From the NCBI GenBank assembly GCA_050012755.1, contig JBEKGO010000008.1:1-62626 (forward strand): 62,626 nt of DNA, read 5' to 3'. Positions within the stretch are counted from its first letter, which is position 1, and every line of letters starts with the position of its first letter. Below, piece by piece: positions 1-62,626 of this stretch. A program made the translations under genes and the position numbers. This DNA is from Candidatus Bathyarchaeia archaeon. GTDB taxonomy: Archaea > Thermoproteota > Bathyarchaeia > Bathyarchaeales > Bathycorpusculaceae. Below the pieces are notes generated by a model, which was not told where the DNA came from, made no database searches, and saw only the letters and a program-made list of their open reading frames with translations.

Positions 1-1188
1 TCAAACATCGAATATGCCATACGAGACGTCATAGTGCACACCAAACAACTCACTAAAGACGGCAAAAAAATCTACTACCTAAACATCGGCGACCCAGCAG
101 CATTCGACTTAACAGTTCCCCCACACGTCAAAGCAGCCCTCTGCAAAGCTCTGCAAGAAGATAACAATTACTATTCACCTTCAGAAGGTATTCTGGAACT
201 TCGAGAAGCGGTTGCCAGAAAAGAAAAACGAGTTAACAATGTTAACATAACCGCTGAAGACGTCCTCATAACAGAAGGCATCTCAGAAGGCATACAAATG
301 TCACTCGCCGCTATCGTGGAGAAAGGCGACGAAATCCTCTTTCCTGGACCTACATACCCGCCTTACATTTCTTATACAAGATTCTTTGATGGAACGCCAG
401 TTGCCTATGAAACCGTCGAGTCCGAATGCTGGCAACCCAACGTAGACGACCTGCGGAAGAAAATTTCCAAAAAAACCCGAGCGCTTGTAATCATAAATCC
501 AAATAATCCGACCGGCGCAGTTTATGGAAGAAAAATGATTAAGGAAATGTTGGATGTCGCCGCAGAACACAAGCTGCTTGTGCTCTCAGATGAAATTTAC
601 GACCAAATCACCTACTCAGACAATTTCGTCAGCACTGCAAGCCTAGCCAAAGACGTACCCGTTCTGGGTTTCAACGGCTTCTCCAAAGCCTACCAAATGA
701 CGGGGCTACGGCTAGGTTACTTATACTTTAAGAGCCAAAAAGGTGAACTCGATAAGCTTAGGCTGGGAATCGAAAAAGAATGCCGCATCCGCCTATGCGC
801 CAACACGCCCGTGCAGAAAGCCGGCGCCGCAGCCCTTAACGGACCACAAGACCACATCAAAGGCGTCGTCGAAAAACTGCGCCAAAGAAGAGACTACTCA
901 TGTAAACGCCTTAATGAGATTGAAGGCATAAGCACGACAAAGCCTGAAGGAGCATTTTACATCTTTCCCAAAATCCATGATGTAGGCAAAATATGGAAAA
1001 CTGACATGGAATTTGTTGTTGATTTGCTTAAAGAAACGGGTGTGCTTGTGGTTAATGGCTCAGGTTTCGACCCTGTTTACGGTAAAGGTCACGCAAGAGC
1101 AGTGTTCCTGCCGCCAATTCCAGAGTTGGAAGAAGCTTTCAACGGTTTAGAAGGCTTCATGAAGAAACGCAAAAACAAAAAACCATAG
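1..1188 (+). CDS. Class I/II PLP aminotransferase (alanine/aspartate aminotransferase-like), 5' truncated by window edge
   Basis: Frame open from base 1 (SNIEYAIRDVIV); LNIGDP, INPNNPTG, DEIY and FNGFSKAYQMTGLRLGY PLP-lysine motif. Confidence 0.9.
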   Translation, partial: SNIEYAIRDVIVHTKQLTKDGKKIYYLNIGDPAAFDLTVPPHVKAALCKALQEDNNYYSPSEGILELREAVARKEKRVNNVNITAEDVLITEGISEGIQMSLAAIVEKGDEILFPGPTYPPYISYTRFFDGTPVAYETVESECWQPNVDDLRKKISKKTRALVIINPNNPTGAVYGRKMIKEMLDVAAEHKLLVLSDEIYDQITYSDNFVSTASLAKDVPVLGFNGFSKAYQMTGLRLGYLYFKSQKGELDKLRLGIEKECRIRLCANTPVQKAGAAALNGPQDHIKGVVEKLRQRRDYSCKRLNEIEGISTTKPEGAFYIFPKIHDVGKIWKTDMEFVVDLLKETGVLVVNGSGFDPVYGKGHARAVFLPPIPELEEAFNGLEGFMKKRKNKKP

Positions 1189-1285
1189 AATCCGTGCTGC
1201 TCTCTTTTTTGTCTTGTTTTTTACAGCTAAAAAGTAGACGCCATTCCACAAAATTCTGATTGGGAGAAACAAAAATTAAAGAAAT

Positions 1286-2170
1286 TTAGATTTTTACGCC
1301 CTGAGTTGGGTCTTCAATTACTTTTTGGAACTCCACCATTAGCTTCTTTGTGATTGGTCCTGGTTTGCCTGTGCCGATTATGCGTTTGTTTACTTCGCGG
1401 ATTGGAACCATTTCCATAGCTGTGCCTGTGAAGAAGGCTTCGTCAGCTGTGAACATCATGAACGGCGTTATATTCGTAACTGTCACCTTCAAACCCATTT
1501 TTGCAATGAGATCTGTTAATACTTGGGCGGTGATGCCTGCAAGCGCCCCTGTTGAAGTTGGCGGTGTGAGCAATTCGCCATTTTTGACAATGAAAACGTT
1601 TTCGCCGGCACCTTCAGCAATGCAACCATTGCCCTCAAGGCAGATGGCTTCGTCGACACCGCATGCGTTTGCCTCTATTTTTGCTAAGACACTGTTTAGG
1701 TAATTAAGCGATTTTATCTCCTGCGTGGTTGCGTCAACCGGATTTCTGCGAACCCAAGAGAACATGGTTGTGACGCCTATTTCTTTGGCGTTGCCGGCTC
1801 GTATGTTAATTGTGTCAGTTATGATTATGACTGTGGGTTTGGGACATTTGCGTGGGTCTAATCCTAAGTCTCCAACTCCTCTGCTGACTACCAAGCGGAT
1901 GTAGGAGTCTTTCATTTTATTTTTTCTTAGTGTTTCAACTACAGCTTGAATCATTGCTTCCTTTGTCAATGGGATTTGCAATGTTATGGCGTGTGCTGAA
2001 CGGTAAAGGCGGTCAATATGCTCTTTTAGCTTGAAGACCACTCCGTTGTATTCTCGTATTCCTTCAAAAACGCCGTCTCCGTAAAGGAAGCCGTGGTCAT
2101 AGACTGAAATCGTGGCTTGCGATTTTGGATAATATTTTCCGTCTATGTAGACTTGTAATTCATTGCTCAT
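1286..2170 (-). CDS. ilvE: Branched-chain amino acid aminotransferase
   Basis: DHGFLYGDGVFEG, IKSLNYLNS, EGAGENVF, FFTGTAME class IV motifs. Confidence 0.95.
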   Translation of the reverse strand: MSNELQVYIDGKYYPKSQATISVYDHGFLYGDGVFEGIREYNGVVFKLKEHIDRLYRSAHAITLQIPLTKEAMIQAVVETLRKNKMKDSYIRLVVSRGVGDLGLDPRKCPKPTVIIITDTINIRAGNAKEIGVTTMFSWVRRNPVDATTQEIKSLNYLNSVLAKIEANACGVDEAICLEGNGCIAEGAGENVFIVKNGELLTPPTSTGALAGITAQVLTDLIAKMGLKVTVTNITPFMMFTADEAFFTGTAMEMVPIREVNKRIIGTGKPGPITKKLMVEFQKVIEDPTQGVKI

Positions 2171-2250
2171 TTGGTTTACACTTCTTACCGTGTTTCATAT
2201 TGTTCGATTCTTTGATATATTTTGCGTCAATGATACATGTAATTCGTTTA

Positions 2251-4149
2251 TCAACCGTGGAACTGCGGTCTCTTCGAAAGATACATTGGCAACGGCAGAG
2301 GCTTGAAAGGCTTACCAGCAATTTTCCCAGTGACTTTAGCTATTAATTGGTCAGCGGTCATGTTTTGCTGTTGCCCCTTAAGCTCGCGGTCTCTAACAGA
2401 GAGCAAACCTGATTCAACTTCTTTTTCGCCGACAACAATAATGTAGGGTATCCATTCCTGCTCTGCTTCGCGGATTTTCTTCTGCAAGGTCGACGCGCTA
2501 TCGTCAATGTCTACGCGGATGCAGTGCGAACCGATTTGTTTGGCAAGTTCATCCAACTTATCGAGGAACTTATCTGATATTGGGATAAACCTTACTTGAG
2601 TGGGTGAAAGCCAAAGCGGCAGCATCGGTGCTTTACCTGCCATCTGTTCACGATAAGCCTTTTCCAGCAATGCGTAAATGTCCCGTTCTATTGCGCCGCT
2701 TGGGGAGCAGTGTAGGATAAGCGGGTACTGTTTTTCGCCTTTTTCGTCAACATAGGTTATTTCGTAGCGTTTAGCGTTTTCTACGTCAATTTGGTCTGTG
2801 CTGAGTGCTGCGGCTTTGTCTTGATTGTCAACAAAGTTGAGGTCCCATTTGAGCACGAAATAGAAGAAGCGTTCATTCCACACTTCAGCCAACATGGGTT
2901 TGCCAAAGTTTTTTGCCAATTCGGCAATGAACTCCTTGTGTTCATCGTAAAAGTTCCTGGTGAAGCGCATAGCTATTTCGTAATCGTCTTTTGTGAAGCC
3001 TATGTTGCTTAAGACGTCTATACAGAGGTTGAAGCGAATCATGAATTCTTTTTTAGCCTGGTCAAGGTCAGCGCAGAAAGCGTGGCAGTCGGGCATTGTG
3101 AATGCTCGCAGACGCTTCAAGCCGACGACTTCGCCGCTTTTTTCGCGCCTGAAACTATAGCGTGTTAATTCGTATAACTTGATTGGGAGCTGTTTGTAGC
3201 TGAATTGGGCGTCATGAGCCATTAGGAACTGGCCAAAACACGCAGCGAAACGTAAGAACAACTCTTTGTCTTCTGATCTTAGCACGTATTGGCGAGCTGG
3301 GAAACGGTTTAAGTAACTTTTGAGGCTCGGGTGGTTGAAGTCATACATTATTGGGGTTTCTACTTCCATGCCGCCGTAAGCCGCCACTTTTGTGCTGACA
3401 TATTGCTCCAAAAGAGACTTGATCATGCGTCCTTTGGGGTACCAACGGATGTTTCCAGGATCACTTCCAGGCTCATAATCGGCGATTTCAAGCCTTTTCA
3501 TCAAAGTAACATGAGGCGGCATCTGAGTCACTGCCCTAGCCTTCTTGATTTCATACTGCGAGAACTTTTGTAGGTTCACGTGTCCCTTGAACTTGAATTC
3601 TTCAATAGGCACCAAAGAGCCATCGGGCAAAATAACGTGCCAGAATGACTGCATTTTATCTTCAGCTTTGAGTGCAGCGGAAACTGACTCTTCCTCTTTT
3701 TTGCATATGCCTTCAGCTTGTGTCTCAGCCGTAACTATCTTAGGTGCATAGGAACGTGCTTGCTCGGCAAGCGGGTGCCCTTTTATTGAGATGGTGAATT
3801 GCTTATTCCAGCCAAACGGGGCACGGTAAGTTTCGATTCCCTTCTCTTTTGCATAAGATTCCATGTCTTTAATTATTTTGAGGGCTTCCGATGGCTGAGA
3901 AAGATTGCTGCTTAAATGAGCAAACGGATAGATGAGAATGCGGTTAGTTTTCTGTTTACCGAGAAAGGCACGGACATCATCAATGGCTTTGTGCCCAATC
4001 GCGGTATTGTCCCCTTCTTCAATAGCAGTAAACAGAACCACAACTTCTTCTAAGCGGTTTTCTTTTTGTTCCGCTTCCTCAGCAATAGCTATTTCTTTTT
4101 GGACTGGTTTGAAAACTATAAAGTCAGAGTGTAATTGTAATATTCGCAT
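2251..4149 (-). CDS. thrS: Threonyl-tRNA synthetase, archaeal type with N-terminal editing domain
   Basis: MRILQLHSD, YPFAHLS, APFGWNK editing domain; LRFAACFGQF, RLRAFTMPDCH, LHCSPSGAIER. Confidence 0.97.
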   Translation of the reverse strand: MRILQLHSDFIVFKPVQKEIAIAEEAEQKENRLEEVVVLFTAIEEGDNTAIGHKAIDDVRAFLGKQKTNRILIYPFAHLSSNLSQPSEALKIIKDMESYAKEKGIETYRAPFGWNKQFTISIKGHPLAEQARSYAPKIVTAETQAEGICKKEEESVSAALKAEDKMQSFWHVILPDGSLVPIEEFKFKGHVNLQKFSQYEIKKARAVTQMPPHVTLMKRLEIADYEPGSDPGNIRWYPKGRMIKSLLEQYVSTKVAAYGGMEVETPIMYDFNHPSLKSYLNRFPARQYVLRSEDKELFLRFAACFGQFLMAHDAQFSYKQLPIKLYELTRYSFRREKSGEVVGLKRLRAFTMPDCHAFCADLDQAKKEFMIRFNLCIDVLSNIGFTKDDYEIAMRFTRNFYDEHKEFIAELAKNFGKPMLAEVWNERFFYFVLKWDLNFVDNQDKAAALSTDQIDVENAKRYEITYVDEKGEKQYPLILHCSPSGAIERDIYALLEKAYREQMAGKAPMLPLWLSPTQVRFIPISDKFLDKLDELAKQIGSHCIRVDIDDSASTLQKKIREAEQEWIPYIIVVGEKEVESGLLSVRDRELKGQQQNMTADQLIAKVTGKIAGKPFKPLPLPMYLSKRPQFHG

Positions 4150-4164
4150 GGTACTTCACTCTTC

Positions 4165-4371
4165 TTAACCGTAACGCCACTTTTCAAGCGTTTTATCTTT
4201 TTTAGTCTTTTTCTTAAATTCTTTATAATGCTCTTTGCAGATGTAAGCACGGCTTTCTTTGCCGTCAACATTTAAGCCAGCAGCCCTAACTTTGTCAGCT
4301 GATATCGAACGAACAGCTTCTTTGCCACAGCCTAACACAGTGCATTTTTGTCCTTTTTCTATGCGACCCAT
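4165..4371 (-). CDS. Small basic Cys/His (zinc-binding) hypothetical protein
   Basis: CTVLGC...CKEH, Lys-rich tail; tightly packed upstream of thrS. Confidence 0.75.
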   Translation of the reverse strand: MGRIEKGQKCTVLGCGKEAVRSISADKVRAAGLNVDGKESRAYICKEHYKEFKKKTKKDKTLEKWRYG

Positions 4372-4410
4372 AGTCAAAGCCTCAATACATTTTTACTACG
4401 AACATATACG

Positions 4411-5334
4411 CTATTGCTTAAGTTCTTTTTCATACAAAATTTTGGCTCTACGATAAATTTCTTCTTTTGTGCCAAAATAAGTGGGACCCAAGCCTTCGAC
4501 AACAACCGAAGCTGCAGCTGAACCTACGCAGGCGCACCATGTTGATTCTTTTTGGCGTAAGTATTCTGTTAAGAAACCGCCGATGAAAACGTCTCCTGCG
4601 CCTGTTGGGTCAACAAGAACCTGTGAAGGGCAAGCGGCAATATTGTATTGTGCTCCTTCAACTGAGAGCAATGATCCTTTAGCCCCCATAGTAACGATGA
4701 CAGTTTCAACTCCGACGTCGTGAATTGCCTTTATCGCTGGCTTTAGTTCTGATTCGCCAGTTAATCGGTAAATTTCGTTTTGTGATGACTTGTAAATGTT
4801 TATCAAACTAAATATCTGTGCGTCAACGGAAGCATTTTCAGTCACATTTCCTGCTTCGTCGAAGCTTCGAAGCAAACCTTGAGGATCAATCGATAAAACA
4901 TCAGCGCATTTCTTGAGGTGTTCAACTACTTCGAATGATACTTCGTTGGCAATGGGTGCAATATGTATCGCTTTTGCCTGCAAATCCGCTGGCACATCAG
5001 CCAAGCCGATTGGTGCTCCTTTGCTTTTCAGTTTCAGAGATCTGTCCGACAAATCGCCGTTATATGTTAGTTCAAAACTTGTTGTCGGCTCATCCGCACG
5101 TTTAGTCACTCCTGAAACATCAATCCCTTCTTGCTTAAGCCACCACAAGTAAGCTTCTGGGAAATTCCCGCCGACTTTAGAAATCACGGAGGCTGTTGCT
5201 TCTAAACGTTTGACGGCAAAAGAAGTGTAGGTTGCTGCTCCACCCAAAACAACAAACGGAGCTGTTCTAGAAGGCAATATTATTGTATCGATACAGAGGT
5301 GTCCAACTACTGCTACATCCACGTTTTGAAGCAC
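4411..5334 (-). CDS. PfkB-family carbohydrate/nucleoside kinase
   Basis: GGAATY, VTMGAKGS, VDPTGAGDVFIGGF signature. Confidence 0.92.
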   Translation of the reverse strand: MLQNVDVAVVGHLCIDTIILPSRTAPFVVLGGAATYTSFAVKRLEATASVISKVGGNFPEAYLWWLKQEGIDVSGVTKRADEPTTSFELTYNGDLSDRSLKLKSKGAPIGLADVPADLQAKAIHIAPIANEVSFEVVEHLKKCADVLSIDPQGLLRSFDEAGNVTENASVDAQIFSLINIYKSSQNEIYRLTGESELKPAIKAIHDVGVETVIVTMGAKGSLLSVEGAQYNIAACPSQVLVDPTGAGDVFIGGFLTEYLRQKESTWCACVGSAAASVVVEGLGPTYFGTKEEIYRRAKILYEKELKQ

Positions 5335-5387
5335 TGCCCAAGCCCCTCATGAGGATTAATATGTACTCTCAAATATAACCTTGAAAT

Positions 5388-5753
5388 TTAAGATTGCAGG
5401 AGCAGGATTGCTTTTGCTAAATCTCCTTGGCATTCCTCGAGGGCTTCCTTTGCTTTTTCAAAGCTTTTGCCAGTTTGATCTGCCACCAACCTCACATCTT
5501 CCTCAGAAAACGTTGGCTGAACAGCAACTGCAGCTTGACGCTTTGATGGCGCTTGCTCTGAAACTTGCCCTCCGATGACTTGGTACATTTTTTGTCCTTG
5601 CACTTCTAAAATTGCGACTTCCGGCTCATCAATTAATATGTCTTTGCTATTTGTCCTGATTATGACTTGTTGAACGTCGGGCACTGTATCCATGTTCATG
5701 CCCATACGTTGCATCATACGTTTTTGCTCACGAGGATTCATGCGCCTATGCAT
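5388..5753 (-). CDS. nac: Nascent polypeptide-associated complex protein
   Basis: MNPREQKRMMQRMGM, NAC beta domain, C-terminal UBA (EEDVRLVADQTG...GDLAKAIL). Confidence 0.93.
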   Translation of the reverse strand: MHRRMNPREQKRMMQRMGMNMDTVPDVQQVIIRTNSKDILIDEPEVAILEVQGQKMYQVIGGQVSEQAPSKRQAAVAVQPTFSEEDVRLVADQTGKSFEKAKEALEECQGDLAKAILLLQS

Positions 5754-5898
5754 ATACTTTACATCCAAGGACTATTCTGCTGTATTACTTGATATAAACT
5801 TAACTTCTTCGAGTATTCTGAATAATTACTGTTGATTCATAACCCTTTACTGCATCCTTCTTGAAATCTAGTTGCATACTCAAGAAGGCTACTTGCTC

Positions 5899-8118
5899 GT
5901 GAAAATACGTCGAAAGACACTGCTCATACTTCTTTTAACAACGATCATTTTGATGTCAACGATTTATGTGGTTTCTCAAAAAATAATGTTAGATAGCATT
6001 GCAACAACTGAAAACAAAGAGGCTGAATCGAATGCTCAAAGATTCATTACAAACCTGAATATAGAACTGCAGAACATCAATTCAACTGACAACGATTGGG
6101 CTGCTTGGGATGATACATATCAATTCATCGAAAACAACAATTCAGCATATATCCAGTCAAATCTTCCAGACCAGACCTTGAGTCATCTGGGACTAAACTT
6201 GATTCTCTTCATTAATCAAGATCGACAATTAGTTTTTGGGAAGGCATTCGACCTTGAAAACCAAACGAACATTGCCCTCCAAGATGCCGAGGTAAGCCAG
6301 ATTTCAAAAAACAATTTCCTCTACACAAACGATCCTGAACAAACCGAAGGAGGTCTCATTCTTTTCGGGGGATCCCCACTGATTGTAGTTTCACAGCCTA
6401 TTCTGACAAGTGAAGGCGAGGGACCAGTTCGCGGAGCTCTCATTATGGGGCGTTTTCTTGATAAATCAGAGTCTGATGCCCTTGCTCAAGTTGTAGGGTT
6501 ACCGCTTGAAGTATTTACCATTGGCGCTTCTCCGATGTCTGCGGATTTTCAGTTAGCAAGCAAGAATCTTTCCCCTGTTCAGCCAGTCTTTGTTCATGTA
6601 ACAAACGAAACTAATATAGCAGGTTACGTTCTGCTTCAAGACGTAAGCGGCGCTCCGATTTTGATAACAAAGGTCGACGGTTACAGGACCGCCTTCCTGC
6701 AGGCTGAAACCAGCCTCAATTACCTCCTTGGCGCATTCGTTGTTCTAGGAGTTGTCATTTTTGCTGTAACTGCCATTTTGTTGAATAGAGTTGTGTTATC
6801 AAGAATTGGTCGACTCACCAATGATGTAACCAAAATAAACCCAACCAGTGAACAGCAAAATTACCTCAATGTTCAAGGAAACGATGAGTTATCGAACTTA
6901 GGCAGCAAAATTAATAGCATGCTTACCACGATACGAGATTCACGTATTGAGCTTAAGAAATATTCGGAATGTCTAGAGAGGAAAGTTGAAGAGAGAACTT
7001 CGGAGTTAAAAAGAAACCAAGAGAAGCTCAGGAGCATATTTACTGCTTCTCCAGACACTATTTTAGCAGTTGACCTCAAAAGCAAAATAACTGAAGCCAA
7101 CAAACCATTCTACGAATCTTCAGGTTACTCTCGCGACGACCTTATTGGAAGGTCAGCCTCCTTATTTCTGTCTGAAGCTGATTACGAGGGAGTCTTACAG
7201 AAACTTGAGGAGAACAAGGATAGCGGTTCACCCGTTCATTTAGAATGCAACATAGTAAAGAAGGATTCGTCTGTATATCCTGCTGAGCTTGCTTTAGGTT
7301 TTCTACAGAACTCACAAGGTGATCCGTTCGGTTATGTGGTGATGATTCGAGATTTAACTGAAAAGAAGGGATTGGAGACGAAGCTATTTAATACGGAAAG
7401 ACTAGCCGCTATTGGGGAGCTGGCAGGCATGGTTGGTCATGACCTACGCAATCCGTTGGCAGCTATCAAAAATGCTGCCTATTTTTTGAAAAAGAAGGGT
7501 GCTACAATTCCTGAATCTCAAGCAAAAGAAATGCTTGAAATCATCCACAATGCTATCGATCACTCAGACAAAATTATCAATGACCTTTTAGACTATTCCA
7601 GAATTATGCATTTGGAACTGCAAGTTTGCTCGGTAAAGAATGTTCTGTTAGATTCACTGGCATTTGCAAGAGTCCCCGAAAATGTTAAGATTTTGAACAC
7701 AGTTTCAGAAGAGCCTACTTTTAGAATCGACAAAACCAAAATAGAACGTGTTTTCATCAACCTTGTCAAGAACGCGATTGATGCTATGCCAAACGGAGGC
7801 ACAATTACAATAAACTGCAAACAAGTAGACAACAGTATTGAAATTACTTTTGCAGACACAGGCTCCGGTATTACAGATGAAATCTTGCCGAAGCTTTTTT
7901 CCCCACTGCTCACGACTAAGGCACAGGGTATGGGTTTCGGTTTAGCTATATGCAAACGCATTGTAGATGCACATGGTGGATTAATAGGGGTTGAGACTGA
8001 GAAAGGCAAAGGCACAGTTTTCAAAATTACTTTGCCGATTGAAGCTAAACAAGCAACTGACAATAACATAGATTGGGTAATAGTGCCAGAACGTTTGTTG
8101 TCTACAACCAAGCCATAA
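5899..8118 (+). CDS. Membrane sensor histidine kinase (CHASE4-HAMP-PAS-HisKA-HATPase)
   Basis: Two TM helices around DWAAWDDTY (CHASE4), GNDELSNL (HAMP), PAS, GHDLRNPL H-box, NAIDAM, DTGSGI, GMGFGL; start could be 5872. Confidence 0.93.
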   Translation: MKIRRKTLLILLLTTIILMSTIYVVSQKIMLDSIATTENKEAESNAQRFITNLNIELQNINSTDNDWAAWDDTYQFIENNNSAYIQSNLPDQTLSHLGLNLILFINQDRQLVFGKAFDLENQTNIALQDAEVSQISKNNFLYTNDPEQTEGGLILFGGSPLIVVSQPILTSEGEGPVRGALIMGRFLDKSESDALAQVVGLPLEVFTIGASPMSADFQLASKNLSPVQPVFVHVTNETNIAGYVLLQDVSGAPILITKVDGYRTAFLQAETSLNYLLGAFVVLGVVIFAVTAILLNRVVLSRIGRLTNDVTKINPTSEQQNYLNVQGNDELSNLGSKINSMLTTIRDSRIELKKYSECLERKVEERTSELKRNQEKLRSIFTASPDTILAVDLKSKITEANKPFYESSGYSRDDLIGRSASLFLSEADYEGVLQKLEENKDSGSPVHLECNIVKKDSSVYPAELALGFLQNSQGDPFGYVVMIRDLTEKKGLETKLFNTERLAAIGELAGMVGHDLRNPLAAIKNAAYFLKKKGATIPESQAKEMLEIIHNAIDHSDKIINDLLDYSRIMHLELQVCSVKNVLLDSLAFARVPENVKILNTVSEEPTFRIDKTKIERVFINLVKNAIDAMPNGGTITINCKQVDNSIEITFADTGSGITDEILPKLFSPLLTTKAQGMGFGLAICKRIVDAHGGLIGVETEKGKGTVFKITLPIEAKQATDNNIDWVIVPERLLSTTKP

Positions 8119-8201
8119 GAAACATAAAGAAAGAATTACTGGACCGATCAGTTTCCCTATGCTCGGCTCATTTTATAAATGCATTTATAGTCTATGAATT
8201 T

Positions 8202-8375
8202 TTAGTTATGAACATGGTATGCTGCTTGCAGCAAACGATTTAACCGACAAAGCTCAGGATAGATTTTTTTGTATTCTTCCGACGAATAGTATCCTATTTC
8301 GCTTGAATAAGATTTTGCTTGATGGCTTATGTATCTTAATGCTTCTTGTATGTTTTTGAATTCCATGTTTCTCAT
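8202..8375 (-). CDS. Small hypothetical protein (57 aa, MRNMEFKNIQEALRYISHQ...)
   Basis: Hand-translated ORF below the track cutoff; follows a second small ORF on the same strand. Confidence 0.35.
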   Translation of the reverse strand: MRNMEFKNIQEALRYISHQAKSYSSEIGYYSSEEYKKIYPELCRLNRLLQAAYHVHN

Positions 8376-8393
8376 CTTCACTATTTTCTATTG

Positions 8394-8492
8394 TTAATCT
8401 TTGATTTTGAGTTCAGATCTGATGTTGTTTACTACAATTGCGAATAAAGCAACAATTACACCTGTTGAAGCCAAATCGATTATTGCAAACAT
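8394..8492 (-). CDS. Putative single-TM microprotein (32 aa, MFAIIDLASTGVIVALFAIVVNNIRSELKIKD)
   Basis: GGTGA-like RBS upstream of ATG, hydrophobic helix plus charged tail, TATA-like TATATTTA further upstream. Confidence 0.4.
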   Translation of the reverse strand: MFAIIDLASTGVIVALFAIVVNNIRSELKIKD

Positions 8493-8644
8493 ATTTTCAC
8501 CACTTTGTTTTTTATTTAGTTAATTGCCCAGCTAAATATAAATACAGTTGTGATTTGTTCATAACTAATCATAAAAAATAGACACGTGTCTAAATGACAA
8601 GGAAAATTAAGGTGAAGACAAAACAGATCTTTTGAAAAACTTGT

Positions 8645-9106
8645 TTACCTAATCCCGTGTCTGATTTTAACAGCTACACCCGTTTTAAAAGCAGTCATCT
8701 CTGCGCTTGAAAGTTGCGCTCGCCCAACTGCCAAAACATTACCCAACTCATCTTTCACTATAACTTCCTCTTTGGTGCGGATGTCGGCATCAGCTTTAAC
8801 CACGTGAACGGCAAAAACATCTCCGCCCTTAGCGATAAACTTAGAAACATCATTTTGTATCGTGACAAAACACTTGGCGAAAGGAGTATTTTCCGCCATA
8901 AACTTGGCAGCTTTAATGCTTAGGGAAAGCAAGCCATCAGTTGGGCGTAGAGTAGCTAATCTTTCGCCGTTTAAGTTGATAAAACGTATTCTGCCCGTTC
9001 TTGGAGAATACTGAACCTCAATATTTTCGGGAAACAATTTTGCGCCTACACCCTTTCCAAACTGGTAATCGGCAATAGCCCTCAATTTGCCAAGCGTGTT
9101 CTCCAT
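8645..9106 (-). CDS. PUA-domain protein, similar to the C-terminal part of archaeosine tRNA-guanine transglycosylase
   Basis: IADYQFGKG, RTGRIR, LATLRPTDG, GGDVFAVHV, GVAVKIR. Confidence 0.85.
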   Translation of the reverse strand: MENTLGKLRAIADYQFGKGVGAKLFPENIEVQYSPRTGRIRFINLNGERLATLRPTDGLLSLSIKAAKFMAENTPFAKCFVTIQNDVSKFIAKGGDVFAVHVVKADADIRTKEEVIVKDELGNVLAVGRAQLSSAEMTAFKTGVAVKIRHGIR

Positions 9107-9191
9107 ATTTTCACCATTATTACTTTTTTGTTATTTCGACAAGTATAAACATAACAATATAATAAAGACAGTTAAAAGGTGAAGGCTTACA

Positions 9192-9713
9192 TTGAGATGC
9201 GAAGTCTGCGGGCACAAAATTCACGATGAACCAATCACTGCAGTAATTGAAGGAGCAAGACTCACTGTTTGCGTTGAATGCTCTAAACATGGAAAAATAG
9301 TTTATGAAGAACCGGCTGCTCCAAAACAAGCCGTCAAAAAACCGCAGGTACCAGTAAGCATGGTTCAAAGAAAACCAATGGTCGCTAATGTGAAAATAAC
9401 TCAGGAAGTCACAGAAGACTACGCAAATACTATAAGAGCAGCGCGGGAAAAACTGGGGCTTACCCATGAAGAACTAGGTAAAAGAATAAGTGAGAAAGCT
9501 TCAGTGTTGAGAAATCTTGAAGTTGGAAAGATGGCGCCAAACAATCAGCTTGCCTCCAAACTTGAGCACATGTTAAAAATCAAGTTGCTTGTTCCAGTTT
9601 CTGAAGAAAAAGGTACTCCTCTTCCTCATTCTGCAAGCCAAGAAATAACTTTGGGGGACCTCATCGAATTTGATAAGAGCGAGGAGGCGGCTTCGAAACG
9701 AAAGCCGTCATAG
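9192..9713 (+). CDS. mbf1: Archaeal multiprotein bridging factor (Zn ribbon plus HTH)
   Basis: CEVCG...VCVECSKHG, IRAAREKLGLTHEELG HTH, TLGDL tail. Confidence 0.92.
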   Translation: MRCEVCGHKIHDEPITAVIEGARLTVCVECSKHGKIVYEEPAAPKQAVKKPQVPVSMVQRKPMVANVKITQEVTEDYANTIRAAREKLGLTHEELGKRISEKASVLRNLEVGKMAPNNQLASKLEHMLKIKLLVPVSEEKGTPLPHSASQEITLGDLIEFDKSEEAASKRKPS

Positions 9714-10966
9714 TTCAACGTCGCCTGAACCGTGAAGAGTCTAGTTTAGAGGAGCTTAAACGTTTAGCAGAAGCTGCCGGCTATACCGTTGTTGGAACTT
9801 TAGAACAAACTCGTCCGCCTGATGCACGCTACCAAATAGGCGCTGGAAAGGTGGAAGAACTCACCCAGATGGTCGAGGAAACAGGGGCAGGAAAAGTAAT
9901 TTTTGACAACAACCTGAAAACTCGCCAAACATACAATTTAGCAAAAGCGACAAAAGTCGAAGTTATAGACCGATTCCAACTTATACTTGAAATCTTTACC
10001 CATCGAGCTACTACAACTGAAGCTCAACTTCAGATTCAATTGGCAACTGTTCGAAATGAACTCAAACATGCAAAAGAAAAAGTAAAATTAGCAAAAGGCA
10101 GTGAGCAGCCTGGTTTTATGGGTCTTGGAGCGTACGAAGCAGATGTTTACCGGGACGCCATAAAACGGCAAGTCCAAACTATCCTCAAAAAGCTAACAAA
10201 AATCAGAGAAAAACGGGTTCTTCATCGGGAGAGGCGAACGGAGCTAGGTTTTTTGACCATTTCCCTTGCTGGATATACGAAGTCTGGCAAAAGCTCGCTA
10301 TTTAACGCTTTAACCGAAGAAACTGTGGAAGTTGACAAAGCGTTATTCACAACTCTTTCAACTACTACGCGTATAGTGGAGTTTTCAAACCGCAAATTCC
10401 TGCTAACGGACACGGTCGGCTTCATAGATCGTTTACCATTAGCTTTGATTGAAGCGTTTCATTCTACTCTTGAAGAAACAATTTTTTCAGACTTGATAAT
10501 ACTGATGCTAGATTTGAGTGAGCCGATGGAAAAAATCGAGATGAAACACAACGTTTGTTTAGAAACAATCGACCGTTTAGGCGCATCAGGCATACCAACC
10601 ATAACCGCGCTTAACAAGATTGACCTGATAAATGATGCCGAACGAGAACAGAAATTGGAATTTCTCAAAGAGAAAACGAAAAATCCCATTCTCATATCTG
10701 CAAAGTGCCAAATAAACCTTGATTTACTGAAAAAGGAAATACTGAAAATTCTTGAGAACTATGTTGAAGCAAAGTTATCCGTTCCGTTAACGGGCAAAAG
10801 TATGCCTTTTATTTCATGGCTTCATGAAAAAACTGATATTACAAAAGAGAATTACACTAATGATTCCATTGAGGTTGTCTTCGGAGCGCCATTAGATTTA
10901 AGTGAGCAAGTAAGAAGAAAAGTGGAAGACTTAAATGGAAAATTCGAAGCAGAACCAAAAAAGTGA
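9698..10966 (+). CDS. hflX: GTPase HflX; probable non-canonical ACG start at 9698 (track start 9851 is internal)
   Basis: DRFQLILEIF, GYTKSGKSSL, LFTTL, DTVGFI, NKID; HflX N-terminal motif LAEAAGYTVV lies in frame upstream of 9851. Confidence 0.93.
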   Translation, partial: TKAVIVQRRLNREESSLEELKRLAEAAGYTVVGTLEQTRPPDARYQIGAGKVEELTQMVEETGAGKVIFDNNLKTRQTYNLAKATKVEVIDRFQLILEIFTHRATTTEAQLQIQLATVRNELKHAKEKVKLAKGSEQPGFMGLGAYEADVYRDAIKRQVQTILKKLTKIREKRVLHRERRTELGFLTISLAGYTKSGKSSLFNALTEETVEVDKALFTTLSTTTRIVEFSNRKFLLTDTVGFIDRLPLALIEAFHSTLEETIFSDLIILMLDLSEPMEKIEMKHNVCLETIDRLGASGIPTITALNKIDLINDAEREQKLEFLKEKTKNPILISAKCQINLDLLKKEILKILENYVEAKLSVPLTGKSMPFISWLHEKTDITKENYTNDSIEVVFGAPLDLSEQVRRKVEDLNGKFEAEPKK

Positions 10967-11522
10967 CTTACCTAAAGTTTTTGTTTTAAGGTGGGGACAT
11001 AGGCCACAGCGAGATGTCCGATTAACTACCCACGTTGCCTTAACCGCAAGGGCACTTTGCGCTTCAGGCTTCATCCTCTCAGACGTAGAAGACTCAAGCA
11101 TAGAACAAACAGTGAAAAAGATAACTGCGCGTTGGGGTGGAAACTTCCAATTTGAGATGGGCGCGTCCTGGAAAAAAGTTGTTAAAGACTGGAAGGATAG
11201 CGGCGGTACTGTGGTCCACTTAACTGCTTATGGAGAAAATATTCAAAAAAGCGATGTACTGAGCCGAATCAAAAGCTCTAGGAAAGATGTTTTAGTTGTG
11301 GTTGGAAGTCAGAAAGTTCCAAGGGAATTCTATTCAAGCAATGTTTCTGATTTTAATGTGGCTGTTGGGAATCAACCGCATTCAGAATGTTCCGCGCTTG
11401 CAATATTTTTAGACAGATTTTTTGAGGGCAAAGAGTTAGAGACAGATTTTGAGAAAGCAAAACTCAAAATTGTCCCCCAAAAGCGGGGCAAAGAAATTAA
11501 AAGTAACCCTGAATTTAGTTAA
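10935..11522 (+). CDS. trm56: tRNA (cytidine(56)-2'-O)-methyltransferase
   Basis: LRWGHRPQRDVRLTTHVALTARA, VVHLTAYG, VGSQKVP, NVAVGNQPHSE. Confidence 0.95.
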   Translation: MENSKQNQKSDLPKVFVLRWGHRPQRDVRLTTHVALTARALCASGFILSDVEDSSIEQTVKKITARWGGNFQFEMGASWKKVVKDWKDSGGTVVHLTAYGENIQKSDVLSRIKSSRKDVLVVVGSQKVPREFYSSNVSDFNVAVGNQPHSECSALAIFLDRFFEGKELETDFEKAKLKIVPQKRGKEIKSNPEFS

Positions 11523-11589
11523 TCCTTGTAAGAAGAGTTTTATTGCACCATGTTCCAATAATACAGTATTATTGAAAGGATATTAGACT

Positions 11590-12102
11590 ATGTTATCGAC
11601 GATTGATGATGCAACTTTATTGAAAGTTGCTATGGCGCTTGGAGATCAGGAAGCTGTCATACTTATCGAACATCTTAAAGGCGTGGATGAAATAACTGAC
11701 GACGAAATCGCCAATAAAACTGGCATTCGCCTAAATACTGTCCGCAAGATTCTCTACAAACTGTATGATCACTCGCTTGTAAGTCTTAGAAGGACTCGTG
11801 ACCCAAAAACAGGATGGTTTATTTTTCATTGGAAACTTCAACCCGATCAGTTGGAAGGATTTATTTTAAGTCAAAAACGCCGTGTTCTAGAAAAATTGAA
11901 TGTTCGCTTAGAATATGAAAAGAACCATGACTTCTATTACTGCGGTAGCCCAGAATGTAAACGGGTGCCCTTCGAAGAAGCAGTTGAACTTGTTTTTCAT
12001 TGTTCCAACTGTAGCAAACCTCTTGAGCATTTTGAAAACGAAAAAATGATAGGCAAACTGTCTGAGAAAGTCGATACGTTGAGGAAAGAGCTCGGTGAAT
12101 AA
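11590..12102 (+). CDS. tfe: Transcription factor E alpha
   Basis: TDDEIANKTGIRLNTVRKILYKL winged helix, TGWFIFHW, Zn ribbon FEEAVELVFHCSNC. Confidence 0.93.
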   Translation: MLSTIDDATLLKVAMALGDQEAVILIEHLKGVDEITDDEIANKTGIRLNTVRKILYKLYDHSLVSLRRTRDPKTGWFIFHWKLQPDQLEGFILSQKRRVLEKLNVRLEYEKNHDFYYCGSPECKRVPFEEAVELVFHCSNCSKPLEHFENEKMIGKLSEKVDTLRKELGE

Positions 12103-12619
12103 TAAGCTTCCATCAAGGGAGCAAGCAATAGAACTTCTCCGCGAAAACAATTGCCCGCCAATCGTTATTCGTCACTGTGAAGTAGTTGCAGAACTAGCAT
12201 TAGAAATTGCAGATAGACTTGAAAAGAAAGGCGTGAAAGTGGATCGTGAACTTGTGGAAGTTGGCGCTCTTTTACATGATCTTGGCCGCTCAAAATCCAA
12301 CGGTGTTGACCATGGGGTACTCGGAGCGAATATAGCTTTATCAGCGCATTTGGCTGAGCCATTAGTCAACATAATTAAGAGGCATGTGGGCGGCGGAATT
12401 ACAGCTGACGAAGCCGAAGCATTTGGTTGGCCAAAAGACGTGTATGTGCCCGTCACGTTGGAGGAGAAAATTGTTTCATATGCCGATAAGCTGATTGACC
12501 AGTCGAAGCGGGTTCCAATTGACTTAGAGATAAAGAAACTTCAGAGGGAGCATAAAAATGAACCAGCAGAAAGAATTAGAAAGCTTCATGAAGAAATAAC
12601 TAATTTGTTAGGAAATTAA
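12095..12619 (+). CDS. HD/HDIG-domain metal-dependent phosphohydrolase
   Basis: IRHC, ALLHDLGRS, HGVLGA, RHVGGG, EKIVSYADK. Confidence 0.9.
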   Translation: MNNKLPSREQAIELLRENNCPPIVIRHCEVVAELALEIADRLEKKGVKVDRELVEVGALLHDLGRSKSNGVDHGVLGANIALSAHLAEPLVNIIKRHVGGGITADEAEAFGWPKDVYVPVTLEEKIVSYADKLIDQSKRVPIDLEIKKLQREHKNEPAERIRKLHEEITNLLGN

Positions 12620-12620
12620 C

Positions 12621-13403
12621 ATGACCGACTTAACGCTGCTTGTTAAAACTTCCAGTGCTCGTCAACTCAAACTAATAGATGCCTTGCTAAAATCTGAATT
12701 TGAAAACTTAAGTGTAGACGTAAAGGTTTTAGGAAATTCTGCTGGTAACTGGGTAAAAGTTTCCATTTCCGGAGAAGACGAAGTCATAGCTACAAGCTAC
12801 ATCAACAAGAAAATAGGCACAACCCCCATAAGCACAAAAAAAGTAAACAAGTTTTCTATTTTAAAAGGCTACATCTCCAAAATTAACACTGCAAAGCAAG
12901 AGCTAATTATTGATGTGGGCATTTTTGAGCCAAAGATAATTCAAGCAGCTATACCTTTGGCATATTTACAAGCTCAACTTGCCGACGGCAAAAAACTTGA
13001 TCTGCAAAAAATCTCGGAAATCTTCGGGCTAAGAGAGAATTTACCATTAACCATCAAAGTGACTCGCCTAAATGATGAGGAAAACGAGGTGCTGCAAGCT
13101 GAGTTGTCAGTAGAACAAATTGAAAGAATCCGTTTATGGCAGCAATCTCTTTTGGATAGATTAATTATTTTGGGGGCATCGCAGGGCGAGATAGAAACTG
13201 TGCTTGAACGCACCAGATTGAACAGAGACATAATTGACATTGAAGACTTGGGGATGTTTGAGCATGCTTTAACCTGTAAACTTGGGACTGATGCAGCAGG
13301 GTTAGTTTCTAAAGTGGGTAGATACATGCGAAACTCTCGGTTCATTGTTTTTAACCCAAAAAGATTGTTCGAATGTATCGGTGAGTCGGCATTAACATTA
13401 TAA
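12621..13403 (+). CDS. Conserved archaeal hypothetical protein (DUF2110-like)
   Basis: SGEDEVIA, DVGI, CKLGTDAAGL; typical position after tfe and the HD gene. Confidence 0.75.
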   Translation: MTDLTLLVKTSSARQLKLIDALLKSEFENLSVDVKVLGNSAGNWVKVSISGEDEVIATSYINKKIGTTPISTKKVNKFSILKGYISKINTAKQELIIDVGIFEPKIIQAAIPLAYLQAQLADGKKLDLQKISEIFGLRENLPLTIKVTRLNDEENEVLQAELSVEQIERIRLWQQSLLDRLIILGASQGEIETVLERTRLNRDIIDIEDLGMFEHALTCKLGTDAAGLVSKVGRYMRNSRFIVFNPKRLFECIGESALTL

Positions 13404-13472
13404 ATTGTTCCAACACATGTTATGACAATTCATTATCTGAATAGGATAATTGAGAGAGGGGGAGAAGTTCGT

Positions 13473-13634
13473 ATGAGTCAAGGCGAAGAGCCAAATAGAA
13501 AAAAATGTAGAATTGATATAGGCGCTTATGGCAGTATCGGCGTCGAAGCGCCAACTAAGAAAGAGTGTTTGGAGCTTTTCAACGAGGTCACAAAAACTAA
13601 ACGTGACCAAAGAATAGACGAAGCCATAAGATAA
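13473..13634 (+). CDS. Small hypothetical protein (53 aa)
   Basis: GAGGGGGAG RBS before ATG; MSQGEEPNRKKCRIDIGAYGSIGVEAP. Confidence 0.55.
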   Translation: MSQGEEPNRKKCRIDIGAYGSIGVEAPTKKECLELFNEVTKTKRDQRIDEAIR

Positions 13635-13712
13635 ATAAAGACATAGCAAAAGGTCATCTTGTGTTTTGCACGATCTTTAAGATATCAGTCTACACTTATC
13701 CTTTCTAAATTT

Positions 13713-13814
13713 TTAAAGTACGTCGTGTTCCTCTTTGCAATGCGCCTCATAATCCTTTTTGTTATCGTATACTTCTTGGTCCAAGGGGCACTTGTATTTT
13801 TTATCTTTAGTCAT
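13713..13814 (-). CDS. C2H2-like zinc-finger microprotein (33 aa)
   Basis: MTKDKKYKCPLDQEVYDNKKDYEAHCKEEH; C-terminal part of the 92-aa track ORF. Confidence 0.55.
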   Translation of the reverse strand: MTKDKKYKCPLDQEVYDNKKDYEAHCKEEHDVL

Positions 13815-14009
13815 TTCAGGCTTAGGCACAGTTATACGTGGTCCCGTTTTTTTACATTCGTCAGGCAAATAATTCACCTCCAGGCAAACCCTGTTTCCAA
13901 AACTACTAACTAGGCATCTACAATTACTATTAAAATTATGTGACTGCACCCAAGCACCAATAGCACTTAATAGGTAAGCAATCAAAAACATTATCTTAAA
14001 ATCTTGAAA

Positions 14010-14426
14010 TCAGACCCAAACAATTTTTTTCAAAGCATCTTCAAGCTGACTGAAAGTTTTCACAATCATGTCGGAATGAGCTACAATCCATGGGCTCAAA
14101 CACTCAATTTCTGATACAACAATGATTTTCTTTCCATTGCGTTTTGCGTAAAACATCTCCATGCAAGCTCCAGCCGAGAGTATCGGCATATAAACAATCA
14201 TAATGTCGCATCTGTCAGCATCATCAAGGTCCCTCTTAATAAAATCGAATGTGGGAACTTTATCCCACCAGCATCTCTCATCTCCTTGGTAAAGAATTTT
14301 CTCACGATTCCAAGGATCAATCACATCGAATCCTAATCTCTCAAGGATTTCAGTGACCTGTTTTCTGTAGCCTTGATTTTTTTCCATCCCTAAAATAGGT
14401 CCAGATATGAACGCTTTCTTTTTCAT
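14010..14426 (-). CDS. Nucleoside 2-deoxyribosyltransferase-like protein
   Basis: AFISGPI, DVIDPW, KRDLDDADRCD, SAGACMEMFYA, SPWI. Confidence 0.8.
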   Translation of the reverse strand: MKKKAFISGPILGMEKNQGYRKQVTEILERLGFDVIDPWNREKILYQGDERCWWDKVPTFDFIKRDLDDADRCDIMIVYMPILSAGACMEMFYAKRNGKKIIVVSEIECLSPWIVAHSDMIVKTFSQLEDALKKIVWV

Positions 14427-14553
14427 CTTTTCTAAATCAACCAGAAATAGGACAACGTGCGGTTTTCTTAAACTTTTTCATGAACGTTTGATGTGTTCTA
14501 AGAAATTTGATTCAAATTCTAAAAAAATCCTAACATTTTAGGGATAAAGATAT

Positions 14554-14751
14554 GTGACCAAAATTGTGTATTCATCTCCCACTGTTGTTAATGGCGCTGA
14601 ATATTTCGGCTCCTACGACCACAACTTTTGCGCGGTCGGTCAAGCCTCAGGCAGTAGGTCATGGAATACAGGCATCCCAACAATCGCATACTACATAATT
14701 CCGAAAGTTGCCTTTGGTTGTAATAATCATTGTTGCAGTTATAATGCTTAG
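14554..14751 (+). pseudogene. 3' remnant of a PQQ-like beta-propeller surface protein
   Basis: VYSSPTVVNGAEYFGSYDHN resembles a final propeller blade, followed by a frameshifted TM anchor. Confidence 0.5.
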
Positions 14752-14825
14752 AAAACGGAAATAGCAGGTTCTTGCAATCAGCTTTTTTTATTTTCTATAT
14801 ATTTTTCTTTTTCGCCTTTGCGCTT

Positions 14826-15662
14826 CTAGGATTGAATCTCGAGAGCTAATTTCTTCTTGAAACTATTTGAACATCCAGTTGCGTGGAATATGTAGTCACG
14901 GCAATTGATAGTTTCCTTGTAGGGCTGATAGGGTATGATTCCTCCGCACCACGAACACCTTGGTGTATTATCGTCCACCATCGAGATTCCATGTTCATCG
15001 ATGCTGAAGACGACCCATCTTGTTTGATGCGGTACGCCTTTGATTGAGAATATCCTGAACATCCGAGTAATCTCACAACCCACTTCGTCCAGCCTCATCT
15101 CAAAAATTCCGTCGAACATGCTTTTCACGGTGCTGACGAACATACTATCGTGCGATGTAGGAATCAGGGTGAAAAATGCCAATGCATTCAAGCTTCTCAT
15201 CTTTGCGGTGACTAACTGCAAAAACTTCAAAGTTGTAGTCGGGTCGGACTGAATGGCTAGATTCGTGATAGAGTCAAAGACAAACCGTGGGTTCGATACC
15301 CCTTGGCAAATCTTTTGACAAGCAATCATGACTCCCGTAAGATTGGCTGGGTTAACGGTGACAAAGGGTCCTGCGGCGGTATCGCCGTGTATACGCCAAG
15401 AATAAGCATCAATCATTTTAAGCTCTTCCTTCGCCGTGACCGCAGTCCCAGCGAGTTTCTGAATGGACCGCTGAATTTCAGCGCAATCCACGTCGGTGGA
15501 AAGGTAAATTCCAGTTTCCTTGTTTGCTAAACCTCGGGCTATGAAGGTCTCGCAGAAAACCGTTTTTCCAGCACCAGAATGACCCATAAGCAAGTAAATG
15601 CCACGCGGAATCTCCCCGTCAATCAAGAGGTTTGAACCTGGAAAAACTTCGGCAAAATTCAT
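14826..15662 (-). CDS. RAD55/KaiC-like ATPase with C-terminal TRASH-like metal-binding domain
   Basis: GHSGAGKT Walker A, FVFDSIT Walker B, FDGIFEM, IFSIKG; CSWCG...FHATGC tail. Confidence 0.85.
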   Translation of the reverse strand: MNFAEVFPGSNLLIDGEIPRGIYLLMGHSGAGKTVFCETFIARGLANKETGIYLSTDVDCAEIQRSIQKLAGTAVTAKEELKMIDAYSWRIHGDTAAGPFVTVNPANLTGVMIACQKICQGVSNPRFVFDSITNLAIQSDPTTTLKFLQLVTAKMRSLNALAFFTLIPTSHDSMFVSTVKSMFDGIFEMRLDEVGCEITRMFRIFSIKGVPHQTRWVVFSIDEHGISMVDDNTPRCSWCGGIIPYQPYKETINCRDYIFHATGCSNSFKKKLALEIQS

Positions 15663-15675
15663 TCCGAACAGCGCC

Positions 15676-16005
15676 TCACCGCCTAGCAACCTGACTTACT
15701 GCGGATGGCTGGGGTCCCTTTCGAGCGTCTATTTGTTGCTGAGCAGTCAGAACCCGTCGGACATCAAAATCCACGTGAGACATCCACTTGTGAAGAGAAT
15801 CAAAAACATCCGCTTCCTTGGTAACCTCGTAAACGCAGTAACCACCGCTGCCGTCAACACAGACTCCGAAATCCTTCAACCCGCCGGTAGCTTCCATTTC
15901 TGACTTGACCTCATCAAGCATTATCATCACAAACTTTCCGCGTTCTTCAGGAGACTTGAAAGACTCATTAGGGCTCATTCGCCATCTGACGAAAAACTTG
16001 AACAT
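15676..16005 (-). CDS. DUF3303-like small protein
   Basis: MFKFFVRW...GGLKDFG...GSGGYCVYE; GGAG before ATG at 16005. Confidence 0.65.
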   Translation of the reverse strand: MFKFFVRWRMSPNESFKSPEERGKFVMIMLDEVKSEMEATGGLKDFGVCVDGSGGYCVYEVTKEADVFDSLHKWMSHVDFDVRRVLTAQQQIDARKGPQPSAVSQVARR

Positions 16006-16317
16006 CTCCGATAAACCCCTGCGGCGAATTCTTCTATGCCCTGTAGAAATATATAAGCTTGCGCAAGTCATACGGTCTCTATTTAGTCTCTAAAGAATTA
16101 TCACATCTGTCTTTTTTTCCAATAACGACAGTCTTAACCTTTACAGTTAACCCTGTATACTCGTTTTCGATACTATCTATAGTATACCTTCCTTCCTACT
16201 CCAGTAACCTACATGAAATGTATATGCTGAACCGAGTAAACACTTTTTTGTCCTTTTGGGAGTAGTTTTATCCAGCCTATCCTTCCCAAACATGAAATTA
16301 GCAAGCCTTGGTTTGTT

Positions 16318-16334
16318 GGATTAAATTTTAATCT
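16318..16334. repeat. Palindromic element copy 1 (GGATTAAATTTTAATCT), overlapping the stop codon of the upstream-pointing gene
   Basis: 16/17 match to GGATTAAATTTTAATCC; preceded by TTTGTT. Confidence 0.8.
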
Positions 16335-17721
16335 GTTTTTTCTTTCTAATGAGATAAAGCGAAACTGCCACTATTGAGATTATCGCGACCGCTACGACAA
16401 GAAGTGAAACACTAACTATTCCAAAACCGGAAGTCGGTTGTTGACTTTGCGTGGGGACCTCCCCAGTTGCTTGTTGCAAACTCAACGACGAAACGCCTGT
16501 TGTTGCCAACTGCAGGCTTTGCGCATCTATTTCTGTTACTCGATAAATCCCCCAACCGGCTGGGAACGTCCATGTTCGAACCACATCGTTGGTAGCGTTA
16601 ACTTCAACGATAATCGCGCCTGTTTGGTTGGTTCGGTCTTGTTGGCCGAATTCATGGTCTGGGTCTCCGAACACTGCTAGCCTATCTCCATTGGGCAAAA
16701 TATCAGCGCTTCCCCAATACTGTGTCCAATATGACGTGGGTGCTTCCCAACTCCAGATTTCCCGGGCGGTCATGTTCTGCATGTCCAACGAAATCTCCAG
16801 TATTCTACTGTGTGCATCTAAGGGGTTGGTTTCATTGTGAAAATCATTGTCAAACATTATGAAGATCCCTGGGGCAACTTGAGTAGTGTCATGGCTGTGG
16901 TACCACAAGCTGGAAACCGTGTTCCCCTGTGCATTTACCAAGGTAAAGTTGCCAAACTGACCACATGCCCACATTATGTTGCCTGATGTTTGGTTTATCG
17001 CGTAGAAGGTGTTTGTGTGCCGCAAGTTCAAGTAGATGAGGCTGTCGTTGTAGTCCCATTGAAGGGCATTTGCGTGGGTGAAGTCCACCACGGTTTGTCC
17101 GTTGACTACTGCGGTGTCATTGAAGGGATCTGCCTCGGTGAGAGGTATGTTGCCGTAAGTATCCCAACTCCACAGTATGCTTCCCGTAGCGTTCAGCTCG
17201 TCGACTGTGTCGAAGAGGTAGTTGGTTCCGTTGACGTTTCGCACGTAGTCCCGGAGTGCAAGGAAGGTGTTGTTGACGGGGTCATAACAGAGGTCATGAT
17301 GGCCGTAAACATTGGGAAAATAGGTTGTTTCGTTTGACGCAAAATTCCAGAAAAACGATTCGCTTGCCGCGTTATTGCTTTGAACCATGAGAGTGTCGGG
17401 CGCGATGTACTTGACGGAATTCGCATAACTCGCTATTGGACCAGTTGCTTCCAATAAATTAAGAGCCTGAGTGTTATCGGTTTGCATGACCACTAAGTAA
17501 CTCGCAACAACCTGTTGTAAGTTGCTGGAATTGTATTGGGACACACCGAATGCTATCTCGCCGTTCCAAGCGTTTCCCGTTGTGTCAATTGTGCAGGGCA
17601 CCTCGAAACCGGCAGAGGCTGCGGAATAGCCGATTGGAACTCCCGCTAAAATGGCAAGACAGGCAATAAGCGCAACCGCTTCCAGGAGAATCAGACTTCT
17701 GTTTCTTCTCGACTCAAACAT
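16321..17721 (-). CDS. Secreted, membrane-anchored arylsulfotransferase (ASST)-like beta-propeller protein
   Basis: Signal peptide, GHHD, DFTHANAL, LNLRHTN, YHSHD, MFDN, WGSADILPNGD, IYR; C-terminal TM plus basic tail. Confidence 0.8.
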   Translation of the reverse strand: MFESRRNRSLILLEAVALIACLAILAGVPIGYSAASAGFEVPCTIDTTGNAWNGEIAFGVSQYNSSNLQQVVASYLVVMQTDNTQALNLLEATGPIASYANSVKYIAPDTLMVQSNNAASESFFWNFASNETTYFPNVYGHHDLCYDPVNNTFLALRDYVRNVNGTNYLFDTVDELNATGSILWSWDTYGNIPLTEADPFNDTAVVNGQTVVDFTHANALQWDYNDSLIYLNLRHTNTFYAINQTSGNIMWACGQFGNFTLVNAQGNTVSSLWYHSHDTTQVAPGIFIMFDNDFHNETNPLDAHSRILEISLDMQNMTAREIWSWEAPTSYWTQYWGSADILPNGDRLAVFGDPDHEFGQQDRTNQTGAIIVEVNATNDVVRTWTFPAGWGIYRVTEIDAQSLQLATTGVSSLSLQQATGEVPTQSQQPTSGFGIVSVSLLVVAVAIISIVAVSLYLIRKKKQIKI

Positions 17722-17915
17722 GTGACCACGGTAGCTTTAGTAAACGATGATATTCTTTGCCCTTCAGCGCGCGTTTAGTATATATTTGTTTGCCGTAATT
17801 TCGCCCGAATCCGGCGAACTTTGGTTGAAAAGGAGCATGCTTCACCCTTCTCAGCTAAAATTAGGTATGAAACCGGGTATAATTTTAAGAAACTCCTTGA
17901 TGTCCTTTGCACCAT

Positions 17916-18077
17916 ATGGAAAAGAAACAAGACCGTTTGCAAGCAAGGCTTACCAGAAACCTGATGAGGAAAAGCTCCCTCGATATTGAAATCAACAAAG
18001 AATTTGAAGAACTTAAAATGATCGAGATTGCAGCGGAAATCAGTTCCCAGCAACCGAATTTTGAGAAAAAAGGATAG
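17916..18077 (+). CDS. Small hypothetical helical protein (53 aa, MEKKQDRLQARLTRNLMRKS...)
   Basis: Hand-translated ORF with an AT-rich TATA-like element upstream. Confidence 0.3.
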   Translation: MEKKQDRLQARLTRNLMRKSSLDIEINKEFEELKMIEIAAEISSQQPNFEKKG

Positions 18078-18165
18078 AGGTTTGATTACCTCTTGGTTCT
18101 GTGAGCGCGCGTGCGAGGATAAATCCAGTCGGGACACACCATAGTCTCGAATGCTTCAATTTTGG

Positions 18166-18340
18166 TTAGATAGCTGCTAGTCTTGGTATCCACTCTTTTC
18201 TTTCGTGCCTAAGGTTCTTCGCGAAAAGCAGTGCTTCTTCGCTAATCAATTCATCAATGGTTTGTTTAATTCCATGCTTGATTCTTGCAACGTCAACCTG
18301 CGGTCAAAGAAACGTTTAAGTTTTCGGCTAAGCTGACAGC
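18166..18340 (-). pseudogene. cas1: 3' remnant of solo Cas1/casposase-like gene (copy A, frameshifted at its 5' end)
   Basis: Translates QVDVARIKHGIKQTIDELISEEALLFAKNLRHERKEWIPRLAAI*, matching the C-terminus I recall for archaeal solo Cas1. Confidence 0.7.
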
Positions 18341-18508
18341 CTAGCAGAAGGCTTGAATGGTCTTTTTGACAGCATAGTTGACGTTGAAAGAATTAAACAC
18401 GGCAAAAGACAGACAATTGATACTCTGATAAATGAAGAAGCTTTGTTATTTGGGAAGTATCTGAGAAACGAAAAGAAAGAATGGATTCCAAGACTTTCAG
18501 CTATCTAA
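18332..18508 (+). pseudogene. cas1: 3' remnant of solo Cas1/casposase-like gene (copy B)
   Basis: Translates ADSLAEGLNGLFDSIVDVERIKHGKRQTIDTLINEEALLFGKYLRNEKKEWIPRLSAI*; in-frame stop just upstream, no catalytic domain. Confidence 0.72.
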
Positions 18509-18574
18509 TTTTTTCTTAATATCGTTATACAAGTTATGAATATTTTAAATATTAGCTAAAGCAAAAACAATCTT

Positions 18575-19123
18575 ATGGCTAAAGTAAATATTATTCCCAA
18601 AAAATGGAAAGTATTTATGGCTTCAATATTCATAACAATTTTCCTTTTTGTAAGCATTTTGATAATAGGTGCATGGCATCTTGAAGGCGTAAAAAACTTT
18701 TATATGAACGAAAGTTCTGAACCAACATTCTCTTTTTTTCAAATAACAACTACAGGCTCAAACTATTTTTTTCCTAATGGAATAGCGCACTTCTCTTTAT
18801 CCAATCCGTACTCTGATGAAATTAAAGATTTTCATTTCTATGTATCGTTTGACAATCAATCATGGGTTGAACTTCCAGTATCAAATACAACCAATTATGT
18901 CCAAGCAGGAGAAACTCCAGTAGGTATGGATATTAATGTTTTTACTATGTCAACTTTTCCAAGCCAAAACACGACATTGCCAATTAACAGTAGTTTCCAA
19001 TTTAGTTTCTTTATATCTCCCATTATGACACCTGAAACAATCGTGATTATGATTGTACTTATTATTGCAATATTTTCGTTTACTTTACAGATTTTAGAAT
19101 ACATCTTTTTAAAAGGCTCTTAG
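18575..19123 (+). CDS. Hypothetical membrane protein (two TM helices flanking an extracellular domain), AT-rich
   Basis: 182-aa ORF with N- and C-terminal hydrophobic helices and N-X-S/T sequons. Confidence 0.7.
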   Translation: MAKVNIIPKKWKVFMASIFITIFLFVSILIIGAWHLEGVKNFYMNESSEPTFSFFQITTTGSNYFFPNGIAHFSLSNPYSDEIKDFHFYVSFDNQSWVELPVSNTTNYVQAGETPVGMDINVFTMSTFPSQNTTLPINSSFQFSFFISPIMTPETIVIMIVLIIAIFSFTLQILEYIFLKGS

Positions 19124-19129
19124 TCTTTG

Positions 19130-19250
19130 CTTATTGTTATTCTGTTACTATCTGTTATGGTTACTGTTACTGTTGGGAGAGGATGAGAGTGTGACACAGA
19201 GGCAGAGACGCAGAGAGAGACAGAGACAGACCATATGCACACACACAAGC
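19130..19250. repeat. Low-complexity tract: TGTTA(C/T) repeats, then (CAGAGA)n and (CA)n
   Basis: Read directly from the sequence; lies just inside palindrome copy 2. Confidence 0.75.
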
Positions 19251-19266
19251 AAGGGTAGGCGTGCAC

Positions 19267-19300
19267 GTTTGGGTTTGGGGATTAAAATTTAATCCACAAA
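19267..19300. repeat. Palindromic element copy 2, full consensus GTTTGGGTTTGGGGATTAAAATTTAATCCACAAA
   Basis: Perfect 8-1-8 palindrome at 19279-19295; 29/29 reverse-complement identity to 31142-31170. Confidence 0.92.
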
Positions 19301-19380
19301 AGAAGAAAAAAGAAATACTGGAAAGCCAATATTAATAATGTCTTCAATCATTAATTATAAAAATAGGATTTGATTTTGAA

Positions 19381-19821
19381 ATGTCTTGGTTGAAAGGTAT
19401 GAGAGAGAAAGAGCCACCCGAACCAGTCAACCCAATTGGAACAGTTGTGATGGGTACTCTTCACCCAGACATAATGGACACTGCCAAGGAAATGGTCAGA
19501 AAATCGCTCAAGACTGCTCAATTTAAAACTGTAGACGTAGGGAAAGGGGTTTCTCCGACAACTTTTGCTTCAAAGGCAAAAGAAGCAAATGCCGACATCA
19601 TAGTGGTCACTATTGGTCTTTCTGCTGCTAAGGAGAACCTTCCAAAGTTAGTCTCTGCCATAGAACTTGAAGGGCTAAAAGGCAAAGTCGTCGTCATGAT
19701 AGGTGGTGCTGCCGTGACCAAAGAAGACGCAGACAGAATAGGGGCACTGTTTGGCAAAACAAGGGAAGAAGCTGTAGCACTGGCAAAGAAAGCAATGGAG
19801 CAAAAACGGAATAAGACCTGA
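19381..19821 (+). CDS. Stand-alone cobalamin-binding-fold (corrinoid-like) protein lacking the His ligand
   Basis: VVMGT...DVGKGVSP...VMIGGAAVT...IGA typical of B12-binding domains; DxHxxG reads DIMDTA. Confidence 0.8.
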   Translation: MSWLKGMREKEPPEPVNPIGTVVMGTLHPDIMDTAKEMVRKSLKTAQFKTVDVGKGVSPTTFASKAKEANADIIVVTIGLSAAKENLPKLVSAIELEGLKGKVVVMIGGAAVTKEDADRIGALFGKTREEAVALAKKAMEQKRNKT

Positions 19822-19952
19822 TGTACTCCAACAATTAGTTTCTCTTTTTCTGTAATAAGTAGTTCACAAACTTGACTATTGCCTTGTGTGTAGTTTTTCT
19901 CACTCAAGCCACAGTTTTTACTGAGACTGCGGTTGCCGTGAATACACACACA

Positions 19953-19969
19953 AGATTAGATTTTAATCC
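19953..19969. repeat. Palindromic element copy 3, degenerate (AGATTAGATTTTAATCC)
   Basis: 15/17 match; preceded by ACACACACAAG as near copy 2; 30 bp from the tRNA-Val 3' end. Confidence 0.65.
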
Positions 19970-19998
19970 TCATATGTTTACATTTTGTAAATTCGAGG

Positions 19999-20073
19999 TG
20001 GGCCGAGCCGGAGTTGAACCGGCGACCTTTGGCGTGTAAAGCCAACGTCCTAACCAGGCTAGACGATCGGCCC
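19999..20073 (-). tRNA. tRNA-Val(TAC)
   Basis: GGGCCGA/TCGGCCC acceptor stem, TTGGC-TTTACAC-GCCAA anticodon arm, GGTTCAACTCC T-arm. Confidence 0.96.
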
Positions 20074-20235
20074 GCACATTTTGCTATTCTGCAGCTTAAT
20101 TTAAGCTGTTTGGATTTATGAATTACATTCGGTTAATATTAGAATTTTGTTTCTCAATTTTTACAAGAATTTGCATTAAGAATCCCGCATATCAAAAAGA
20201 AAAGCATGACGCTTGGTGCAAAAAAAGCATCGGGA

Positions 20236-20574
20236 CTATTTGTGTTCGAGCAGAATGTCTGTTCCTTCAACTTTGACAGTGTAAGTCTTTGCATCGTTGA
20301 TTTTAGGATGCATAAAAAGAATTTTTGGAGGAGAAACCACTTTTCCATTCGTTACGTCAAACTTCGATTTATGTTTAGGGCAAGTTACAACGTTTCCTTC
20401 TAACATGCCTTTTGAAAGATTTCCGCCTTGATGAGTGCAAATGTTTCCTATAGCGTAATATGCGCCGTTTACATTTGCGATTAAAACTTCTTCTGCCCCA
20501 AATTTGACAGCTTTCATTTGCCCCGATGGTATTTCTTTTGTTTCAGCGACTTTTTCAAAAACCATTTTTTTCAC
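20236..20574 (-). CDS. Rieske-type [2Fe-2S] ferredoxin
   Basis: CTHQGG...CPKHKSKFD. Confidence 0.92.
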   Translation of the reverse strand: MKKMVFEKVAETKEIPSGQMKAVKFGAEEVLIANVNGAYYAIGNICTHQGGNLSKGMLEGNVVTCPKHKSKFDVTNGKVVSPPKILFMHPKINDAKTYTVKVEGTDILLEHK

Positions 20575-20581
20575 CTCTTGA

Positions 20582-21235
20582 CTAATTGCTTATTGCTGGA
20601 GCTTCATGCAGATATTTCATTTCTGTTATTTGCTTAAGCATAAAATCTGCAATGTCTGCTCGGCTGATCTGTGTTGCCACTTCTCCTGAGCCAACGTAGC
20701 CAGCTTTTACTTTTCCAGATTTCGGCTTATTATTTAAAATTGCTAGCCGCACAATTGTCCAATCAAGATCTGATGCACGGACGGTTTCAGCCACGTTAAC
20801 TATATCCTCGTAGGCTGCATGCATAGTGGTTTTTACAAGATTCACCATAGCTTTGGTTTTGAAGTTTGGTTTGTCTTTTGTGTCTTTGGCGCTCAAAGTA
20901 GATGTTATGATTAGTCTGCGCACGTTTTGTTTCTTCATAGCGACAATAATATTCTGCATTCCCTGGGTAAGCGGCTTATCTTTTGAGCCTCCCCGCGGAC
21001 CCAACGCGCTCAAAACTGCACTGGATCCTTTTACAGCACTTTCAACTAACCCCACGTCAGACAATTGGCCCTGAACAACCGTTAAATGCTCGTTACTAAC
21101 GTTGAGTTTAGAGGGATTACGTGCAAAAGCAACAACTTCATATCCCATTTCCAGTGCCTGCTCAGTAATTTTTTTGCCAGTCTCTCCAGTTGCTCCAAAA
21201 ACTGTAATTTTCAAAAAATCGTCTCCTTTGAGCAT
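20582..21235 (-). CDS. NAD(P)H-binding flavin reductase / biliverdin reductase B-like atypical SDR
   Basis: VFGATGETG, SDLDWTIVR, ISRADIADFML. Confidence 0.88.
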   Translation of the reverse strand: MLKGDDFLKITVFGATGETGKKITEQALEMGYEVVAFARNPSKLNVSNEHLTVVQGQLSDVGLVESAVKGSSAVLSALGPRGGSKDKPLTQGMQNIIVAMKKQNVRRLIITSTLSAKDTKDKPNFKTKAMVNLVKTTMHAAYEDIVNVAETVRASDLDWTIVRLAILNNKPKSGKVKAGYVGSGEVATQISRADIADFMLKQITEMKYLHEAPAISN

Positions 21236-21414
21236 TGGCTATCTTACTTTCTATATGACCCCAATTAACCCTCTGTAACTGCAATATTTATATTTTATTC
21301 AAATATATCGGGTCAGATAATATATGTGGTATTTTTAACCATCAAAGAATCAGCGCAATATCTTTACATTTGGTGATAGGGCTTAATTTATATATCAAAC
21401 CAACCTAATTTTTT

Positions 21415-21885
21415 GTGGTGATGTTTTTGGCCTCTCAAAAACTCTTAGAATTTTTAAACAAAGGCATAGCCCGTGAACTCCAAGTCAGCATACAATACAT
21501 GTGGCAGCACGTTCAAGTCACAGGCACGGACGGCACCATTGTAGAAGATATTTTCCGCAAAACTGCCATCGCCGAAATGAAACATGCCGAACGCCTTGCA
21601 GAACGGCTTGACTACCTAGACGGCGTACCCACAACCAAACCAGACCCGATTTTCGTCACAGGCAGCCTAATCGAAATGCTAAAACAAAACGAGCAAGATG
21701 AAGAAAAAGCCATAAACCTCTACAAACAGGCAATTCAACTCGCAGCGCAAGAAGGCGATTACACAACAAGACGGCTACTTGAAGAAATTCTTGCTGAAGA
21801 AGAGAATCATATCAATACTTTCGGAAAACTCCTCGTCGGTATGACTGAACCGTTTACTCAGCCGGGAATATCCAAAATAGAATAG
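21415..21885 (+). CDS. Bacterioferritin-like / ferritin-like di-iron protein
   Basis: ELQVSIQYMWQH, EMKHAE, EEKAI, EEENH. Confidence 0.88.
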   Translation: MVMFLASQKLLEFLNKGIARELQVSIQYMWQHVQVTGTDGTIVEDIFRKTAIAEMKHAERLAERLDYLDGVPTTKPDPIFVTGSLIEMLKQNEQDEEKAINLYKQAIQLAAQEGDYTTRRLLEEILAEEENHINTFGKLLVGMTEPFTQPGISKIE

Positions 21886-21999
21886 ACAAAAGTTGCCGCT
21901 CGACGCGGTTCCAAAAAGAAATCTTAAAACACTAAAGGCTCCCACGCTTACGTTCTAGCAATACACATATATCAATGTGCAAAGAATGGTCTTCCTTCG

Positions 22000-23814
22000 A
22001 TGGTGCTAGCTTTGGATAGTCCTGCTTCTTTAAGATGCCCCGTTTGTGGAATAGAGATAGACACCGAAAACCCTGTTGCAGGGGTCCAAGTAGCATGTGA
22101 TAGTTTTGGCGGCAAAAAAATCTGTTTCTGCAGTGAAAACTGCCGACGCCACTTCCAAGAAGACCCTCGAATTGCTTATTTCTCTATGGAAATAGGCGTA
22201 TCCAATAGCATGCCGACCTACAGCGGAGGCTTAGGCGTCTTAGCAGGGGACATAGTGAAGTCTAGTGCTGACCTGCGCCTACAGATGGTTGCCATCACCC
22301 TCGCAAGCAGAAAAGGCTACTTTAGACAAAAAATAACCGGGCAAGGGGAACAACTTGAGTTCCCAGACGAATGGGACCCTGCAAAAACCCTTAGCCGAAT
22401 GCCCAACACAGTTACAGTGAGTATTGAAGGGCGCCCAGTTCAAGTCCAAGCTTGGCTGTATGAGTACCAGAGCATCACAGGCGGAATGGTTCCAATCCTC
22501 TTTTTGGATACAGACATTGAGGGAAATGCTCCTGAAGACAGAAGGATCACAGATTCACTGTACGGCGGCGACAAAGCCTACAGATTAAAACAAGAGATAG
22601 TTTTGGGAATTGCAGGTACGCGGTTGCTGAAGAAACTGCCTTTCAAAATTAGAAAGTACCATATGAATGAAGGCCACTCCAGCCTTTTAACGCTTGAATT
22701 GCTGAAAGAGAACGGCATGGATTCAGAGAAAGTTCGAAACCTCTGTGTGTTCACAACACATAGCCCCGTAGAAGCGGCATTTGACCAATTCTCATATGAC
22801 CTTGTAAAACAGGTTTTAGGAAACGAATATTCGCGGGCAGATATGGAACAATATGCTGGAACAGAAAATCTAAACATGGCTTTTCTGGCAGTAAACTTAA
22901 GTAAATACATTAACGGGGTTTCCATGGCGCATGTGGATTTCTCGAGAAAACTGTTTCCAGGAAGATACATCAGAGCAGTCACTAACGGAGTTCACTCTTT
23001 CACATGGACGAACGTTTATTTCAGACAACTCTTTGACAAATACATTCCAGGCTGGACTAACGAACCTATTCTGCTTGCAAAAGCAAGCGAAATTCCCAAC
23101 AGAGAAGTATGGGATGCACACACTAAAGCAAAAGCGAACCTGCTTGCTTACGTTGAAAAAGCCAACGGAGTAACGTTAGATCCAGAAGCGCTCACGATTG
23201 GTTTCGCTAGAAGAGCTACAGGATACAAACGTTCCACTTTGATTTTCTCTGACTTGCACAGGTTAGCTGACATTAATCGGAAAGAAAAAATCCAAATGAT
23301 TTTTGCTGGAAAAGCACATCCGAAAGATACCGACGGCAAGCAACTTATAAAACAAATCCATGACTACGCAAATAAACTGAAAGACCAAATCAGCATAGTT
23401 TACTTGGAAAACTACAATATGGATATTGCAGCCAAACTTACCTCGGGAGTTGATGTGTGGCTTAACACTCCTTTGCCACCTCTGGAAGCATCTGGAACCA
23501 GCGGCATGAAAGCAGCTCACAATGGCGTTGTAAATTTTAGTGTTCTGGATGGTTGGTGGATGGAAGGCTGCATCGAAGGCGTGACTGGCTGGGCGATAGG
23601 TCCTCATCCCAAAGAACTGCTGGTCGAAAGCGAAAGAAGAGAGTTAGAACTCCAAGACCTTTACAGCAAACTCGAATATCTGATCATCCCCACATTCTAT
23701 ACACAGAAGGACGCTTGGATAACTCTTATGAAAAACTCTATTGCAAAAATAGCCTATTATTTCCAGACTCAATGGGTTGTGCGCAGATACATCACTGAAG
23801 CCTACCTCATCTGA
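22000..23814 (+). CDS. glgP: Alpha-glucan phosphorylase with N-terminal YHS/TRASH-like domain
   Basis: YFSMEIG, YSGGLGVLAGD, HMNEGH, GFARRATGYKR, EASGTSGMKA; N-terminal CPVCG...FCSENC. Confidence 0.93.
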   Translation: MVLALDSPASLRCPVCGIEIDTENPVAGVQVACDSFGGKKICFCSENCRRHFQEDPRIAYFSMEIGVSNSMPTYSGGLGVLAGDIVKSSADLRLQMVAITLASRKGYFRQKITGQGEQLEFPDEWDPAKTLSRMPNTVTVSIEGRPVQVQAWLYEYQSITGGMVPILFLDTDIEGNAPEDRRITDSLYGGDKAYRLKQEIVLGIAGTRLLKKLPFKIRKYHMNEGHSSLLTLELLKENGMDSEKVRNLCVFTTHSPVEAAFDQFSYDLVKQVLGNEYSRADMEQYAGTENLNMAFLAVNLSKYINGVSMAHVDFSRKLFPGRYIRAVTNGVHSFTWTNVYFRQLFDKYIPGWTNEPILLAKASEIPNREVWDAHTKAKANLLAYVEKANGVTLDPEALTIGFARRATGYKRSTLIFSDLHRLADINRKEKIQMIFAGKAHPKDTDGKQLIKQIHDYANKLKDQISIVYLENYNMDIAAKLTSGVDVWLNTPLPPLEASGTSGMKAAHNGVVNFSVLDGWWMEGCIEGVTGWAIGPHPKELLVESERRELELQDLYSKLEYLIIPTFYTQKDAWITLMKNSIAKIAYYFQTQWVVRRYITEAYLI

Positions 23815-24084
23815 GAGAAAATGACTGCTGGCGGTCCAAGTAAACATCATTCTTCGCCGCTGTTAGAGACACGAGGTCAACTTATGAAAGTTGACCCCCG
23901 GTACATGAAAGTATGTTGACCTATGTTGAAACTCGTAAATTTGTACATGAGAAAAATCAAATATTCAGCCTTTTATTGAGAAAAGCATGTTAATAGCTAT
24001 GTCGAGAAAAAGTCGAAATCCAAATTTTAGTTTATAGCCCAGAAAATTCAAAAAATAAACAAAGAAAAGAAATTGGAAATGCGG

Positions 24085-25431
24085 TTAACGCAGTTTCATT
24101 AGTACCATTTCGGCTGCCAGAACCATTGGTTCCCATGTTTCACAGAGCGGCGGAGCATAAGCAGTGTCAGCTTTGGCTAGTTCTCGGATGGTCATGCCTT
24201 TTTGGATGGCGAAGCTGAGGCAGTTTATGCGTTGAGTCACTTCTTCTCCACCAATCACTTGTCCGCCGATGATGCGTTGGGATTCTTTCTCAACAACAAG
24301 TTTTACTTTGATGGGTTTGGCGCCTGGGAAATAATCTGCTCTGGTCTTGCTGGTGATGGCTCCAGTTACAACTTCAATTCGGTTGCGCGCAGCTGCGGTT
24401 TCAGTTAAGCCTGTGTTTCCTGCTTGAATCTCAAAAAGCATTGTGACTGCCGAAGCCAAAATCCCTGAAAACTGCGAATAGTCTCCTCCTGCATTTGCTC
24501 CAGCTACTTTGCCTTGACGAACCGCTATGGTGCCAAGTTGAGCGCACATGGGGCGATGTGTGATTATGTTTGGGGCTTCAGCGCAGTCGCCGACAGCGTA
24601 GACGTCTTTTACGTCTGTTTCCATGCGACCGTTGGTTTTGATCGCTCGGGTTTCACCCAATGGAATTCCAGCATCGACGGCGAGTTTTGTGTTTGCTCTC
24701 ACGCCGAAAGCGCTGATGAACAGGTCAGCTTCAATCGTTTCGCCGCCTGCTTTTACAGCTTTAACTTTGTCTTCACCAAGGAATTCTTCGACGCCTTTGC
24801 TTGTTAAAATGCGCATGCCTTTCTGTTCTAAATGCTCTTGAACCAGCTTTGCCATGTCAGCATCAAGCAACTGAGGCAAAATCTGCGGCAACATTTCCAC
24901 CACTGTGACTTTCAAGCCTTTCTCAATCAAAGCCACGCCGACTTCCAAACCGATTAAGCCAGCACCCATGATAACAGCTGATTTTGCGCCTGCTTTGACG
25001 GCTGCATCGATTTTTTCGCCGTCTTCGATGCCTCGGAGGCTTAGGATTCCAGCTTTTTCTTTGCCTTTAATCGGCGGTATGAAAGAGTCAGCTCCAGTTG
25101 CAATTACTAAGCTATCGTAGGGCAGAACTTCGGTAGCTCCTTCTTTGGATGCGATAGTTACAGTTTTTTCTTTTGTGTTGATTGTAGTGGCTTTTGTTTC
25201 ACAGCGTAAATTGAGCTTTAACATTTGAAAGTATGCTGGTGGGTAAACAATTAAGTCGGTAAACTTCGCGATTTGCCCGCCAATAACAAAGGGTAAGCCA
25301 CAGCGTGAGTAACCTGCATTTTTTTCTTGAGTGACCAAGGTTATTTCTGCAGTGCGGTCTTTTTTACGTGCGGCTGAAGCTGCCTCTACGCCTGATGCAT
25401 TAGCTCCAATAACAATTATGCGTCTGGCCAT
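24085..25431 (-). CDS. CoA-disulfide reductase / NADH oxidase family flavoprotein
   Basis: YSRCGLP single redox Cys, ATG, GAGLIGLE, VYAVGDCAE, DTAYAPP. Confidence 0.9.
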   Translation of the reverse strand: MARRIIVIGANASGVEAASAARKKDRTAEITLVTQEKNAGYSRCGLPFVIGGQIAKFTDLIVYPPAYFQMLKLNLRCETKATTINTKEKTVTIASKEGATEVLPYDSLVIATGADSFIPPIKGKEKAGILSLRGIEDGEKIDAAVKAGAKSAVIMGAGLIGLEVGVALIEKGLKVTVVEMLPQILPQLLDADMAKLVQEHLEQKGMRILTSKGVEEFLGEDKVKAVKAGGETIEADLFISAFGVRANTKLAVDAGIPLGETRAIKTNGRMETDVKDVYAVGDCAEAPNIITHRPMCAQLGTIAVRQGKVAGANAGGDYSQFSGILASAVTMLFEIQAGNTGLTETAAARNRIEVVTGAITSKTRADYFPGAKPIKVKLVVEKESQRIIGGQVIGGEEVTQRINCLSFAIQKGMTIRELAKADTAYAPPLCETWEPMVLAAEMVLMKLR

Positions 25432-25448
25432 CCAACTTTGCCTTCTAC

Positions 25449-25865
25449 TTATTTATTTTGGGCTTGAGCTTTATGCCACTCAACAGCGCCGCTAAAATCC
25501 ATCAGGTTTGCAAGCTCCGCCTGCAGGTTCGAAGGTCTAACAACGATTAACCAGCCTTTTTCATATGGGTCTTCGTTGAGAGTTTCAGGTTTTGACTGGG
25601 CTTCTTCGTTAACTTCTTGGATTGTTCCACTTACGGCTGCAACAAGGTCTGAAACGGCTTTAACCGATTCCAGTGTTCCGTAAGGTTCACCTTGTTTTAC
25701 TTCTGTTCCAACACTTGGCAATTCAGCGTAAACAATTTCTCTAAGAGCTTTCTGCGCGTAGTCAGTGATGCCCATGCGGACATTGTCGCCTTCGATTTTT
25801 ATCCATTCAAAATCTTTAGAGTAGTAAAGGCCTTCTGGCACTTCGTATGCTTCAACTTTTACCAT
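25449..25865 (-). CDS. gcvH: Glycine cleavage H (lipoyl carrier) protein
   Basis: GITDYAQ, ESVKAVSD lipoyl-Lys, NEDPYEKGW. Confidence 0.93.
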   Translation of the reverse strand: MVKVEAYEVPEGLYYSKDFEWIKIEGDNVRMGITDYAQKALREIVYAELPSVGTEVKQGEPYGTLESVKAVSDLVAAVSGTIQEVNEEAQSKPETLNEDPYEKGWLIVVRPSNLQAELANLMDFSGAVEWHKAQAQNK

Positions 25866-25945
25866 GATTCAAACCTTCTAAATATTGATGTATTTATCCA
25901 GTTCAATTCAAACATTAAAAGGTTTCACAAAGAAAAGAGAAGGGT

Positions 25946-27031
25946 TTAGCGTTCTCGTTTGCCTGCTATCCAATCTTCCGTCCATTGCCGAGCTTGCGGA
26001 TCAGGCACCTGAATAGGTGGATGCTTAAACGCGTAAGAGGGCATGCTTATCAGGGCGCCAGCAATTTTGCGGTCTAAAGCAATTTTTGCTGCACGAATCA
26101 AATCGATAACTACGCCTGCACTGTTTGGGGAATCTTCCACTTCCAGTTTGACGCTTATGTTAATCGGGCGGTCGCCGAATTTGCGTCCTTTCAGTGAGAT
26201 GTAGCATATTTTCTTGTTCTTCAGGAAAGGCACGAAGTCTGATGGGCCAATTCTTGTGGGCAATGCATATGGAACGAGGCTTGTGACGGCTTCGGTTTTG
26301 CTGATGCGTTTTGAGGTAAGACGGTTTTCCACTGTCATGTTCTGGAAGTCTGTGTCTCCGCCAAGATTTAGCTGGTAAGTCTCATCTACGATGACTCCTC
26401 GGTCTAAACATAGGCGTACAAGGTTTCGGTGCAGTATGGTGGCGCCGACTTGGCTTTTTATGTCATCACCCAAGACTGGTAAGCCTGCTTTTTCGAATTT
26501 TTTCGGCCACTCCAGTGTTTTGTCTGATCCGATGAATTCAGGCATGCAGTTCACAAAGGCGCATCCTGCATCAATTGCGCATTGGGCGTAAAATCGGACC
26601 GCGTCGTGGCTTCCGACTGGAAGATAATTAACGAGAACCTGCGTTTTAGTTTCTTTCAGCACTTTTACAACGCTTTCTTTGGTGGTTTTGCTGTCGTCGT
26701 AAACGTTGAAGGTTTCTCGCATGTGCGGTGCGACACCGTCGAGGATTGGGGCTGGAGAAACTTTTACACCTAAATTGGGGACATCGGCGAATTTTTCGCA
26801 GACGTTAGGTTTAACCCAGATGGCTTCTGAGAGGTCTTTGCCAATCTTGGCTTTGTTAACTTCAAAAGCTGCAACAAAATGGATATCTCTAATGTGGTAT
26901 CCACCATAATTTACGTGCATTAATCCTGGAACGGTCGTGTTTTCTTTTGCATCTTTGTAATATTGAGTTCCCTGAATCAGGGCTGAAGCGCTGTTGCCAA
27001 CGCCAATGAGTGCTACGCGAATTTCAGGCAT
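25946..27031 (-). CDS. ino1: myo-Inositol-3-phosphate synthase
   Basis: IGVGNSAS, NYLPVGS, GDDIKSQVGAT, DSPNSAGVVID. Confidence 0.95.
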   Translation of the reverse strand: MPEIRVALIGVGNSASALIQGTQYYKDAKENTTVPGLMHVNYGGYHIRDIHFVAAFEVNKAKIGKDLSEAIWVKPNVCEKFADVPNLGVKVSPAPILDGVAPHMRETFNVYDDSKTTKESVVKVLKETKTQVLVNYLPVGSHDAVRFYAQCAIDAGCAFVNCMPEFIGSDKTLEWPKKFEKAGLPVLGDDIKSQVGATILHRNLVRLCLDRGVIVDETYQLNLGGDTDFQNMTVENRLTSKRISKTEAVTSLVPYALPTRIGPSDFVPFLKNKKICYISLKGRKFGDRPINISVKLEVEDSPNSAGVVIDLIRAAKIALDRKIAGALISMPSYAFKHPPIQVPDPQARQWTEDWIAGKRER

Positions 27032-27156
27032 GAAACGATAACCATCCACTGCATTGATTAGAGAAGGCTTATTGTTCACCTACGCTATAACTTTTTCTAA
27101 AATCATGGCAAAATTAAAAGGGAGCCGCTAACAAATAACTAGTGTATTGGTGCAAG

Positions 27157-27531
27157 ATGATGAGTAAACCTGAAGTATCCATCACATATGAACCTTTTAA
27201 AAAAATTGTAATTATGGAAAAAACTTTTTTCAACACGCCTGAAGACATCGCACGATTCACATCGGTGATAGCAGGCGGCAAACTAGCAGGGTTGTACTGG
27301 GTTGAAGGCGTTGTCTTCCTGTATTTTCCTCTTCCCGCTTCAACGGCTGTTGTGGCTAAAGAACTCTTAGAAAGCAGCAAGGTTTACTGGACTTTTGTCG
27401 GTTACTCGCTTATGCCGAAATATGCGCAGACGATTGAAACTAAAGAAAAAATGATTGTGCCTGTCGTTGATATATCAAATGATCCTGTCTTAGGCAGAGT
27501 AGCTGAATGGCTAAAAGAACAAAAACATTAA
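27157..27531 (+). CDS. Conserved archaeal hypothetical protein
   Basis: Clean ORF divergent from ino1 and co-oriented with ribK. Confidence 0.7.
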   Translation: MMSKPEVSITYEPFKKIVIMEKTFFNTPEDIARFTSVIAGGKLAGLYWVEGVVFLYFPLPASTAVVAKELLESSKVYWTFVGYSLMPKYAQTIETKEKMIVPVVDISNDPVLGRVAEWLKEQKH

Positions 27532-27541
27532 AGGCACCTTT

Positions 27542-27928
27542 TTGGCAACGCTGAGTTTTAGAGGTAAAGTTTACACTGGCAAGGGCGAAGGCAAAAAATT
27601 CGTAACCCTACCTTGGGTTGAAAGGCAAATGAGGGAAAAGCTTGGTTTTACTCCCTACGGCGGCACACTGAACATTCGGCTGAGCAGGGAAAGTGTGGCA
27701 CTAAAAAAGAAGCTTGACAAAGCTTCGCACCTTGAAATTGTTCCTGAGAAAGGCTATTGTAAAGCCACAATGATTAGGGCAAAAATTACTGGGTTAGACT
27801 GTGCCATTATTATTCCACAGGTTCCAGCGTATCCGCCTGATGTGATGGAGGTTATTTCGCCTTTTTTCTTGCGTCATCGATTGCATTTGGCGGATGGCAG
27901 TGAAGCGGCTGTTACTTTGAGTCTTTGA
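27542..27928 (+). CDS. ribK: CTP-dependent riboflavin kinase (no HTH domain)
   Basis: GKVYTGKGEGKKF, KLGFTPYGGTLN, EVISPFFLRHRLHLADG. Confidence 0.88.
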   Translation: MATLSFRGKVYTGKGEGKKFVTLPWVERQMREKLGFTPYGGTLNIRLSRESVALKKKLDKASHLEIVPEKGYCKATMIRAKITGLDCAIIIPQVPAYPPDVMEVISPFFLRHRLHLADGSEAAVTLSL

Positions 27929-29426
27929 CGCTGGCTTTTTTGTGTGCTGCAATGTATTCGTCTAGGCAATTGTTCTTTTTGAGGTAGAATCCATAGGTTA
28001 CGAGGGCTTTCATGGCTCTGGCTGCATCTTCGGGAGAGGGGTATGAGGGGACGCCGAGCTTGTCAAATCTTGAGCGGGTGTAAAGCGCCATTTCTGTTTC
28101 TCCAATATCGCACATGACTATGGGTTTACTGTAGCTTTCGGCGATTTTGGCTATGCCGTCTATGTATACCTCTCGGAGCCCTGGCATGTGATGAAGCCCA
28201 AGAAGGATTATGCCGCAGACCTGTGGGTCCTGGAACATCAAGTCACCAGCCATAACAAACATGTCATCAATCACTGAACCGGTGAGGTCCACGGGGTTTG
28301 AAGTAGCTGCAATTTTTAAGATGATATTTTGATCTTTTAGTTCTTGGAATTTCTGCAAGGTCTCCTCGGAGAAGCGCTCCACCGTTAACCCTAAAGCTTC
28401 ACACTCGTCAACGGTCATGACGCCTGGTCCGCCGGCGTCAGTGAGTATGGCGATGTTTTTGCCCGTGGCTGGGGGCTGCATGGCTAAGGCTTTTCCCATG
28501 TCAAAAAACTCCTCCATATCTCTCGCTCTTATCACACCCCCCTGATTGAATGCGGCGTCATAAATTTTGTCTGAACCTGCAATCGCGCCTGTATGTGAAG
28601 CTGCGGCTCTTGCGCCTGCAGCGCTTTTGCCCGATTTAATGACTACGACGGGTTTTTTGACGGTTACTTTTTTGGCTATTCTTAAGAATTCTCTTCCGTC
28701 TCTGATGTCTTCTAAATACGCAAGGGTGACTTTGGTTTCTTTATCATGAAGCAAATAATGAAGGATGTCAGTTTCGTTTACGTCGCATTTGTTGCCGAAA
28801 CTAACGAATTTGCTAACGCCCATCTGTCTTCCAGTCAAATAATCTAATGCCGCAACTCCAAAGGCTCCACTTTGGGTAATCATGGCTATGTTGCCTGGCA
28901 TCGGCCTTGGCGTAGCTACTACGTCTTCCCCCGTTGTGAGAACTTTTGTTTCCGGGAGAAACAGCGTGTCAATTCCATTTTTCGAATAATACACTCCTAG
29001 GCAGTTCGGTCCTAAAACACGTATTCCGCCTCTTTTAGCCGCTGCCACAACTTGCTCTTCAAGATCTGCGTTTCCAACTTCTCTGAAGCCTGAGCTAATT
29101 ATGATGGCAGCTTTGACTTTTTTGGTTACAGCTTCCTCCATGATGCCGGGCACAGCTGTGGCGGGAACAATAACGACAATTAACTCGACTTCGCTTGGAA
29201 TATTACTTAGCGAGTGGTAACATTTGAATCCTAAAATTGAATCTTCACCTGGGTTGACCGGGTAGAGTTCTCCTTTGAAAACGCCGTGTTCTTTGTTAGT
29301 TGCAAAATTTTTGAAAATGACATGGCCTGCTTTATCCACTTTTTTTGTAGCGCCGATGACTGCTACTGAATGTGGGTTGAAGAATGCGTTAAGTTTCTGT
29401 GTGGCTTCTTCCATAACTGTTTTCAC
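27912..29426 (-). CDS. acdA: Acetate/acyl-CoA ligase (ADP-forming) alpha subunit
   Basis: FFNPHSVAVIGA, LGPNCLG, TQSGAFG, AASHTGAIAG phospho-His, TDAGGPG, NPVDLTG. Confidence 0.92.
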   Translation of the reverse strand: MKTVMEEATQKLNAFFNPHSVAVIGATKKVDKAGHVIFKNFATNKEHGVFKGELYPVNPGEDSILGFKCYHSLSNIPSEVELIVVIVPATAVPGIMEEAVTKKVKAAIIISSGFREVGNADLEEQVVAAAKRGGIRVLGPNCLGVYYSKNGIDTLFLPETKVLTTGEDVVATPRPMPGNIAMITQSGAFGVAALDYLTGRQMGVSKFVSFGNKCDVNETDILHYLLHDKETKVTLAYLEDIRDGREFLRIAKKVTVKKPVVVIKSGKSAAGARAAASHTGAIAGSDKIYDAAFNQGGVIRARDMEEFFDMGKALAMQPPATGKNIAILTDAGGPGVMTVDECEALGLTVERFSEETLQKFQELKDQNIILKIAATSNPVDLTGSVIDDMFVMAGDLMFQDPQVCGIILLGLHHMPGLREVYIDGIAKIAESYSKPIVMCDIGETEMALYTRSRFDKLGVPSYPSPEDAARAMKALVTYGFYLKKNNCLDEYIAAHKKASVKDSK

Positions 29427-29489
29427 CGTTTCCGCTATGAGCGTTCAAGCCAAGTTTTTATGTTTTGCTATACTCAAAGGTTCTTTCAA

Positions 29490-30365
29490 TTAAACTATTA
29501 TTTGTTTCTTTTTGCCATCGTTGAGCCAATTTTTTCTAACAATAACCAAAGGTTTATGCTTGATTTTGGAAAGCATTTCCCAACTCACCCCGTTAACGTC
29601 CACTTGAAACCTTGCCGCCATATCCCAAACTGTGGCGCCTGACCCTGGTCCTCTGGCTTTGTCGGCTATGTTGGTGATGGTTAATGCTTCGTCCGCCTGA
29701 AGATTGCAGCCTGCAACTGCCAGCGGCGTTGAACTCTTTTTGAAATTTAAAACCCGACCAAGGATGTACGTAGCTGTTCCGCCAAAGGAATGTATGCCTC
29801 TAAATGGTTCTGGTCTTGGAGTAAAAAAGAAGTTCCTGAACCTGTAAGTTTTATCTGTGTCAGCGATAATGACACAAACGTCTTTCTGCATTTTCACTTG
29901 AATTTCTTTTTGAATTTTTTTAGCTATTTCGTCAGCATTTGTTAGTGGCAAACTCACGAAGGCATAGGGTAGGTTGGATCCGTCGATTCCTCCTTCCGAA
30001 CCAAACATGAGCGTTTGCCAAAAACCCGCATATTGAAGAGCTACTTGTTTGTGGCGGCTGCCAGACTCTAGCGGATATTCCTTTAGCCTGTGCAGTAGGC
30101 GTGGTCCAAAGTGGCTTAATATTCCAAAAGGATAACCCCAGCCGAATCGCATCCAAAAATGGGCGATAAGCCTTGCATTCAGGTTTGGTTGTATTTTGCT
30201 TTCATCAACCATGCAGCCTAAAGCTGTTGAAATTGCCTTCTCTGAAACAACAACATAATCGCAATTTTCAATTTTGCCACATAGAGCGCTTGTTATTTTG
30301 TCGATGTAGTTGTCGCCGGGTTTCCAGTAACTGGTTGTTAACGCCAATGCAGAGTACTTGGTCAT
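29490..30365 (-). CDS. CofE-like (F420:gamma-glutamyl ligase family) protein
   Basis: VVSEKAIS, GGIDGSNLP, IIADTDKT. Confidence 0.75.
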   Translation of the reverse strand: MTKYSALALTTSYWKPGDNYIDKITSALCGKIENCDYVVVSEKAISTALGCMVDESKIQPNLNARLIAHFWMRFGWGYPFGILSHFGPRLLHRLKEYPLESGSRHKQVALQYAGFWQTLMFGSEGGIDGSNLPYAFVSLPLTNADEIAKKIQKEIQVKMQKDVCVIIADTDKTYRFRNFFFTPRPEPFRGIHSFGGTATYILGRVLNFKKSSTPLAVAGCNLQADEALTITNIADKARGPGSGATVWDMAARFQVDVNGVSWEMLSKIKHKPLVIVRKNWLNDGKKKQIIV

Positions 30366-30445
30366 CAGCTGGGCACTTTCATAGATTCAGTTCTGCTCAG
30401 CCTTAATAAGACTAATTTCTGTCTCCTAAACCTCAGGTTTTTCGC

Positions 30446-30468
30446 TTTGTGGATTAAATTTTAATCCC
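30446..30468. repeat. Palindromic element copy 4 (TTTGTGGATTAAATTTTAATCCC)
   Basis: Perfect palindrome at 30451-30467; 23/23 reverse-complement identity to 19278-19300. Confidence 0.9.
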
Positions 30469-30593
30469 ATCCAACTTCTCTGTTACAGGCAAGACAAACA
30501 GAAACTTGGCTATCGATTTGCAAATAAATGGAATTCCCTGCGAATAAGCAAATTTTATATAACGGGCCAGTTTAAGAAAAAAGATAGGTAAAC

Positions 30594-31016
30594 TTGAAAA
30601 TCGGGCAGAAAAAAATGGTTCTCTCCAGAAACGTCACTATACTTGCCATAGTGATGATTTTGAACGTCGTGATAATCATCCTCTTAACTCCACTCGGCTT
30701 TGAGACCCGCCCGATATCCGCCTTGAAGACGCTCGGCTACATCGCGATTACTACCATTTTTGTCGGTCTCGCATTGGACCTGGCGTCAATCGGCCTTCTC
30801 TTCAAGAGAGTTAGAGTTAGATTAGCTTCGAGTCTGGCAATCGTCAGCTCGGTCCTCTTCTTCCTGATAATTTTCGTGGATCGAACCGGGTCTTTCTTCT
30901 CCGTGCCGATCCCTCCTGCAATTAATACCCTCGAATACATTTTCATTGTCGTACTGATTGTAACTCTCTTATCGGCGTTTATGGTCTACAGAGGGAATAA
31001 ACCTGCTTCAAGCTGA
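30594..31016 (+). CDS. Hypothetical 4-TM membrane protein
   Basis: Four hydrophobic helices; lies alone between palindrome copies 4 and 5. Confidence 0.75.
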   Translation: MKIGQKKMVLSRNVTILAIVMILNVVIIILLTPLGFETRPISALKTLGYIAITTIFVGLALDLASIGLLFKRVRVRLASSLAIVSSVLFFLIIFVDRTGSFFSVPIPPAINTLEYIFIVVLIVTLLSAFMVYRGNKPASS

Positions 31017-31141
31017 AGATAAATGGGAAATAACTGATTGCATTTACGTTTAATGTGTTGAAGAGTTTAGTAAATGCGATCTAACTTAATTGATGAACGC
31101 ATCAAGGATAGAATGCTAACGGCGTTTCTTTTTGGTTGGTC

Positions 31142-31170
31142 GGATTAAATTTTAATCCCCAAACCCAAAC
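31142..31170. repeat. Palindromic element copy 5 (GGATTAAATTTTAATCCCCAAACCCAAAC)
   Basis: Exact reverse complement of 19267-19295. Confidence 0.92.
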
Positions 31171-31358
31171 TACGATTGATTAACTAACTATTATTCTCCC
31201 TCTCATATTTTCTCAGTTAGACTCACAGACAGACTCAGACAGAACCAAATATGGAGGTCTTTTTCAAGAGTTTCCGTTAAGTAAGCAAACCTTGACTAAA
31301 GTCAGTCAAGAGACCTTTACGAGAAGCCTTTTATTGAAAACTAGTTGCAGATATAATC

Positions 31359-33749
31359 ATGGAAAGCAAGAGTAAGAGTTTTGCATTATTTCTTATTCTG
31401 ATCATGGTCATCTCAAGTATATTTCTCTTTGAAACTCTACCTTTAGGATCAGCTCAAAGTGGAACAAACGTAACAGGTGTTATAACCTCAGATACCACTT
31501 GGACAAGAACGAACAGTCCATACAATCTCACTTCACCCGTGATTGTTAATTATGGTACAACTTTAACGTTGCAACCTGGTGCAACTGTGAACCTCAACGG
31601 CTACAACCTGCAAGTAAACGGGATTCTACAATCACTAGGCAGCAACGATAACAACATAGTTTTTGACTCTTCTGGGGGAAATGTTGTCTTGACAGCAAGC
31701 AGTTCAAGCTGGAACGAACAAGCAAACACAGGATGCATAATCGAAAATTCAGTGTTCAACAATGCCTCGGTATCCGTCAGTAACGCAGCACCAAAGATAA
31801 ACAACAACACCATCAACAACATAGGAAGTGAAAACGGAGCTATTTACATGGAAAGCGGCGCCCCCATAATCTCAGACAACAACATCAATGGAGACATCCA
31901 GTGTTTAGATGATGCATCTCCCACCATAACCAACAACTTTATTCATGGAGGAATAAGTGGCGAAGGCTTTGATCTATCTGCACCCGTGATTATTAACAAC
32001 ACCATTGAAAGCGGAACAGGCCAGATGGTGCCAGGCTCAGGAATCTATGATGACGGAAGCAACTACTATGTAGCCAACAACACTATTTTCGGCTGTGCAA
32101 CAGGAATAGATGTTGAAGATGGCATATCAACAATCATTGGAAACTTGATTGTTAACAACACGGATGGAATTTACTTAGGAAGAGGGGTGTCAACGATTCT
32201 GCACAATACCATCTCCAACAACACTGTTGGGCTTGGTGGTTCTGAAAATGCAGGTTCGGTTGCTTATAATGATCTCGTAAGCAACTTAAAATACACCTTA
32301 AGCGGAAATTTAACATTTAATTGGTGGGGAACAACTAACCAACAAACAATCGCCCAGACACTGCCCAGTTCAGCCACCTTCGTTCCCTTCCTTACTGCAC
32401 CAGACCCCGCTGCTCCAGCAATTCCTAGTCAAAACCCAGCGCCTTATCCAACTCCAACACCGAGTCCTTATCCAACACCTACTCCTTCTCCAACTCCATC
32501 ACCAATTGCAACGCCGACTCCAACTCCTTCCCAAACACCCACTCAAAGTGGCACAAACGTGAGTTACATAATATACTCGGACACTACCTGGACCCAGGCA
32601 AACAGTCCATATAATTTCACTGGAAATGTCCTTGTGAACCAGGGAGTTACCTTAACAATAGGCACCGATGCTATAGTCGACCTAAACAACTATTACTTAA
32701 GAGTTAATGGTACAGTAATAGTTCAACCCGGCGCAACTATTAACATGGGACTCATAGGAGATGGCATAGACGTTTATGGCACCTTGCGCGCAGAGGGCAC
32801 AAGCACAAACCCAATTCACATAAACGGCAGCGAACAAAGTCACATTATTGTAGCCTTCTTTTCCGCCATTACCTTCTTCCCATCCAGCACAAACTGGAAC
32901 CAACAAACCAATTCAGGCTCACTCATAGAAAACGTAATTTTTAGCAGCACCGAATTTGAAATACAAAGCGGAATAAAAATCAGCGACAACACTTTTCTCA
33001 GCGGAGAATTAACCGTAGAACAAGGTTCACCCACGATTATAAACAACAATATTTCAACTGGACTCAGCATTATTCAAAACCCTAACCTTCCATATAACGC
33101 CACTGGAGTGCAACCTGAAATTTCAAATAATACCATTACGGGGGGCCTCTCAGTTGACGCTGGAAGCGGAATCGTTACTGACAATATTATTTATGGCATA
33201 ACTATAAACGATGGATACGGATCGCCTGTTTCAACTTTAATTGAACGTAATTTGATAACTAATGCTACAACGGGAATTTCATGTGACATACAAAGCGCCA
33301 ACAACAACAAAGTAATTATCGAGAACAACACAGTCACCAATAATTCTGTGGGAATTCAGATAGGAAGCCCACAGGTGCCAACGATAATAGACAACAACAT
33401 TTATGGGAATTCTTATAACGCAAAACTTTCAGAATCCTCAGAAATTGGTCTCCCCAATAATTGGTGGGGTACAACCGATGTTCAAGCAATCAACCAAACT
33501 ATTTATGACATCAAATATGACTTTAACTTAGGCACAATAAACTTCTTACCTATCTTGATTGCACCAAACCCACAAGCTACTCCTAATCAAACAGTTCCAA
33601 ACCCGAGTCCAACTCCTTCCCCAACATCCACCTCAATTCCAGAATCTCCGCAAGTCCCCGCCTTTGCCTTTGCATTTCTTGTTACAGTAATCTTAGTTGG
33701 AACAACTTTGATCAGGAAAAGGCAACCTAAAAAATTAAAACATAGTTAA
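31359..33749 (+). CDS. Cell-surface glycoprotein with two parallel beta-helix (NosD/pectin-lyase-like) modules, PT-rich linker and C-terminal IPE-TM-basic anchor
   Basis: Signal peptide; QSGTNV..SDTTWT..NSPYN and NWWGTT each occur twice; (PT/PS)n linker; IPE plus TM plus RKRQPKK. Confidence 0.85.
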   Translation: MESKSKSFALFLILIMVISSIFLFETLPLGSAQSGTNVTGVITSDTTWTRTNSPYNLTSPVIVNYGTTLTLQPGATVNLNGYNLQVNGILQSLGSNDNNIVFDSSGGNVVLTASSSSWNEQANTGCIIENSVFNNASVSVSNAAPKINNNTINNIGSENGAIYMESGAPIISDNNINGDIQCLDDASPTITNNFIHGGISGEGFDLSAPVIINNTIESGTGQMVPGSGIYDDGSNYYVANNTIFGCATGIDVEDGISTIIGNLIVNNTDGIYLGRGVSTILHNTISNNTVGLGGSENAGSVAYNDLVSNLKYTLSGNLTFNWWGTTNQQTIAQTLPSSATFVPFLTAPDPAAPAIPSQNPAPYPTPTPSPYPTPTPSPTPSPIATPTPTPSQTPTQSGTNVSYIIYSDTTWTQANSPYNFTGNVLVNQGVTLTIGTDAIVDLNNYYLRVNGTVIVQPGATINMGLIGDGIDVYGTLRAEGTSTNPIHINGSEQSHIIVAFFSAITFFPSSTNWNQQTNSGSLIENVIFSSTEFEIQSGIKISDNTFLSGELTVEQGSPTIINNNISTGLSIIQNPNLPYNATGVQPEISNNTITGGLSVDAGSGIVTDNIIYGITINDGYGSPVSTLIERNLITNATTGISCDIQSANNNKVIIENNTVTNNSVGIQIGSPQVPTIIDNNIYGNSYNAKLSESSEIGLPNNWWGTTDVQAINQTIYDIKYDFNLGTINFLPILIAPNPQATPNQTVPNPSPTPSPTSTSIPESPQVPAFAFAFLVTVILVGTTLIRKRQPKKLKHS

Positions 33750-33830
33750 TTCTGGCTTCTGGTTTTCATCGCAAACTTAGAATAAATTGCATTGCTCAAA
33801 AATTCTTAGTCAGCGAAAAACCAACAGTCA

Positions 33831-33857
33831 GTTTGGGTTTGGTGATTAAGTTTTACC
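33831..33857. repeat. Palindromic element copy 6, degenerate (GTTTGGGTTTGGTGATTAAGTTTTACC)
   Basis: First 19 nt match copy 2 at 18 positions; distal half decayed. Confidence 0.7.
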
Positions 33858-34036
33858 TTTTTTATCTGCCTGAACGACTTTTCATAAGCCTTTTTGGTAC
33901 GTTTCTGTTCTTTTCTGTACGTTTCCATTCTATTCCATTCATTTCTGTTCTTTTTCAACCTTTTCTGTACGTGACCTGCAACTAATTCAAAGCCTAAATC
34001 AAAAAAGCAACCTAAAACACAAAGAAAAAAATTGCG

Positions 34037-35092
34037 CTAAAAAATTGAGTAGGGAAAGCGCAGGTTGTTCTGGTAGACTTTGCCTTTGATTGGAATTTGT
34101 TGTCCACATACGGGGCATCGCATATCTGGGGTTAGGTTCCACTGTGTGATGTCGAAGCTGCTGCGTTTGATGATGGCGGTGTCGCAGTTTGGGCAGTAAG
34201 TGTTCTCACCGGGGTGGCCAGGTACATTTCCGATGTAAACGTAGTTTAATCCTTGGTTCTTCGCTGTCAACAGTGCTCTTTCCATGTCCTCAACACTGGT
34301 GGCAGGAAGAGTTGTTAATTTGTATTCAGGATGAAAACGCAGCAGGTGAAAAGGCGTGTCTTTGCCCAAGTAATCTCTGATCCAAATTGCCAAATCTTTT
34401 ATTCTGTCAATTGAGTCGCCTGTTTTTGGAACAACTAAATTTGTGATTTCAATATGGACATCATTTAACTTGAGTTCTTTTAGGCTTTCATAAATTGGGG
34501 CTACATTAGGCACTGCCATTACGGATTTGTAGAAGTCTGGGTCTGCGCCGCCTTTAAAATCAACAGTTGCCGCATCCAAGTAAGGCGCGATAGTTTTTAC
34601 GGCTTCGGGAGTCATGTACCCGTTAGTGACAAAGGTGTTAAACAAACCTTTTTCATGTGCAATTTTAGCTGTGTCATAAGCGTACTCCATGAAAATAGTT
34701 GGTTCGGTGTATGTGTAGCTGATTCCTTGGCATTGGCTGTCCAGAGCAGATTTGACTATTTCTTCCGGAGGGAAGGGTCTGCCGGAGATTTCTTTGTCCT
34801 GGCTTATCATCCAATTGTCGCAGAATTGGCATCGGAAATTGCAGCCTGCCGCGGCAACAGACATGACCAATGCGCCGGGGTTGAAGTGTGAAAGTGGCTT
34901 CTTGCTGATCGGGTCAACGCCCGCGGAAACAGCTTTCCCATAATTTAGCGTGTACAGTGTGCCGCCTTGATTTTTTCTTACCAAGCAGAATCCTTGTCCA
35001 TTATCATTTATGAGGCAGCGTCTGGCACATAAGCAGCATTTTACTTTGTTTTCAGCTTGCTTTTCATAAAGCATGGCTTCATGAAGTGACAT
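34037..35092 (-). CDS. amrS: AmmeMemoRadiSam system radical SAM enzyme
   Basis: CCLCARRC, DPISKKPLSHF, GCNFRCQFC, YTYTEP, PFHLLRFHP, YIGNVPG..TYCPNC. Confidence 0.92.
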   Translation of the reverse strand: MSLHEAMLYEKQAENKVKCCLCARRCLINDNGQGFCLVRKNQGGTLYTLNYGKAVSAGVDPISKKPLSHFNPGALVMSVAAAGCNFRCQFCDNWMISQDKEISGRPFPPEEIVKSALDSQCQGISYTYTEPTIFMEYAYDTAKIAHEKGLFNTFVTNGYMTPEAVKTIAPYLDAATVDFKGGADPDFYKSVMAVPNVAPIYESLKELKLNDVHIEITNLVVPKTGDSIDRIKDLAIWIRDYLGKDTPFHLLRFHPEYKLTTLPATSVEDMERALLTAKNQGLNYVYIGNVPGHPGENTYCPNCDTAIIKRSSFDITQWNLTPDMRCPVCGQQIPIKGKVYQNNLRFPYSIF

Positions 35093-35143
35093 AATTCTAC
35101 TGACTCCAAAAGACTAGAAGTGTTTTTTGTTTAAAAGCATTAA

Positions 35144-35476
35144 CTACAAGAGCTTGTTGAAGAAGCAGGTTGGTGCGCCGGTGTGGCATACGACCCCTTT
35201 CTGCTCTACGACATACAATAAGGCGTCGTAGTCGCAGTCGGTTGAAACTGAAATGATTTTTTGGGTGTTTCCTGAGGTTTCGCCTTTTATCCATAGTTCG
35301 TTTCGGGACCTACTCCAATAGGTGGCTTTTCGTGTTTTTAATGTTAATTCAACTGCTTCTTTGTTTGCGTAGGCCAGCATCAATGTTTCTTTGGTTTTTG
35401 CGTCTTGAACAACCACTGGGATAAGTCCGTTGCCTTTTTTGAAATCAAGTTTTTCAAGCAAATCTTTTGTTGTCAT
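35144..35476 (-). CDS. hisI: Phosphoribosyl-AMP cyclohydrolase
   Basis: [35 protein letters not shown]. Confidence 0.96.
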
Positions 35477-36276
35477 TGTCTAATTGTCACCCCCGCTTTA
35501 CGAAGGTAATTTTTCACAATTGGAACTGGATACTGGTTGTAGTGGAAAATTGAAGCTGCCAATGCTGCATCTGCTTTCCCTTCGGTGAACACGTCGAGTA
35601 GATGTTTGGGTGTTCCAGCGCCGCCGCTTGCGATGATTGGAACGTTTACGCGTTCGGAGATTGCTCGGGTTAGCTCGATGTCGTAGCCGTCTTTGGTGCC
35701 ATCTCTATCCATTGACGTTACAAGGAACTCGCCTGCCCCCAACTTCTCAGCGTGTAGCGCCCAGGCTATGGCGTCGATTCCTGTGGGTTTTCTGCCTCCG
35801 TAAGTGACCACTTCAAACCACAATTTGCCTTCGGCTGTGTCAATCATAATTTTGCCGCCGCTTGGCGTGCGGTTTCTTTTGGCGTCAATGGCACAAACTA
35901 CACATTGCCTTCCAAAAACATCAGACAGTTCAGTTATGACTTTGGGGTTTTCAACGGCTGCTGTGTTAACGGATACTTTGTCTGCGCCGTTGCACAAAAC
36001 CAACCTTGCATCTGAGACGTTTCTGACTCCGCCGCCAACGGTGAAAGGGATACTGATGGCTTTGGCTACGCCTTCAACAACGCCTCGAAGAATGTCTCTT
36101 TTTTCAGATGAAGCGGTGATGTCGAGGAAAACCAGTTCGTCTGCGCCGTCGTCTGAGTATCGTTTCGCCATTTCCACTGGGTCTCCTGCGCATTTAGGAT
36201 TTAGGAAGTTTATGCATTTGACAACTTTTCCATGATCGACGTCGAGACATGGAATAATACGTTTGGCTAACGGCAT
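35473..36276 (-). CDS. hisF: Imidazole glycerol phosphate synthase cyclase subunit
   Basis: [41 protein letters not shown]. Confidence 0.97.
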
Positions 36277-36279
36277 CTT

Positions 36280-37005
36280 TTAGGCTCCAATAATTTTGAT
36301 TGCTTCTTTTAGAATGAATCTGCCTTCGTAAAGGGCTTTCCCGATAACTGCGCCTTCAACCCCGATTTCCTTGAGTGCCGCTAAGTCTCCTAAGCTGCCT
36401 ATTCCGCCAGCCGCTATTATTTTGGCGTTCGGGTGTAAAGCAGCTTCGCTCAAGGTTTGCAAATCTGGCCCAGTTAACATGCCATCTTGTACTATAGACG
36501 TAATCAGAAAACGGCTGACGCCTAGTTGAGTGTATTTCTCAAGTGCATCGTCTACACTCATAGCGATTTCGGTTTGCCAACCCTCAACCATAATCCGCCC
36601 TTCTCGATTATCCAAAGCAACGATTACTGAATCTCTGCCAAATTTTCTTTGGATTTTGCCGATAGCTGAAGGGTCGCTGAAGGCTAAAGCGCCGAGAATT
36701 ACTTGGGCGATTCCTGTTTGGAAGAGTTTTTCTGCGGTTTCATAGTTGCGTATTCCGCCCCCGACTTGAATGGGCAATTTGATATTTTTTGCAATTTCAG
36801 CGATAACAGAGTGATTGTTACCCTTTACAAAAGCTGCATCTAAATCGATTATGTGAAGTTTCCCTGCGCCTTCATCTCGCCACCGTTTTGCAGCTTCTAG
36901 CGGTGTTCCAAACTTTTCCTCATAGACTTTGGCCGTTTTAGGGTCTCCTTTGGATAGGCGCACGATTTTACCATTCATTAGGTCGATTGCTGGAATCAAC
37001 TGCAT
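36280..37005 (-). CDS. hisA: ProFAR isomerase
   Basis: IPAIDL, LHIIDLDAA, QVGGGIR, DGMLTGPD. Confidence 0.96.
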   Translation of the reverse strand: MQLIPAIDLMNGKIVRLSKGDPKTAKVYEEKFGTPLEAAKRWRDEGAGKLHIIDLDAAFVKGNNHSVIAEIAKNIKLPIQVGGGIRNYETAEKLFQTGIAQVILGALAFSDPSAIGKIQRKFGRDSVIVALDNREGRIMVEGWQTEIAMSVDDALEKYTQLGVSRFLITSIVQDGMLTGPDLQTLSEAALHPNAKIIAAGGIGSLGDLAALKEIGVEGAVIGKALYEGRFILKEAIKIIGA

Positions 37006-37012
37006 AGCAAAA

Positions 37013-37618
37013 TCACCTTATCACTACTTTAGCGAAGTTTTTGAGGATTTTCAGGCCTAAGTCGCCTGATTTTTCTGGGTGAAATTGGGTGCCGTAGATG
37101 TTTTTGCTGGCTATCGCTGAAGTAAATGTAGTACCGTACTCTGTTTGTGTGCAAACAATTTTTTTGTCAACGGGTACGGGGTAGAGCGAGTGGACAAAGT
37201 AAACGAACGAGCCTTCAGCTATGTCTTCGAAAAGTTCGTTTTGTTTTACAATGTTTAATGTGTTCCAGCCCATGTGCGGGACTTTAACAGTGCTTGGTAG
37301 TCGAACGTTTTTGCCTTTGAAGAGTGATAAGCCGTTTCCCGGCCCTTCTTCGCTTTTCTCGAAGAAAAGTTGCAAGCCCAAGCAAATTCCAAGCATAGGT
37401 GTTCCATTCTGAATTCTGTTAACGAGTGTTTCTTTGACTGAGTTCAGTTTGTCTGCTGCTGGAGTGAAAGCTCCGACCCCTGGTAATGCAATGGCGTCAG
37501 CCTTGGCGAGTTCTTTTGCTGAAGTTCCGATGGATGCGTCCAAGCCTGCTTTTTCCAGCGCGGTTTTTAGGCTCAGTAAGTTGCCTACGCCGTAGTCGAA
37601 AATGACTGTTTTCGCCAC
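37013..37618 (-). CDS. hisH: Imidazole glycerol phosphate synthase glutaminase subunit
   Basis: DYGVGNL, LPGVGAF, GICLGLQ, PHMGWN, QFHPEKS. Confidence 0.97.
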   Translation of the reverse strand: MAKTVIFDYGVGNLLSLKTALEKAGLDASIGTSAKELAKADAIALPGVGAFTPAADKLNSVKETLVNRIQNGTPMLGICLGLQLFFEKSEEGPGNGLSLFKGKNVRLPSTVKVPHMGWNTLNIVKQNELFEDIAEGSFVYFVHSLYPVPVDKKIVCTQTEYGTTFTSAIASKNIYGTQFHPEKSGDLGLKILKNFAKVVIR

Positions 37619-37620
37619 TC

Positions 37621-38196
37621 TTAGATGACTCCTTTGGAGCTGGGTACGCCTTTGCGTCTGGGATCAAGGGCTATGGCTTGCCTTAATGAGAGGGCGAGGG
37701 CTTTGGTTGCGGCTTCTGCTTTGTGGTGGTCATTGCTGCCGTATTCAACGAGCATGTGGACGTTTGCTTGCAGCGAGGTGGCTAGGGATTCGAAGAAGTG
37801 GTTGATGTCTTCCGTTGGCATGTTCTCTACTTTTTTGCCTCTGAGTTTTAGGTCAATTTTGAAGTACGGACGTTTAACCAAATCGACGGCTGCAAATGCT
37901 AAGGAGCAGTCCATTGGGGCAGCTGCGTTACCAAATCGAGTGATGCCTTCTCGGGTGCCTAAGGCTTTGTTAAATGCTTCGCCTAAGCCGATGGCTAAGT
38001 CTTCTACCATATGGTGTACTAAGTCGCCTTTGACTGAAGCGGTTATGTCAATTAGGCTGTGTGTTGCTAAGGAGGTGAGCATGTGGTCAAGAAAGGGTAC
38101 GCCTGAGTTTATGCTTGCTTTTCCTTCCCCGTCAAGATTCACTTTTACTTTAACTTCGGTTTCTTTGGTTTTTCGGTAAACTTCTTTTGTCCTCAT
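37621..38196 (-). CDS. hisB: Imidazoleglycerol-phosphate dehydratase
   Basis: RKTKET, FLDHML, HHMVED, NDHHKAEA, PSSKG. Confidence 0.97.
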   Translation of the reverse strand: MRTKEVYRKTKETEVKVKVNLDGEGKASINSGVPFLDHMLTSLATHSLIDITASVKGDLVHHMVEDLAIGLGEAFNKALGTREGITRFGNAAAPMDCSLAFAAVDLVKRPYFKIDLKLRGKKVENMPTEDINHFFESLATSLQANVHMLVEYGSNDHHKAEAATKALALSLRQAIALDPRRKGVPSSKGVI

Positions 38197-38197
38197 T

Positions 38198-39316
38198 TTA
38201 ATCACTTTGAATTTGTTTTAATGCTGAAATTAGTTTTTTGTTCATTTCTGGCAAGCCAACCGTTACTCGGAAACAATTATCATACTGCAGGATTTTACCC
38301 CATTTCTTGAGCATAATACCCCGTTTGAGTAGTTTTTCGTTAACTTCGTCAGCGGGTTTTTGCGTGTTAACCAGCAGGAAGTCTGCTTGTGAATCGAAGG
38401 CTTGCACTCCCTTTATTTGGTTTAGTGCACTAATCAGTTTTGCCCGCTCTGCTACGAGTTCTTTTACCGATACTTTCATCAAACTAATGTTGTCCAACAT
38501 TTTGCCGCCCATTCGAAGTGTGAAACCGCTAACTGGATACGGCAACGGTGCCTTTTCGCTTAGGATTTTAGCTAACTCAGGATTTGCAACCGCGTAACCA
38601 AGACGCAGAGCTGCTAACCCGAAGGCTTTAGAGAAAGTTCTAAGAATAATCATGTTCCTGAATTCTTTTATCCACGGCACAAACGAGTAATCAGCAAATT
38701 CCCCGTAAGCCTCGTCTAGGATGACTATGCCTGGGAAGGCTTTGGCTAAGGTTTCAACGTCTTCCATTTTGAATTGGGTTGATGTCGGGTTGTTTGGCGA
38801 ACAAAGGTACAGTAGTCGTGTTTTGTCGCTGAATTTGGATATGAGTCCTTTGACGTCAAGTTGTAGGTTGCTCAAAAGCGGTACTGCAATAAATTCGCCT
38901 CCTTGGCGTGTTACGCATAGCCTTGGAATGCTAAACGTTGGAGCAAACGAAATTGTGGCTTCTCCTTTTTCCACAAAGAGTCGCACAATTCGGTCGATCA
39001 ACTCGTCACTTCCATTGCCAACTGCAAAGTACTCTTCTGGGGCTCCGATGTAACGTGTTAGTTTGGCAAGGAATTTGGGCACTTCATCTTCAGGGTAAAG
39101 TCGCAGATCATATTCGTCAGCCAGCTCCTTCATCAACTTAGCCTGTTTGGCTCTATCAACAAACAAGCTTTCGTTAAAATTTAGCTTCACAATCTCGCTT
39201 GGAGAAACGCCTATTTGCTTCGCTACTGTTTCAGGTGTGGCTCCTGCTGAGTAGCAGTCTATTGCTTGGAGCTTTGCAAGTTTATCTTGTAGCCATTTTC
39301 TGTAAGATGTGCTCAT
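38198..39316 (-). CDS. hisC: Histidinol-phosphate aminotransferase
   Basis: KLNFNE, GNGSDELI, CSPNNPT, DEAYGEF, RTFSKAFGLAALRLGY. Confidence 0.95.
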   Translation of the reverse strand: MSTSYRKWLQDKLAKLQAIDCYSAGATPETVAKQIGVSPSEIVKLNFNESLFVDRAKQAKLMKELADEYDLRLYPEDEVPKFLAKLTRYIGAPEEYFAVGNGSDELIDRIVRLFVEKGEATISFAPTFSIPRLCVTRQGGEFIAVPLLSNLQLDVKGLISKFSDKTRLLYLCSPNNPTSTQFKMEDVETLAKAFPGIVILDEAYGEFADYSFVPWIKEFRNMIILRTFSKAFGLAALRLGYAVANPELAKILSEKAPLPYPVSGFTLRMGGKMLDNISLMKVSVKELVAERAKLISALNQIKGVQAFDSQADFLLVNTQKPADEVNEKLLKRGIMLKKWGKILQYDNCFRVTVGLPEMNKKLISALKQIQSD

Positions 39317-40614
39317 TTTTCAAACCTTGCCTGTATAGCTTTGTAGTGATTTGGAAGTTTTTCTGCTTCCGCCATGACTTTGACGCTGTCTTTTACTCTT
39401 TCAAGACCCGTTCTTGAGCTTTCAACTATGCTTACTCGCCGCATAAAGTCTAAAGCGGATAAGCCTGAAAATGACTGCGCAAAGCCGCCTGTGGGCAATA
39501 CATGGTTGGTGCCGCTGCCATAATCGCTGAGGGCCACTGGGCTGTAAGGACCCAAGAGTATGAGTCCAGCGATTAATTTCTCTGCAATCTCCTTGGGGTT
39601 AGCGGTTATGACTTCCAAGTGTTCTGGAGCAAACTGATTAACTAAACTAACGGCCTCATCCAAACTTTTGCAGACTATAATGAAGCCGTATTTGGATAGT
39701 GCCTCTGAAACTTTTTCGGCTCTTTCTGCGGAAGAAGCAACTCTTGTAAGGTTCTCTTGAACCTGCGTTGCAACCTTTTCAGATGTTGTAATTAATCCAG
39801 CAACGCTGTCTCCACCATGCTCAGCCTGCGAAACCATATCAAAAGCAATAAACCGTGGATTAGCCGATTCATCAGCCAAAACCAGCACTTCGCTCGGACC
39901 AGCCGGCATATCAATCGCCACATCTTTTGAAACCAAAACCTTTGCCGCCGTTACATATTTGTTGCCTGGACCTACGATTTTTCTTACTGGCTTTATGCTT
40001 TTGGTTCCGTAGGTTAACGCGGCTATGGCTTGGGTTCCGCCAACCTTGTAAATTTCATCGACTCCGCACATGTCAGCCGCCACAAGAACAAGCGAGTTAA
40101 CTTTGCCTTTTTGGTCAGACGGTGAACAAACAACAATTCTTGGGACGCCCGCGACTTTGGCGGGAATTGCAGTCATAATTAATGTGCTTGGGTAAGCGGC
40201 TTGTCCTCCTGGAACATAACAGCCTACGCTTTCGATTGGACGCAGAACAGTCTTAACACATATGCCATCGCCTGAAGAATCGATTTCGGTTTGGGTGAGC
40301 TGTTGCTTTTGGAAGGCATTGACTCGTTCTTTCATGAATCTTAGGGCTGAGACTTGTTCTCGGGTGGTTTTAGTGTAGGCTTCCTTGATTTCTTCTTTCC
40401 TGACTTTGAGGTTTCGCAGGGTTAGTTCTGCTTTGTCATATTTTAGGGCAAACTCAACTAGTGCGCCATCGCCTTTTTCTTTAACTTGTTTTATGATGGC
40501 TTTAACGCTGTTTTCAACTTCCTGAACTGCCTTTTCGTCTACTTTCTGCCGTTTAAACCAGTCTGATGGCAGCGCTTCTGATTTCCAGACTTTCACTTGG
40601 CTTTGCTTTTGCAC
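39313..40614 (-). CDS. hisD: Histidinol dehydrogenase
   Basis: YVPGG..AYPST, GPGNKYV, IDMPAGPSE, QAEH, APEHL, DYGSGTNHVLPT. Confidence 0.97.
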   Translation of the reverse strand: MQKQSQVKVWKSEALPSDWFKRQKVDEKAVQEVENSVKAIIKQVKEKGDGALVEFALKYDKAELTLRNLKVRKEEIKEAYTKTTREQVSALRFMKERVNAFQKQQLTQTEIDSSGDGICVKTVLRPIESVGCYVPGGQAAYPSTLIMTAIPAKVAGVPRIVVCSPSDQKGKVNSLVLVAADMCGVDEIYKVGGTQAIAALTYGTKSIKPVRKIVGPGNKYVTAAKVLVSKDVAIDMPAGPSEVLVLADESANPRFIAFDMVSQAEHGGDSVAGLITTSEKVATQVQENLTRVASSAERAEKVSEALSKYGFIIVCKSLDEAVSLVNQFAPEHLEVITANPKEIAEKLIAGLILLGPYSPVALSDYGSGTNHVLPTGGFAQSFSGLSALDFMRRVSIVESSRTGLERVKDSVKVMAEAEKLPNHYKAIQARFEK

Positions 40615-41594
40615 GGGTTCTCCACTCTTTTAGCAATCTCATCTAAAGCTAGCACCTGCCGCGGCTCATAAACGACTAAGCCCTGGGCGAGTTTTCGGAT
40701 TTTTGGTAAAAGCTCGATTAGGCAATCTTTTTCTATAACAGTGTTTACGCTTACCCAGGCATCATCGGCTAGCGGTGCTACTGTTGGATTTTTCAAGGCG
40801 GGCAATTCGGTAAGCAGTTTCTCAAGATTTGCTTTTTTGACGTTGACAAATATATGTATTCTCTTAGAACCATCAACGACACCTTTGAGTAAGGCTACTA
40901 TGTCGTAGATTTTTTCTCTTTTTTCCGGGTCTTCCAAAGCTTTCTTGTTTGCGATCAGAACAGCGGCAGATTTCATGACGGTTTCAATGATTCTTAGGTT
41001 GTTAGCTTCAATTGTTGTGCCGGTTTCTGTTACGTCCATTATGCAGTCCGAGTCTTCGGGTGGTTTTGCCTCTGTTGCTCCGAAGGAAAGGAAAATCTTT
41101 GCTTTTGGGTTGTCACCTTTTCTCCACCATGGAGTTACAATCATAGGGTCGGCATTACCAAAACGCTTCTTGTACTGCAGTATACTTTTGAGGTAGTCGG
41201 AGGCTATGTTGAGGTATTCTGTGCTGATTCGGAAGTTCTTGCCTTGGCTCCAAATGGACTCCATAAACTCGCCCATTGTGCTTTTTTCCGGGACATTTTT
41301 TGGGACAGCTATGACAAGTTTGATTTTTCCATATTCCAAGTTCTGCAGGATTTCTACGTCTGCTCGGTTTTCTTTAACCCAATCTTCTCCTGTAATACCA
41401 AGGTCTTGTAAGCCTTCGTTGACGAAGACGGGAATTTCTTGGGGTCTTAGGACCTTCATTTCGATTTTGGGGTCGTTTATTGTGGGTCTGTATGTGCGCT
41501 CGGTTCCTGAGAGTTTGTATCCTGAGCGAGCGAAGAATTCAGCTGTGGCTTTTGATAGGGAGCCTGCCGGTATTGCAAATTTTATTTTGTCCAT
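40593..41594 (-). CDS. hisG: ATP phosphoribosyltransferase (long form)
   Basis: FAIPAGSL, RPQEIP, DLGITGEDW, SFGATE, DVTETGTT, C-terminal regulatory domain. Confidence 0.95.
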   Translation of the reverse strand: MDKIKFAIPAGSLSKATAEFFARSGYKLSGTERTYRPTINDPKIEMKVLRPQEIPVFVNEGLQDLGITGEDWVKENRADVEILQNLEYGKIKLVIAVPKNVPEKSTMGEFMESIWSQGKNFRISTEYLNIASDYLKSILQYKKRFGNADPMIVTPWWRKGDNPKAKIFLSFGATEAKPPEDSDCIMDVTETGTTIEANNLRIIETVMKSAAVLIANKKALEDPEKREKIYDIVALLKGVVDGSKRIHIFVNVKKANLEKLLTELPALKNPTVAPLADDAWVSVNTVIEKDCLIELLPKIRKLAQGLVVYEPRQVLALDEIAKRVENPCKSKAK

Positions 41595-41843
41595 AATTTT
41601 TCACCTAAATTTTTAGAGAAACCTCTAAATGTTTTTTGCTTTGTTAAAACGGTACTTCGAAGGGTTGCGCCTAATTTCAAATAACTATTTGATTTCTGTC
41701 TTAGACATTTTGGATTGCTTCTAATGAACGCAATCGCCTTGTATGAACGCAATCCCTCATCATATACCACTGGAAGCACCTAAATACCTGTCTTCCTAAT
41801 AAATCTGTTCTCTAATATTTAACTGTCGAATGACAAAAAGACG

Positions 41844-42431
41844 CTAAACGGAAGGCCGTTTACGTTCTTTAACCTCAAAAACCAACGGCGGCACCGAATT
41901 TTTGGTTTCCAACTCAACGCTTAGTAATCCTTCCAATATGCCCTTCCAGATTTCACAGTCATTGATGAAAGGATTTTTCAGAAGTAAAAACTTGTCTTTC
42001 AAATAGAAATCTCCGAATCCCTGCACTTTTAAACGTTCGAAAACTTTTTCCCAATTAGCCTGTTCGTTTGCTTCAATTCCAGATGTTGATTGGATAGAAA
42101 CTTTCAGGGCATTACCCATATTTTCACCAACCACATGCCATTTTTCTTTTGGAATCTGTTGAGTTAATATGTTAAATAATTCTACGTTCACAAGGGCTAT
42201 GCGACTTATTCCGCAGTAATATTCACCTGGAAAATTCCAGTCGTAAACCATCATGCTTCTATACATTTCGAGCATTTTAGAAATGAGCGGTTTAATTCCA
42301 GATTCTTTGCCTTCTCTGATGAGTGATTCGATGAATTCTCGTTCCTTCTTTTCAAGAATTATAGTTGTTCTTTTTGCTTCTTCATTTTTCAGCGTAGGCA
42401 AATCAGGGGATACCCGGTTTCTATTCTGCAT
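41844..42431 (-). CDS. Hypothetical protein (possible N-terminal ribbon-helix-helix regulator)
   Basis: KRTTIILEKKEREFIESL N-terminus; 195-aa clean ORF. Confidence 0.65.
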   Translation of the reverse strand: MQNRNRVSPDLPTLKNEEAKRTTIILEKKEREFIESLIREGKESGIKPLISKMLEMYRSMMVYDWNFPGEYYCGISRIALVNVELFNILTQQIPKEKWHVVGENMGNALKVSIQSTSGIEANEQANWEKVFERLKVQGFGDFYLKDKFLLLKNPFINDCEIWKGILEGLLSVELETKNSVPPLVFEVKERKRPSV

Positions 42432-42553
42432 ATACGTTATTGCTGAGTTAATATTTAATATGCCTTATGTATTTTGGAAGTGTATTTGAACTCAGGGTTT
42501 TCCGTTAAAAACTGTTAAGAATAGTTAATAAAACAGGCATTGTTTATAGAGCG

Positions 42554-42611
42554 TTGCCGATGAAGAATCTAAAATGCTGATTGATGATGCACCCTGGGGT
42601 ATCTGAGGCAA
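42554..42611 (+). ncRNA. C/D-box guide sRNA
   Basis: Terminal stem TTGCC/GGCAA; C box ATGAAGA 42560, D' CTGA 42577, C' TGATGA 42582, D CTGA 42603; TTAATAAA upstream. Confidence 0.8.
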
Positions 42612-42613
42612 AA

Positions 42614-42847
42614 CTAAGCTTGTATTACCTTCTTTTTGACGAGAAAGAACATGAACACTAAGCCCACAATGAACAGTAAGGCGCCGACTCCTGCTGAAAC
42701 ATAGCCGTCAACATTTAGCTTCCCCATTGCGTATGGAACATATGTTGGACCTACAAAAATTAAGAGCATTGATACAATAACAAATGCAACCCTTGTGAAC
42801 TTTGAATATGTAACTTCAACATTCATGTTTTCTTCTGCTTCAGTCAA
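42614..42847 (-). CDS. Small 2-TM membrane protein
   Basis: Two hydrophobic helices around GPTYVP; directly downstream of the PAC2 gene. Confidence 0.7.
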   Translation of the reverse strand: MTEAEENMNVEVTYSKFTRVAFVIVSMLLIFVGPTYVPYAMGKLNVDGYVSAGVGALLFIVGLVFMFFLVKKKVIQA

Positions 42848-42865
42848 CTGTAACCCCGCCTTAAC

Positions 42866-43534
42866 TTACTCTTCTGATGCAATGCTTTCCCCTAAACCTT
42901 CTTTTATCTCTTTTCCTAAAGACTTCATCAAAAACTTAAAAACCAAAAATCCAGCTTCTCGGTCAGCTTTAAAACCCGTAGTGGTTCCCAACAAGCTTAC
43001 TCCCTCAAGTTTTCTTTCCTTAGCCATTGCCAAAGTTAGCCCCGTTCCCCCAACGATTCTGCCTTTGCTGTAAATAACCGCACCTTTTTCCATAAACTCA
43101 GTCGCTAACCTCGGAGAAGTAGCAGCAACGTAAACCTGAGCCTTATCCTCAGTTATGGGAATACCACCCATAGTTACAATAAAATGACAACCCAATGAAG
43201 CAGCAAAATCAATTACTTCTTCGCAAACAACGTAGTGAGCAACTACATCGTCAAATGAGGGTTGAATTTCACCTGTCATTATTACTAGATTATTTTTCTC
43301 CATGGGCGCATAATAAAACTCGTATTTGGGCAAGGTGCAGATGCCCTTGCTGCTTATTCCCACGTAATCTGGAAATGAAGGAGAATATAGCTCTGCAAAA
43401 GGTTTTGCGTCAAAGAATTTTATAAGCAGATGTGCCGCAATTCTGCCGACATTTCCAAAACCGGGAAGTCCCTGAACAAAAATTGGGTTTTCCAAAGTCG
43501 GCTCAGAAAGCTTGCGCAAATACGGCTTATCCAT
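42866..43534 (-). CDS. PAC2-family proteasome assembly chaperone-like protein
   Basis: LENPIFVQGLPGFGNVGRIAA, LYSPSFP, TMGG, IVGGTGL. Confidence 0.88.
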   Translation of the reverse strand: MDKPYLRKLSEPTLENPIFVQGLPGFGNVGRIAAHLLIKFFDAKPFAELYSPSFPDYVGISSKGICTLPKYEFYYAPMEKNNLVIMTGEIQPSFDDVVAHYVVCEEVIDFAASLGCHFIVTMGGIPITEDKAQVYVAATSPRLATEFMEKGAVIYSKGRIVGGTGLTLAMAKERKLEGVSLLGTTTGFKADREAGFLVFKFLMKSLGKEIKEGLGESIASEE

Positions 43535-43663
43535 CAGTAAACATCCTTCGGCAAAGAATTGTATGTCGCCTCTAAAATCCTTTTGCCGAAAATGGAAAAG
43601 AAACTATTAATATTTGACGAATAACCTAATAGGATGCTAAATCATCCTTTATGAAATAAATAT

Positions 43664-43742
43664 AGCGGGGTGGGGTAGCCAGGATTAACCCGCTGGGCTC
43701 ATAACCCAGAGATCACTAGTTCAAATCTAGTCCCCGCTACCA
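43664..43742 (+). tRNA. Initiator tRNA-Met(CAT)
   Basis: A1:U72 pair (AGCGGGG/CCCCGCT), three G-C pairs in the anticodon stem (GGG-CTCATAA-CCC), encoded CCA. Confidence 0.96.
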
Positions 43743-43882
43743 ACAAAAACCAACGGCTTTTTGCTGTATTTTAACAGGCAAAAGACGTTATATCATCTTG
43801 AAAAGTGCAGATCTCAGTTCCATGCATAGCTATATTGAATCAATTTGGACAAACAAAAGACGGCTAACATGGATTAGCATAT

Positions 43883-44308
43883 TTATGGATTTGTTTGCTT
43901 GGTGGCTAAAACGAATGCTCCGCCTACAATGCCAAGTATTGCACCAATGAAGTAGCCGCCCATGCCTACAAAGCTGACAACTGAAAAGATGATGATTATT
44001 ATTGCCCAAATTGTGCTTTGATGCGGATCAACTTTCAGCATGATAGCCCCTATCAAAACAATTACGCCACAGACCAAAGCTACAACTGAAATCCCCGCTA
44101 GAAAACCGTTGGAGTTGCCGTAACTGCCCATGAAGTTGTGGTATCCATCCATTGCTCCGCGCATAAAGTTGCCGAAGCCTCCAAAGTTTGCCGCGCCTGA
44201 AAGAAACCAAACAAGATTTACAAGGCTTGCTATCAATACGATTAAGCCTCCAACTAGCGACACGATGAACGCGAATGTTAATGCTTGATTTGTAGACATA
44301 AAATTCAC
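43883..44308 (-). CDS. Hypothetical Gly-rich membrane protein
   Basis: About four TM helices, GGYFIGAILGIVGG. Confidence 0.75.
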   Translation of the reverse strand: MNFMSTNQALTFAFIVSLVGGLIVLIASLVNLVWFLSGAANFGGFGNFMRGAMDGYHNFMGSYGNSNGFLAGISVVALVCGVIVLIGAIMLKVDPHQSTIWAIIIIIFSVVSFVGMGGYFIGAILGIVGGAFVLATKQTNP

Positions 44309-46066
44309 CTACAAGAATCTCCTTGGGTCAGTATCAATATCTACAATTGTTGGTTTATTGGCAAATAGTGCTTTGTCGACGGCTGCCTGGAGCTCGCTTG
44401 GTTCTGTAACTTTTATGCCCATGCCGCCTGAATGCTCAGCGAAGTCTGCGAAATTGTAGTCGTAGAGGTCGGTTTGCCAACTCTCGTAACCTTCAACTTT
44501 TTGTTCCTGCATGATCATTCCCAAGCGTTTGTTGTTCATAACAAAAACTTTCACTTGCAATCTGTATTTCAAGGCTGTTAAGAAGTCGCCTAGAACCATC
44601 GTTAAGCCGCCGTCACCGGTCAAACAGACAATTTGCTTGTTCGGATAAGCTAATGCCGCAGCCATAGCGCCTGGTAAACCAAAACCCATTGTGGCTAAGG
44701 TGCCGCTCATAACCATCTTCTGTGTCTTTTTCATCATAAAGTTGCGGCCAAACCACCAGCAGTTTTCGCCCACATCCAGTGAAATTACAGCGTCATCTGC
44801 GATTTTTTCGTTCAAAACCTTAATTATGAATTGGGGTCTAATTGGTTTCGCGTTGCTGTCGGCTTCTTTTCCAAGTTGATTAAGCCATTCTTGCTTCAAC
44901 CTAGCAATCTCAGTCAAATAGTCAGCATTCTGCTTCTGTTGAACCTTTTCTGTTAGTTTTGGAATCAATATTGCACTGTTGCCGAGCAAGCCGACTTCAA
45001 CAGGGTATCTGCGTGCAATCATTAACGGGTTAATATCGATCTGCACGGTCTTCTTCTGAGGAATTAACGATAAATCCGAAAATGAGCTTCCGATAGCTAT
45101 CAGCAAATCCGCTTTCTGCATTAGCTTTCCTGCCGCTGTTGAACCGACACCACCGTGGCAACCGACATCCAAGGGTTCACGCTCATCAATCACTCCTTTT
45201 GCTCTGAAAGTTGTGATTATCGGCGCAGAAAGTTTTGTTGCCAATTTTAGCAGTTTCGTTCCCTGACCCCTAGCCCCAAAACCTGCAAGAATCACTGGCC
45301 TAACTGCTTGGTCAATGATTTTTGCCGCCTTTTCAATTAACCATTCTTCCTGTCCATAAGCGAGATTTGGCATTCTGCCTTCAAACGGCAAAATATCTGC
45401 TTCATAAGGAAGCTTCTGTACGTCATTGGGAATGCCGATGTGGGCAACACCTTGGTCTAAAAGTGCGTGTTTGATAGCCAAAGTAGCAAGCGAGGTTGTT
45501 TGATCTTCAGACATCAAAACACTGTTAAAAACGGATAAAGGCTCAAAAAAAGCGTATTGATCAACCTCTTGCAATGAACCTGAACCTATTAGTGGCCTTG
45601 GTACCATTCCAGTTAACGCTAAAACAGGCGAATGATCCAATTTGGCATCGTACAATCCAGTGCTCAAATTTGTGGTTCCGGGACCAGAAATTCCTAGGCA
45701 AGCGGCAATGTGACCTGTAAGTTTCCCGTAGGCTGAAGCCATAAAAGCTGCTGTTTCTTCATGCCTGACTTGCAGGTACTTGACTTTGCCGTTGCTTTTA
45801 CGTATAGCATCCACTACGCCTAATGTTGAGGTGCCGGGAATGCCGAAAACGTATTGAACGCCCCATTCGGCAATTTGGTTTATTAAAACTTCTGAAACTG
45901 TATGCTCAGCTTTTTTCTCTTCAGCTTGTTCAGTTAACAAGACAAAAGCCGATTTGGTTGCTCCACAAACTGGGCAAACCCATTCTTTAGGCAAATCATT
46001 GAACTTCTTGCCCTCTTTTGCCTCGTCGTAAACGTAATTGCAAACTGTGCATCTGTATCTTGCCAA
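44309..46066 (-). CDS. Rubredoxin-fused TPP-dependent pyruvate oxidase/dehydrogenase-like enzyme
   Basis: CTVC...WVCPVC rubredoxin; [27 protein letters not shown]...NN. Confidence 0.9.
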
Positions 46067-46262
46067 AATTGCACCCTCAAAAACTGCTAATATTAACTAA
46101 ACGATTTCCACTTTATCTGTTTATTGGCTAACCACTTTTGTCATTTTTAGAAAACTAAGATGAGTTGAGAATACCTATGCAAGTCCAACTTTTCTTCCTT
46201 CCCCGTGAGAATTTCAAGTAATGAAAACTTTTTCTTTGATAGAAAGCTTTCCTAATGTACTC

Positions 46263-46997
46263 TTACTTTTTCGTGAGAGTTATCTCAATTGTTGATACCA
46301 TTCTTGCTCTGGTTTCGCCTTCTCTTGGCGGCATCTGTTCTGTTCCAATCGCGATTCTAGTTACTTCTAGGTCTTTTAAGAAACGATTTCTCGTTATTTC
46401 AGCTGCGTCAACGGCTGTGGTTATTGCTTGACCTCTGGCTTTCAAGATTATTTCTTTGGCATTGCTTGCCGACAAGCCTGTGATAATCGCTAAAACATAA
46501 TCCATTGGCATTTTATTTCCAACGAAAACAATTTTCGATTTTTCCGACTCAGCTGAACTACTGACTTTGGGGATTTCAATTTCTCTGTGGTTGATTTTAT
46601 CTTCACTTGGCTTAATCACAACTGTTTGGTCTTCAATTTCGGCGTTGCAACTCTTCTTGACCACTTCAACGGCGTTTAGGCAATCCTCTTTGGTTTGGTA
46701 TACTTCACTCTGAGCTATTATCTCCCCGTTTGCAGCCTTTAGATGGAATCTGAACTTGTCTGTTGTATCCTTGAAAATCTGGTATTTTGGGTTTGGCACT
46801 TTCCGGTCTTCAATTGTTAAGTCTTCGATTTCTGAGTTGCAGTTTTTCTGTATGCTTTTTATACCGTTCACGCAGCCTGCGTGTTGCTCGTAAGCTTCGC
46901 CGACAGCTATAATTTTGTTGTTATCGGCTCGGAGGCGAAAACGGAATTTTCCTGCGTTATCTTTGTACAATTGGAATTTTGGAGACATAAGAGTCAC
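46263..46997 (-). CDS. YegP/DUF1508 tandem repeat fused to Alba
   Basis: Two KFRF.L.A.N..IIA repeats; C-terminal FVGNKMPMDYVLA, KARGQAITTAVD, GTE, STIEI. Confidence 0.85.
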   Translation of the reverse strand: MTLMSPKFQLYKDNAGKFRFRLRADNNKIIAVGEAYEQHAGCVNGIKSIQKNCNSEIEDLTIEDRKVPNPKYQIFKDTTDKFRFHLKAANGEIIAQSEVYQTKEDCLNAVEVVKKSCNAEIEDQTVVIKPSEDKINHREIEIPKVSSSAESEKSKIVFVGNKMPMDYVLAIITGLSASNAKEIILKARGQAITTAVDAAEITRNRFLKDLEVTRIAIGTEQMPPREGETRARMVSTIEITLTKK

Positions 46998-47154
46998 AAG
47001 TGCTATTGGAGTTTGGTTGTAGAAAAGCTTTTGCCCGTTTCTTGGGAAGAGTCCTGACTGTACAACGTTCTACATGTTTAGATCGGGTAGATTACTAGAG
47101 TGCCACTCCAACAATTCATAAATTACACTAATTCCAATATTTACTTGGTAAGAG

Positions 47155-48096
47155 ATGAATGACATGGATGCTTGGGATGTCATAATAATTGGTGCTGGCT
47201 CAGCAGGTTTATCAGCGGGAATTTACGCAGTTCGAAGTGGACTCAAAACTTTGATTTTAGACGAAAAGCTCGCTGGCGGCACAATCGCTGACGCCTCATT
47301 AGTCGTGAACTATCCTGGGTTTACTGAGATTAGTGGCGGGGAACTTGCAGAAAAAATGGCGTCTCATTGCAGAAAGGTTGGCGTAGTCATACACGATTTG
47401 GAACCTGTTACTGAATTGGAGCTTATGAGTGAAAAGAAAATTGTTAAAACCTCAGGGTCAACCTATGAGGCAAAAGCAGTAATCTTTTCAACCGGTTCAC
47501 ATTACAGGGAGCTTGGTGCGAAAGGCGAAAAAGAATTCCGTGGTAAAGGCGTAAGTTATTGCGGTGTATGTGATGGACCATTTTTTAAGGGCAAACGTGC
47601 CCTTGTTGTTGGCGGGGGAAATACAGCTTGCACAACTACACTTTACCTTTCAGGTTTAGCTTCGGAGGTTATCGTAATCCATCGAAAGCAAGCGTTTAGA
47701 GCTGAAGAATCTTTAATCTCAGATATTTCAGCAAAAAACAATGTTAAAATCATGTGGAACACGGAAATTCAGGAAATTAAAGGCGACAAACAAGTCAAAG
47801 AAGTTACCTTAATCGATAACATGACAAATAAAACGTCTGAATTATCGGTTGACGCGGTTTTCGTGCAAGTCGGGGAAGCACCAAACAGTCAACTCGCCAA
47901 GGCTGCTGGGGTAGAAACCGATGAACATGGATACATCAAAGTTGACGCGACTCAGCAGACAAATCTTATGGGCGTGTTTGCTGCAGGTGACGTTACTAAT
48001 CAGCCGATTAAGCAGGTTGGAACAGCTGTTGGTCAAGGCATCACGGCAGCCCTTGAAGCCTACAGTTACATTAAACGACCTTATTACAGAAAATAG
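47155..48096 (+). CDS. trxB: Thioredoxin reductase
   Basis: GAGSAG, GVSYCGVCDG, VVGGGN, FAAGDVT. Confidence 0.93.
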   Translation: MNDMDAWDVIIIGAGSAGLSAGIYAVRSGLKTLILDEKLAGGTIADASLVVNYPGFTEISGGELAEKMASHCRKVGVVIHDLEPVTELELMSEKKIVKTSGSTYEAKAVIFSTGSHYRELGAKGEKEFRGKGVSYCGVCDGPFFKGKRALVVGGGNTACTTTLYLSGLASEVIVIHRKQAFRAEESLISDISAKNNVKIMWNTEIQEIKGDKQVKEVTLIDNMTNKTSELSVDAVFVQVGEAPNSQLAKAAGVETDEHGYIKVDATQQTNLMGVFAAGDVTNQPIKQVGTAVGQGITAALEAYSYIKRPYYRK

Positions 48097-48206
48097 AGAG
48101 AAACGATTATATCATTCTAAATCGCTTTTCATTTTTTCTATAGGCTTTAAGCTAGCATATTTGCTGTCAGTTTGAAGTAGTAGCGTGTATGAAAAGAGGT
48201 TTCAGA

Positions 48207-49430
48207 ATGAGTGAAAAATGTCTCGCTGTAGTAGAAATCGACCAAGACTTATGCAGTCGATGTTATGTATGCAAGTCAATCTGTCCATACGAAGCCATAA
48301 AAGCTGATTCAACTGGAAAAGTAGAAGTGAACAGTCAAGACTGCCAGGTCTGCGGTATATGCTACAGCGCTTGCCCATCTTCAGCCATAAAAACGCAATA
48401 TTACACTTACGATAATCTCTCAAACTATGTTAAAGAGGCACTTGCAAAAACCAAGAATGTGGAAACTCTTGTTTTAATGTGCCGAGGAAACTCACCTTCC
48501 ACAGGAGAAGTTCAAGACATCCTTAAAGAACAAGGATTAAAAGTTGGCAACTACATTGCCTTGCGGTTGCCATGTGCAGGCAGAGTCCCGACTGACTTTG
48601 TTTTTGAAGCACTCAATTCAGGCATAAAAAATATTGTCTCAGTTCAATGTGAAGACCCATTTTGCCGCTACAAAGAAGGCACAAAAATAAACACGCGAAG
48701 GCTTGTTTTAGCCAGAAATGTACTCAAACAGCTAGGCTATGACGAAAATGCGGTTAAAGTTGTAAAGTTTTCTCGCAAAGCACTCTACGACGTGCAAGCA
48801 TGTGTAGGATGCGACAAATGCATATTCATCTGCCCATACAAAGCAATCGAGTTTGAACCGTTCGCTACACCAAAAATAAACGAAGAGAAATGTGTCGGCT
48901 GCGGCGCTTGTCAACTGGTTTGTCCACACCACGCTATCCAAGTGAAAGGCTTCGAATTTGAAAATGTAGTAAACCGCTATGGTGATTCAATTGCAAAATT
49001 GAAATCCCAAAACAAGGGTCCGGCAGTTCTTGCATTTGTTTGTCAATGGTCAAACTTTTCAGCCTTAGATAATCCAAACAGCGCGTTTGCAGGCAAAAAC
49101 GTGTTGACTCTTGAAGTTCCATGCTTCAAATCCTTAGATCCTGTTCACGTTGTCAATGCGTTAAACTGCGGTTTTGACGGTGTAATGGCAGTGGTTTGCT
49201 CATCGCAGGATTGCAAGCTTCAAGAAGGCAGAGCAACTGCAGAACGGAACTTGAGCGTCATGTTGAACGTGCTCAAAAAGAAGGGTCTGCTTGACCGATT
49301 CGAACTCTACGAGGAGTCACCTCGATGTGCAGGCGACTTCAACGAGAAACTGGATGCTTTCTACAAGAAAATTTCAGCTTTACCAAAGAAAGAAGTAGCT
49401 GTGGAGGCGACTGCAAAACGTACAAAATAG
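48207..49430 (+). CDS. Fe-S protein with duplicated [2x4Fe-4S ferredoxin + MvhD/FlpD] modules
   Basis: Four CxxCxxCxxxCP motifs; LMC..LPCAGRV..QCEDPFC and FVCQWS..VPCF..GFDGV..VCSSQDC. Confidence 0.85.
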   Translation: MSEKCLAVVEIDQDLCSRCYVCKSICPYEAIKADSTGKVEVNSQDCQVCGICYSACPSSAIKTQYYTYDNLSNYVKEALAKTKNVETLVLMCRGNSPSTGEVQDILKEQGLKVGNYIALRLPCAGRVPTDFVFEALNSGIKNIVSVQCEDPFCRYKEGTKINTRRLVLARNVLKQLGYDENAVKVVKFSRKALYDVQACVGCDKCIFICPYKAIEFEPFATPKINEEKCVGCGACQLVCPHHAIQVKGFEFENVVNRYGDSIAKLKSQNKGPAVLAFVCQWSNFSALDNPNSAFAGKNVLTLEVPCFKSLDPVHVVNALNCGFDGVMAVVCSSQDCKLQEGRATAERNLSVMLNVLKKKGLLDRFELYEESPRCAGDFNEKLDAFYKKISALPKKEVAVEATAKRTK

Positions 49431-50263
49431 TAACCAAAAAAGAGCTCGTTCCAAAAATAAAATTGTTCGAAGTTGAAGCCCCAGACATAGCAGCCAAATC
49501 GCAAGCTGGACAATTCCTAATAGTCATAAACGGCAAAGAAGGCGAACGAATCCCATTAACAATCTGCGGATACGACACTGCTAAAGGAACAGTGTCGTTT
49601 GCTTTCCATGAAGTCGGCAAAACCACAAAATCTCTTGGCTTACTAAACCAAGGAGACTGCATCGATAACGTTACTGGTCCACTCGGTAATCCTTCTGAAG
49701 TTAAGAATTTTGGCAAGGTTCTCTGTGTCGGCGGAAGTGTAATGATTGCACCATTACTGTTGCAAGTTAAAGCTATGAAAGAAGCGGGCAACAAAGTTAC
49801 CACAATTCTTGGAGCAAGAACAAAAGAATTTATCATGATGGAAAATGAAGCTAAGGCTTTGAGCGACAAAGTTTACATTGCAACGGATGATGGTTCAAAA
49901 GGCTTCAAAGGCTTAGATTTTCTCAAAGACCTGCTTACGAAAGAAAAGTTTGACCGTTGTATAGTTATGGGTCCAGTAATTTTGATGAAGGATGTCAGTG
50001 CAATCACCAAACCATATTGCATTCCAACGATCGTGACTACAACGCCGATAATGATTGACGGCATGGGCATGTGTGGAGTCTGTCGAGTTACAGTTGACGG
50101 AAAAATGATGTTCGGCTGTGTGGATGGACCAGAATTTGACGGTCACAAAGTTGATTTTGACGGATTAATCTTGCGTCAACGCACAATGTTGCCTGAAGAA
50201 AGGTTAAGTTCAATATTGTGGGAAATGCGTGGAGGTTGTAAATGTGGCGGAAGCAAAGCCTAA
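49418..50263 (+). CDS. nfnA: NfnA/SudB small subunit of NADH-dependent ferredoxin:NADP oxidoreductase; probable ACG start
   Basis: (M)YKIVTKKEL, GQF, GERIPLT, GPLGNP, DGMGMCGVCRV, CVDGPEFDGH. Confidence 0.9.
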   Translation, partial: TYKIVTKKELVPKIKLFEVEAPDIAAKSQAGQFLIVINGKEGERIPLTICGYDTAKGTVSFAFHEVGKTTKSLGLLNQGDCIDNVTGPLGNPSEVKNFGKVLCVGGSVMIAPLLLQVKAMKEAGNKVTTILGARTKEFIMMENEAKALSDKVYIATDDGSKGFKGLDFLKDLLTKEKFDRCIVMGPVILMKDVSAITKPYCIPTIVTTTPIMIDGMGMCGVCRVTVDGKMMFGCVDGPEFDGHKVDFDGLILRQRTMLPEERLSSILWEMRGGCKCGGSKA

Positions 50264-51653
50264 ACCGAAATTAAATAAGAAAGCCGTTGAAATGGCTAAG
50301 CAAGAGCCTAAAGAACGCGTTAAAAACTTTAGCGAAGTTGCGTTAGGTTATAATGAAGCAGAAGCATTAGAAGAAGCAAGTCGATGCTTGCAATGTCCTA
50401 ATCCTCAATGCAAAACTGGGTGTCCAGTTGAGGTTCCTATTCCACAATTTATCAAATGCATCCGAGAAAAGAAGTACGCTGAAGGCATAGCGACAATAAA
50501 AGCCAAAAATGCATTGCCCGCCGTTTGTGGACGTGTTTGTCCTCAAGAAGTGCAGTGCCAAAGCAAATGCGTCATCGGCAAAATGGGTGAGCCCATCAGC
50601 ATCGGACGGTTAGAACGGTTCCTCGCAGATTGGGAACGTGACAACGGCTATGCACTTCCTCCTAAGGCACCAGCAACAGGCAAAAAAGTAGCAGTAGTCG
50701 GAGCTGGACCCGCTGGATTAACGGTTGCAGCCGATCTTGTTAAGCTTGGTCACGAAATAACAATGTTTGAAGCTCTACATGTAGGCGGCGGAGTACTTTC
50801 CTATGGTATTCCAGAGTTCCGTTTACCAAAAGCCATCGTGCAAAACGAAGTATCTTATATCCAGAAATTGGGTGTTGACCTGCGCCTTGGCAACCTTGTT
50901 GGACGCATTCACACTATTCCAGAATTAATGAAAAACGGTTATGACGCAGTGTTCATCGGCAGCGGTGCAGGTCTGCCGCAATTCACCGGTTGCCCAGGAG
51001 AAAACCTTGGCGGAATCTACTCAGCAAACGAATTCCTCATCCGCGTTAACCTCATGAAAGCATTCCAGTTCCCAGATTATGATACTCCAATACGCATAGG
51101 CAAACATGTAGTTGTCATCGGTGGCGGAAACGTTGCCATGGACTGCGCAAGAAGCAGCATGCGGCTCGGCTCTGATGTATGCTTACTCTACAGGCGTTCT
51201 CGTGCAGAGTTGCCAGCAAGGCATGAAGAAGTCGAGAATGCTGAAGAAGAAGGCTTAGTATGCAAGTTTCTCGGTGCACCAGTTGAGTTTTACGGTGACG
51301 AAAGTGGCTGGGTTAAAAGCATGAAATGCATCGCAATGGAACTCACAGAACCAGATGCAAAAGGCAGAAGAGGCGTGAGAGAAGTTCCAGGCTCAGAATT
51401 CACAATGGATGTTGATACAGTGATCATCGCCATCGGCCAAACTCCCAACCCCATCATACAGCGAACCACAGGCGGCTTACAAAGCGACCCAAGGCACGGA
51501 ACAATCTGCGTTAACGAAGTAGGAAAAACAAGCCTTGACGGAGTTTACGCAGGCGGAGACGTCGCAACAGGAGCAGCAACAGTCATCAGTGCAATGGGCG
51601 CAGGCAAACGCGCAGCAAAAGCAATGCACGAATACCTAACCAACAAAAAATAA
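50244..51653 (+). CDS. nfnB: NfnB/SudA (GltD-like) large subunit
   Basis: RCLQC..CKTGCP, CGRVCPQEVQC, GAGPAG, YGIPEFRLPK, GGGNVAMD, AGGDVATG; GGAGG before GTG at 50244. Confidence 0.93.
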   Translation: MAEAKPKPKLNKKAVEMAKQEPKERVKNFSEVALGYNEAEALEEASRCLQCPNPQCKTGCPVEVPIPQFIKCIREKKYAEGIATIKAKNALPAVCGRVCPQEVQCQSKCVIGKMGEPISIGRLERFLADWERDNGYALPPKAPATGKKVAVVGAGPAGLTVAADLVKLGHEITMFEALHVGGGVLSYGIPEFRLPKAIVQNEVSYIQKLGVDLRLGNLVGRIHTIPELMKNGYDAVFIGSGAGLPQFTGCPGENLGGIYSANEFLIRVNLMKAFQFPDYDTPIRIGKHVVVIGGGNVAMDCARSSMRLGSDVCLLYRRSRAELPARHEEVENAEEEGLVCKFLGAPVEFYGDESGWVKSMKCIAMELTEPDAKGRRGVREVPGSEFTMDVDTVIIAIGQTPNPIIQRTTGGLQSDPRHGTICVNEVGKTSLDGVYAGGDVATGAATVISAMGAGKRAAKAMHEYLTNKK

Positions 51654-51704
51654 ACTCGACTTCGTCTCTTTTTGAGACAGATGAAAAAGAGTTCGTTTAC
51701 CAGA

Positions 51705-52877
51705 TTACCCCACACACCATCCGAACCGTTTCACGTCGGCTGGCGAAATTTTTTCTTCAATCATCAAGTCGCGCAGGCACACGGGATCCGTTTCCAAAAA
51801 ATCCCCTGTACAGGCATATGCTCTACCACGGCATCCGCCACATGTTTCTCGATACTCGCAGCCGCCACATTTGCCTTTCAATGTGCTTCTTTGCCTGAGT
51901 ACGTTGAGGATTTTGGAGTTTTGCCAGATATCAATGAGGCTTTGTTTTCTAATATTCCCAACTGTTATGGGCAAGAAAGTGCAGGGGTAAACGTCGCCGT
52001 TTGGGCGCAGGCTAAAGTATAATGAGCCCGCGTGGCATCCGACCGCGTTGTGAACCCAGAACTCTTTAATCAGCAAATCTTTGGGTTTGCTGTCGTGCGC
52101 CTTGTGCATTTCCACAGCGATTTCTGGGTAAAGCGGTTCTCCGCCTGACATGGTGAACACCATTTCTGATTCTTCCTGCTTCGCTTGCAGGTACCGTATT
52201 AGGCTCACCCGCTGTTCGTCAGTCATTGCTTGGTCCATCATGTCTTTTCCTCGTCCCACAGGAACCAAATCGTAAACCGCCACCTCGTCAACGCCCAAGC
52301 TTTCCAAAAAATCGATGCGCTTAGGCATCTCGTCACGGGTATCCTTCAGCGCCATAGTGGTAACAATAACTTCTAGGTCCATATCGATGCAGGCTTTGAT
52401 TGCCTCTACCCCTTTTTTGAAGCTGCCGGGTACATTGCGGAGTTTGTCATGGGTTTCAGGGTAAACTGAATCAACAGGTATGCCGATTGCTTTAATGCCT
52501 GCATCCCGAAGTTCCAGAGCTACCTTATGGGTCATTAACATGCCGTTAGAAAGCATAGCTGTTATGATTCCTCTGTCGTCACAGTACTGAGCAAGCGTTG
52601 TAACAAACTCTTTCCGCAGCAGAGGTTCGCCGCCACTAAAAATCAAGGCTTCTGTTCCAAGCGCCTTCATCTCGTCAATGGCCTGCATTGCCTCTTTAAG
52701 GTTAAGCTCGTCTGGCATGGCGTCACGCGCTGAAACGTGACAGTGAAGGCAGCGTAAGTTGCAGGCTCTTGTTACGGCGTACGATACAATAAGAGGGGTG
52801 TTTAGGGGTCCTTCCAGACCTTTGCCTAACAGCTTTTGCCTAAGCATGAGTTCAAGCATTTTAAGCCCAGTTCCCAA
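51705..52877 (-). CDS. Radical SAM/SPASM enzyme (AhbC/AhbD/PqqE-like)
   Basis: CNLRCLHC, SGGEPL, GCHAG..GDVYPC, CGGCEYRETCGGCRGRA..DPVC. Confidence 0.9.
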   Translation of the reverse strand: MGTGLKMLELMLRQKLLGKGLEGPLNTPLIVSYAVTRACNLRCLHCHVSARDAMPDELNLKEAMQAIDEMKALGTEALIFSGGEPLLRKEFVTTLAQYCDDRGIITAMLSNGMLMTHKVALELRDAGIKAIGIPVDSVYPETHDKLRNVPGSFKKGVEAIKACIDMDLEVIVTTMALKDTRDEMPKRIDFLESLGVDEVAVYDLVPVGRGKDMMDQAMTDEQRVSLIRYLQAKQEESEMVFTMSGGEPLYPEIAVEMHKAHDSKPKDLLIKEFWVHNAVGCHAGSLYFSLRPNGDVYPCTFLPITVGNIRKQSLIDIWQNSKILNVLRQRSTLKGKCGGCEYRETCGGCRGRAYACTGDFLETDPVCLRDLMIEEKISPADVKRFGWCVG

Positions 52878-52913
52878 TGTTTACCCCTCCTTCCTGACTA
52901 AGCTTTGAAGCGT

Positions 52914-53849
52914 TTAGAGTTTAGGTCGGATAAGCCAGAGCTGGATCAATCTCCGTAGTAGCCATGCAACTGCAAAGACGACTGTGACAACGATTATTGC
53001 CATCATGATGTTTGGTCCAATGTCAAAGGCTGAGTCGGATATTTTCAGCGGCTCTAAGTCTGTGAGTGTTACGTCCTGGATGGTTGCTAGCCCGTCGTGC
53101 CCAATGTAGTATTCTGTCCCGTTAACAATGCTGCCCTGCGGGTTCTGAACGCCGTGAAGCACGTCAACTTGTTCCTCTGCACCGTTAACGTAGAGGTGCA
53201 TGCCTGTGGAGGTGCGGGTGAACTCGACTTGTACCCACTGGTTAAGCGGAACAGGCTGAGTCGTCACTATTTCGTTGAATCCTCCGCTGTCAGTTGACAC
53301 GAAACCGCTGAGCGCGCCTTCAACGTAGTTTTCGCTGCTAGCAGGCACTCCTGCTCTTATGGCTAACCCGAGGATTCTTTGGGTATTCTGCCAGGCAGCT
53401 GCTTGGTCAGGGTGATTAGCCTTAACCAAGATGTTGTTGTATGTGTCGTTTTTGTATCCTGGCACGTTAATCCACGCTGTGATGTCAACGTATTTTTGGA
53501 TGTCAAGGTTTGGCGACACTGGAATGTAGATTGGTTGAGGTGTTGGTGGAAAACCAACAATAAATTTTATGGGGATATAAACAAAGTTGGTTCCGTTGAA
53601 CTGCATGGCTTTGCCAAATTTGCCGTCTACCAGCGTAGGATTGTATGCTACAATGCCTGGGTTGACGCCTGTCTTATCAGGGGTTATTATATTGGAGCCG
53701 CTTGGTTGAACCTCGCTTAGTGGCCAGTTGCCTACTACGGTTCCGCTGCTTTGCGCCTTCACGCCCGTGAACAAGATTGGACTCAGTATAGTTGCTGCGA
53801 GTAAACATATCAAAAGGACCTCGACTTTTTTCGCACTCTTAATTCTCAT
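52914..53849 (-). CDS. Membrane-anchored LamG/concanavalin-like surface protein
   Basis: Signal peptide, GKFGKAMQFNG, ITAWIN, LNQWV, LYVNG, C-terminal TM. Confidence 0.8.
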   Translation of the reverse strand: MRIKSAKKVEVLLICLLAATILSPILFTGVKAQSSGTVVGNWPLSEVQPSGSNIITPDKTGVNPGIVAYNPTLVDGKFGKAMQFNGTNFVYIPIKFIVGFPPTPQPIYIPVSPNLDIQKYVDITAWINVPGYKNDTYNNILVKANHPDQAAAWQNTQRILGLAIRAGVPASSENYVEGALSGFVSTDSGGFNEIVTTQPVPLNQWVQVEFTRTSTGMHLYVNGAEEQVDVLHGVQNPQGSIVNGTEYYIGHDGLATIQDVTLTDLEPLKISDSAFDIGPNIMMAIIVVTVVFAVAWLLRRLIQLWLIRPKL

Positions 53850-54028
53850 CACTATCACCATATCATCAGGTAGGTAAGTACAGGAGGCATATAGCTCTCC
53901 CCGCGGAACAAGGTGTTCCTCAAAAAGAACACCGCCAGCCTTGAAATTCAACGCGAAAATTGCATGAAAAGATGCCATACAATAATATATCTTCAATGCG
54001 AATGAAACCTACTTGGAGCTCTAAACGC

Positions 54029-54745
54029 ATGCGGAAAATGAAGGGGTCAGGCAACTACCTGAGAAACCAAGTTAGAAAAAACTTGGCAAAAGCCGTAGGT
54101 TGTTTGCTGCTGTTTTTCTTAATCTTCTCTGCCATAAGCCTACAAGTCCTGTTTACCTTGAATTTGACCATTCTTGAAGTAATTGTATTTGCCATTTCTC
54201 TGGTGTCTTTAGCCGCATTTTGCTATTTTTTGCGGAAGTACCAAATTTACGGAGGCGGTTGGGAAGGAGAAAAACAAGTAATCAAACTCTTAGGCAGCAA
54301 ACTCAGTGACGATCACATACTGCTAAATGACCTGTACCTTCGAGGTGGCGGCGGCGACATCGACCATGTAGTCCTTGGACCTAACGGCATATTTGTTTTA
54401 GAGACAAAGAATTGGAATGGCACCATAACCTGCAACGGTGATTTATGGCAAAGAGAGGGTAAGCAGAACTTCAAGGGAAGTCCAAGTCGGCAGGTTAAGA
54501 GAAATGCCTCCACGATAAGGCACATAATTGATTCTTCGCAAACTTTTAGACCCCTTGATATTTTCGTTGAAGGCATCGTGGTCTTTACAAACAACCATGC
54601 AACTCTCCACCTGAACAATCCCACAGTTGCCATCGTCACGCTTCCTCAATTGCCCAACCAAATAACAAACTACAGAAGCTCAAGCAACTATTCCCAGCAG
54701 CAGCTGGAAGCTATAGGAAAAGAAATTTTAAAACAAAAACGTTGA
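54029..54745 (+). CDS. Membrane-anchored NERD-domain nuclease-related protein
   Basis: Two TM helices, GWEGE, DIDHVVLGPNGIFVLETKNWNG, SPSRQ; start uncertain (53960-54038). Confidence 0.85.
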   Translation: MRKMKGSGNYLRNQVRKNLAKAVGCLLLFFLIFSAISLQVLFTLNLTILEVIVFAISLVSLAAFCYFLRKYQIYGGGWEGEKQVIKLLGSKLSDDHILLNDLYLRGGGGDIDHVVLGPNGIFVLETKNWNGTITCNGDLWQREGKQNFKGSPSRQVKRNASTIRHIIDSSQTFRPLDIFVEGIVVFTNNHATLHLNNPTVAIVTLPQLPNQITNYRSSSNYSQQQLEAIGKEILKQKR

Positions 54746-54751
54746 AAAAAA

Positions 54752-55426
54752 TCAATTTTCAACTCTAATCCTTAGCCACGCTTTTCTTTTGACGAAAAGA
54801 ATAGCCGATATGCTAGTTATTAGTAGGGTACCCATTGTTAGGAAATTTGAAATAGTAAATGAGTTGTGGTCAATTGACGAGAGGGCAATGGTAGCGAAGA
54901 CGTAAAAAGTAATTAGACCTGAAATTAGTTGAGTCACATGGATTATTTTTCTTATTTGATAAGCTTTTGATTTTACTTTGTTGAGTGCAGATTCAATATG
55001 TTTTGAAACGTCTGGAAGGTCATCTAAAAATAAGGTTAACCCAGTTAAAAAGAAAAATCGTCCTGCATTGACCGCTACGTTTGCAGAATTCACTATAAAG
55101 AGCTTGTCTAATGGGACTGATGTGAATGTTACTATGAAAATTGCGGCCAATAGTAAAACGAAAAGGCCGTAAACGTAATGGTGAAACCACAATCGTCCGG
55201 TGTGCAGGCATCTTCCTATGCTTGCGCTTGGAAAAATGTTGACGAGTGCTGCCATAGCTGCTAACAGAAAGAGGTTTCCATTGACGAGGTATGGGGAATA
55301 TGCCCTCCAAGCATGGAAGTAGAAACCATATAAAATTCCAGCTATGGAAGCTAAAGTGATGAAGGAATTAAGCATCAACGTTAAACTGAAAGTTTTTTTA
55401 ATTAGTACCCAAACGGTGCCAGCCAT
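54752..55426 (-). CDS. Hypothetical multi-TM membrane protein
   Basis: About six TM helices, HHYVYG, FLDDLPD. Confidence 0.75.
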   Translation of the reverse strand: MAGTVWVLIKKTFSLTLMLNSFITLASIAGILYGFYFHAWRAYSPYLVNGNLFLLAAMAALVNIFPSASIGRCLHTGRLWFHHYVYGLFVLLLAAIFIVTFTSVPLDKLFIVNSANVAVNAGRFFFLTGLTLFLDDLPDVSKHIESALNKVKSKAYQIRKIIHVTQLISGLITFYVFATIALSSIDHNSFTISNFLTMGTLLITSISAILFVKRKAWLRIRVEN

Positions 55427-55579
55427 ATCTCAAACCCTAGAAACTGCCTTTTACTTCCCATTTAACGTAACTTTGCAAAATCTCTCATTTAAAATTAACG
55501 CATGTTTAGGACAAGAATAATGACGTAAAGCTTACATGTAGGGACTTCAGAAACAAAAATAACTGGGATAGGAGTTTCC

Positions 55580-57124
55580 TTATCTATCTAGCATAAATGT
55601 TTTTTCATGTGCAAGTTTCTCAGGAACCTGATCCAAAATCATCTTTTCCGCAGGCTTCTTAGTCAACGCAATAGGCGACAATTGTTTTGCAAGCTCAAGC
55701 GCCGAAGCCAACTTACTGCTTCTCTCCGCATATATTTCGAAAAGGACGCTGTCTTTATGCACAGTATCCCCCAGCTTCGAATGCAAGACTAAACCTGCGC
55801 CTTTCTCTTTTGGTGCTCCAGCCTCACGTGCTATCCGCACAATATCTTCAGTGCTTAGCCATATGACCTTGCCGGCATGTTCAGACCTCACTTCAGTCAT
55901 TTCGGGGCCGACAGGCAAATCGTCAGGTTTAATGGCTGAATTTCCGCCTTGTGCTGCGATGATTTCTCGCATTTTTGCTTCAGCTTTGCCTGAATCGAGC
56001 ATTTCTTCTGCTTTAGCTTGACCATTTTCAGTTCCAACCATTTCAAAAAGCATGCCTGCAAGGCTAACTGCTTTGTCTCGCAGATCAGGAGGGCCACCGC
56101 CCATAAGAGTTGTTAACGCTTCAGCGGCTTCAAGGGCAGGTCCGATGCTGCAGCCCAAAGGTTGGTCACCGAAAGTCAACGCGCACTGGATGCTTAAGCC
56201 TAACCGCTTGCCCAAATCAACGAAGTCTGATGCTAAGGTGTATGCTTCAGTTCGTGTCTTAATTTTAGCTCCCATGCCCGTTGGAATGTCGATTGCTACG
56301 TGCGTGGCTCCTATGGCTTTTTTCTTACTTAGAATCGATGGTAGAAGCATGGGGTCAATTCCCAAGGGGTACTCAACTTGAATGAAAAGGTCATCGGCTG
56401 GCGCAAGCTCCAAAGAGCCGCCCCAAACCAGGCATCCATTGGTTTTTGCAACAACATCCTTAATCTCTTCAATGGCCAAGTTCACAGGACAAAGCGTTTC
56501 CACCCTATCAGCGGTTCCAGCTGGAGAAGTGATGGCTCGGGAAGAGGTTTTTGGTATGGTGAATCCTGCTGCAGCTACAATGGGTACAACAAGCATTGAA
56601 GTTTTGTCGCCAGGTATACCGCCCACACTGTGTTTGTCTAAGATAGGTCCTTCGCCGAAACTGAGTGTTTTTCCCGTTGCAACCATAGCTCTTGACAGAG
56701 CCTCATTCTCAGCAGTGCTTAAACCATGAATGCTGAGCGCCGTTAGGAAAGCAGCTATTTCAACCGAGCTCAGATGCCGCTCAACAACATCATTAACAAT
56801 AGTCAACATGTCCTTATCCCGAAGTCGCTCGCCACGCAGCTTAGCACGAACATTAAATAATGATTCGGGAAGCGGAGCCAACTGCACATCGACAGTTTCA
56901 TCCTCCTTAACCCCAAGTGCCAAAGCAGTTTCGTCATAGAGCCCAATGCGGTTTTCGGGAAAATGTGCTGCAATATTTGCAATCGCAATCATCCGCTGAT
57001 TCCGAGATGTTATTCGTATTCTATCTGAACTGTGCACTCCCAAAAGGCTGGCGCTTTCTTCACTTAATATGGCGATTCTGCTTCCGCCAGTAGTAATCAT
57101 TAGGATTTCAACGTTAAGTCGCAT
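55580..57124 (-). CDS. AMP phosphorylase
   Basis: DKHSVGGIPGDKT, PKTSSRAITSPAGTAD, LAPADD, IDIPTGMGAK, AGAPKEKGAG. Confidence 0.95.
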   Translation of the reverse strand: MRLNVEILMITTGGSRIAILSEESASLLGVHSSDRIRITSRNQRMIAIANIAAHFPENRIGLYDETALALGVKEDETVDVQLAPLPESLFNVRAKLRGERLRDKDMLTIVNDVVERHLSSVEIAAFLTALSIHGLSTAENEALSRAMVATGKTLSFGEGPILDKHSVGGIPGDKTSMLVVPIVAAAGFTIPKTSSRAITSPAGTADRVETLCPVNLAIEEIKDVVAKTNGCLVWGGSLELAPADDLFIQVEYPLGIDPMLLPSILSKKKAIGATHVAIDIPTGMGAKIKTRTEAYTLASDFVDLGKRLGLSIQCALTFGDQPLGCSIGPALEAAEALTTLMGGGPPDLRDKAVSLAGMLFEMVGTENGQAKAEEMLDSGKAEAKMREIIAAQGGNSAIKPDDLPVGPEMTEVRSEHAGKVIWLSTEDIVRIAREAGAPKEKGAGLVLHSKLGDTVHKDSVLFEIYAERSSKLASALELAKQLSPIALTKKPAEKMILDQVPEKLAHEKTFMLDR

Positions 57125-57211
57125 CCAAGATCACGTCAATAATTGATTAGTTGCAGGAATAGTTAAAGATTTTAAGCAAAAACCAGTACCAATATCACTG
57201 GATGAACTGCT

Positions 57212-58435
57212 TTGAAGTATCTTGATTTTGTGGATTCAAATTACAAGCCAAAAGAAACTGATTTAATCTGTACTTTTTACTTGGAGCCCGAGGGCATCAG
57301 CCTCAAGGAAGCTGCCGGAGCCATCGCCGCAGAAAGCTCAGTTGGCACATGGACTGAACTCTCGACGGAAAAGCCATATGTGACGCGCCTGGCCGCCCAT
57401 GTTTTTAGCATAGAAGCCAACGTAGCCAAAATCGCTTACCCCCTTGAACTCTTTGAGCCAGCCAACATGCCAAACATTCTGAGCAGCGTTGCAGGAAACG
57501 TCTTCGGGCTAAAAGCACTAAAGAACCTGCGCCTTCTCAACATCCAAATGCCCAAAGTGTTAATTAGCAGTTTCAAAGGTCCCGCTTTTGGCATAGCTGG
57601 AATACGCAAACTTCTAAAAATTCCAGAACGCCCACTGGTCGGTACAATAATCAAGCCAAAACTTGGATTAAGCACCAAAGACCATGCGAAAGTGGCTTAT
57701 GATGCATGGAGTGGTGGTTGCGACATCGTAAAAGATGATGAAAACCTAAGCAGCCAAAAATTCAATCCCTTCGAAGAACGCTTAACGCAAACGTTGGAGA
57801 GCCGAGACAAAGCGCAAAAGGAAACGAGTGAGCGCAAAGTCTACATGATAAACATAACCGCTGAAACCAACTTGATGATGAAACGGGCGGAGAGTGTCCT
57901 TGCACACGGCGGAGAATATGTTATGGTGGACATTTTAACTTGCGGTTGGTCAGCCCTCCAAACGCTGAGAGATCAAAACTATAAACTAGTTATTCATGCA
58001 CACAGGGCAGGGCACGCAGCTTTCACCAAAAATCTCAAACTTGGGATAGCCATGCGTCCCATAGCAACAGTGGCAAGAATAATCGGTGTAGACCAACTTC
58101 ATGTAGGAACAGTTGTGGGCAAAATGTCTGAAACCAAATCTGAAGTCCTCGAAAACATAGATGCGTGTAAAGCTGAACTAGGCGGGCTAAAGCCTGTTTT
58201 GCCTGTTGCTTCAGGCGGTTTGCATCCCAGATTAGTGCCTGCTTTGTTGGAAACATTCGGCAACGATGTTGTTCTGCAAGCTGGCGGTGGAATTCATGGG
58301 CATCCTGCTGGAACAGTTGCAGGTGCGAAAGCTATGCGGCAAGCAGTTGATGCAACACTAGAAGGTAGAACGCTTGACGAATACGCTAAAACACATAAGG
58401 AATTGAAAGCAGCATTGGCGCAATGGAAAACCTAA
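57212..58435 (+). CDS. rbcL: Form III RuBisCO large subunit
   Basis: AAESSVGTWT, IIKPKLG, DIVKDDE, HAHRAGH, GTVVGKM, ASGG, GGGIHGHP. Confidence 0.96.
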   Translation: MKYLDFVDSNYKPKETDLICTFYLEPEGISLKEAAGAIAAESSVGTWTELSTEKPYVTRLAAHVFSIEANVAKIAYPLELFEPANMPNILSSVAGNVFGLKALKNLRLLNIQMPKVLISSFKGPAFGIAGIRKLLKIPERPLVGTIIKPKLGLSTKDHAKVAYDAWSGGCDIVKDDENLSSQKFNPFEERLTQTLESRDKAQKETSERKVYMINITAETNLMMKRAESVLAHGGEYVMVDILTCGWSALQTLRDQNYKLVIHAHRAGHAAFTKNLKLGIAMRPIATVARIIGVDQLHVGTVVGKMSETKSEVLENIDACKAELGGLKPVLPVASGGLHPRLVPALLETFGNDVVLQAGGGIHGHPAGTVAGAKAMRQAVDATLEGRTLDEYAKTHKELKAALAQWKT

Positions 58436-59367
58436 GTTGGCTTGAACACCCAAGGGTAGTTTCTGTTTACTGTTTCTACTATTGATTGAGGTGCAATTAC
58501 TCCTTCTTCACAGATAATCCCATTGATGTAGCGGTTTGGGGTGACGTCAAAAGCTGGATTACGAACGGAAAGTTTTGCGGGTGCCTCGTTCCAGATCTCG
58601 CTGGGATTTCGATGTTCAATCCCTTCATATGTGCCGCAGAGCGTTTCAGGGTCGAATTTGAGCAGTTCGGTAACCACATAGAAGGGTTTTCGTGCTTCGT
58701 TGGCTAAGACGGCGATGGTGCTGGTGCCTATTTTGTTAACCACGTTACCTTCCGAAGTTATTGCGTCCGCTCCAACAACAACAACGTCAGCATCTCCCAT
58801 ATAGGACCTTGCAGCTGAATCAACAATAAACATGGTTTGAATGTCAAGTCCAACCATTTCCCGAGCAGTTATCCTACCTTGGAAGGCAGGTCTAGTTTCA
58901 GTACAAATAACGGTAAAGTTTTTGCCGTCAGCTTTCGCTTTGGCAAGCATACGAGTCACTGTTGATGAATGGCAATGTGTAAAAACAAGCATTCCGTCTC
59001 GGATACGTTTGGCACCTATTTCTGCCGTGCGTTCCCTTGAAGCCTCAAGATTCTGCAAAAACAAGCTCACATTTGAAGAAACCATTTCGGTTAGCACTTC
59101 AACTTTTTCGGTGCTGCTGTCTTGGGCTTGAGTGATTATCCATCGTACAGCGTTTCTCATTAGTGGCTCAGTTTCTCTTGACGCAAAAAGCATGGCTTGG
59201 GCTTCTTTAAGTTCCTTTAAGAATGCTGTTTTGTTTTTGGCTTTTGTTTGCTCTGACAAAGTTTGCAGGGCTTTGATGGCAGCTATTGCAACATTTCTTG
59301 CCCCTTGAACTTCCAGTTTTTTGATTCGTTCAACTGTGCCGCGTACGGTTTCAGCCATAACATTCAA
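58432..59367 (-). CDS. Ribose-1,5-bisphosphate isomerase (eIF2B-like)
   Basis: VQGARNVA, THCHSS, TETRP, VGADA, NKIGT, NPAFDVTP. Confidence 0.92.
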   Translation of the reverse strand: MNVMAETVRGTVERIKKLEVQGARNVAIAAIKALQTLSEQTKAKNKTAFLKELKEAQAMLFASRETEPLMRNAVRWIITQAQDSSTEKVEVLTEMVSSNVSLFLQNLEASRERTAEIGAKRIRDGMLVFTHCHSSTVTRMLAKAKADGKNFTVICTETRPAFQGRITAREMVGLDIQTMFIVDSAARSYMGDADVVVVGADAITSEGNVVNKIGTSTIAVLANEARKPFYVVTELLKFDPETLCGTYEGIEHRNPSEIWNEAPAKLSVRNPAFDVTPNRYINGIICEEGVIAPQSIVETVNRNYPWVFKPT

Positions 59368-59454
59368 CCCTTAAATCCTAAATATTTCTGATTGATAATT
59401 TATTCCTTGGAGAAGCATATAAGCCAATTCATAACAACTTGTTAAGGGAGCGTT

Positions 59455-60594
59455 ATGCTGCCAGAAGAAGATAGTATCAACACTATTCTAAAACCATTCA
59501 TAGGTCCATGGTACGAGTCTCTTGAGAATCCACAAAAAGCGCAAGAGCAAGTCCTGACTGATTTAATCAGCAAGTACGCTCTCACCGATTATGGAATCAG
59601 CCATAACGGCTTACAAGTGAAAAGCGTCTCAGATTACCAAAAAGTTTTTCCCATCATTAACTATTCTGGGCTTATTCCTTATCTCAATCAAATCAGGGAC
59701 GGCAATTTTAAGGCGATTTTACCTGAACCCACCGAATGCTGGGTTATGACCAGAGGTTCAACTGGAAAATCAAAAGTTCTTCCAGCGACTCAAACGCATC
59801 TAAAACAAATCTTTTCTTGTGGCGCTAGAGGAATAGTAAATTTTGCCGTACAGAAAAAAAGCTATCAAGTTTTCATGGGCTCAATCCTTAATCTAAACTT
59901 TCCTTCAAACGTTCGCAGAATGGACATTAACGGTAAAGAGGTAACGTATGGTTACAGTTCTGGTACTTATGCTCGCCTTAATCCCATGTTCGACAGGGTC
60001 AGCCTACTGCCCAGGCAAGAGGAAATAGATGAATTGGGCGCTGGACTTAGGAAGCAAGATTGGGAGAAACGTTTTGAGCTTGTTTACCAGCAGGCTTTGA
60101 ACAAAGATGTCACCGCCACGATGGGTGTAACTCCCGTGATTCTCGCTTTCGCTCGATATGTCAAACGTAAGCATGGAAAAAAGCCAGCTGACTTATGGAA
60201 ACCTCAAGCACTTTTTTGCACAAGCGTCCGCAAAATACATTATCGGTGGAGTCCATTATTGAAAGCATATTTTGGCGATGTGCCAGTTGTTGAAATGTAT
60301 ACTGCTACAGAAGGTGTTTTTGGTCAACAACTTGATGATTTACCATATATAACGCCAAATTACGATTCATACTTTTTTGAAGTTGCAACAGGCAAAGGCG
60401 TAAAAATGCTGCATGAACTTAAACGTGGCGAATGGGGTCGACTCTTAATTTCCTCATGCATGTTTCCAAGATATGACATCGGCGATTTAGTGGAGGCAGC
60501 TGGCAAAAACTATTTTCGCATCTTTGGACGCAACAATGCATTAACTCTCTTAGAACATAGGCTTTACCGAATGTTCTTGGGAACCCTAATCTGA
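59455..60594 (+). CDS. GH3-family adenylate-forming enzyme, short form
   Basis: TDYG, YQKVFPIINY, TRGSTGKSKVLP, EMYTATEG, RYDIGD, FGR. Confidence 0.82.
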   Translation: MLPEEDSINTILKPFIGPWYESLENPQKAQEQVLTDLISKYALTDYGISHNGLQVKSVSDYQKVFPIINYSGLIPYLNQIRDGNFKAILPEPTECWVMTRGSTGKSKVLPATQTHLKQIFSCGARGIVNFAVQKKSYQVFMGSILNLNFPSNVRRMDINGKEVTYGYSSGTYARLNPMFDRVSLLPRQEEIDELGAGLRKQDWEKRFELVYQQALNKDVTATMGVTPVILAFARYVKRKHGKKPADLWKPQALFCTSVRKIHYRWSPLLKAYFGDVPVVEMYTATEGVFGQQLDDLPYITPNYDSYFFEVATGKGVKMLHELKRGEWGRLLISSCMFPRYDIGDLVEAAGKNYFRIFGRNNALTLLEHRLYRMFLGTLI

Positions 60595-60595
60595 C

Positions 60596-60973
60596 TTAGT
60601 TGCTGGAAACCCGTTTCCGCATTGTAGTTGCTACGTAGATTGCGGCAATTATTATGATGACTCCGATTATGAGAAGCATCGCTGCTAAGTCCTGAGACGA
60701 ATTTAAAGGGTGTGTTAAATCAAGTAAAGCAAATACGGCTATGGTGATAAGTATTGAACCGCCGACTAGATAGCCGACAAAGCCATATTCACTTTTTTCA
60801 TGCTTTTCGCCTTTTTCAGGATTTTGATTTTTCTCTTGTTTTTCATTTTGGTACGGTTGGGTAGGCTGCACTTGGCTAGGTGTTACGGCACCCTTCAACG
60901 ATGTTCCACAATGCGGACAAAAAATCATTGTTTCTTCCACCTTGTTGCCGCATTTCGGACAATAGGCCATCAT
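60596..60973 (-). CDS. Zinc-ribbon membrane protein
   Basis: YCPKCG...FCPHCG, EK-rich linker, two TM helices. Confidence 0.85.
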   Translation of the reverse strand: MMAYCPKCGNKVEETMIFCPHCGTSLKGAVTPSQVQPTQPYQNEKQEKNQNPEKGEKHEKSEYGFVGYLVGGSILITIAVFALLDLTHPLNSSQDLAAMLLIIGVIIIIAAIYVATTMRKRVSSN

Positions 60974-61084
60974 GCTGTCTCCTTTTTCTATGGATTACAT
61001 CTCTGAGTATTTAAAATATGGCGCTTTCTCGTCAGAGAGAAAGATATATGTGGATATAGTCCATACACGAAGAGGGAGAGAGAC

Positions 61085-61588
61085 TTGACTAAGGATTCAG
61101 GTACCCACGGGTTAACCGACAAAAGTAAAGAAAGTTTGGTAACTTACGTTTATGTGGGCGCCATATTTATCATCCTCGCCTTAATTTTTGTCCTCAACAC
61201 TGGCATTTCAGGTAGAATCGTTAACTTTTTTTCTTCATTAACTCTTGCTCCAGTTCCAGGAACCAATATCGCTTTGCCTGCGCCTTCAATCCCAGCCGTT
61301 CACAGACAGCTGTATGAAATTGCTTTTCAATTTACGATAAGTGTAGGCATTTTAGAACTTGTTACGTTAATGGTTAGAATTCTGCTTCATTCGTCAATTG
61401 CGCGGAAAGCTGAAACTATTGAAAACCTCGTTTTCTGGCTTGGAACAAGCTTTCTGACAGTTGCTTACTTGGTTAATATTACATTACAAACTGAATGGTT
61501 TGTGTTTTGGGCTGGAATAATTCTCATCGGAGGATTATCTTTAGTAACTAGAGCTTTAATAATTCTTTTAGCCAGACGAAACAGTTAG
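61085..61588 (+). CDS. Hypothetical 4-TM membrane protein
   Basis: Four hydrophobic helices; GAGGGAG RBS before TTG. Confidence 0.75.
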   Translation: MTKDSGTHGLTDKSKESLVTYVYVGAIFIILALIFVLNTGISGRIVNFFSSLTLAPVPGTNIALPAPSIPAVHRQLYEIAFQFTISVGILELVTLMVRILLHSSIARKAETIENLVFWLGTSFLTVAYLVNITLQTEWFVFWAGIILIGGLSLVTRALIILLARRNS

Positions 61589-62331
61589 TCGTTATGCTTT
61601 ACTTTTAGTTTCCACCAGAGCTTCATTATTTGATTGAACATACTCCATGAGTCTTTCAAAAGATCAACTTTTGTGTCTTTGCCAGTTTTCCATTCTACTG
61701 GAATCTCTTTTATCTTATAGCCTCGAAGGTTTGCCCTAACCATTATTTCTGTATCCCAGAACCAGTGAGTCGCTTCTACCTCGTCAAGTAACGTCAAGAC
61801 TGATTCTGGTTTGAAAGCTTTGAAGCCACATTGGTGGTCCCTGAGCTTGGAGCCGAGCATATGGCGGACGAGGAAATTGTAAGTTTTGGAGCTTATGTTT
61901 CTGCTCAATGATCGTTCAACTTTGCTCTCAGGCAACATTCTTGAGCCAGTTGAAAAATCGTAGCCTTCAACGGAGATTGCGTCAACGAGGGGTTTAAGAT
62001 ATTTGAGGCTAGTGGATAAATCTAAATCCATGTAAACAAAAACTTCGCCGCGGCAATGTTTAAACGCGTTGTTAAGCGCCGTTCCTCTGCCTTGACGTTT
62101 CTCACGATGAATGTGTTTAACAAAAGGAAACTTCTTTGTGAGTTCTTCAGCGTGTTCAGCGGTGCCGTCCGTGCTACCGTCTTCTGCAATAATGATTTCA
62201 TAGGAGTATCTATTTTCTTTTAGGGTTTGACTTATTTTTGTCACAGCGGCTTCCAATTTATCGGCTTCATTATATGCTGGAAGAACAACGGAAACCAACA
62301 CTTTGTCTTCGGAAGCGCTTTGGTGCTCCAC
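61585..62331 (-). CDS. GT2 dolichyl-phosphate glycosyltransferase (AglD/DPG-synthase-like)
   Basis: VVLPAYNE, AEDGSTDGT, YMDLD, GSR, DHQCGFKAF, WFWDTE. Confidence 0.9.
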   Translation of the reverse strand: MEHQSASEDKVLVSVVLPAYNEADKLEAAVTKISQTLKENRYSYEIIIAEDGSTDGTAEHAEELTKKFPFVKHIHREKRQGRGTALNNAFKHCRGEVFVYMDLDLSTSLKYLKPLVDAISVEGYDFSTGSRMLPESKVERSLSRNISSKTYNFLVRHMLGSKLRDHQCGFKAFKPESVLTLLDEVEATHWFWDTEIMVRANLRGYKIKEIPVEWKTGKDTKVDLLKDSWSMFNQIMKLWWKLKVKHND

Positions 62332-62332
62332 T

Positions 62333-62626
62333 TTAGAACACCCAACCATTGAACCATTTCAAACTATTGATAGTTGAGGTTGATGTTGGGACACCTGAAA
62401 TGACTGGGTAGAAAAGAACAAATAATGCAATCGTCAGTGCAAAGAAAGCTATTGCCGCGATTTTCGCCCATTTGCTGCTCCAGTACTTGCTTACTACAAA
62501 TGCTGTGGCTAAACAGAGAATTGGCACATCAGAATAGAAATGATAAATGAATACCACTCTTGTAATGAGTATATAGGGTAGCCATTGGAAAAAGAAAACC
62601 AATAAAATAAAGATTGGCACCAAATA
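62333..62626 (-). CDS. C-terminus of a protein O-mannosyltransferase-like (PMT) membrane protein, truncated by window edge
   Basis: WLPY..ITRVVFIYHFY, LFYPVISG, LKWFNGW. Confidence 0.7.
   Translation of the reverse strand, partial: YLVPIFILLVFFFQWLPYILITRVVFIYHFYSDVPILCLATAFVVSKYWSSKWAKIAAIAFFALTIALFVLFYPVISGVPTSTSTINSLKWFNGWVF

Follow-up and report, generated by a model that had tools for sequence, protein, structure and literature searches.

Casposons are the closest system that we can name for the gene cassettes described here, especially the tandem family 2 of Methanosarcina. The portions of the casposon literature drawn on here report terminal inverted repeats, 14-15-bp target-site duplications, solo terminal inverted repeats, tandem copies with a single shared duplication between them, and integration that requires a C-terminal HTH domain (PMC4779613; PMC6977970). 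Judged against those portions, our arrays share with casposons the terminal inverted repeats, a putatively duplicated target of 14-15 bp, neighbours separated by one common target copy, solo ends, copies in decay, a Cas1 extended at its C terminus and an insertion beside a tRNA 3' end. They differ in that the cassettes lack a polymerase and cas1 (as read from the cassette genes), measure 0.5-10 kb and carry ordinary accessory genes, with joints that can number 30 or more in a genome and arrays of up to 11. The presumed target is also a perfect palindrome, and the arms are microsatellite-like and of several classes. The Cas1 concerned is likened to casposase through its best solved match.

Several other systems offer partial parallels. 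CRISPR arrays have the same repeat-insert-repeat layout, a palindromic repeat and, presumably, a builder of the same Cas1 family, but where CRISPR has 26-72-bp spacers, the inserts here are 0.5-10 kb long, comprise genes or operons and have inverted ends of their own. The repeat measures 15-17 bp, the arrays lie at many loci, and no leader, Cas2 or interference genes were seen beside them. For the XerC/D dif modules on Acinetobacter plasmids, excerpts of PMC13141974 describe a similar arrangement of gene modules bounded by short recombination sites, one per joint, with the same arm type at both module ends, reshuffling between replicons and no recombinase within the module; our arrays, in contrast, are chromosomal and archaeal, with long inverted arms, a cas1 association and a symmetric 8-1-8 palindrome, whereas dif is 11-6-11 with two different arms. 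Integrons, including archaeal ones, are likewise arrays of single-gene cassettes with diverse accessory functions and imperfect palindromes between them, and clusters without an integrase are common, according to part of Ghaly et al. (2022; PMC9668308). Compared by architecture, our arrays differ in having no adjoining IntI, many loci per genome, random gene orientation and a 17-bp palindrome at both cassette ends. Finally, mobile insertion cassettes and MITE-bounded passenger elements are also non-autonomous, with inverted ends around one passenger gene, and are moved in trans, but here the elements abut exactly at the palindromic core, and we found no cognate DDE transposase whose ends match theirs.

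Palindromic sites in the window and the genus

The window is a stretch of 62,626 nt from the genome of a Candidatus Bathyarchaeia archaeon (G000). A sequence-only reading had reported six copies of a 17-base palindrome, GGATTAAAWTTTAATCC, in it. Five were recovered at ≤2 mismatches, against 0.04 expected from shuffles (0 of 100 shuffles reached five), while the sixth, near 33843, proved degenerate, with 6 of 17 core positions differing by manual count and the GTTTGGGTTTGG flank kept (88% to a 25-nt reference copy). The 29/29 inverted match between 19267-19295 and 31142-31170 was reproduced, as was the restriction of the copies to two accessory islands: all lie within 16318-33860, and housekeeping genes occupy about 20000-30400 in between. 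Across the whole assembly (2.41 Mb, 65 contigs) 30 copies were found at ≤2 mismatches, 15 of them on six contigs of 8-10.5 kb that make up 2.3% of the assembly. Among the 119 other genomes of the genus, 68 have the palindrome at ≤1 mismatch (0-29 copies each; a reversed-pattern control gave 0-1 per genome), with a distribution that looks clade-structured; of 16 genomes from the order's other genera, one has it. G068, a genome on a single contig, has 34 sites scattered over at least 10 loci. The chromosomal dif is a different site, since the palindrome is missing from 51 of 120 genomes.

Outside the core, the arms are G-poor and microsatellite-like, of classes such as (CT)n, (CA)n, (CCAAA)n, (CCAA)n and (CCA)n, some with another 100-170 nt of homology beyond. 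The base at half-site position 8 (C in 81%, T in 18%) tracks the arm class: (CT)n arms have T ahead of them and the other classes have C, which fits a 15-bp repeat plus cassette ends.

In island 1, the site at 16318-16334 (unstranded, like all sites; one mismatch, right arm T/C-rich) overlaps the stop codon of an arylsulfotransferase-like (ASST-like) cargo gene of 466 aa (16321-17721, minus strand; PF05935, E-value = 3e-23). This gene sits between the site and the cas1 remnants, and the order of site, cargo ORF and cas1 3' end is that of relatives. A 182-aa ORF without Pfam family (18575-19123, plus strand) is followed by the site at 19267-19300, with a perfect core at 19279-19295 and the left arm GTTTGGGTTTGG, and by a 146-aa B12-binding-domain cargo gene (19381-19821, plus strand), whose unit (19322-19834) is found at unlinked positions in relatives, never extending across the sites. 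The last site of the island (19953-19969, two mismatches) is separated by 28 nt from the 3' terminus of tRNA-Val (19997-20073, minus strand), the conserved right border, and homology to relatives ends there 0-13 nt beyond the tRNA. In island 2, the site at 30439-30470 (perfect core 30451-30467) is followed by a 140-aa cassette ORF without Pfam family (30594-31016, plus strand), which is found elsewhere in at least six relatives with unrelated flanks. Then follow the site at 31130-31171 (perfect core 31142-31158, right arm CCAAACCCAAAC), the 796-aa NosD-like beta-helix surface protein (31359-33749, plus strand) and the degenerate site at 33831-33859, which retains the cassette-side arm and half-core and has lost the outer half. 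Inverted arms flank the NosD-like gene, with CCAAACCCAAAC as the left and GTTTGGGTTTGG as the right arm.

Cassette modularity and breakpoints

Independently shuffled cassettes in one genus of Bathyarchaeia are joined at the palindrome. In none of 13 homologous arm pairs were the partner arms homologous as well, the two sides of a site having no common ancestry. At site 30451, the closest relative, G123, is 92.7% identical to G000 through the orthologous left flank and palindrome; the two genomes diverge at the right edge of the palindrome, with different cassettes beyond. Likewise, homology of a GNAT cassette in G055 and G059 begins or ends within the palindrome core, so that breakpoints between genomes do coincide with the motif, as the sequence-only reading had anticipated. 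In G022, and at C56 8333 compared with G055, the entire palindrome lies on one side of the breakpoint, which counts against a casposon-derived origin. In favour of that origin, the island-2 locus of eight more distant relatives is an empty spacer of 73-97 bp. The palindrome is absent from all eight at ≤3 mismatches, a further point against; the original target was thus not seen, and no target-site duplication could be read against a target-bearing empty site.

The abutting contigs C20 and C56 carry an array of 11 sites in about 12 kb. Inverted arms span 114 nt at 95.6% across C58 2638-5819, 137 nt at 80% across C56 6042-8333, and match at 14/22 across 31142-33843 of the window. They are clear in few cassettes only (mean match 7.3/22 vs 6.25 for random pairs), which again counts against. 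Cassettes range from single genes to 10-kb blocks with mutually unrelated cargo (ASST-like, B12-binding, NosD-like, GNAT, methyltransferases, radical SAM, TIR-domain, PIN/RHH, restriction-modification methylase, catalase and others); housekeeping-like genes such as pyrD/pyrK within some bracketed blocks are at odds with a casposon-derived origin.

Cas1 remnants and stand-alone Cas1

Two cas1 remnants had been claimed inside the islands. Island 1 does contain such a pair: relatives have an intact stand-alone Cas1 gene, and the 3' end of that gene is present here twice, in inverted orientation, as a 345-nt foldback. The left arm (18166-18330, minus strand) covers the last ~45 codons, and the right arm (18340-18508, plus strand) is the second copy. 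However, a Pfam Cas1 search of the whole genome (100% complete by marker genes) gave no match at E-value ≤ 1 and no intact cas1, which counts against a casposon-derived origin. The intact genes of relatives encode casposase-like proteins of 346-394 aa (Pfam E-values 1e-42 to 1e-48) with a C-terminal extension of ~60 residues, and their best solved match is 6opm_A (E-value = 4e-20), the Methanosarcina casposase; this code appears in the portion of the M. mazei casposase paper drawn on here (PMC6977970).

The cas1 remnant and the palindrome co-occur across the genus. With remnants called at E-value ≤ 1e-8, 45 of 120 genomes hold both remnant and palindrome, one the remnant only, 24 the palindrome only and 50 neither (Fisher 3e-14, in a test that treats genomes as independent of phylogeny), so that 45 of the 46 remnant-positive genomes bear the palindrome. 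CRISPR-type Cas1 shows no association (13/28 palindrome-positive, p = 0.2). A palindrome lies within 1.5 kb of 12 of 29 remnant loci, and in 10-11 of these 12 a (CT)n-class arm points toward cas1, with a common continuation that is also present at G000 sites. Against the link stand the 24 palindrome-positive genomes that are remnant-free at that cut-off, including G019 (8 sites) and G041 (15 sites, with Cas1 matches of lower score), as well as G076 and G097, where the 1.5 kb upstream of the cas1 operon contain no site, and two loci (L103 and L106) with no site at all. The disregard of shared ancestry in the Fisher test, together with the seemingly clade-structured distribution of the palindrome, weighs on the same side. 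No Cas1-bearing element delimited at both ends was found.

Explanations for the joints

That the palindrome is a regulatory element common to accessory genes (operator, bidirectional promoter or terminator) is very improbable. The AT-rich core presumably resembles an archaeal TATA-like sequence, and 80 of 81 sites are intergenic. The sites nevertheless lie between 14 convergent, 44 tandem and 13 divergent gene pairs (nine at locus edges), at 49 to 1391 nt (median 331) from the facing start and -5 to 1297 nt from the facing stop codon. Without preferred gene orientation or distance they are not operators. Unrelated genes flank them and homology breaks at them, in agreement with the sequence-only reading, which had sites delimiting unrelated genes on either side and favoured recombination ends over an operator; a fixed promoter distance, a lacking cas1 link and breakpoints elsewhere, named there as refuting, were looked for and are absent. 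We also consider it decidedly unlikely that palindrome and short arms make up a REP- or MITE-like intergenic element, small and selfish or structural, which spreads by itself and became a secondary rearrangement hot spot. The tens of nearly always intergenic, genus-restricted copies would suit it, as would the 58 extra nt (core and CA arm) that G000 has at C56 8333 within DNA otherwise collinear with G055, and the single Y1 transposase of G000, although the contig with that transposase has no site. The lack of shared two-arm ancestry (0/13) means that the site is not a unit moving as a whole, and arm matches run across cassettes, not inside sites. Mobile insertion cassettes are an unlikely explanation, too: these would be non-autonomous transposons with inverted repeats, moved by a DDE transposase whose preference for an AT-rich palindromic target, or for the ends of copies already in place, makes elements abut. 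Such cassettes are a known kind, some of ours have inverted terminal arms, dispersal over at least 10 loci in G068 would follow, and repeated hits on a duplicated target can produce arrays. However, multicopy IS of at least 1 kb are absent from G000, the sole IS5-like element carries unrelated inverted repeats, rve-type transposases do not track the palindrome (16 sites and no rve in G097, no site and seven rve in G052), DDE_Tnp_1 occurs in the palindrome-free G008, and serine recombinases are absent from G000 and G068.

Modelled on the dif modules of Acinetobacter plasmids, a crossover site for a host or trans-acting tyrosine recombinase, at which cassettes are exchanged, inverted and deleted and the cas1 remnants are mere cargo, is a possible but doubtful explanation. 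In its favour, all joints are complete palindromes with two arms around 7 bp of AT core, breakpoints lie in or at that core, partner arms assort independently, mobility genes are absent from all cassettes examined, and cassettes with same-type arms at both ends are akin to the C and D modules in the excerpts of PMC13141974. G000 moreover has 10 tyrosine-recombinase matches, at least five of them paralogous Zn-ribbon forms. Yet no recombinase lies beside the arrays in G000, G003, G002, G015, G018, G019, G068, G080 or G097, and G068, for all its sites, has four matches, none near an array. Inverted arms of 114-137 nt are unexplained by recombinase binding sites, as are the co-occurrence and adjacency of the cas1 tail and the constant (CT)n arm that faces it.

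We favour, at a probability of roughly 0.55, a casposon-derived set of polymerase-less cassettes that Cas1 inserted into a 15-bp palindromic repeat, each insertion duplicating the repeat. The integration target would be the inner 15 bp (GATTAAAWTTTAATC), which, duplicated each time, would behave like a repeat, and the G-poor arms would be the terminal inverted repeats of the cassettes. One family member in some genomes would encode the stand-alone Cas1, which would insert arm-ended DNA into the repeat, and reuse of one target would yield repeat-cassette-repeat arrays of such 0.5-10-kb inserts, built by insertion rather than by other exchange. Of the casposon-like reading first proposed from the sequence, which took casposon termini to begin with GGGGAT, the joints, breakpoints, remnants and co-occurrence held, whereas joints made by Cas1, both termini of a Cas1-bearing element, a target-site duplication and an intact cas1 were not recovered. 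With only two inverted cas1 3' fragments here, the arrays would be fossils or served by an unassembled copy. Because the palindrome travels with a stand-alone Cas1 gene, it may be part of a casposon-derived gene-capture system, resembling a CRISPR array with gene-sized inserts.

Distribution and Anatomy of the Palindrome

The 17-bp palindrome GGATTAAAWTTTAATCC is located in the window at 16318, 19279, 19953, 30451 and 31142 with 0–2 mismatches (chance expectation 0.04; five matches were reached in 0 of 100 shuffles), and a sixth copy near 33843 has a degenerate outer half and retains the GTTTGGGTTTGG arm. The six copies proposed by the sequence-only reading were therefore recovered, and the inverted match it described between 19267 and 31142 is exact (29/29). 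The wider scan that it recommended extended the motif well beyond the window. The assembly holding the window (G000; 2.41 Mb in 65 contigs, the window being the entire contig C8) bears 30 copies at ≤2 mismatches, half of these being concentrated on six short contigs with a combined 2.3% of its length, and a profile search returned 32 sites at ≥11 bits. At ≤1 mismatch, the palindrome is present in 68 of the 119 other genomes of the genus, with 0–29 copies each (0–1 for a reversed-pattern control), and in one of 16 genomes from other genera of the order. A contig scan with a strict 21-mer of the extended motif gave eight records, namely three Bathyarchaeia MAGs and five unrelated bacteria. The species itself is present in runs of 22 studies, mostly labelled as peat or wetland metagenomes. 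The 17-mer was not found in the searchable literature, which excludes supplements and subscription journals, and the eight best matches for Bathyarchaeia and transposons contained nothing on such a system.

The core has an 8-1-8 geometry with an odd centre. Across 88 sites (174 half-sites), starting at the central A/T and reading outward, the half-site is TTTAATC with C (81%) or T (18%) as the next base. Beyond it the arm is A/C-rich and depleted in G (5–14% up to about position 23, positions >12 lying outside the search model). Arms fall into microsatellite-like classes, (CCAAA)n, (CA)n, (CT)n, (CCAA)n, (CCA)n and poly-C or poly-A, and some extend as recognisable homology over 100–180 nt. Position 8 of the half-site is T ahead of (CT)n arms and C ahead of the others. 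The central A/T of adjacent sites is the same in 10 pairs and different in 8 by hand count, which is uninformative on a crossover at the centre.

Cassettes and Their Joints

Between the sites of the window lie an ASST-like gene, a gene with a B12-binding domain, a 140-aa ORF and a NosD-like surface protein, and the 10 kb separating its two islands consist of housekeeping genes. Elsewhere the cargo includes GNAT acetyltransferases, methyltransferases, radical-SAM enzymes, a TIR-domain protein, PIN/RHH, glycosyltransferases, PQQ propellers, a restriction-modification methylase, a HerA-like ATPase, catalase, OsmC and a histidine kinase, and one cassette block holds pyrD/pyrK. The smallest segment measures 0.5 kb and holds a 40-aa zinc-ribbon ORF, and the largest are multigene blocks of 10 kb. 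The abutting contigs C20 and C56 together form a single G000 array, with 11 sites over about 12 kb, and the one-contig genome G068 has 34 sites over at least 10 loci. No transposase or integrase was found within any segment examined, and a Pfam scan of roughly 100 ORFs revealed no polymerase. Two ORFs of unassigned family located between sites in G003 and G055 showed no mutual homology.

The smallest unit (G000:C56, sites 6042–6547), whose sole product is the zinc-ribbon ORF at 6394–6516, is kept at 81–92% identity in G000:C20, G055, G019, G003, G063, G009, G044 and G123, with the palindrome at the end in every copy examined. The unit of the 140-aa ORF (window 30531–31020) was also met in loci bearing no palindrome: G004 and G015 agree at 95% over 593 bp only, with unrelated flanks, and the unit follows a tRNA in G004 and G044 and adjoins a 505-aa integrase in G015.

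Comparison with relatives places breakpoints at the sites. Homologues of the C20 GNAT cassette are present in G055, in G059 (twice) and in G012 at 83–89% identity, core genes being about 75% identical; the homology stops inside the palindrome in G055 and starts inside it in G059. In G123, the closest relative (core genes 82–93% identical to G000), the left flank, left arm and palindrome of site 30451 are the same at 92.7% identity, and the two genomes part where the palindrome ends on the right, with different cassettes following. In G123 there come a 167-aa ORF and a further site, and about 830 bp then lead up to the radical-SAM gene. Units of the 140-aa ORF and the B12-binding gene occur in relatives at unlinked positions, with homology that in no case extends across the sites. 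Among homologous arm pairs, the partner arms were also homologous in 0 of 13 (a raw count with no matched control). Genome comparison thus reveals crossovers centred on the sites together with reshuffled modules, and the sites join stretches of DNA that assort independently. At two further loci (C9 38590 and C32 8090), inserts relative to relatives were seen with breakpoints that could not be placed at the sites. In metagenomic data, Logan contigs presented joints at sites with sides of only 22–28 nt, a length too short to be reliable on excision in either direction, and a scan with the left flank and core of site 30451 yielded one contig, identical to the window.

Comparison with relatives also yielded empty loci, which the sequence-only reading had suggested looking for among strains. 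In eight relatives the F420-ligase-family gene and the radical-SAM gene that border island 2 (the part of the window holding sites 30451, 31142 and ~33843) are separated by only 73–97 bp, without the motif, and the alternative fillings of this locus in G055, G003, G056, G019 and G015 contain neither the motif nor another common palindrome. The T-rich DNA running from the degenerate site to the radical-SAM stop codon (about 180 bp, window 33860–34036), which is repetitive internally, is missing from these eight empty sites as well. At this locus the empty sites are motif-free, and none with one copy of the target was found.

Concerning the cassette ends, inverted arms were detected over 114 nt at 95.6% identity in C58 (2638–5819), over 137 nt at 80% in C56 (6042–8333) and at 14/22 positions in the window (31142–33843). 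Terminal inverted repeats, the feature expected of non-autonomous casposon-derived elements, are therefore present in some cassettes. Many cassettes have nothing in common at their ends beyond the core and the arm class, and the mean end-to-end arm match is 7.3/22 versus 6.25 for random pairs. Each joint contains one copy of the 15-bp inner palindrome, as a shared duplication would give.

Several rearrangements were recorded around these loci. A 160-bp segment at G000:C9 38062–38223, with two repeats of a dyad and G-run around an AT-rich stretch, which we take to resemble origin-recognition boxes, is inverted relative to G123, G114, G120 and G055 and adjoins a roughly 1.8-kb insert holding site 38590. 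The 3′ end of tRNA-Val (window 19997–20073) is a general integration hot spot: in G123 a 9-kb element without palindromes is flanked by the tRNA on one side and by a 46-nt repeat of its 3′ part on the other, and G004 has a 45-nt partial repeat. At G123:C3 (reverse complement 1000–4460), 92 bp covering the start and promoter of the F420-ligase-family gene are duplicated around a 3.2-kb insert, which begins with a degenerate core and a (CT)n arm and encodes a 793-aa PQQ-propeller/Ig surface protein.

Stand-Alone Cas1 and Its Remnants

The two cas1 remnants reported within the islands were borne out. Specifically, a 345-nt foldback in island 1 (18164–18510; fold energy -160.7 kcal/mol, z-score -14.6) consists of two inverted copies of a cas1-tail unit (arms 18166–18297 and 18377–18508), each encoding about 45 residues up to a stop codon. 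The unit has no Rfam match, and further single copies are located in G000 at C58:3922–4087, C58:1756–1844, C32:24704–24777 and C31:7148–7223. The inverted doubling of the cas1 3′ end may belong to an inverted terminus of the element itself. The Cas1-family casposase that an autonomous casposon encodes is not encoded in G000, the window containing just the two ~45-codon 3′ fragments. The Pfam Cas1 model (PF01867) has no match in G000 at E ≤ 1, which does not refute a Cas1 link because the remnants map past the end of the Pfam domain.

An intact ORF of 329–394 aa terminates in this unit in G076, G097, G094 and G108; its Pfam Cas1 domain (E-values 1e-36 to 1e-48) stops near residue 288, leaving a C-terminal extension. 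By coordinates, the unit abuts a Cas1 match in at least 12 genomes. Intact stand-alone Cas1 genes are located at G076:C12:241583 (352 aa), G097:C34:4946, G015:C5:33063 and 452340, G087:C13:6837, G108:C1:376161 and G094:C345:8508. The best solved match of the stand-alone Cas1 is 6opm_A (E-value = 4e-20), ahead of the CRISPR Cas1 4n06 (E-value = 3e-17); the code 6OPM occurs in the available text of a paper on the Methanosarcina mazei casposase structure (PMC6977970). These genes are accompanied by a 180–200-aa ORF (one with a winged helix) and ordinary cargo, without cas operons.

The cas1-tail unit and the palindrome occur together across the genus. Of the 120 genomes, 45 with a remnant are palindrome-positive and one is negative, the corresponding counts without a remnant being 24 and 50 (Fisher test, 3e-14, shared ancestry ignored). 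A genus-wide Cas1 search gave three groups, namely CRISPR-type proteins (E-values below 1e-71), lower-scoring proteins of 316–395 aa and many C-terminal fragments. CRISPR-type Cas1 shows no association (13/28 palindrome-positive, p = 0.2), and the lower-scoring and fragment group is palindrome-positive in 21 of 25 cases (p = 0.003), both values likewise ignoring shared ancestry. Locally, a site is present within ±1.5 kb in 12 of 29 cas1-tail loci, the chance rate being estimated at a few per cent from 5–30 sites per 2–3 Mb. The cas1-tail unit is linked to the palindrome both locally and across the genus (45/46 remnant-positive genomes). Typically the 3′ end of cas1 is followed by a single cargo ORF and then a site, and the window agrees with this order (site 16318, ASST-like gene, cas1 remnant). 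The cas1-facing arm belongs to the (CT)n class in 10–11 of 12 loci, and its continuation is also found at the G000 sites C20 41520 and C32 25863. A second, upstream end of the Cas1-bearing element was looked for and not found.

Competing Explanations and Evolutionary Meaning

A regulatory role of the palindrome, as operator, promoter or terminator, would be compatible with the intergenic position of 80 of 81 sites but is contradicted by their orientation and distance spread: flanking genes are convergent in 14 cases, tandem in 44 and divergent in 13, near the 1:2:1 of random orientation, and the distance to a facing start codon varies from 49 to 1391 nt. The fixed promoter distance that would have counted against the original reading was thus not seen. 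A REP- or MITE-like unit moving as a whole is contradicted by the arm comparison, given its 0 of 13 homologous partner arms (no matched control), and a Y1 transposase/REP system was rejected, the sole Y1_Tnp of G000 being on C64, a contig without sites. DDE-type mobile insertion cassettes would likewise place cargo between ends, but no matching transposase was detected; rve, DDE_Tnp_1 and serine recombinases were discarded as the cognate enzyme, showing no association with the palindrome. An IS5-like element with two ORFs and DDE_Tnp_1 at G000:C57 811–1875 has 26-nt inverted repeats unrelated to the palindrome.

Site-specific recombination comes closer. A tyrosine recombinase acting in trans, in the style of dif modules (as described in the accessible part of PMC13141974), accounts for the joints but leaves the long arms and the cas1 association unexplained. 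At least five tyrosine recombinase paralogues are encoded in G000 (C26 61832–63163, C2 85124–86308, C34 3945–5414, C20 13969–14955 and C19 46016–46894), with a common C-terminal motif and in some an N-terminal zinc ribbon; the C19 copy looks truncated. The archaeal dif is presented in the consulted text of PMC2958812 as a single-copy 11-6-11 site, unlike the odd-centred 8-1-8 palindrome without a 6-bp spacer found here, which is not a universal dif because 51 of 120 genomes have no copy. Canonical archaeal integrons combine IntI with attC sites (PMC9668308, in the portion available), whereas here no integrase lies within 25 kb of the G000 arrays or adjoins them in eight other genomes; an integron with an adjacent integrase was accordingly rejected for the genomes checked. 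Moreover, sites occupy at least 10 loci in G068 in contrast to the single array by attI, and an Rfam search returned tRNAs only.

Casposons offer the nearest comparison. According to the sections available of PMC4779613 and PMC6977970, they carry TIRs and 14–15-bp target-site duplications, can stand in tandem with the shared duplication alone between them, leave solo TIRs, and depend for integration on a C-terminal HTH domain of the casposase. The system presented here would differ from published casposons in its dozens of short palindromic repeats per genome, its arrays of up to 11 repeats, its gene-sized inserts without polymerase and a stand-alone Cas1 whose occurrence over 120 genomes follows that of the repeats. 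In a casposon-derived system, the inner 15 bp of the palindrome would be the duplicated integration target, position 8 and the arms would belong to the cassettes and not to the target, and repeated integration into the repeat would generate arrays; the features described would then be a derived form of casposons. G000 itself lacks the enzyme. This mechanism is inferred; no integration event, no empty site bearing the target and no complete Cas1-bearing element was seen in the loci compared. The Cas1-linked cassette system first proposed from the sequence is partly backed, by inverted ends, joints, cas1 remnants and co-occurrence. We rate the elements as casposon-derived and numerous, with neither polymerase nor cas1, and as forming arrays on a palindromic repeat, and insertion of such cassettes by Cas1 is our leading explanation, at a probability of roughly 0.55.

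A more ambitious interpretation, which we advance tentatively and hold to be rather less probable, is that the genus carries a living casposon–CRISPR intermediate, in which a stand-alone Cas1 would integrate TIR-ended DNA into a 15-bp palindromic repeat, duplicating it each time, and so build arrays whose inserts are entire genes or operons. This would amount to an integron-like platform for gene capture in Archaea, driven by Cas1. Published casposon examples are few, comprising large polymerase-bearing casposons and rare tandem pairs. CRISPR arrays have been proposed, in the available text of PMC4779613, to stem from casposon ends and duplicated targets. If the interpretation is true, the step from transposon to repeat array would become directly testable, and interest in the system is high because it could open the casposon-to-CRISPR transition to such tests. 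Bathyarchaeia are abundant archaea of peat and sediment, and they would possess a dedicated route for shuffling accessory genes, such as surface proteins, defence genes, catalase and methyltransferases, among loci and species. Even if Cas1 is not the enzyme, the palindrome marks a modular system of gene exchange not described before in Archaea.
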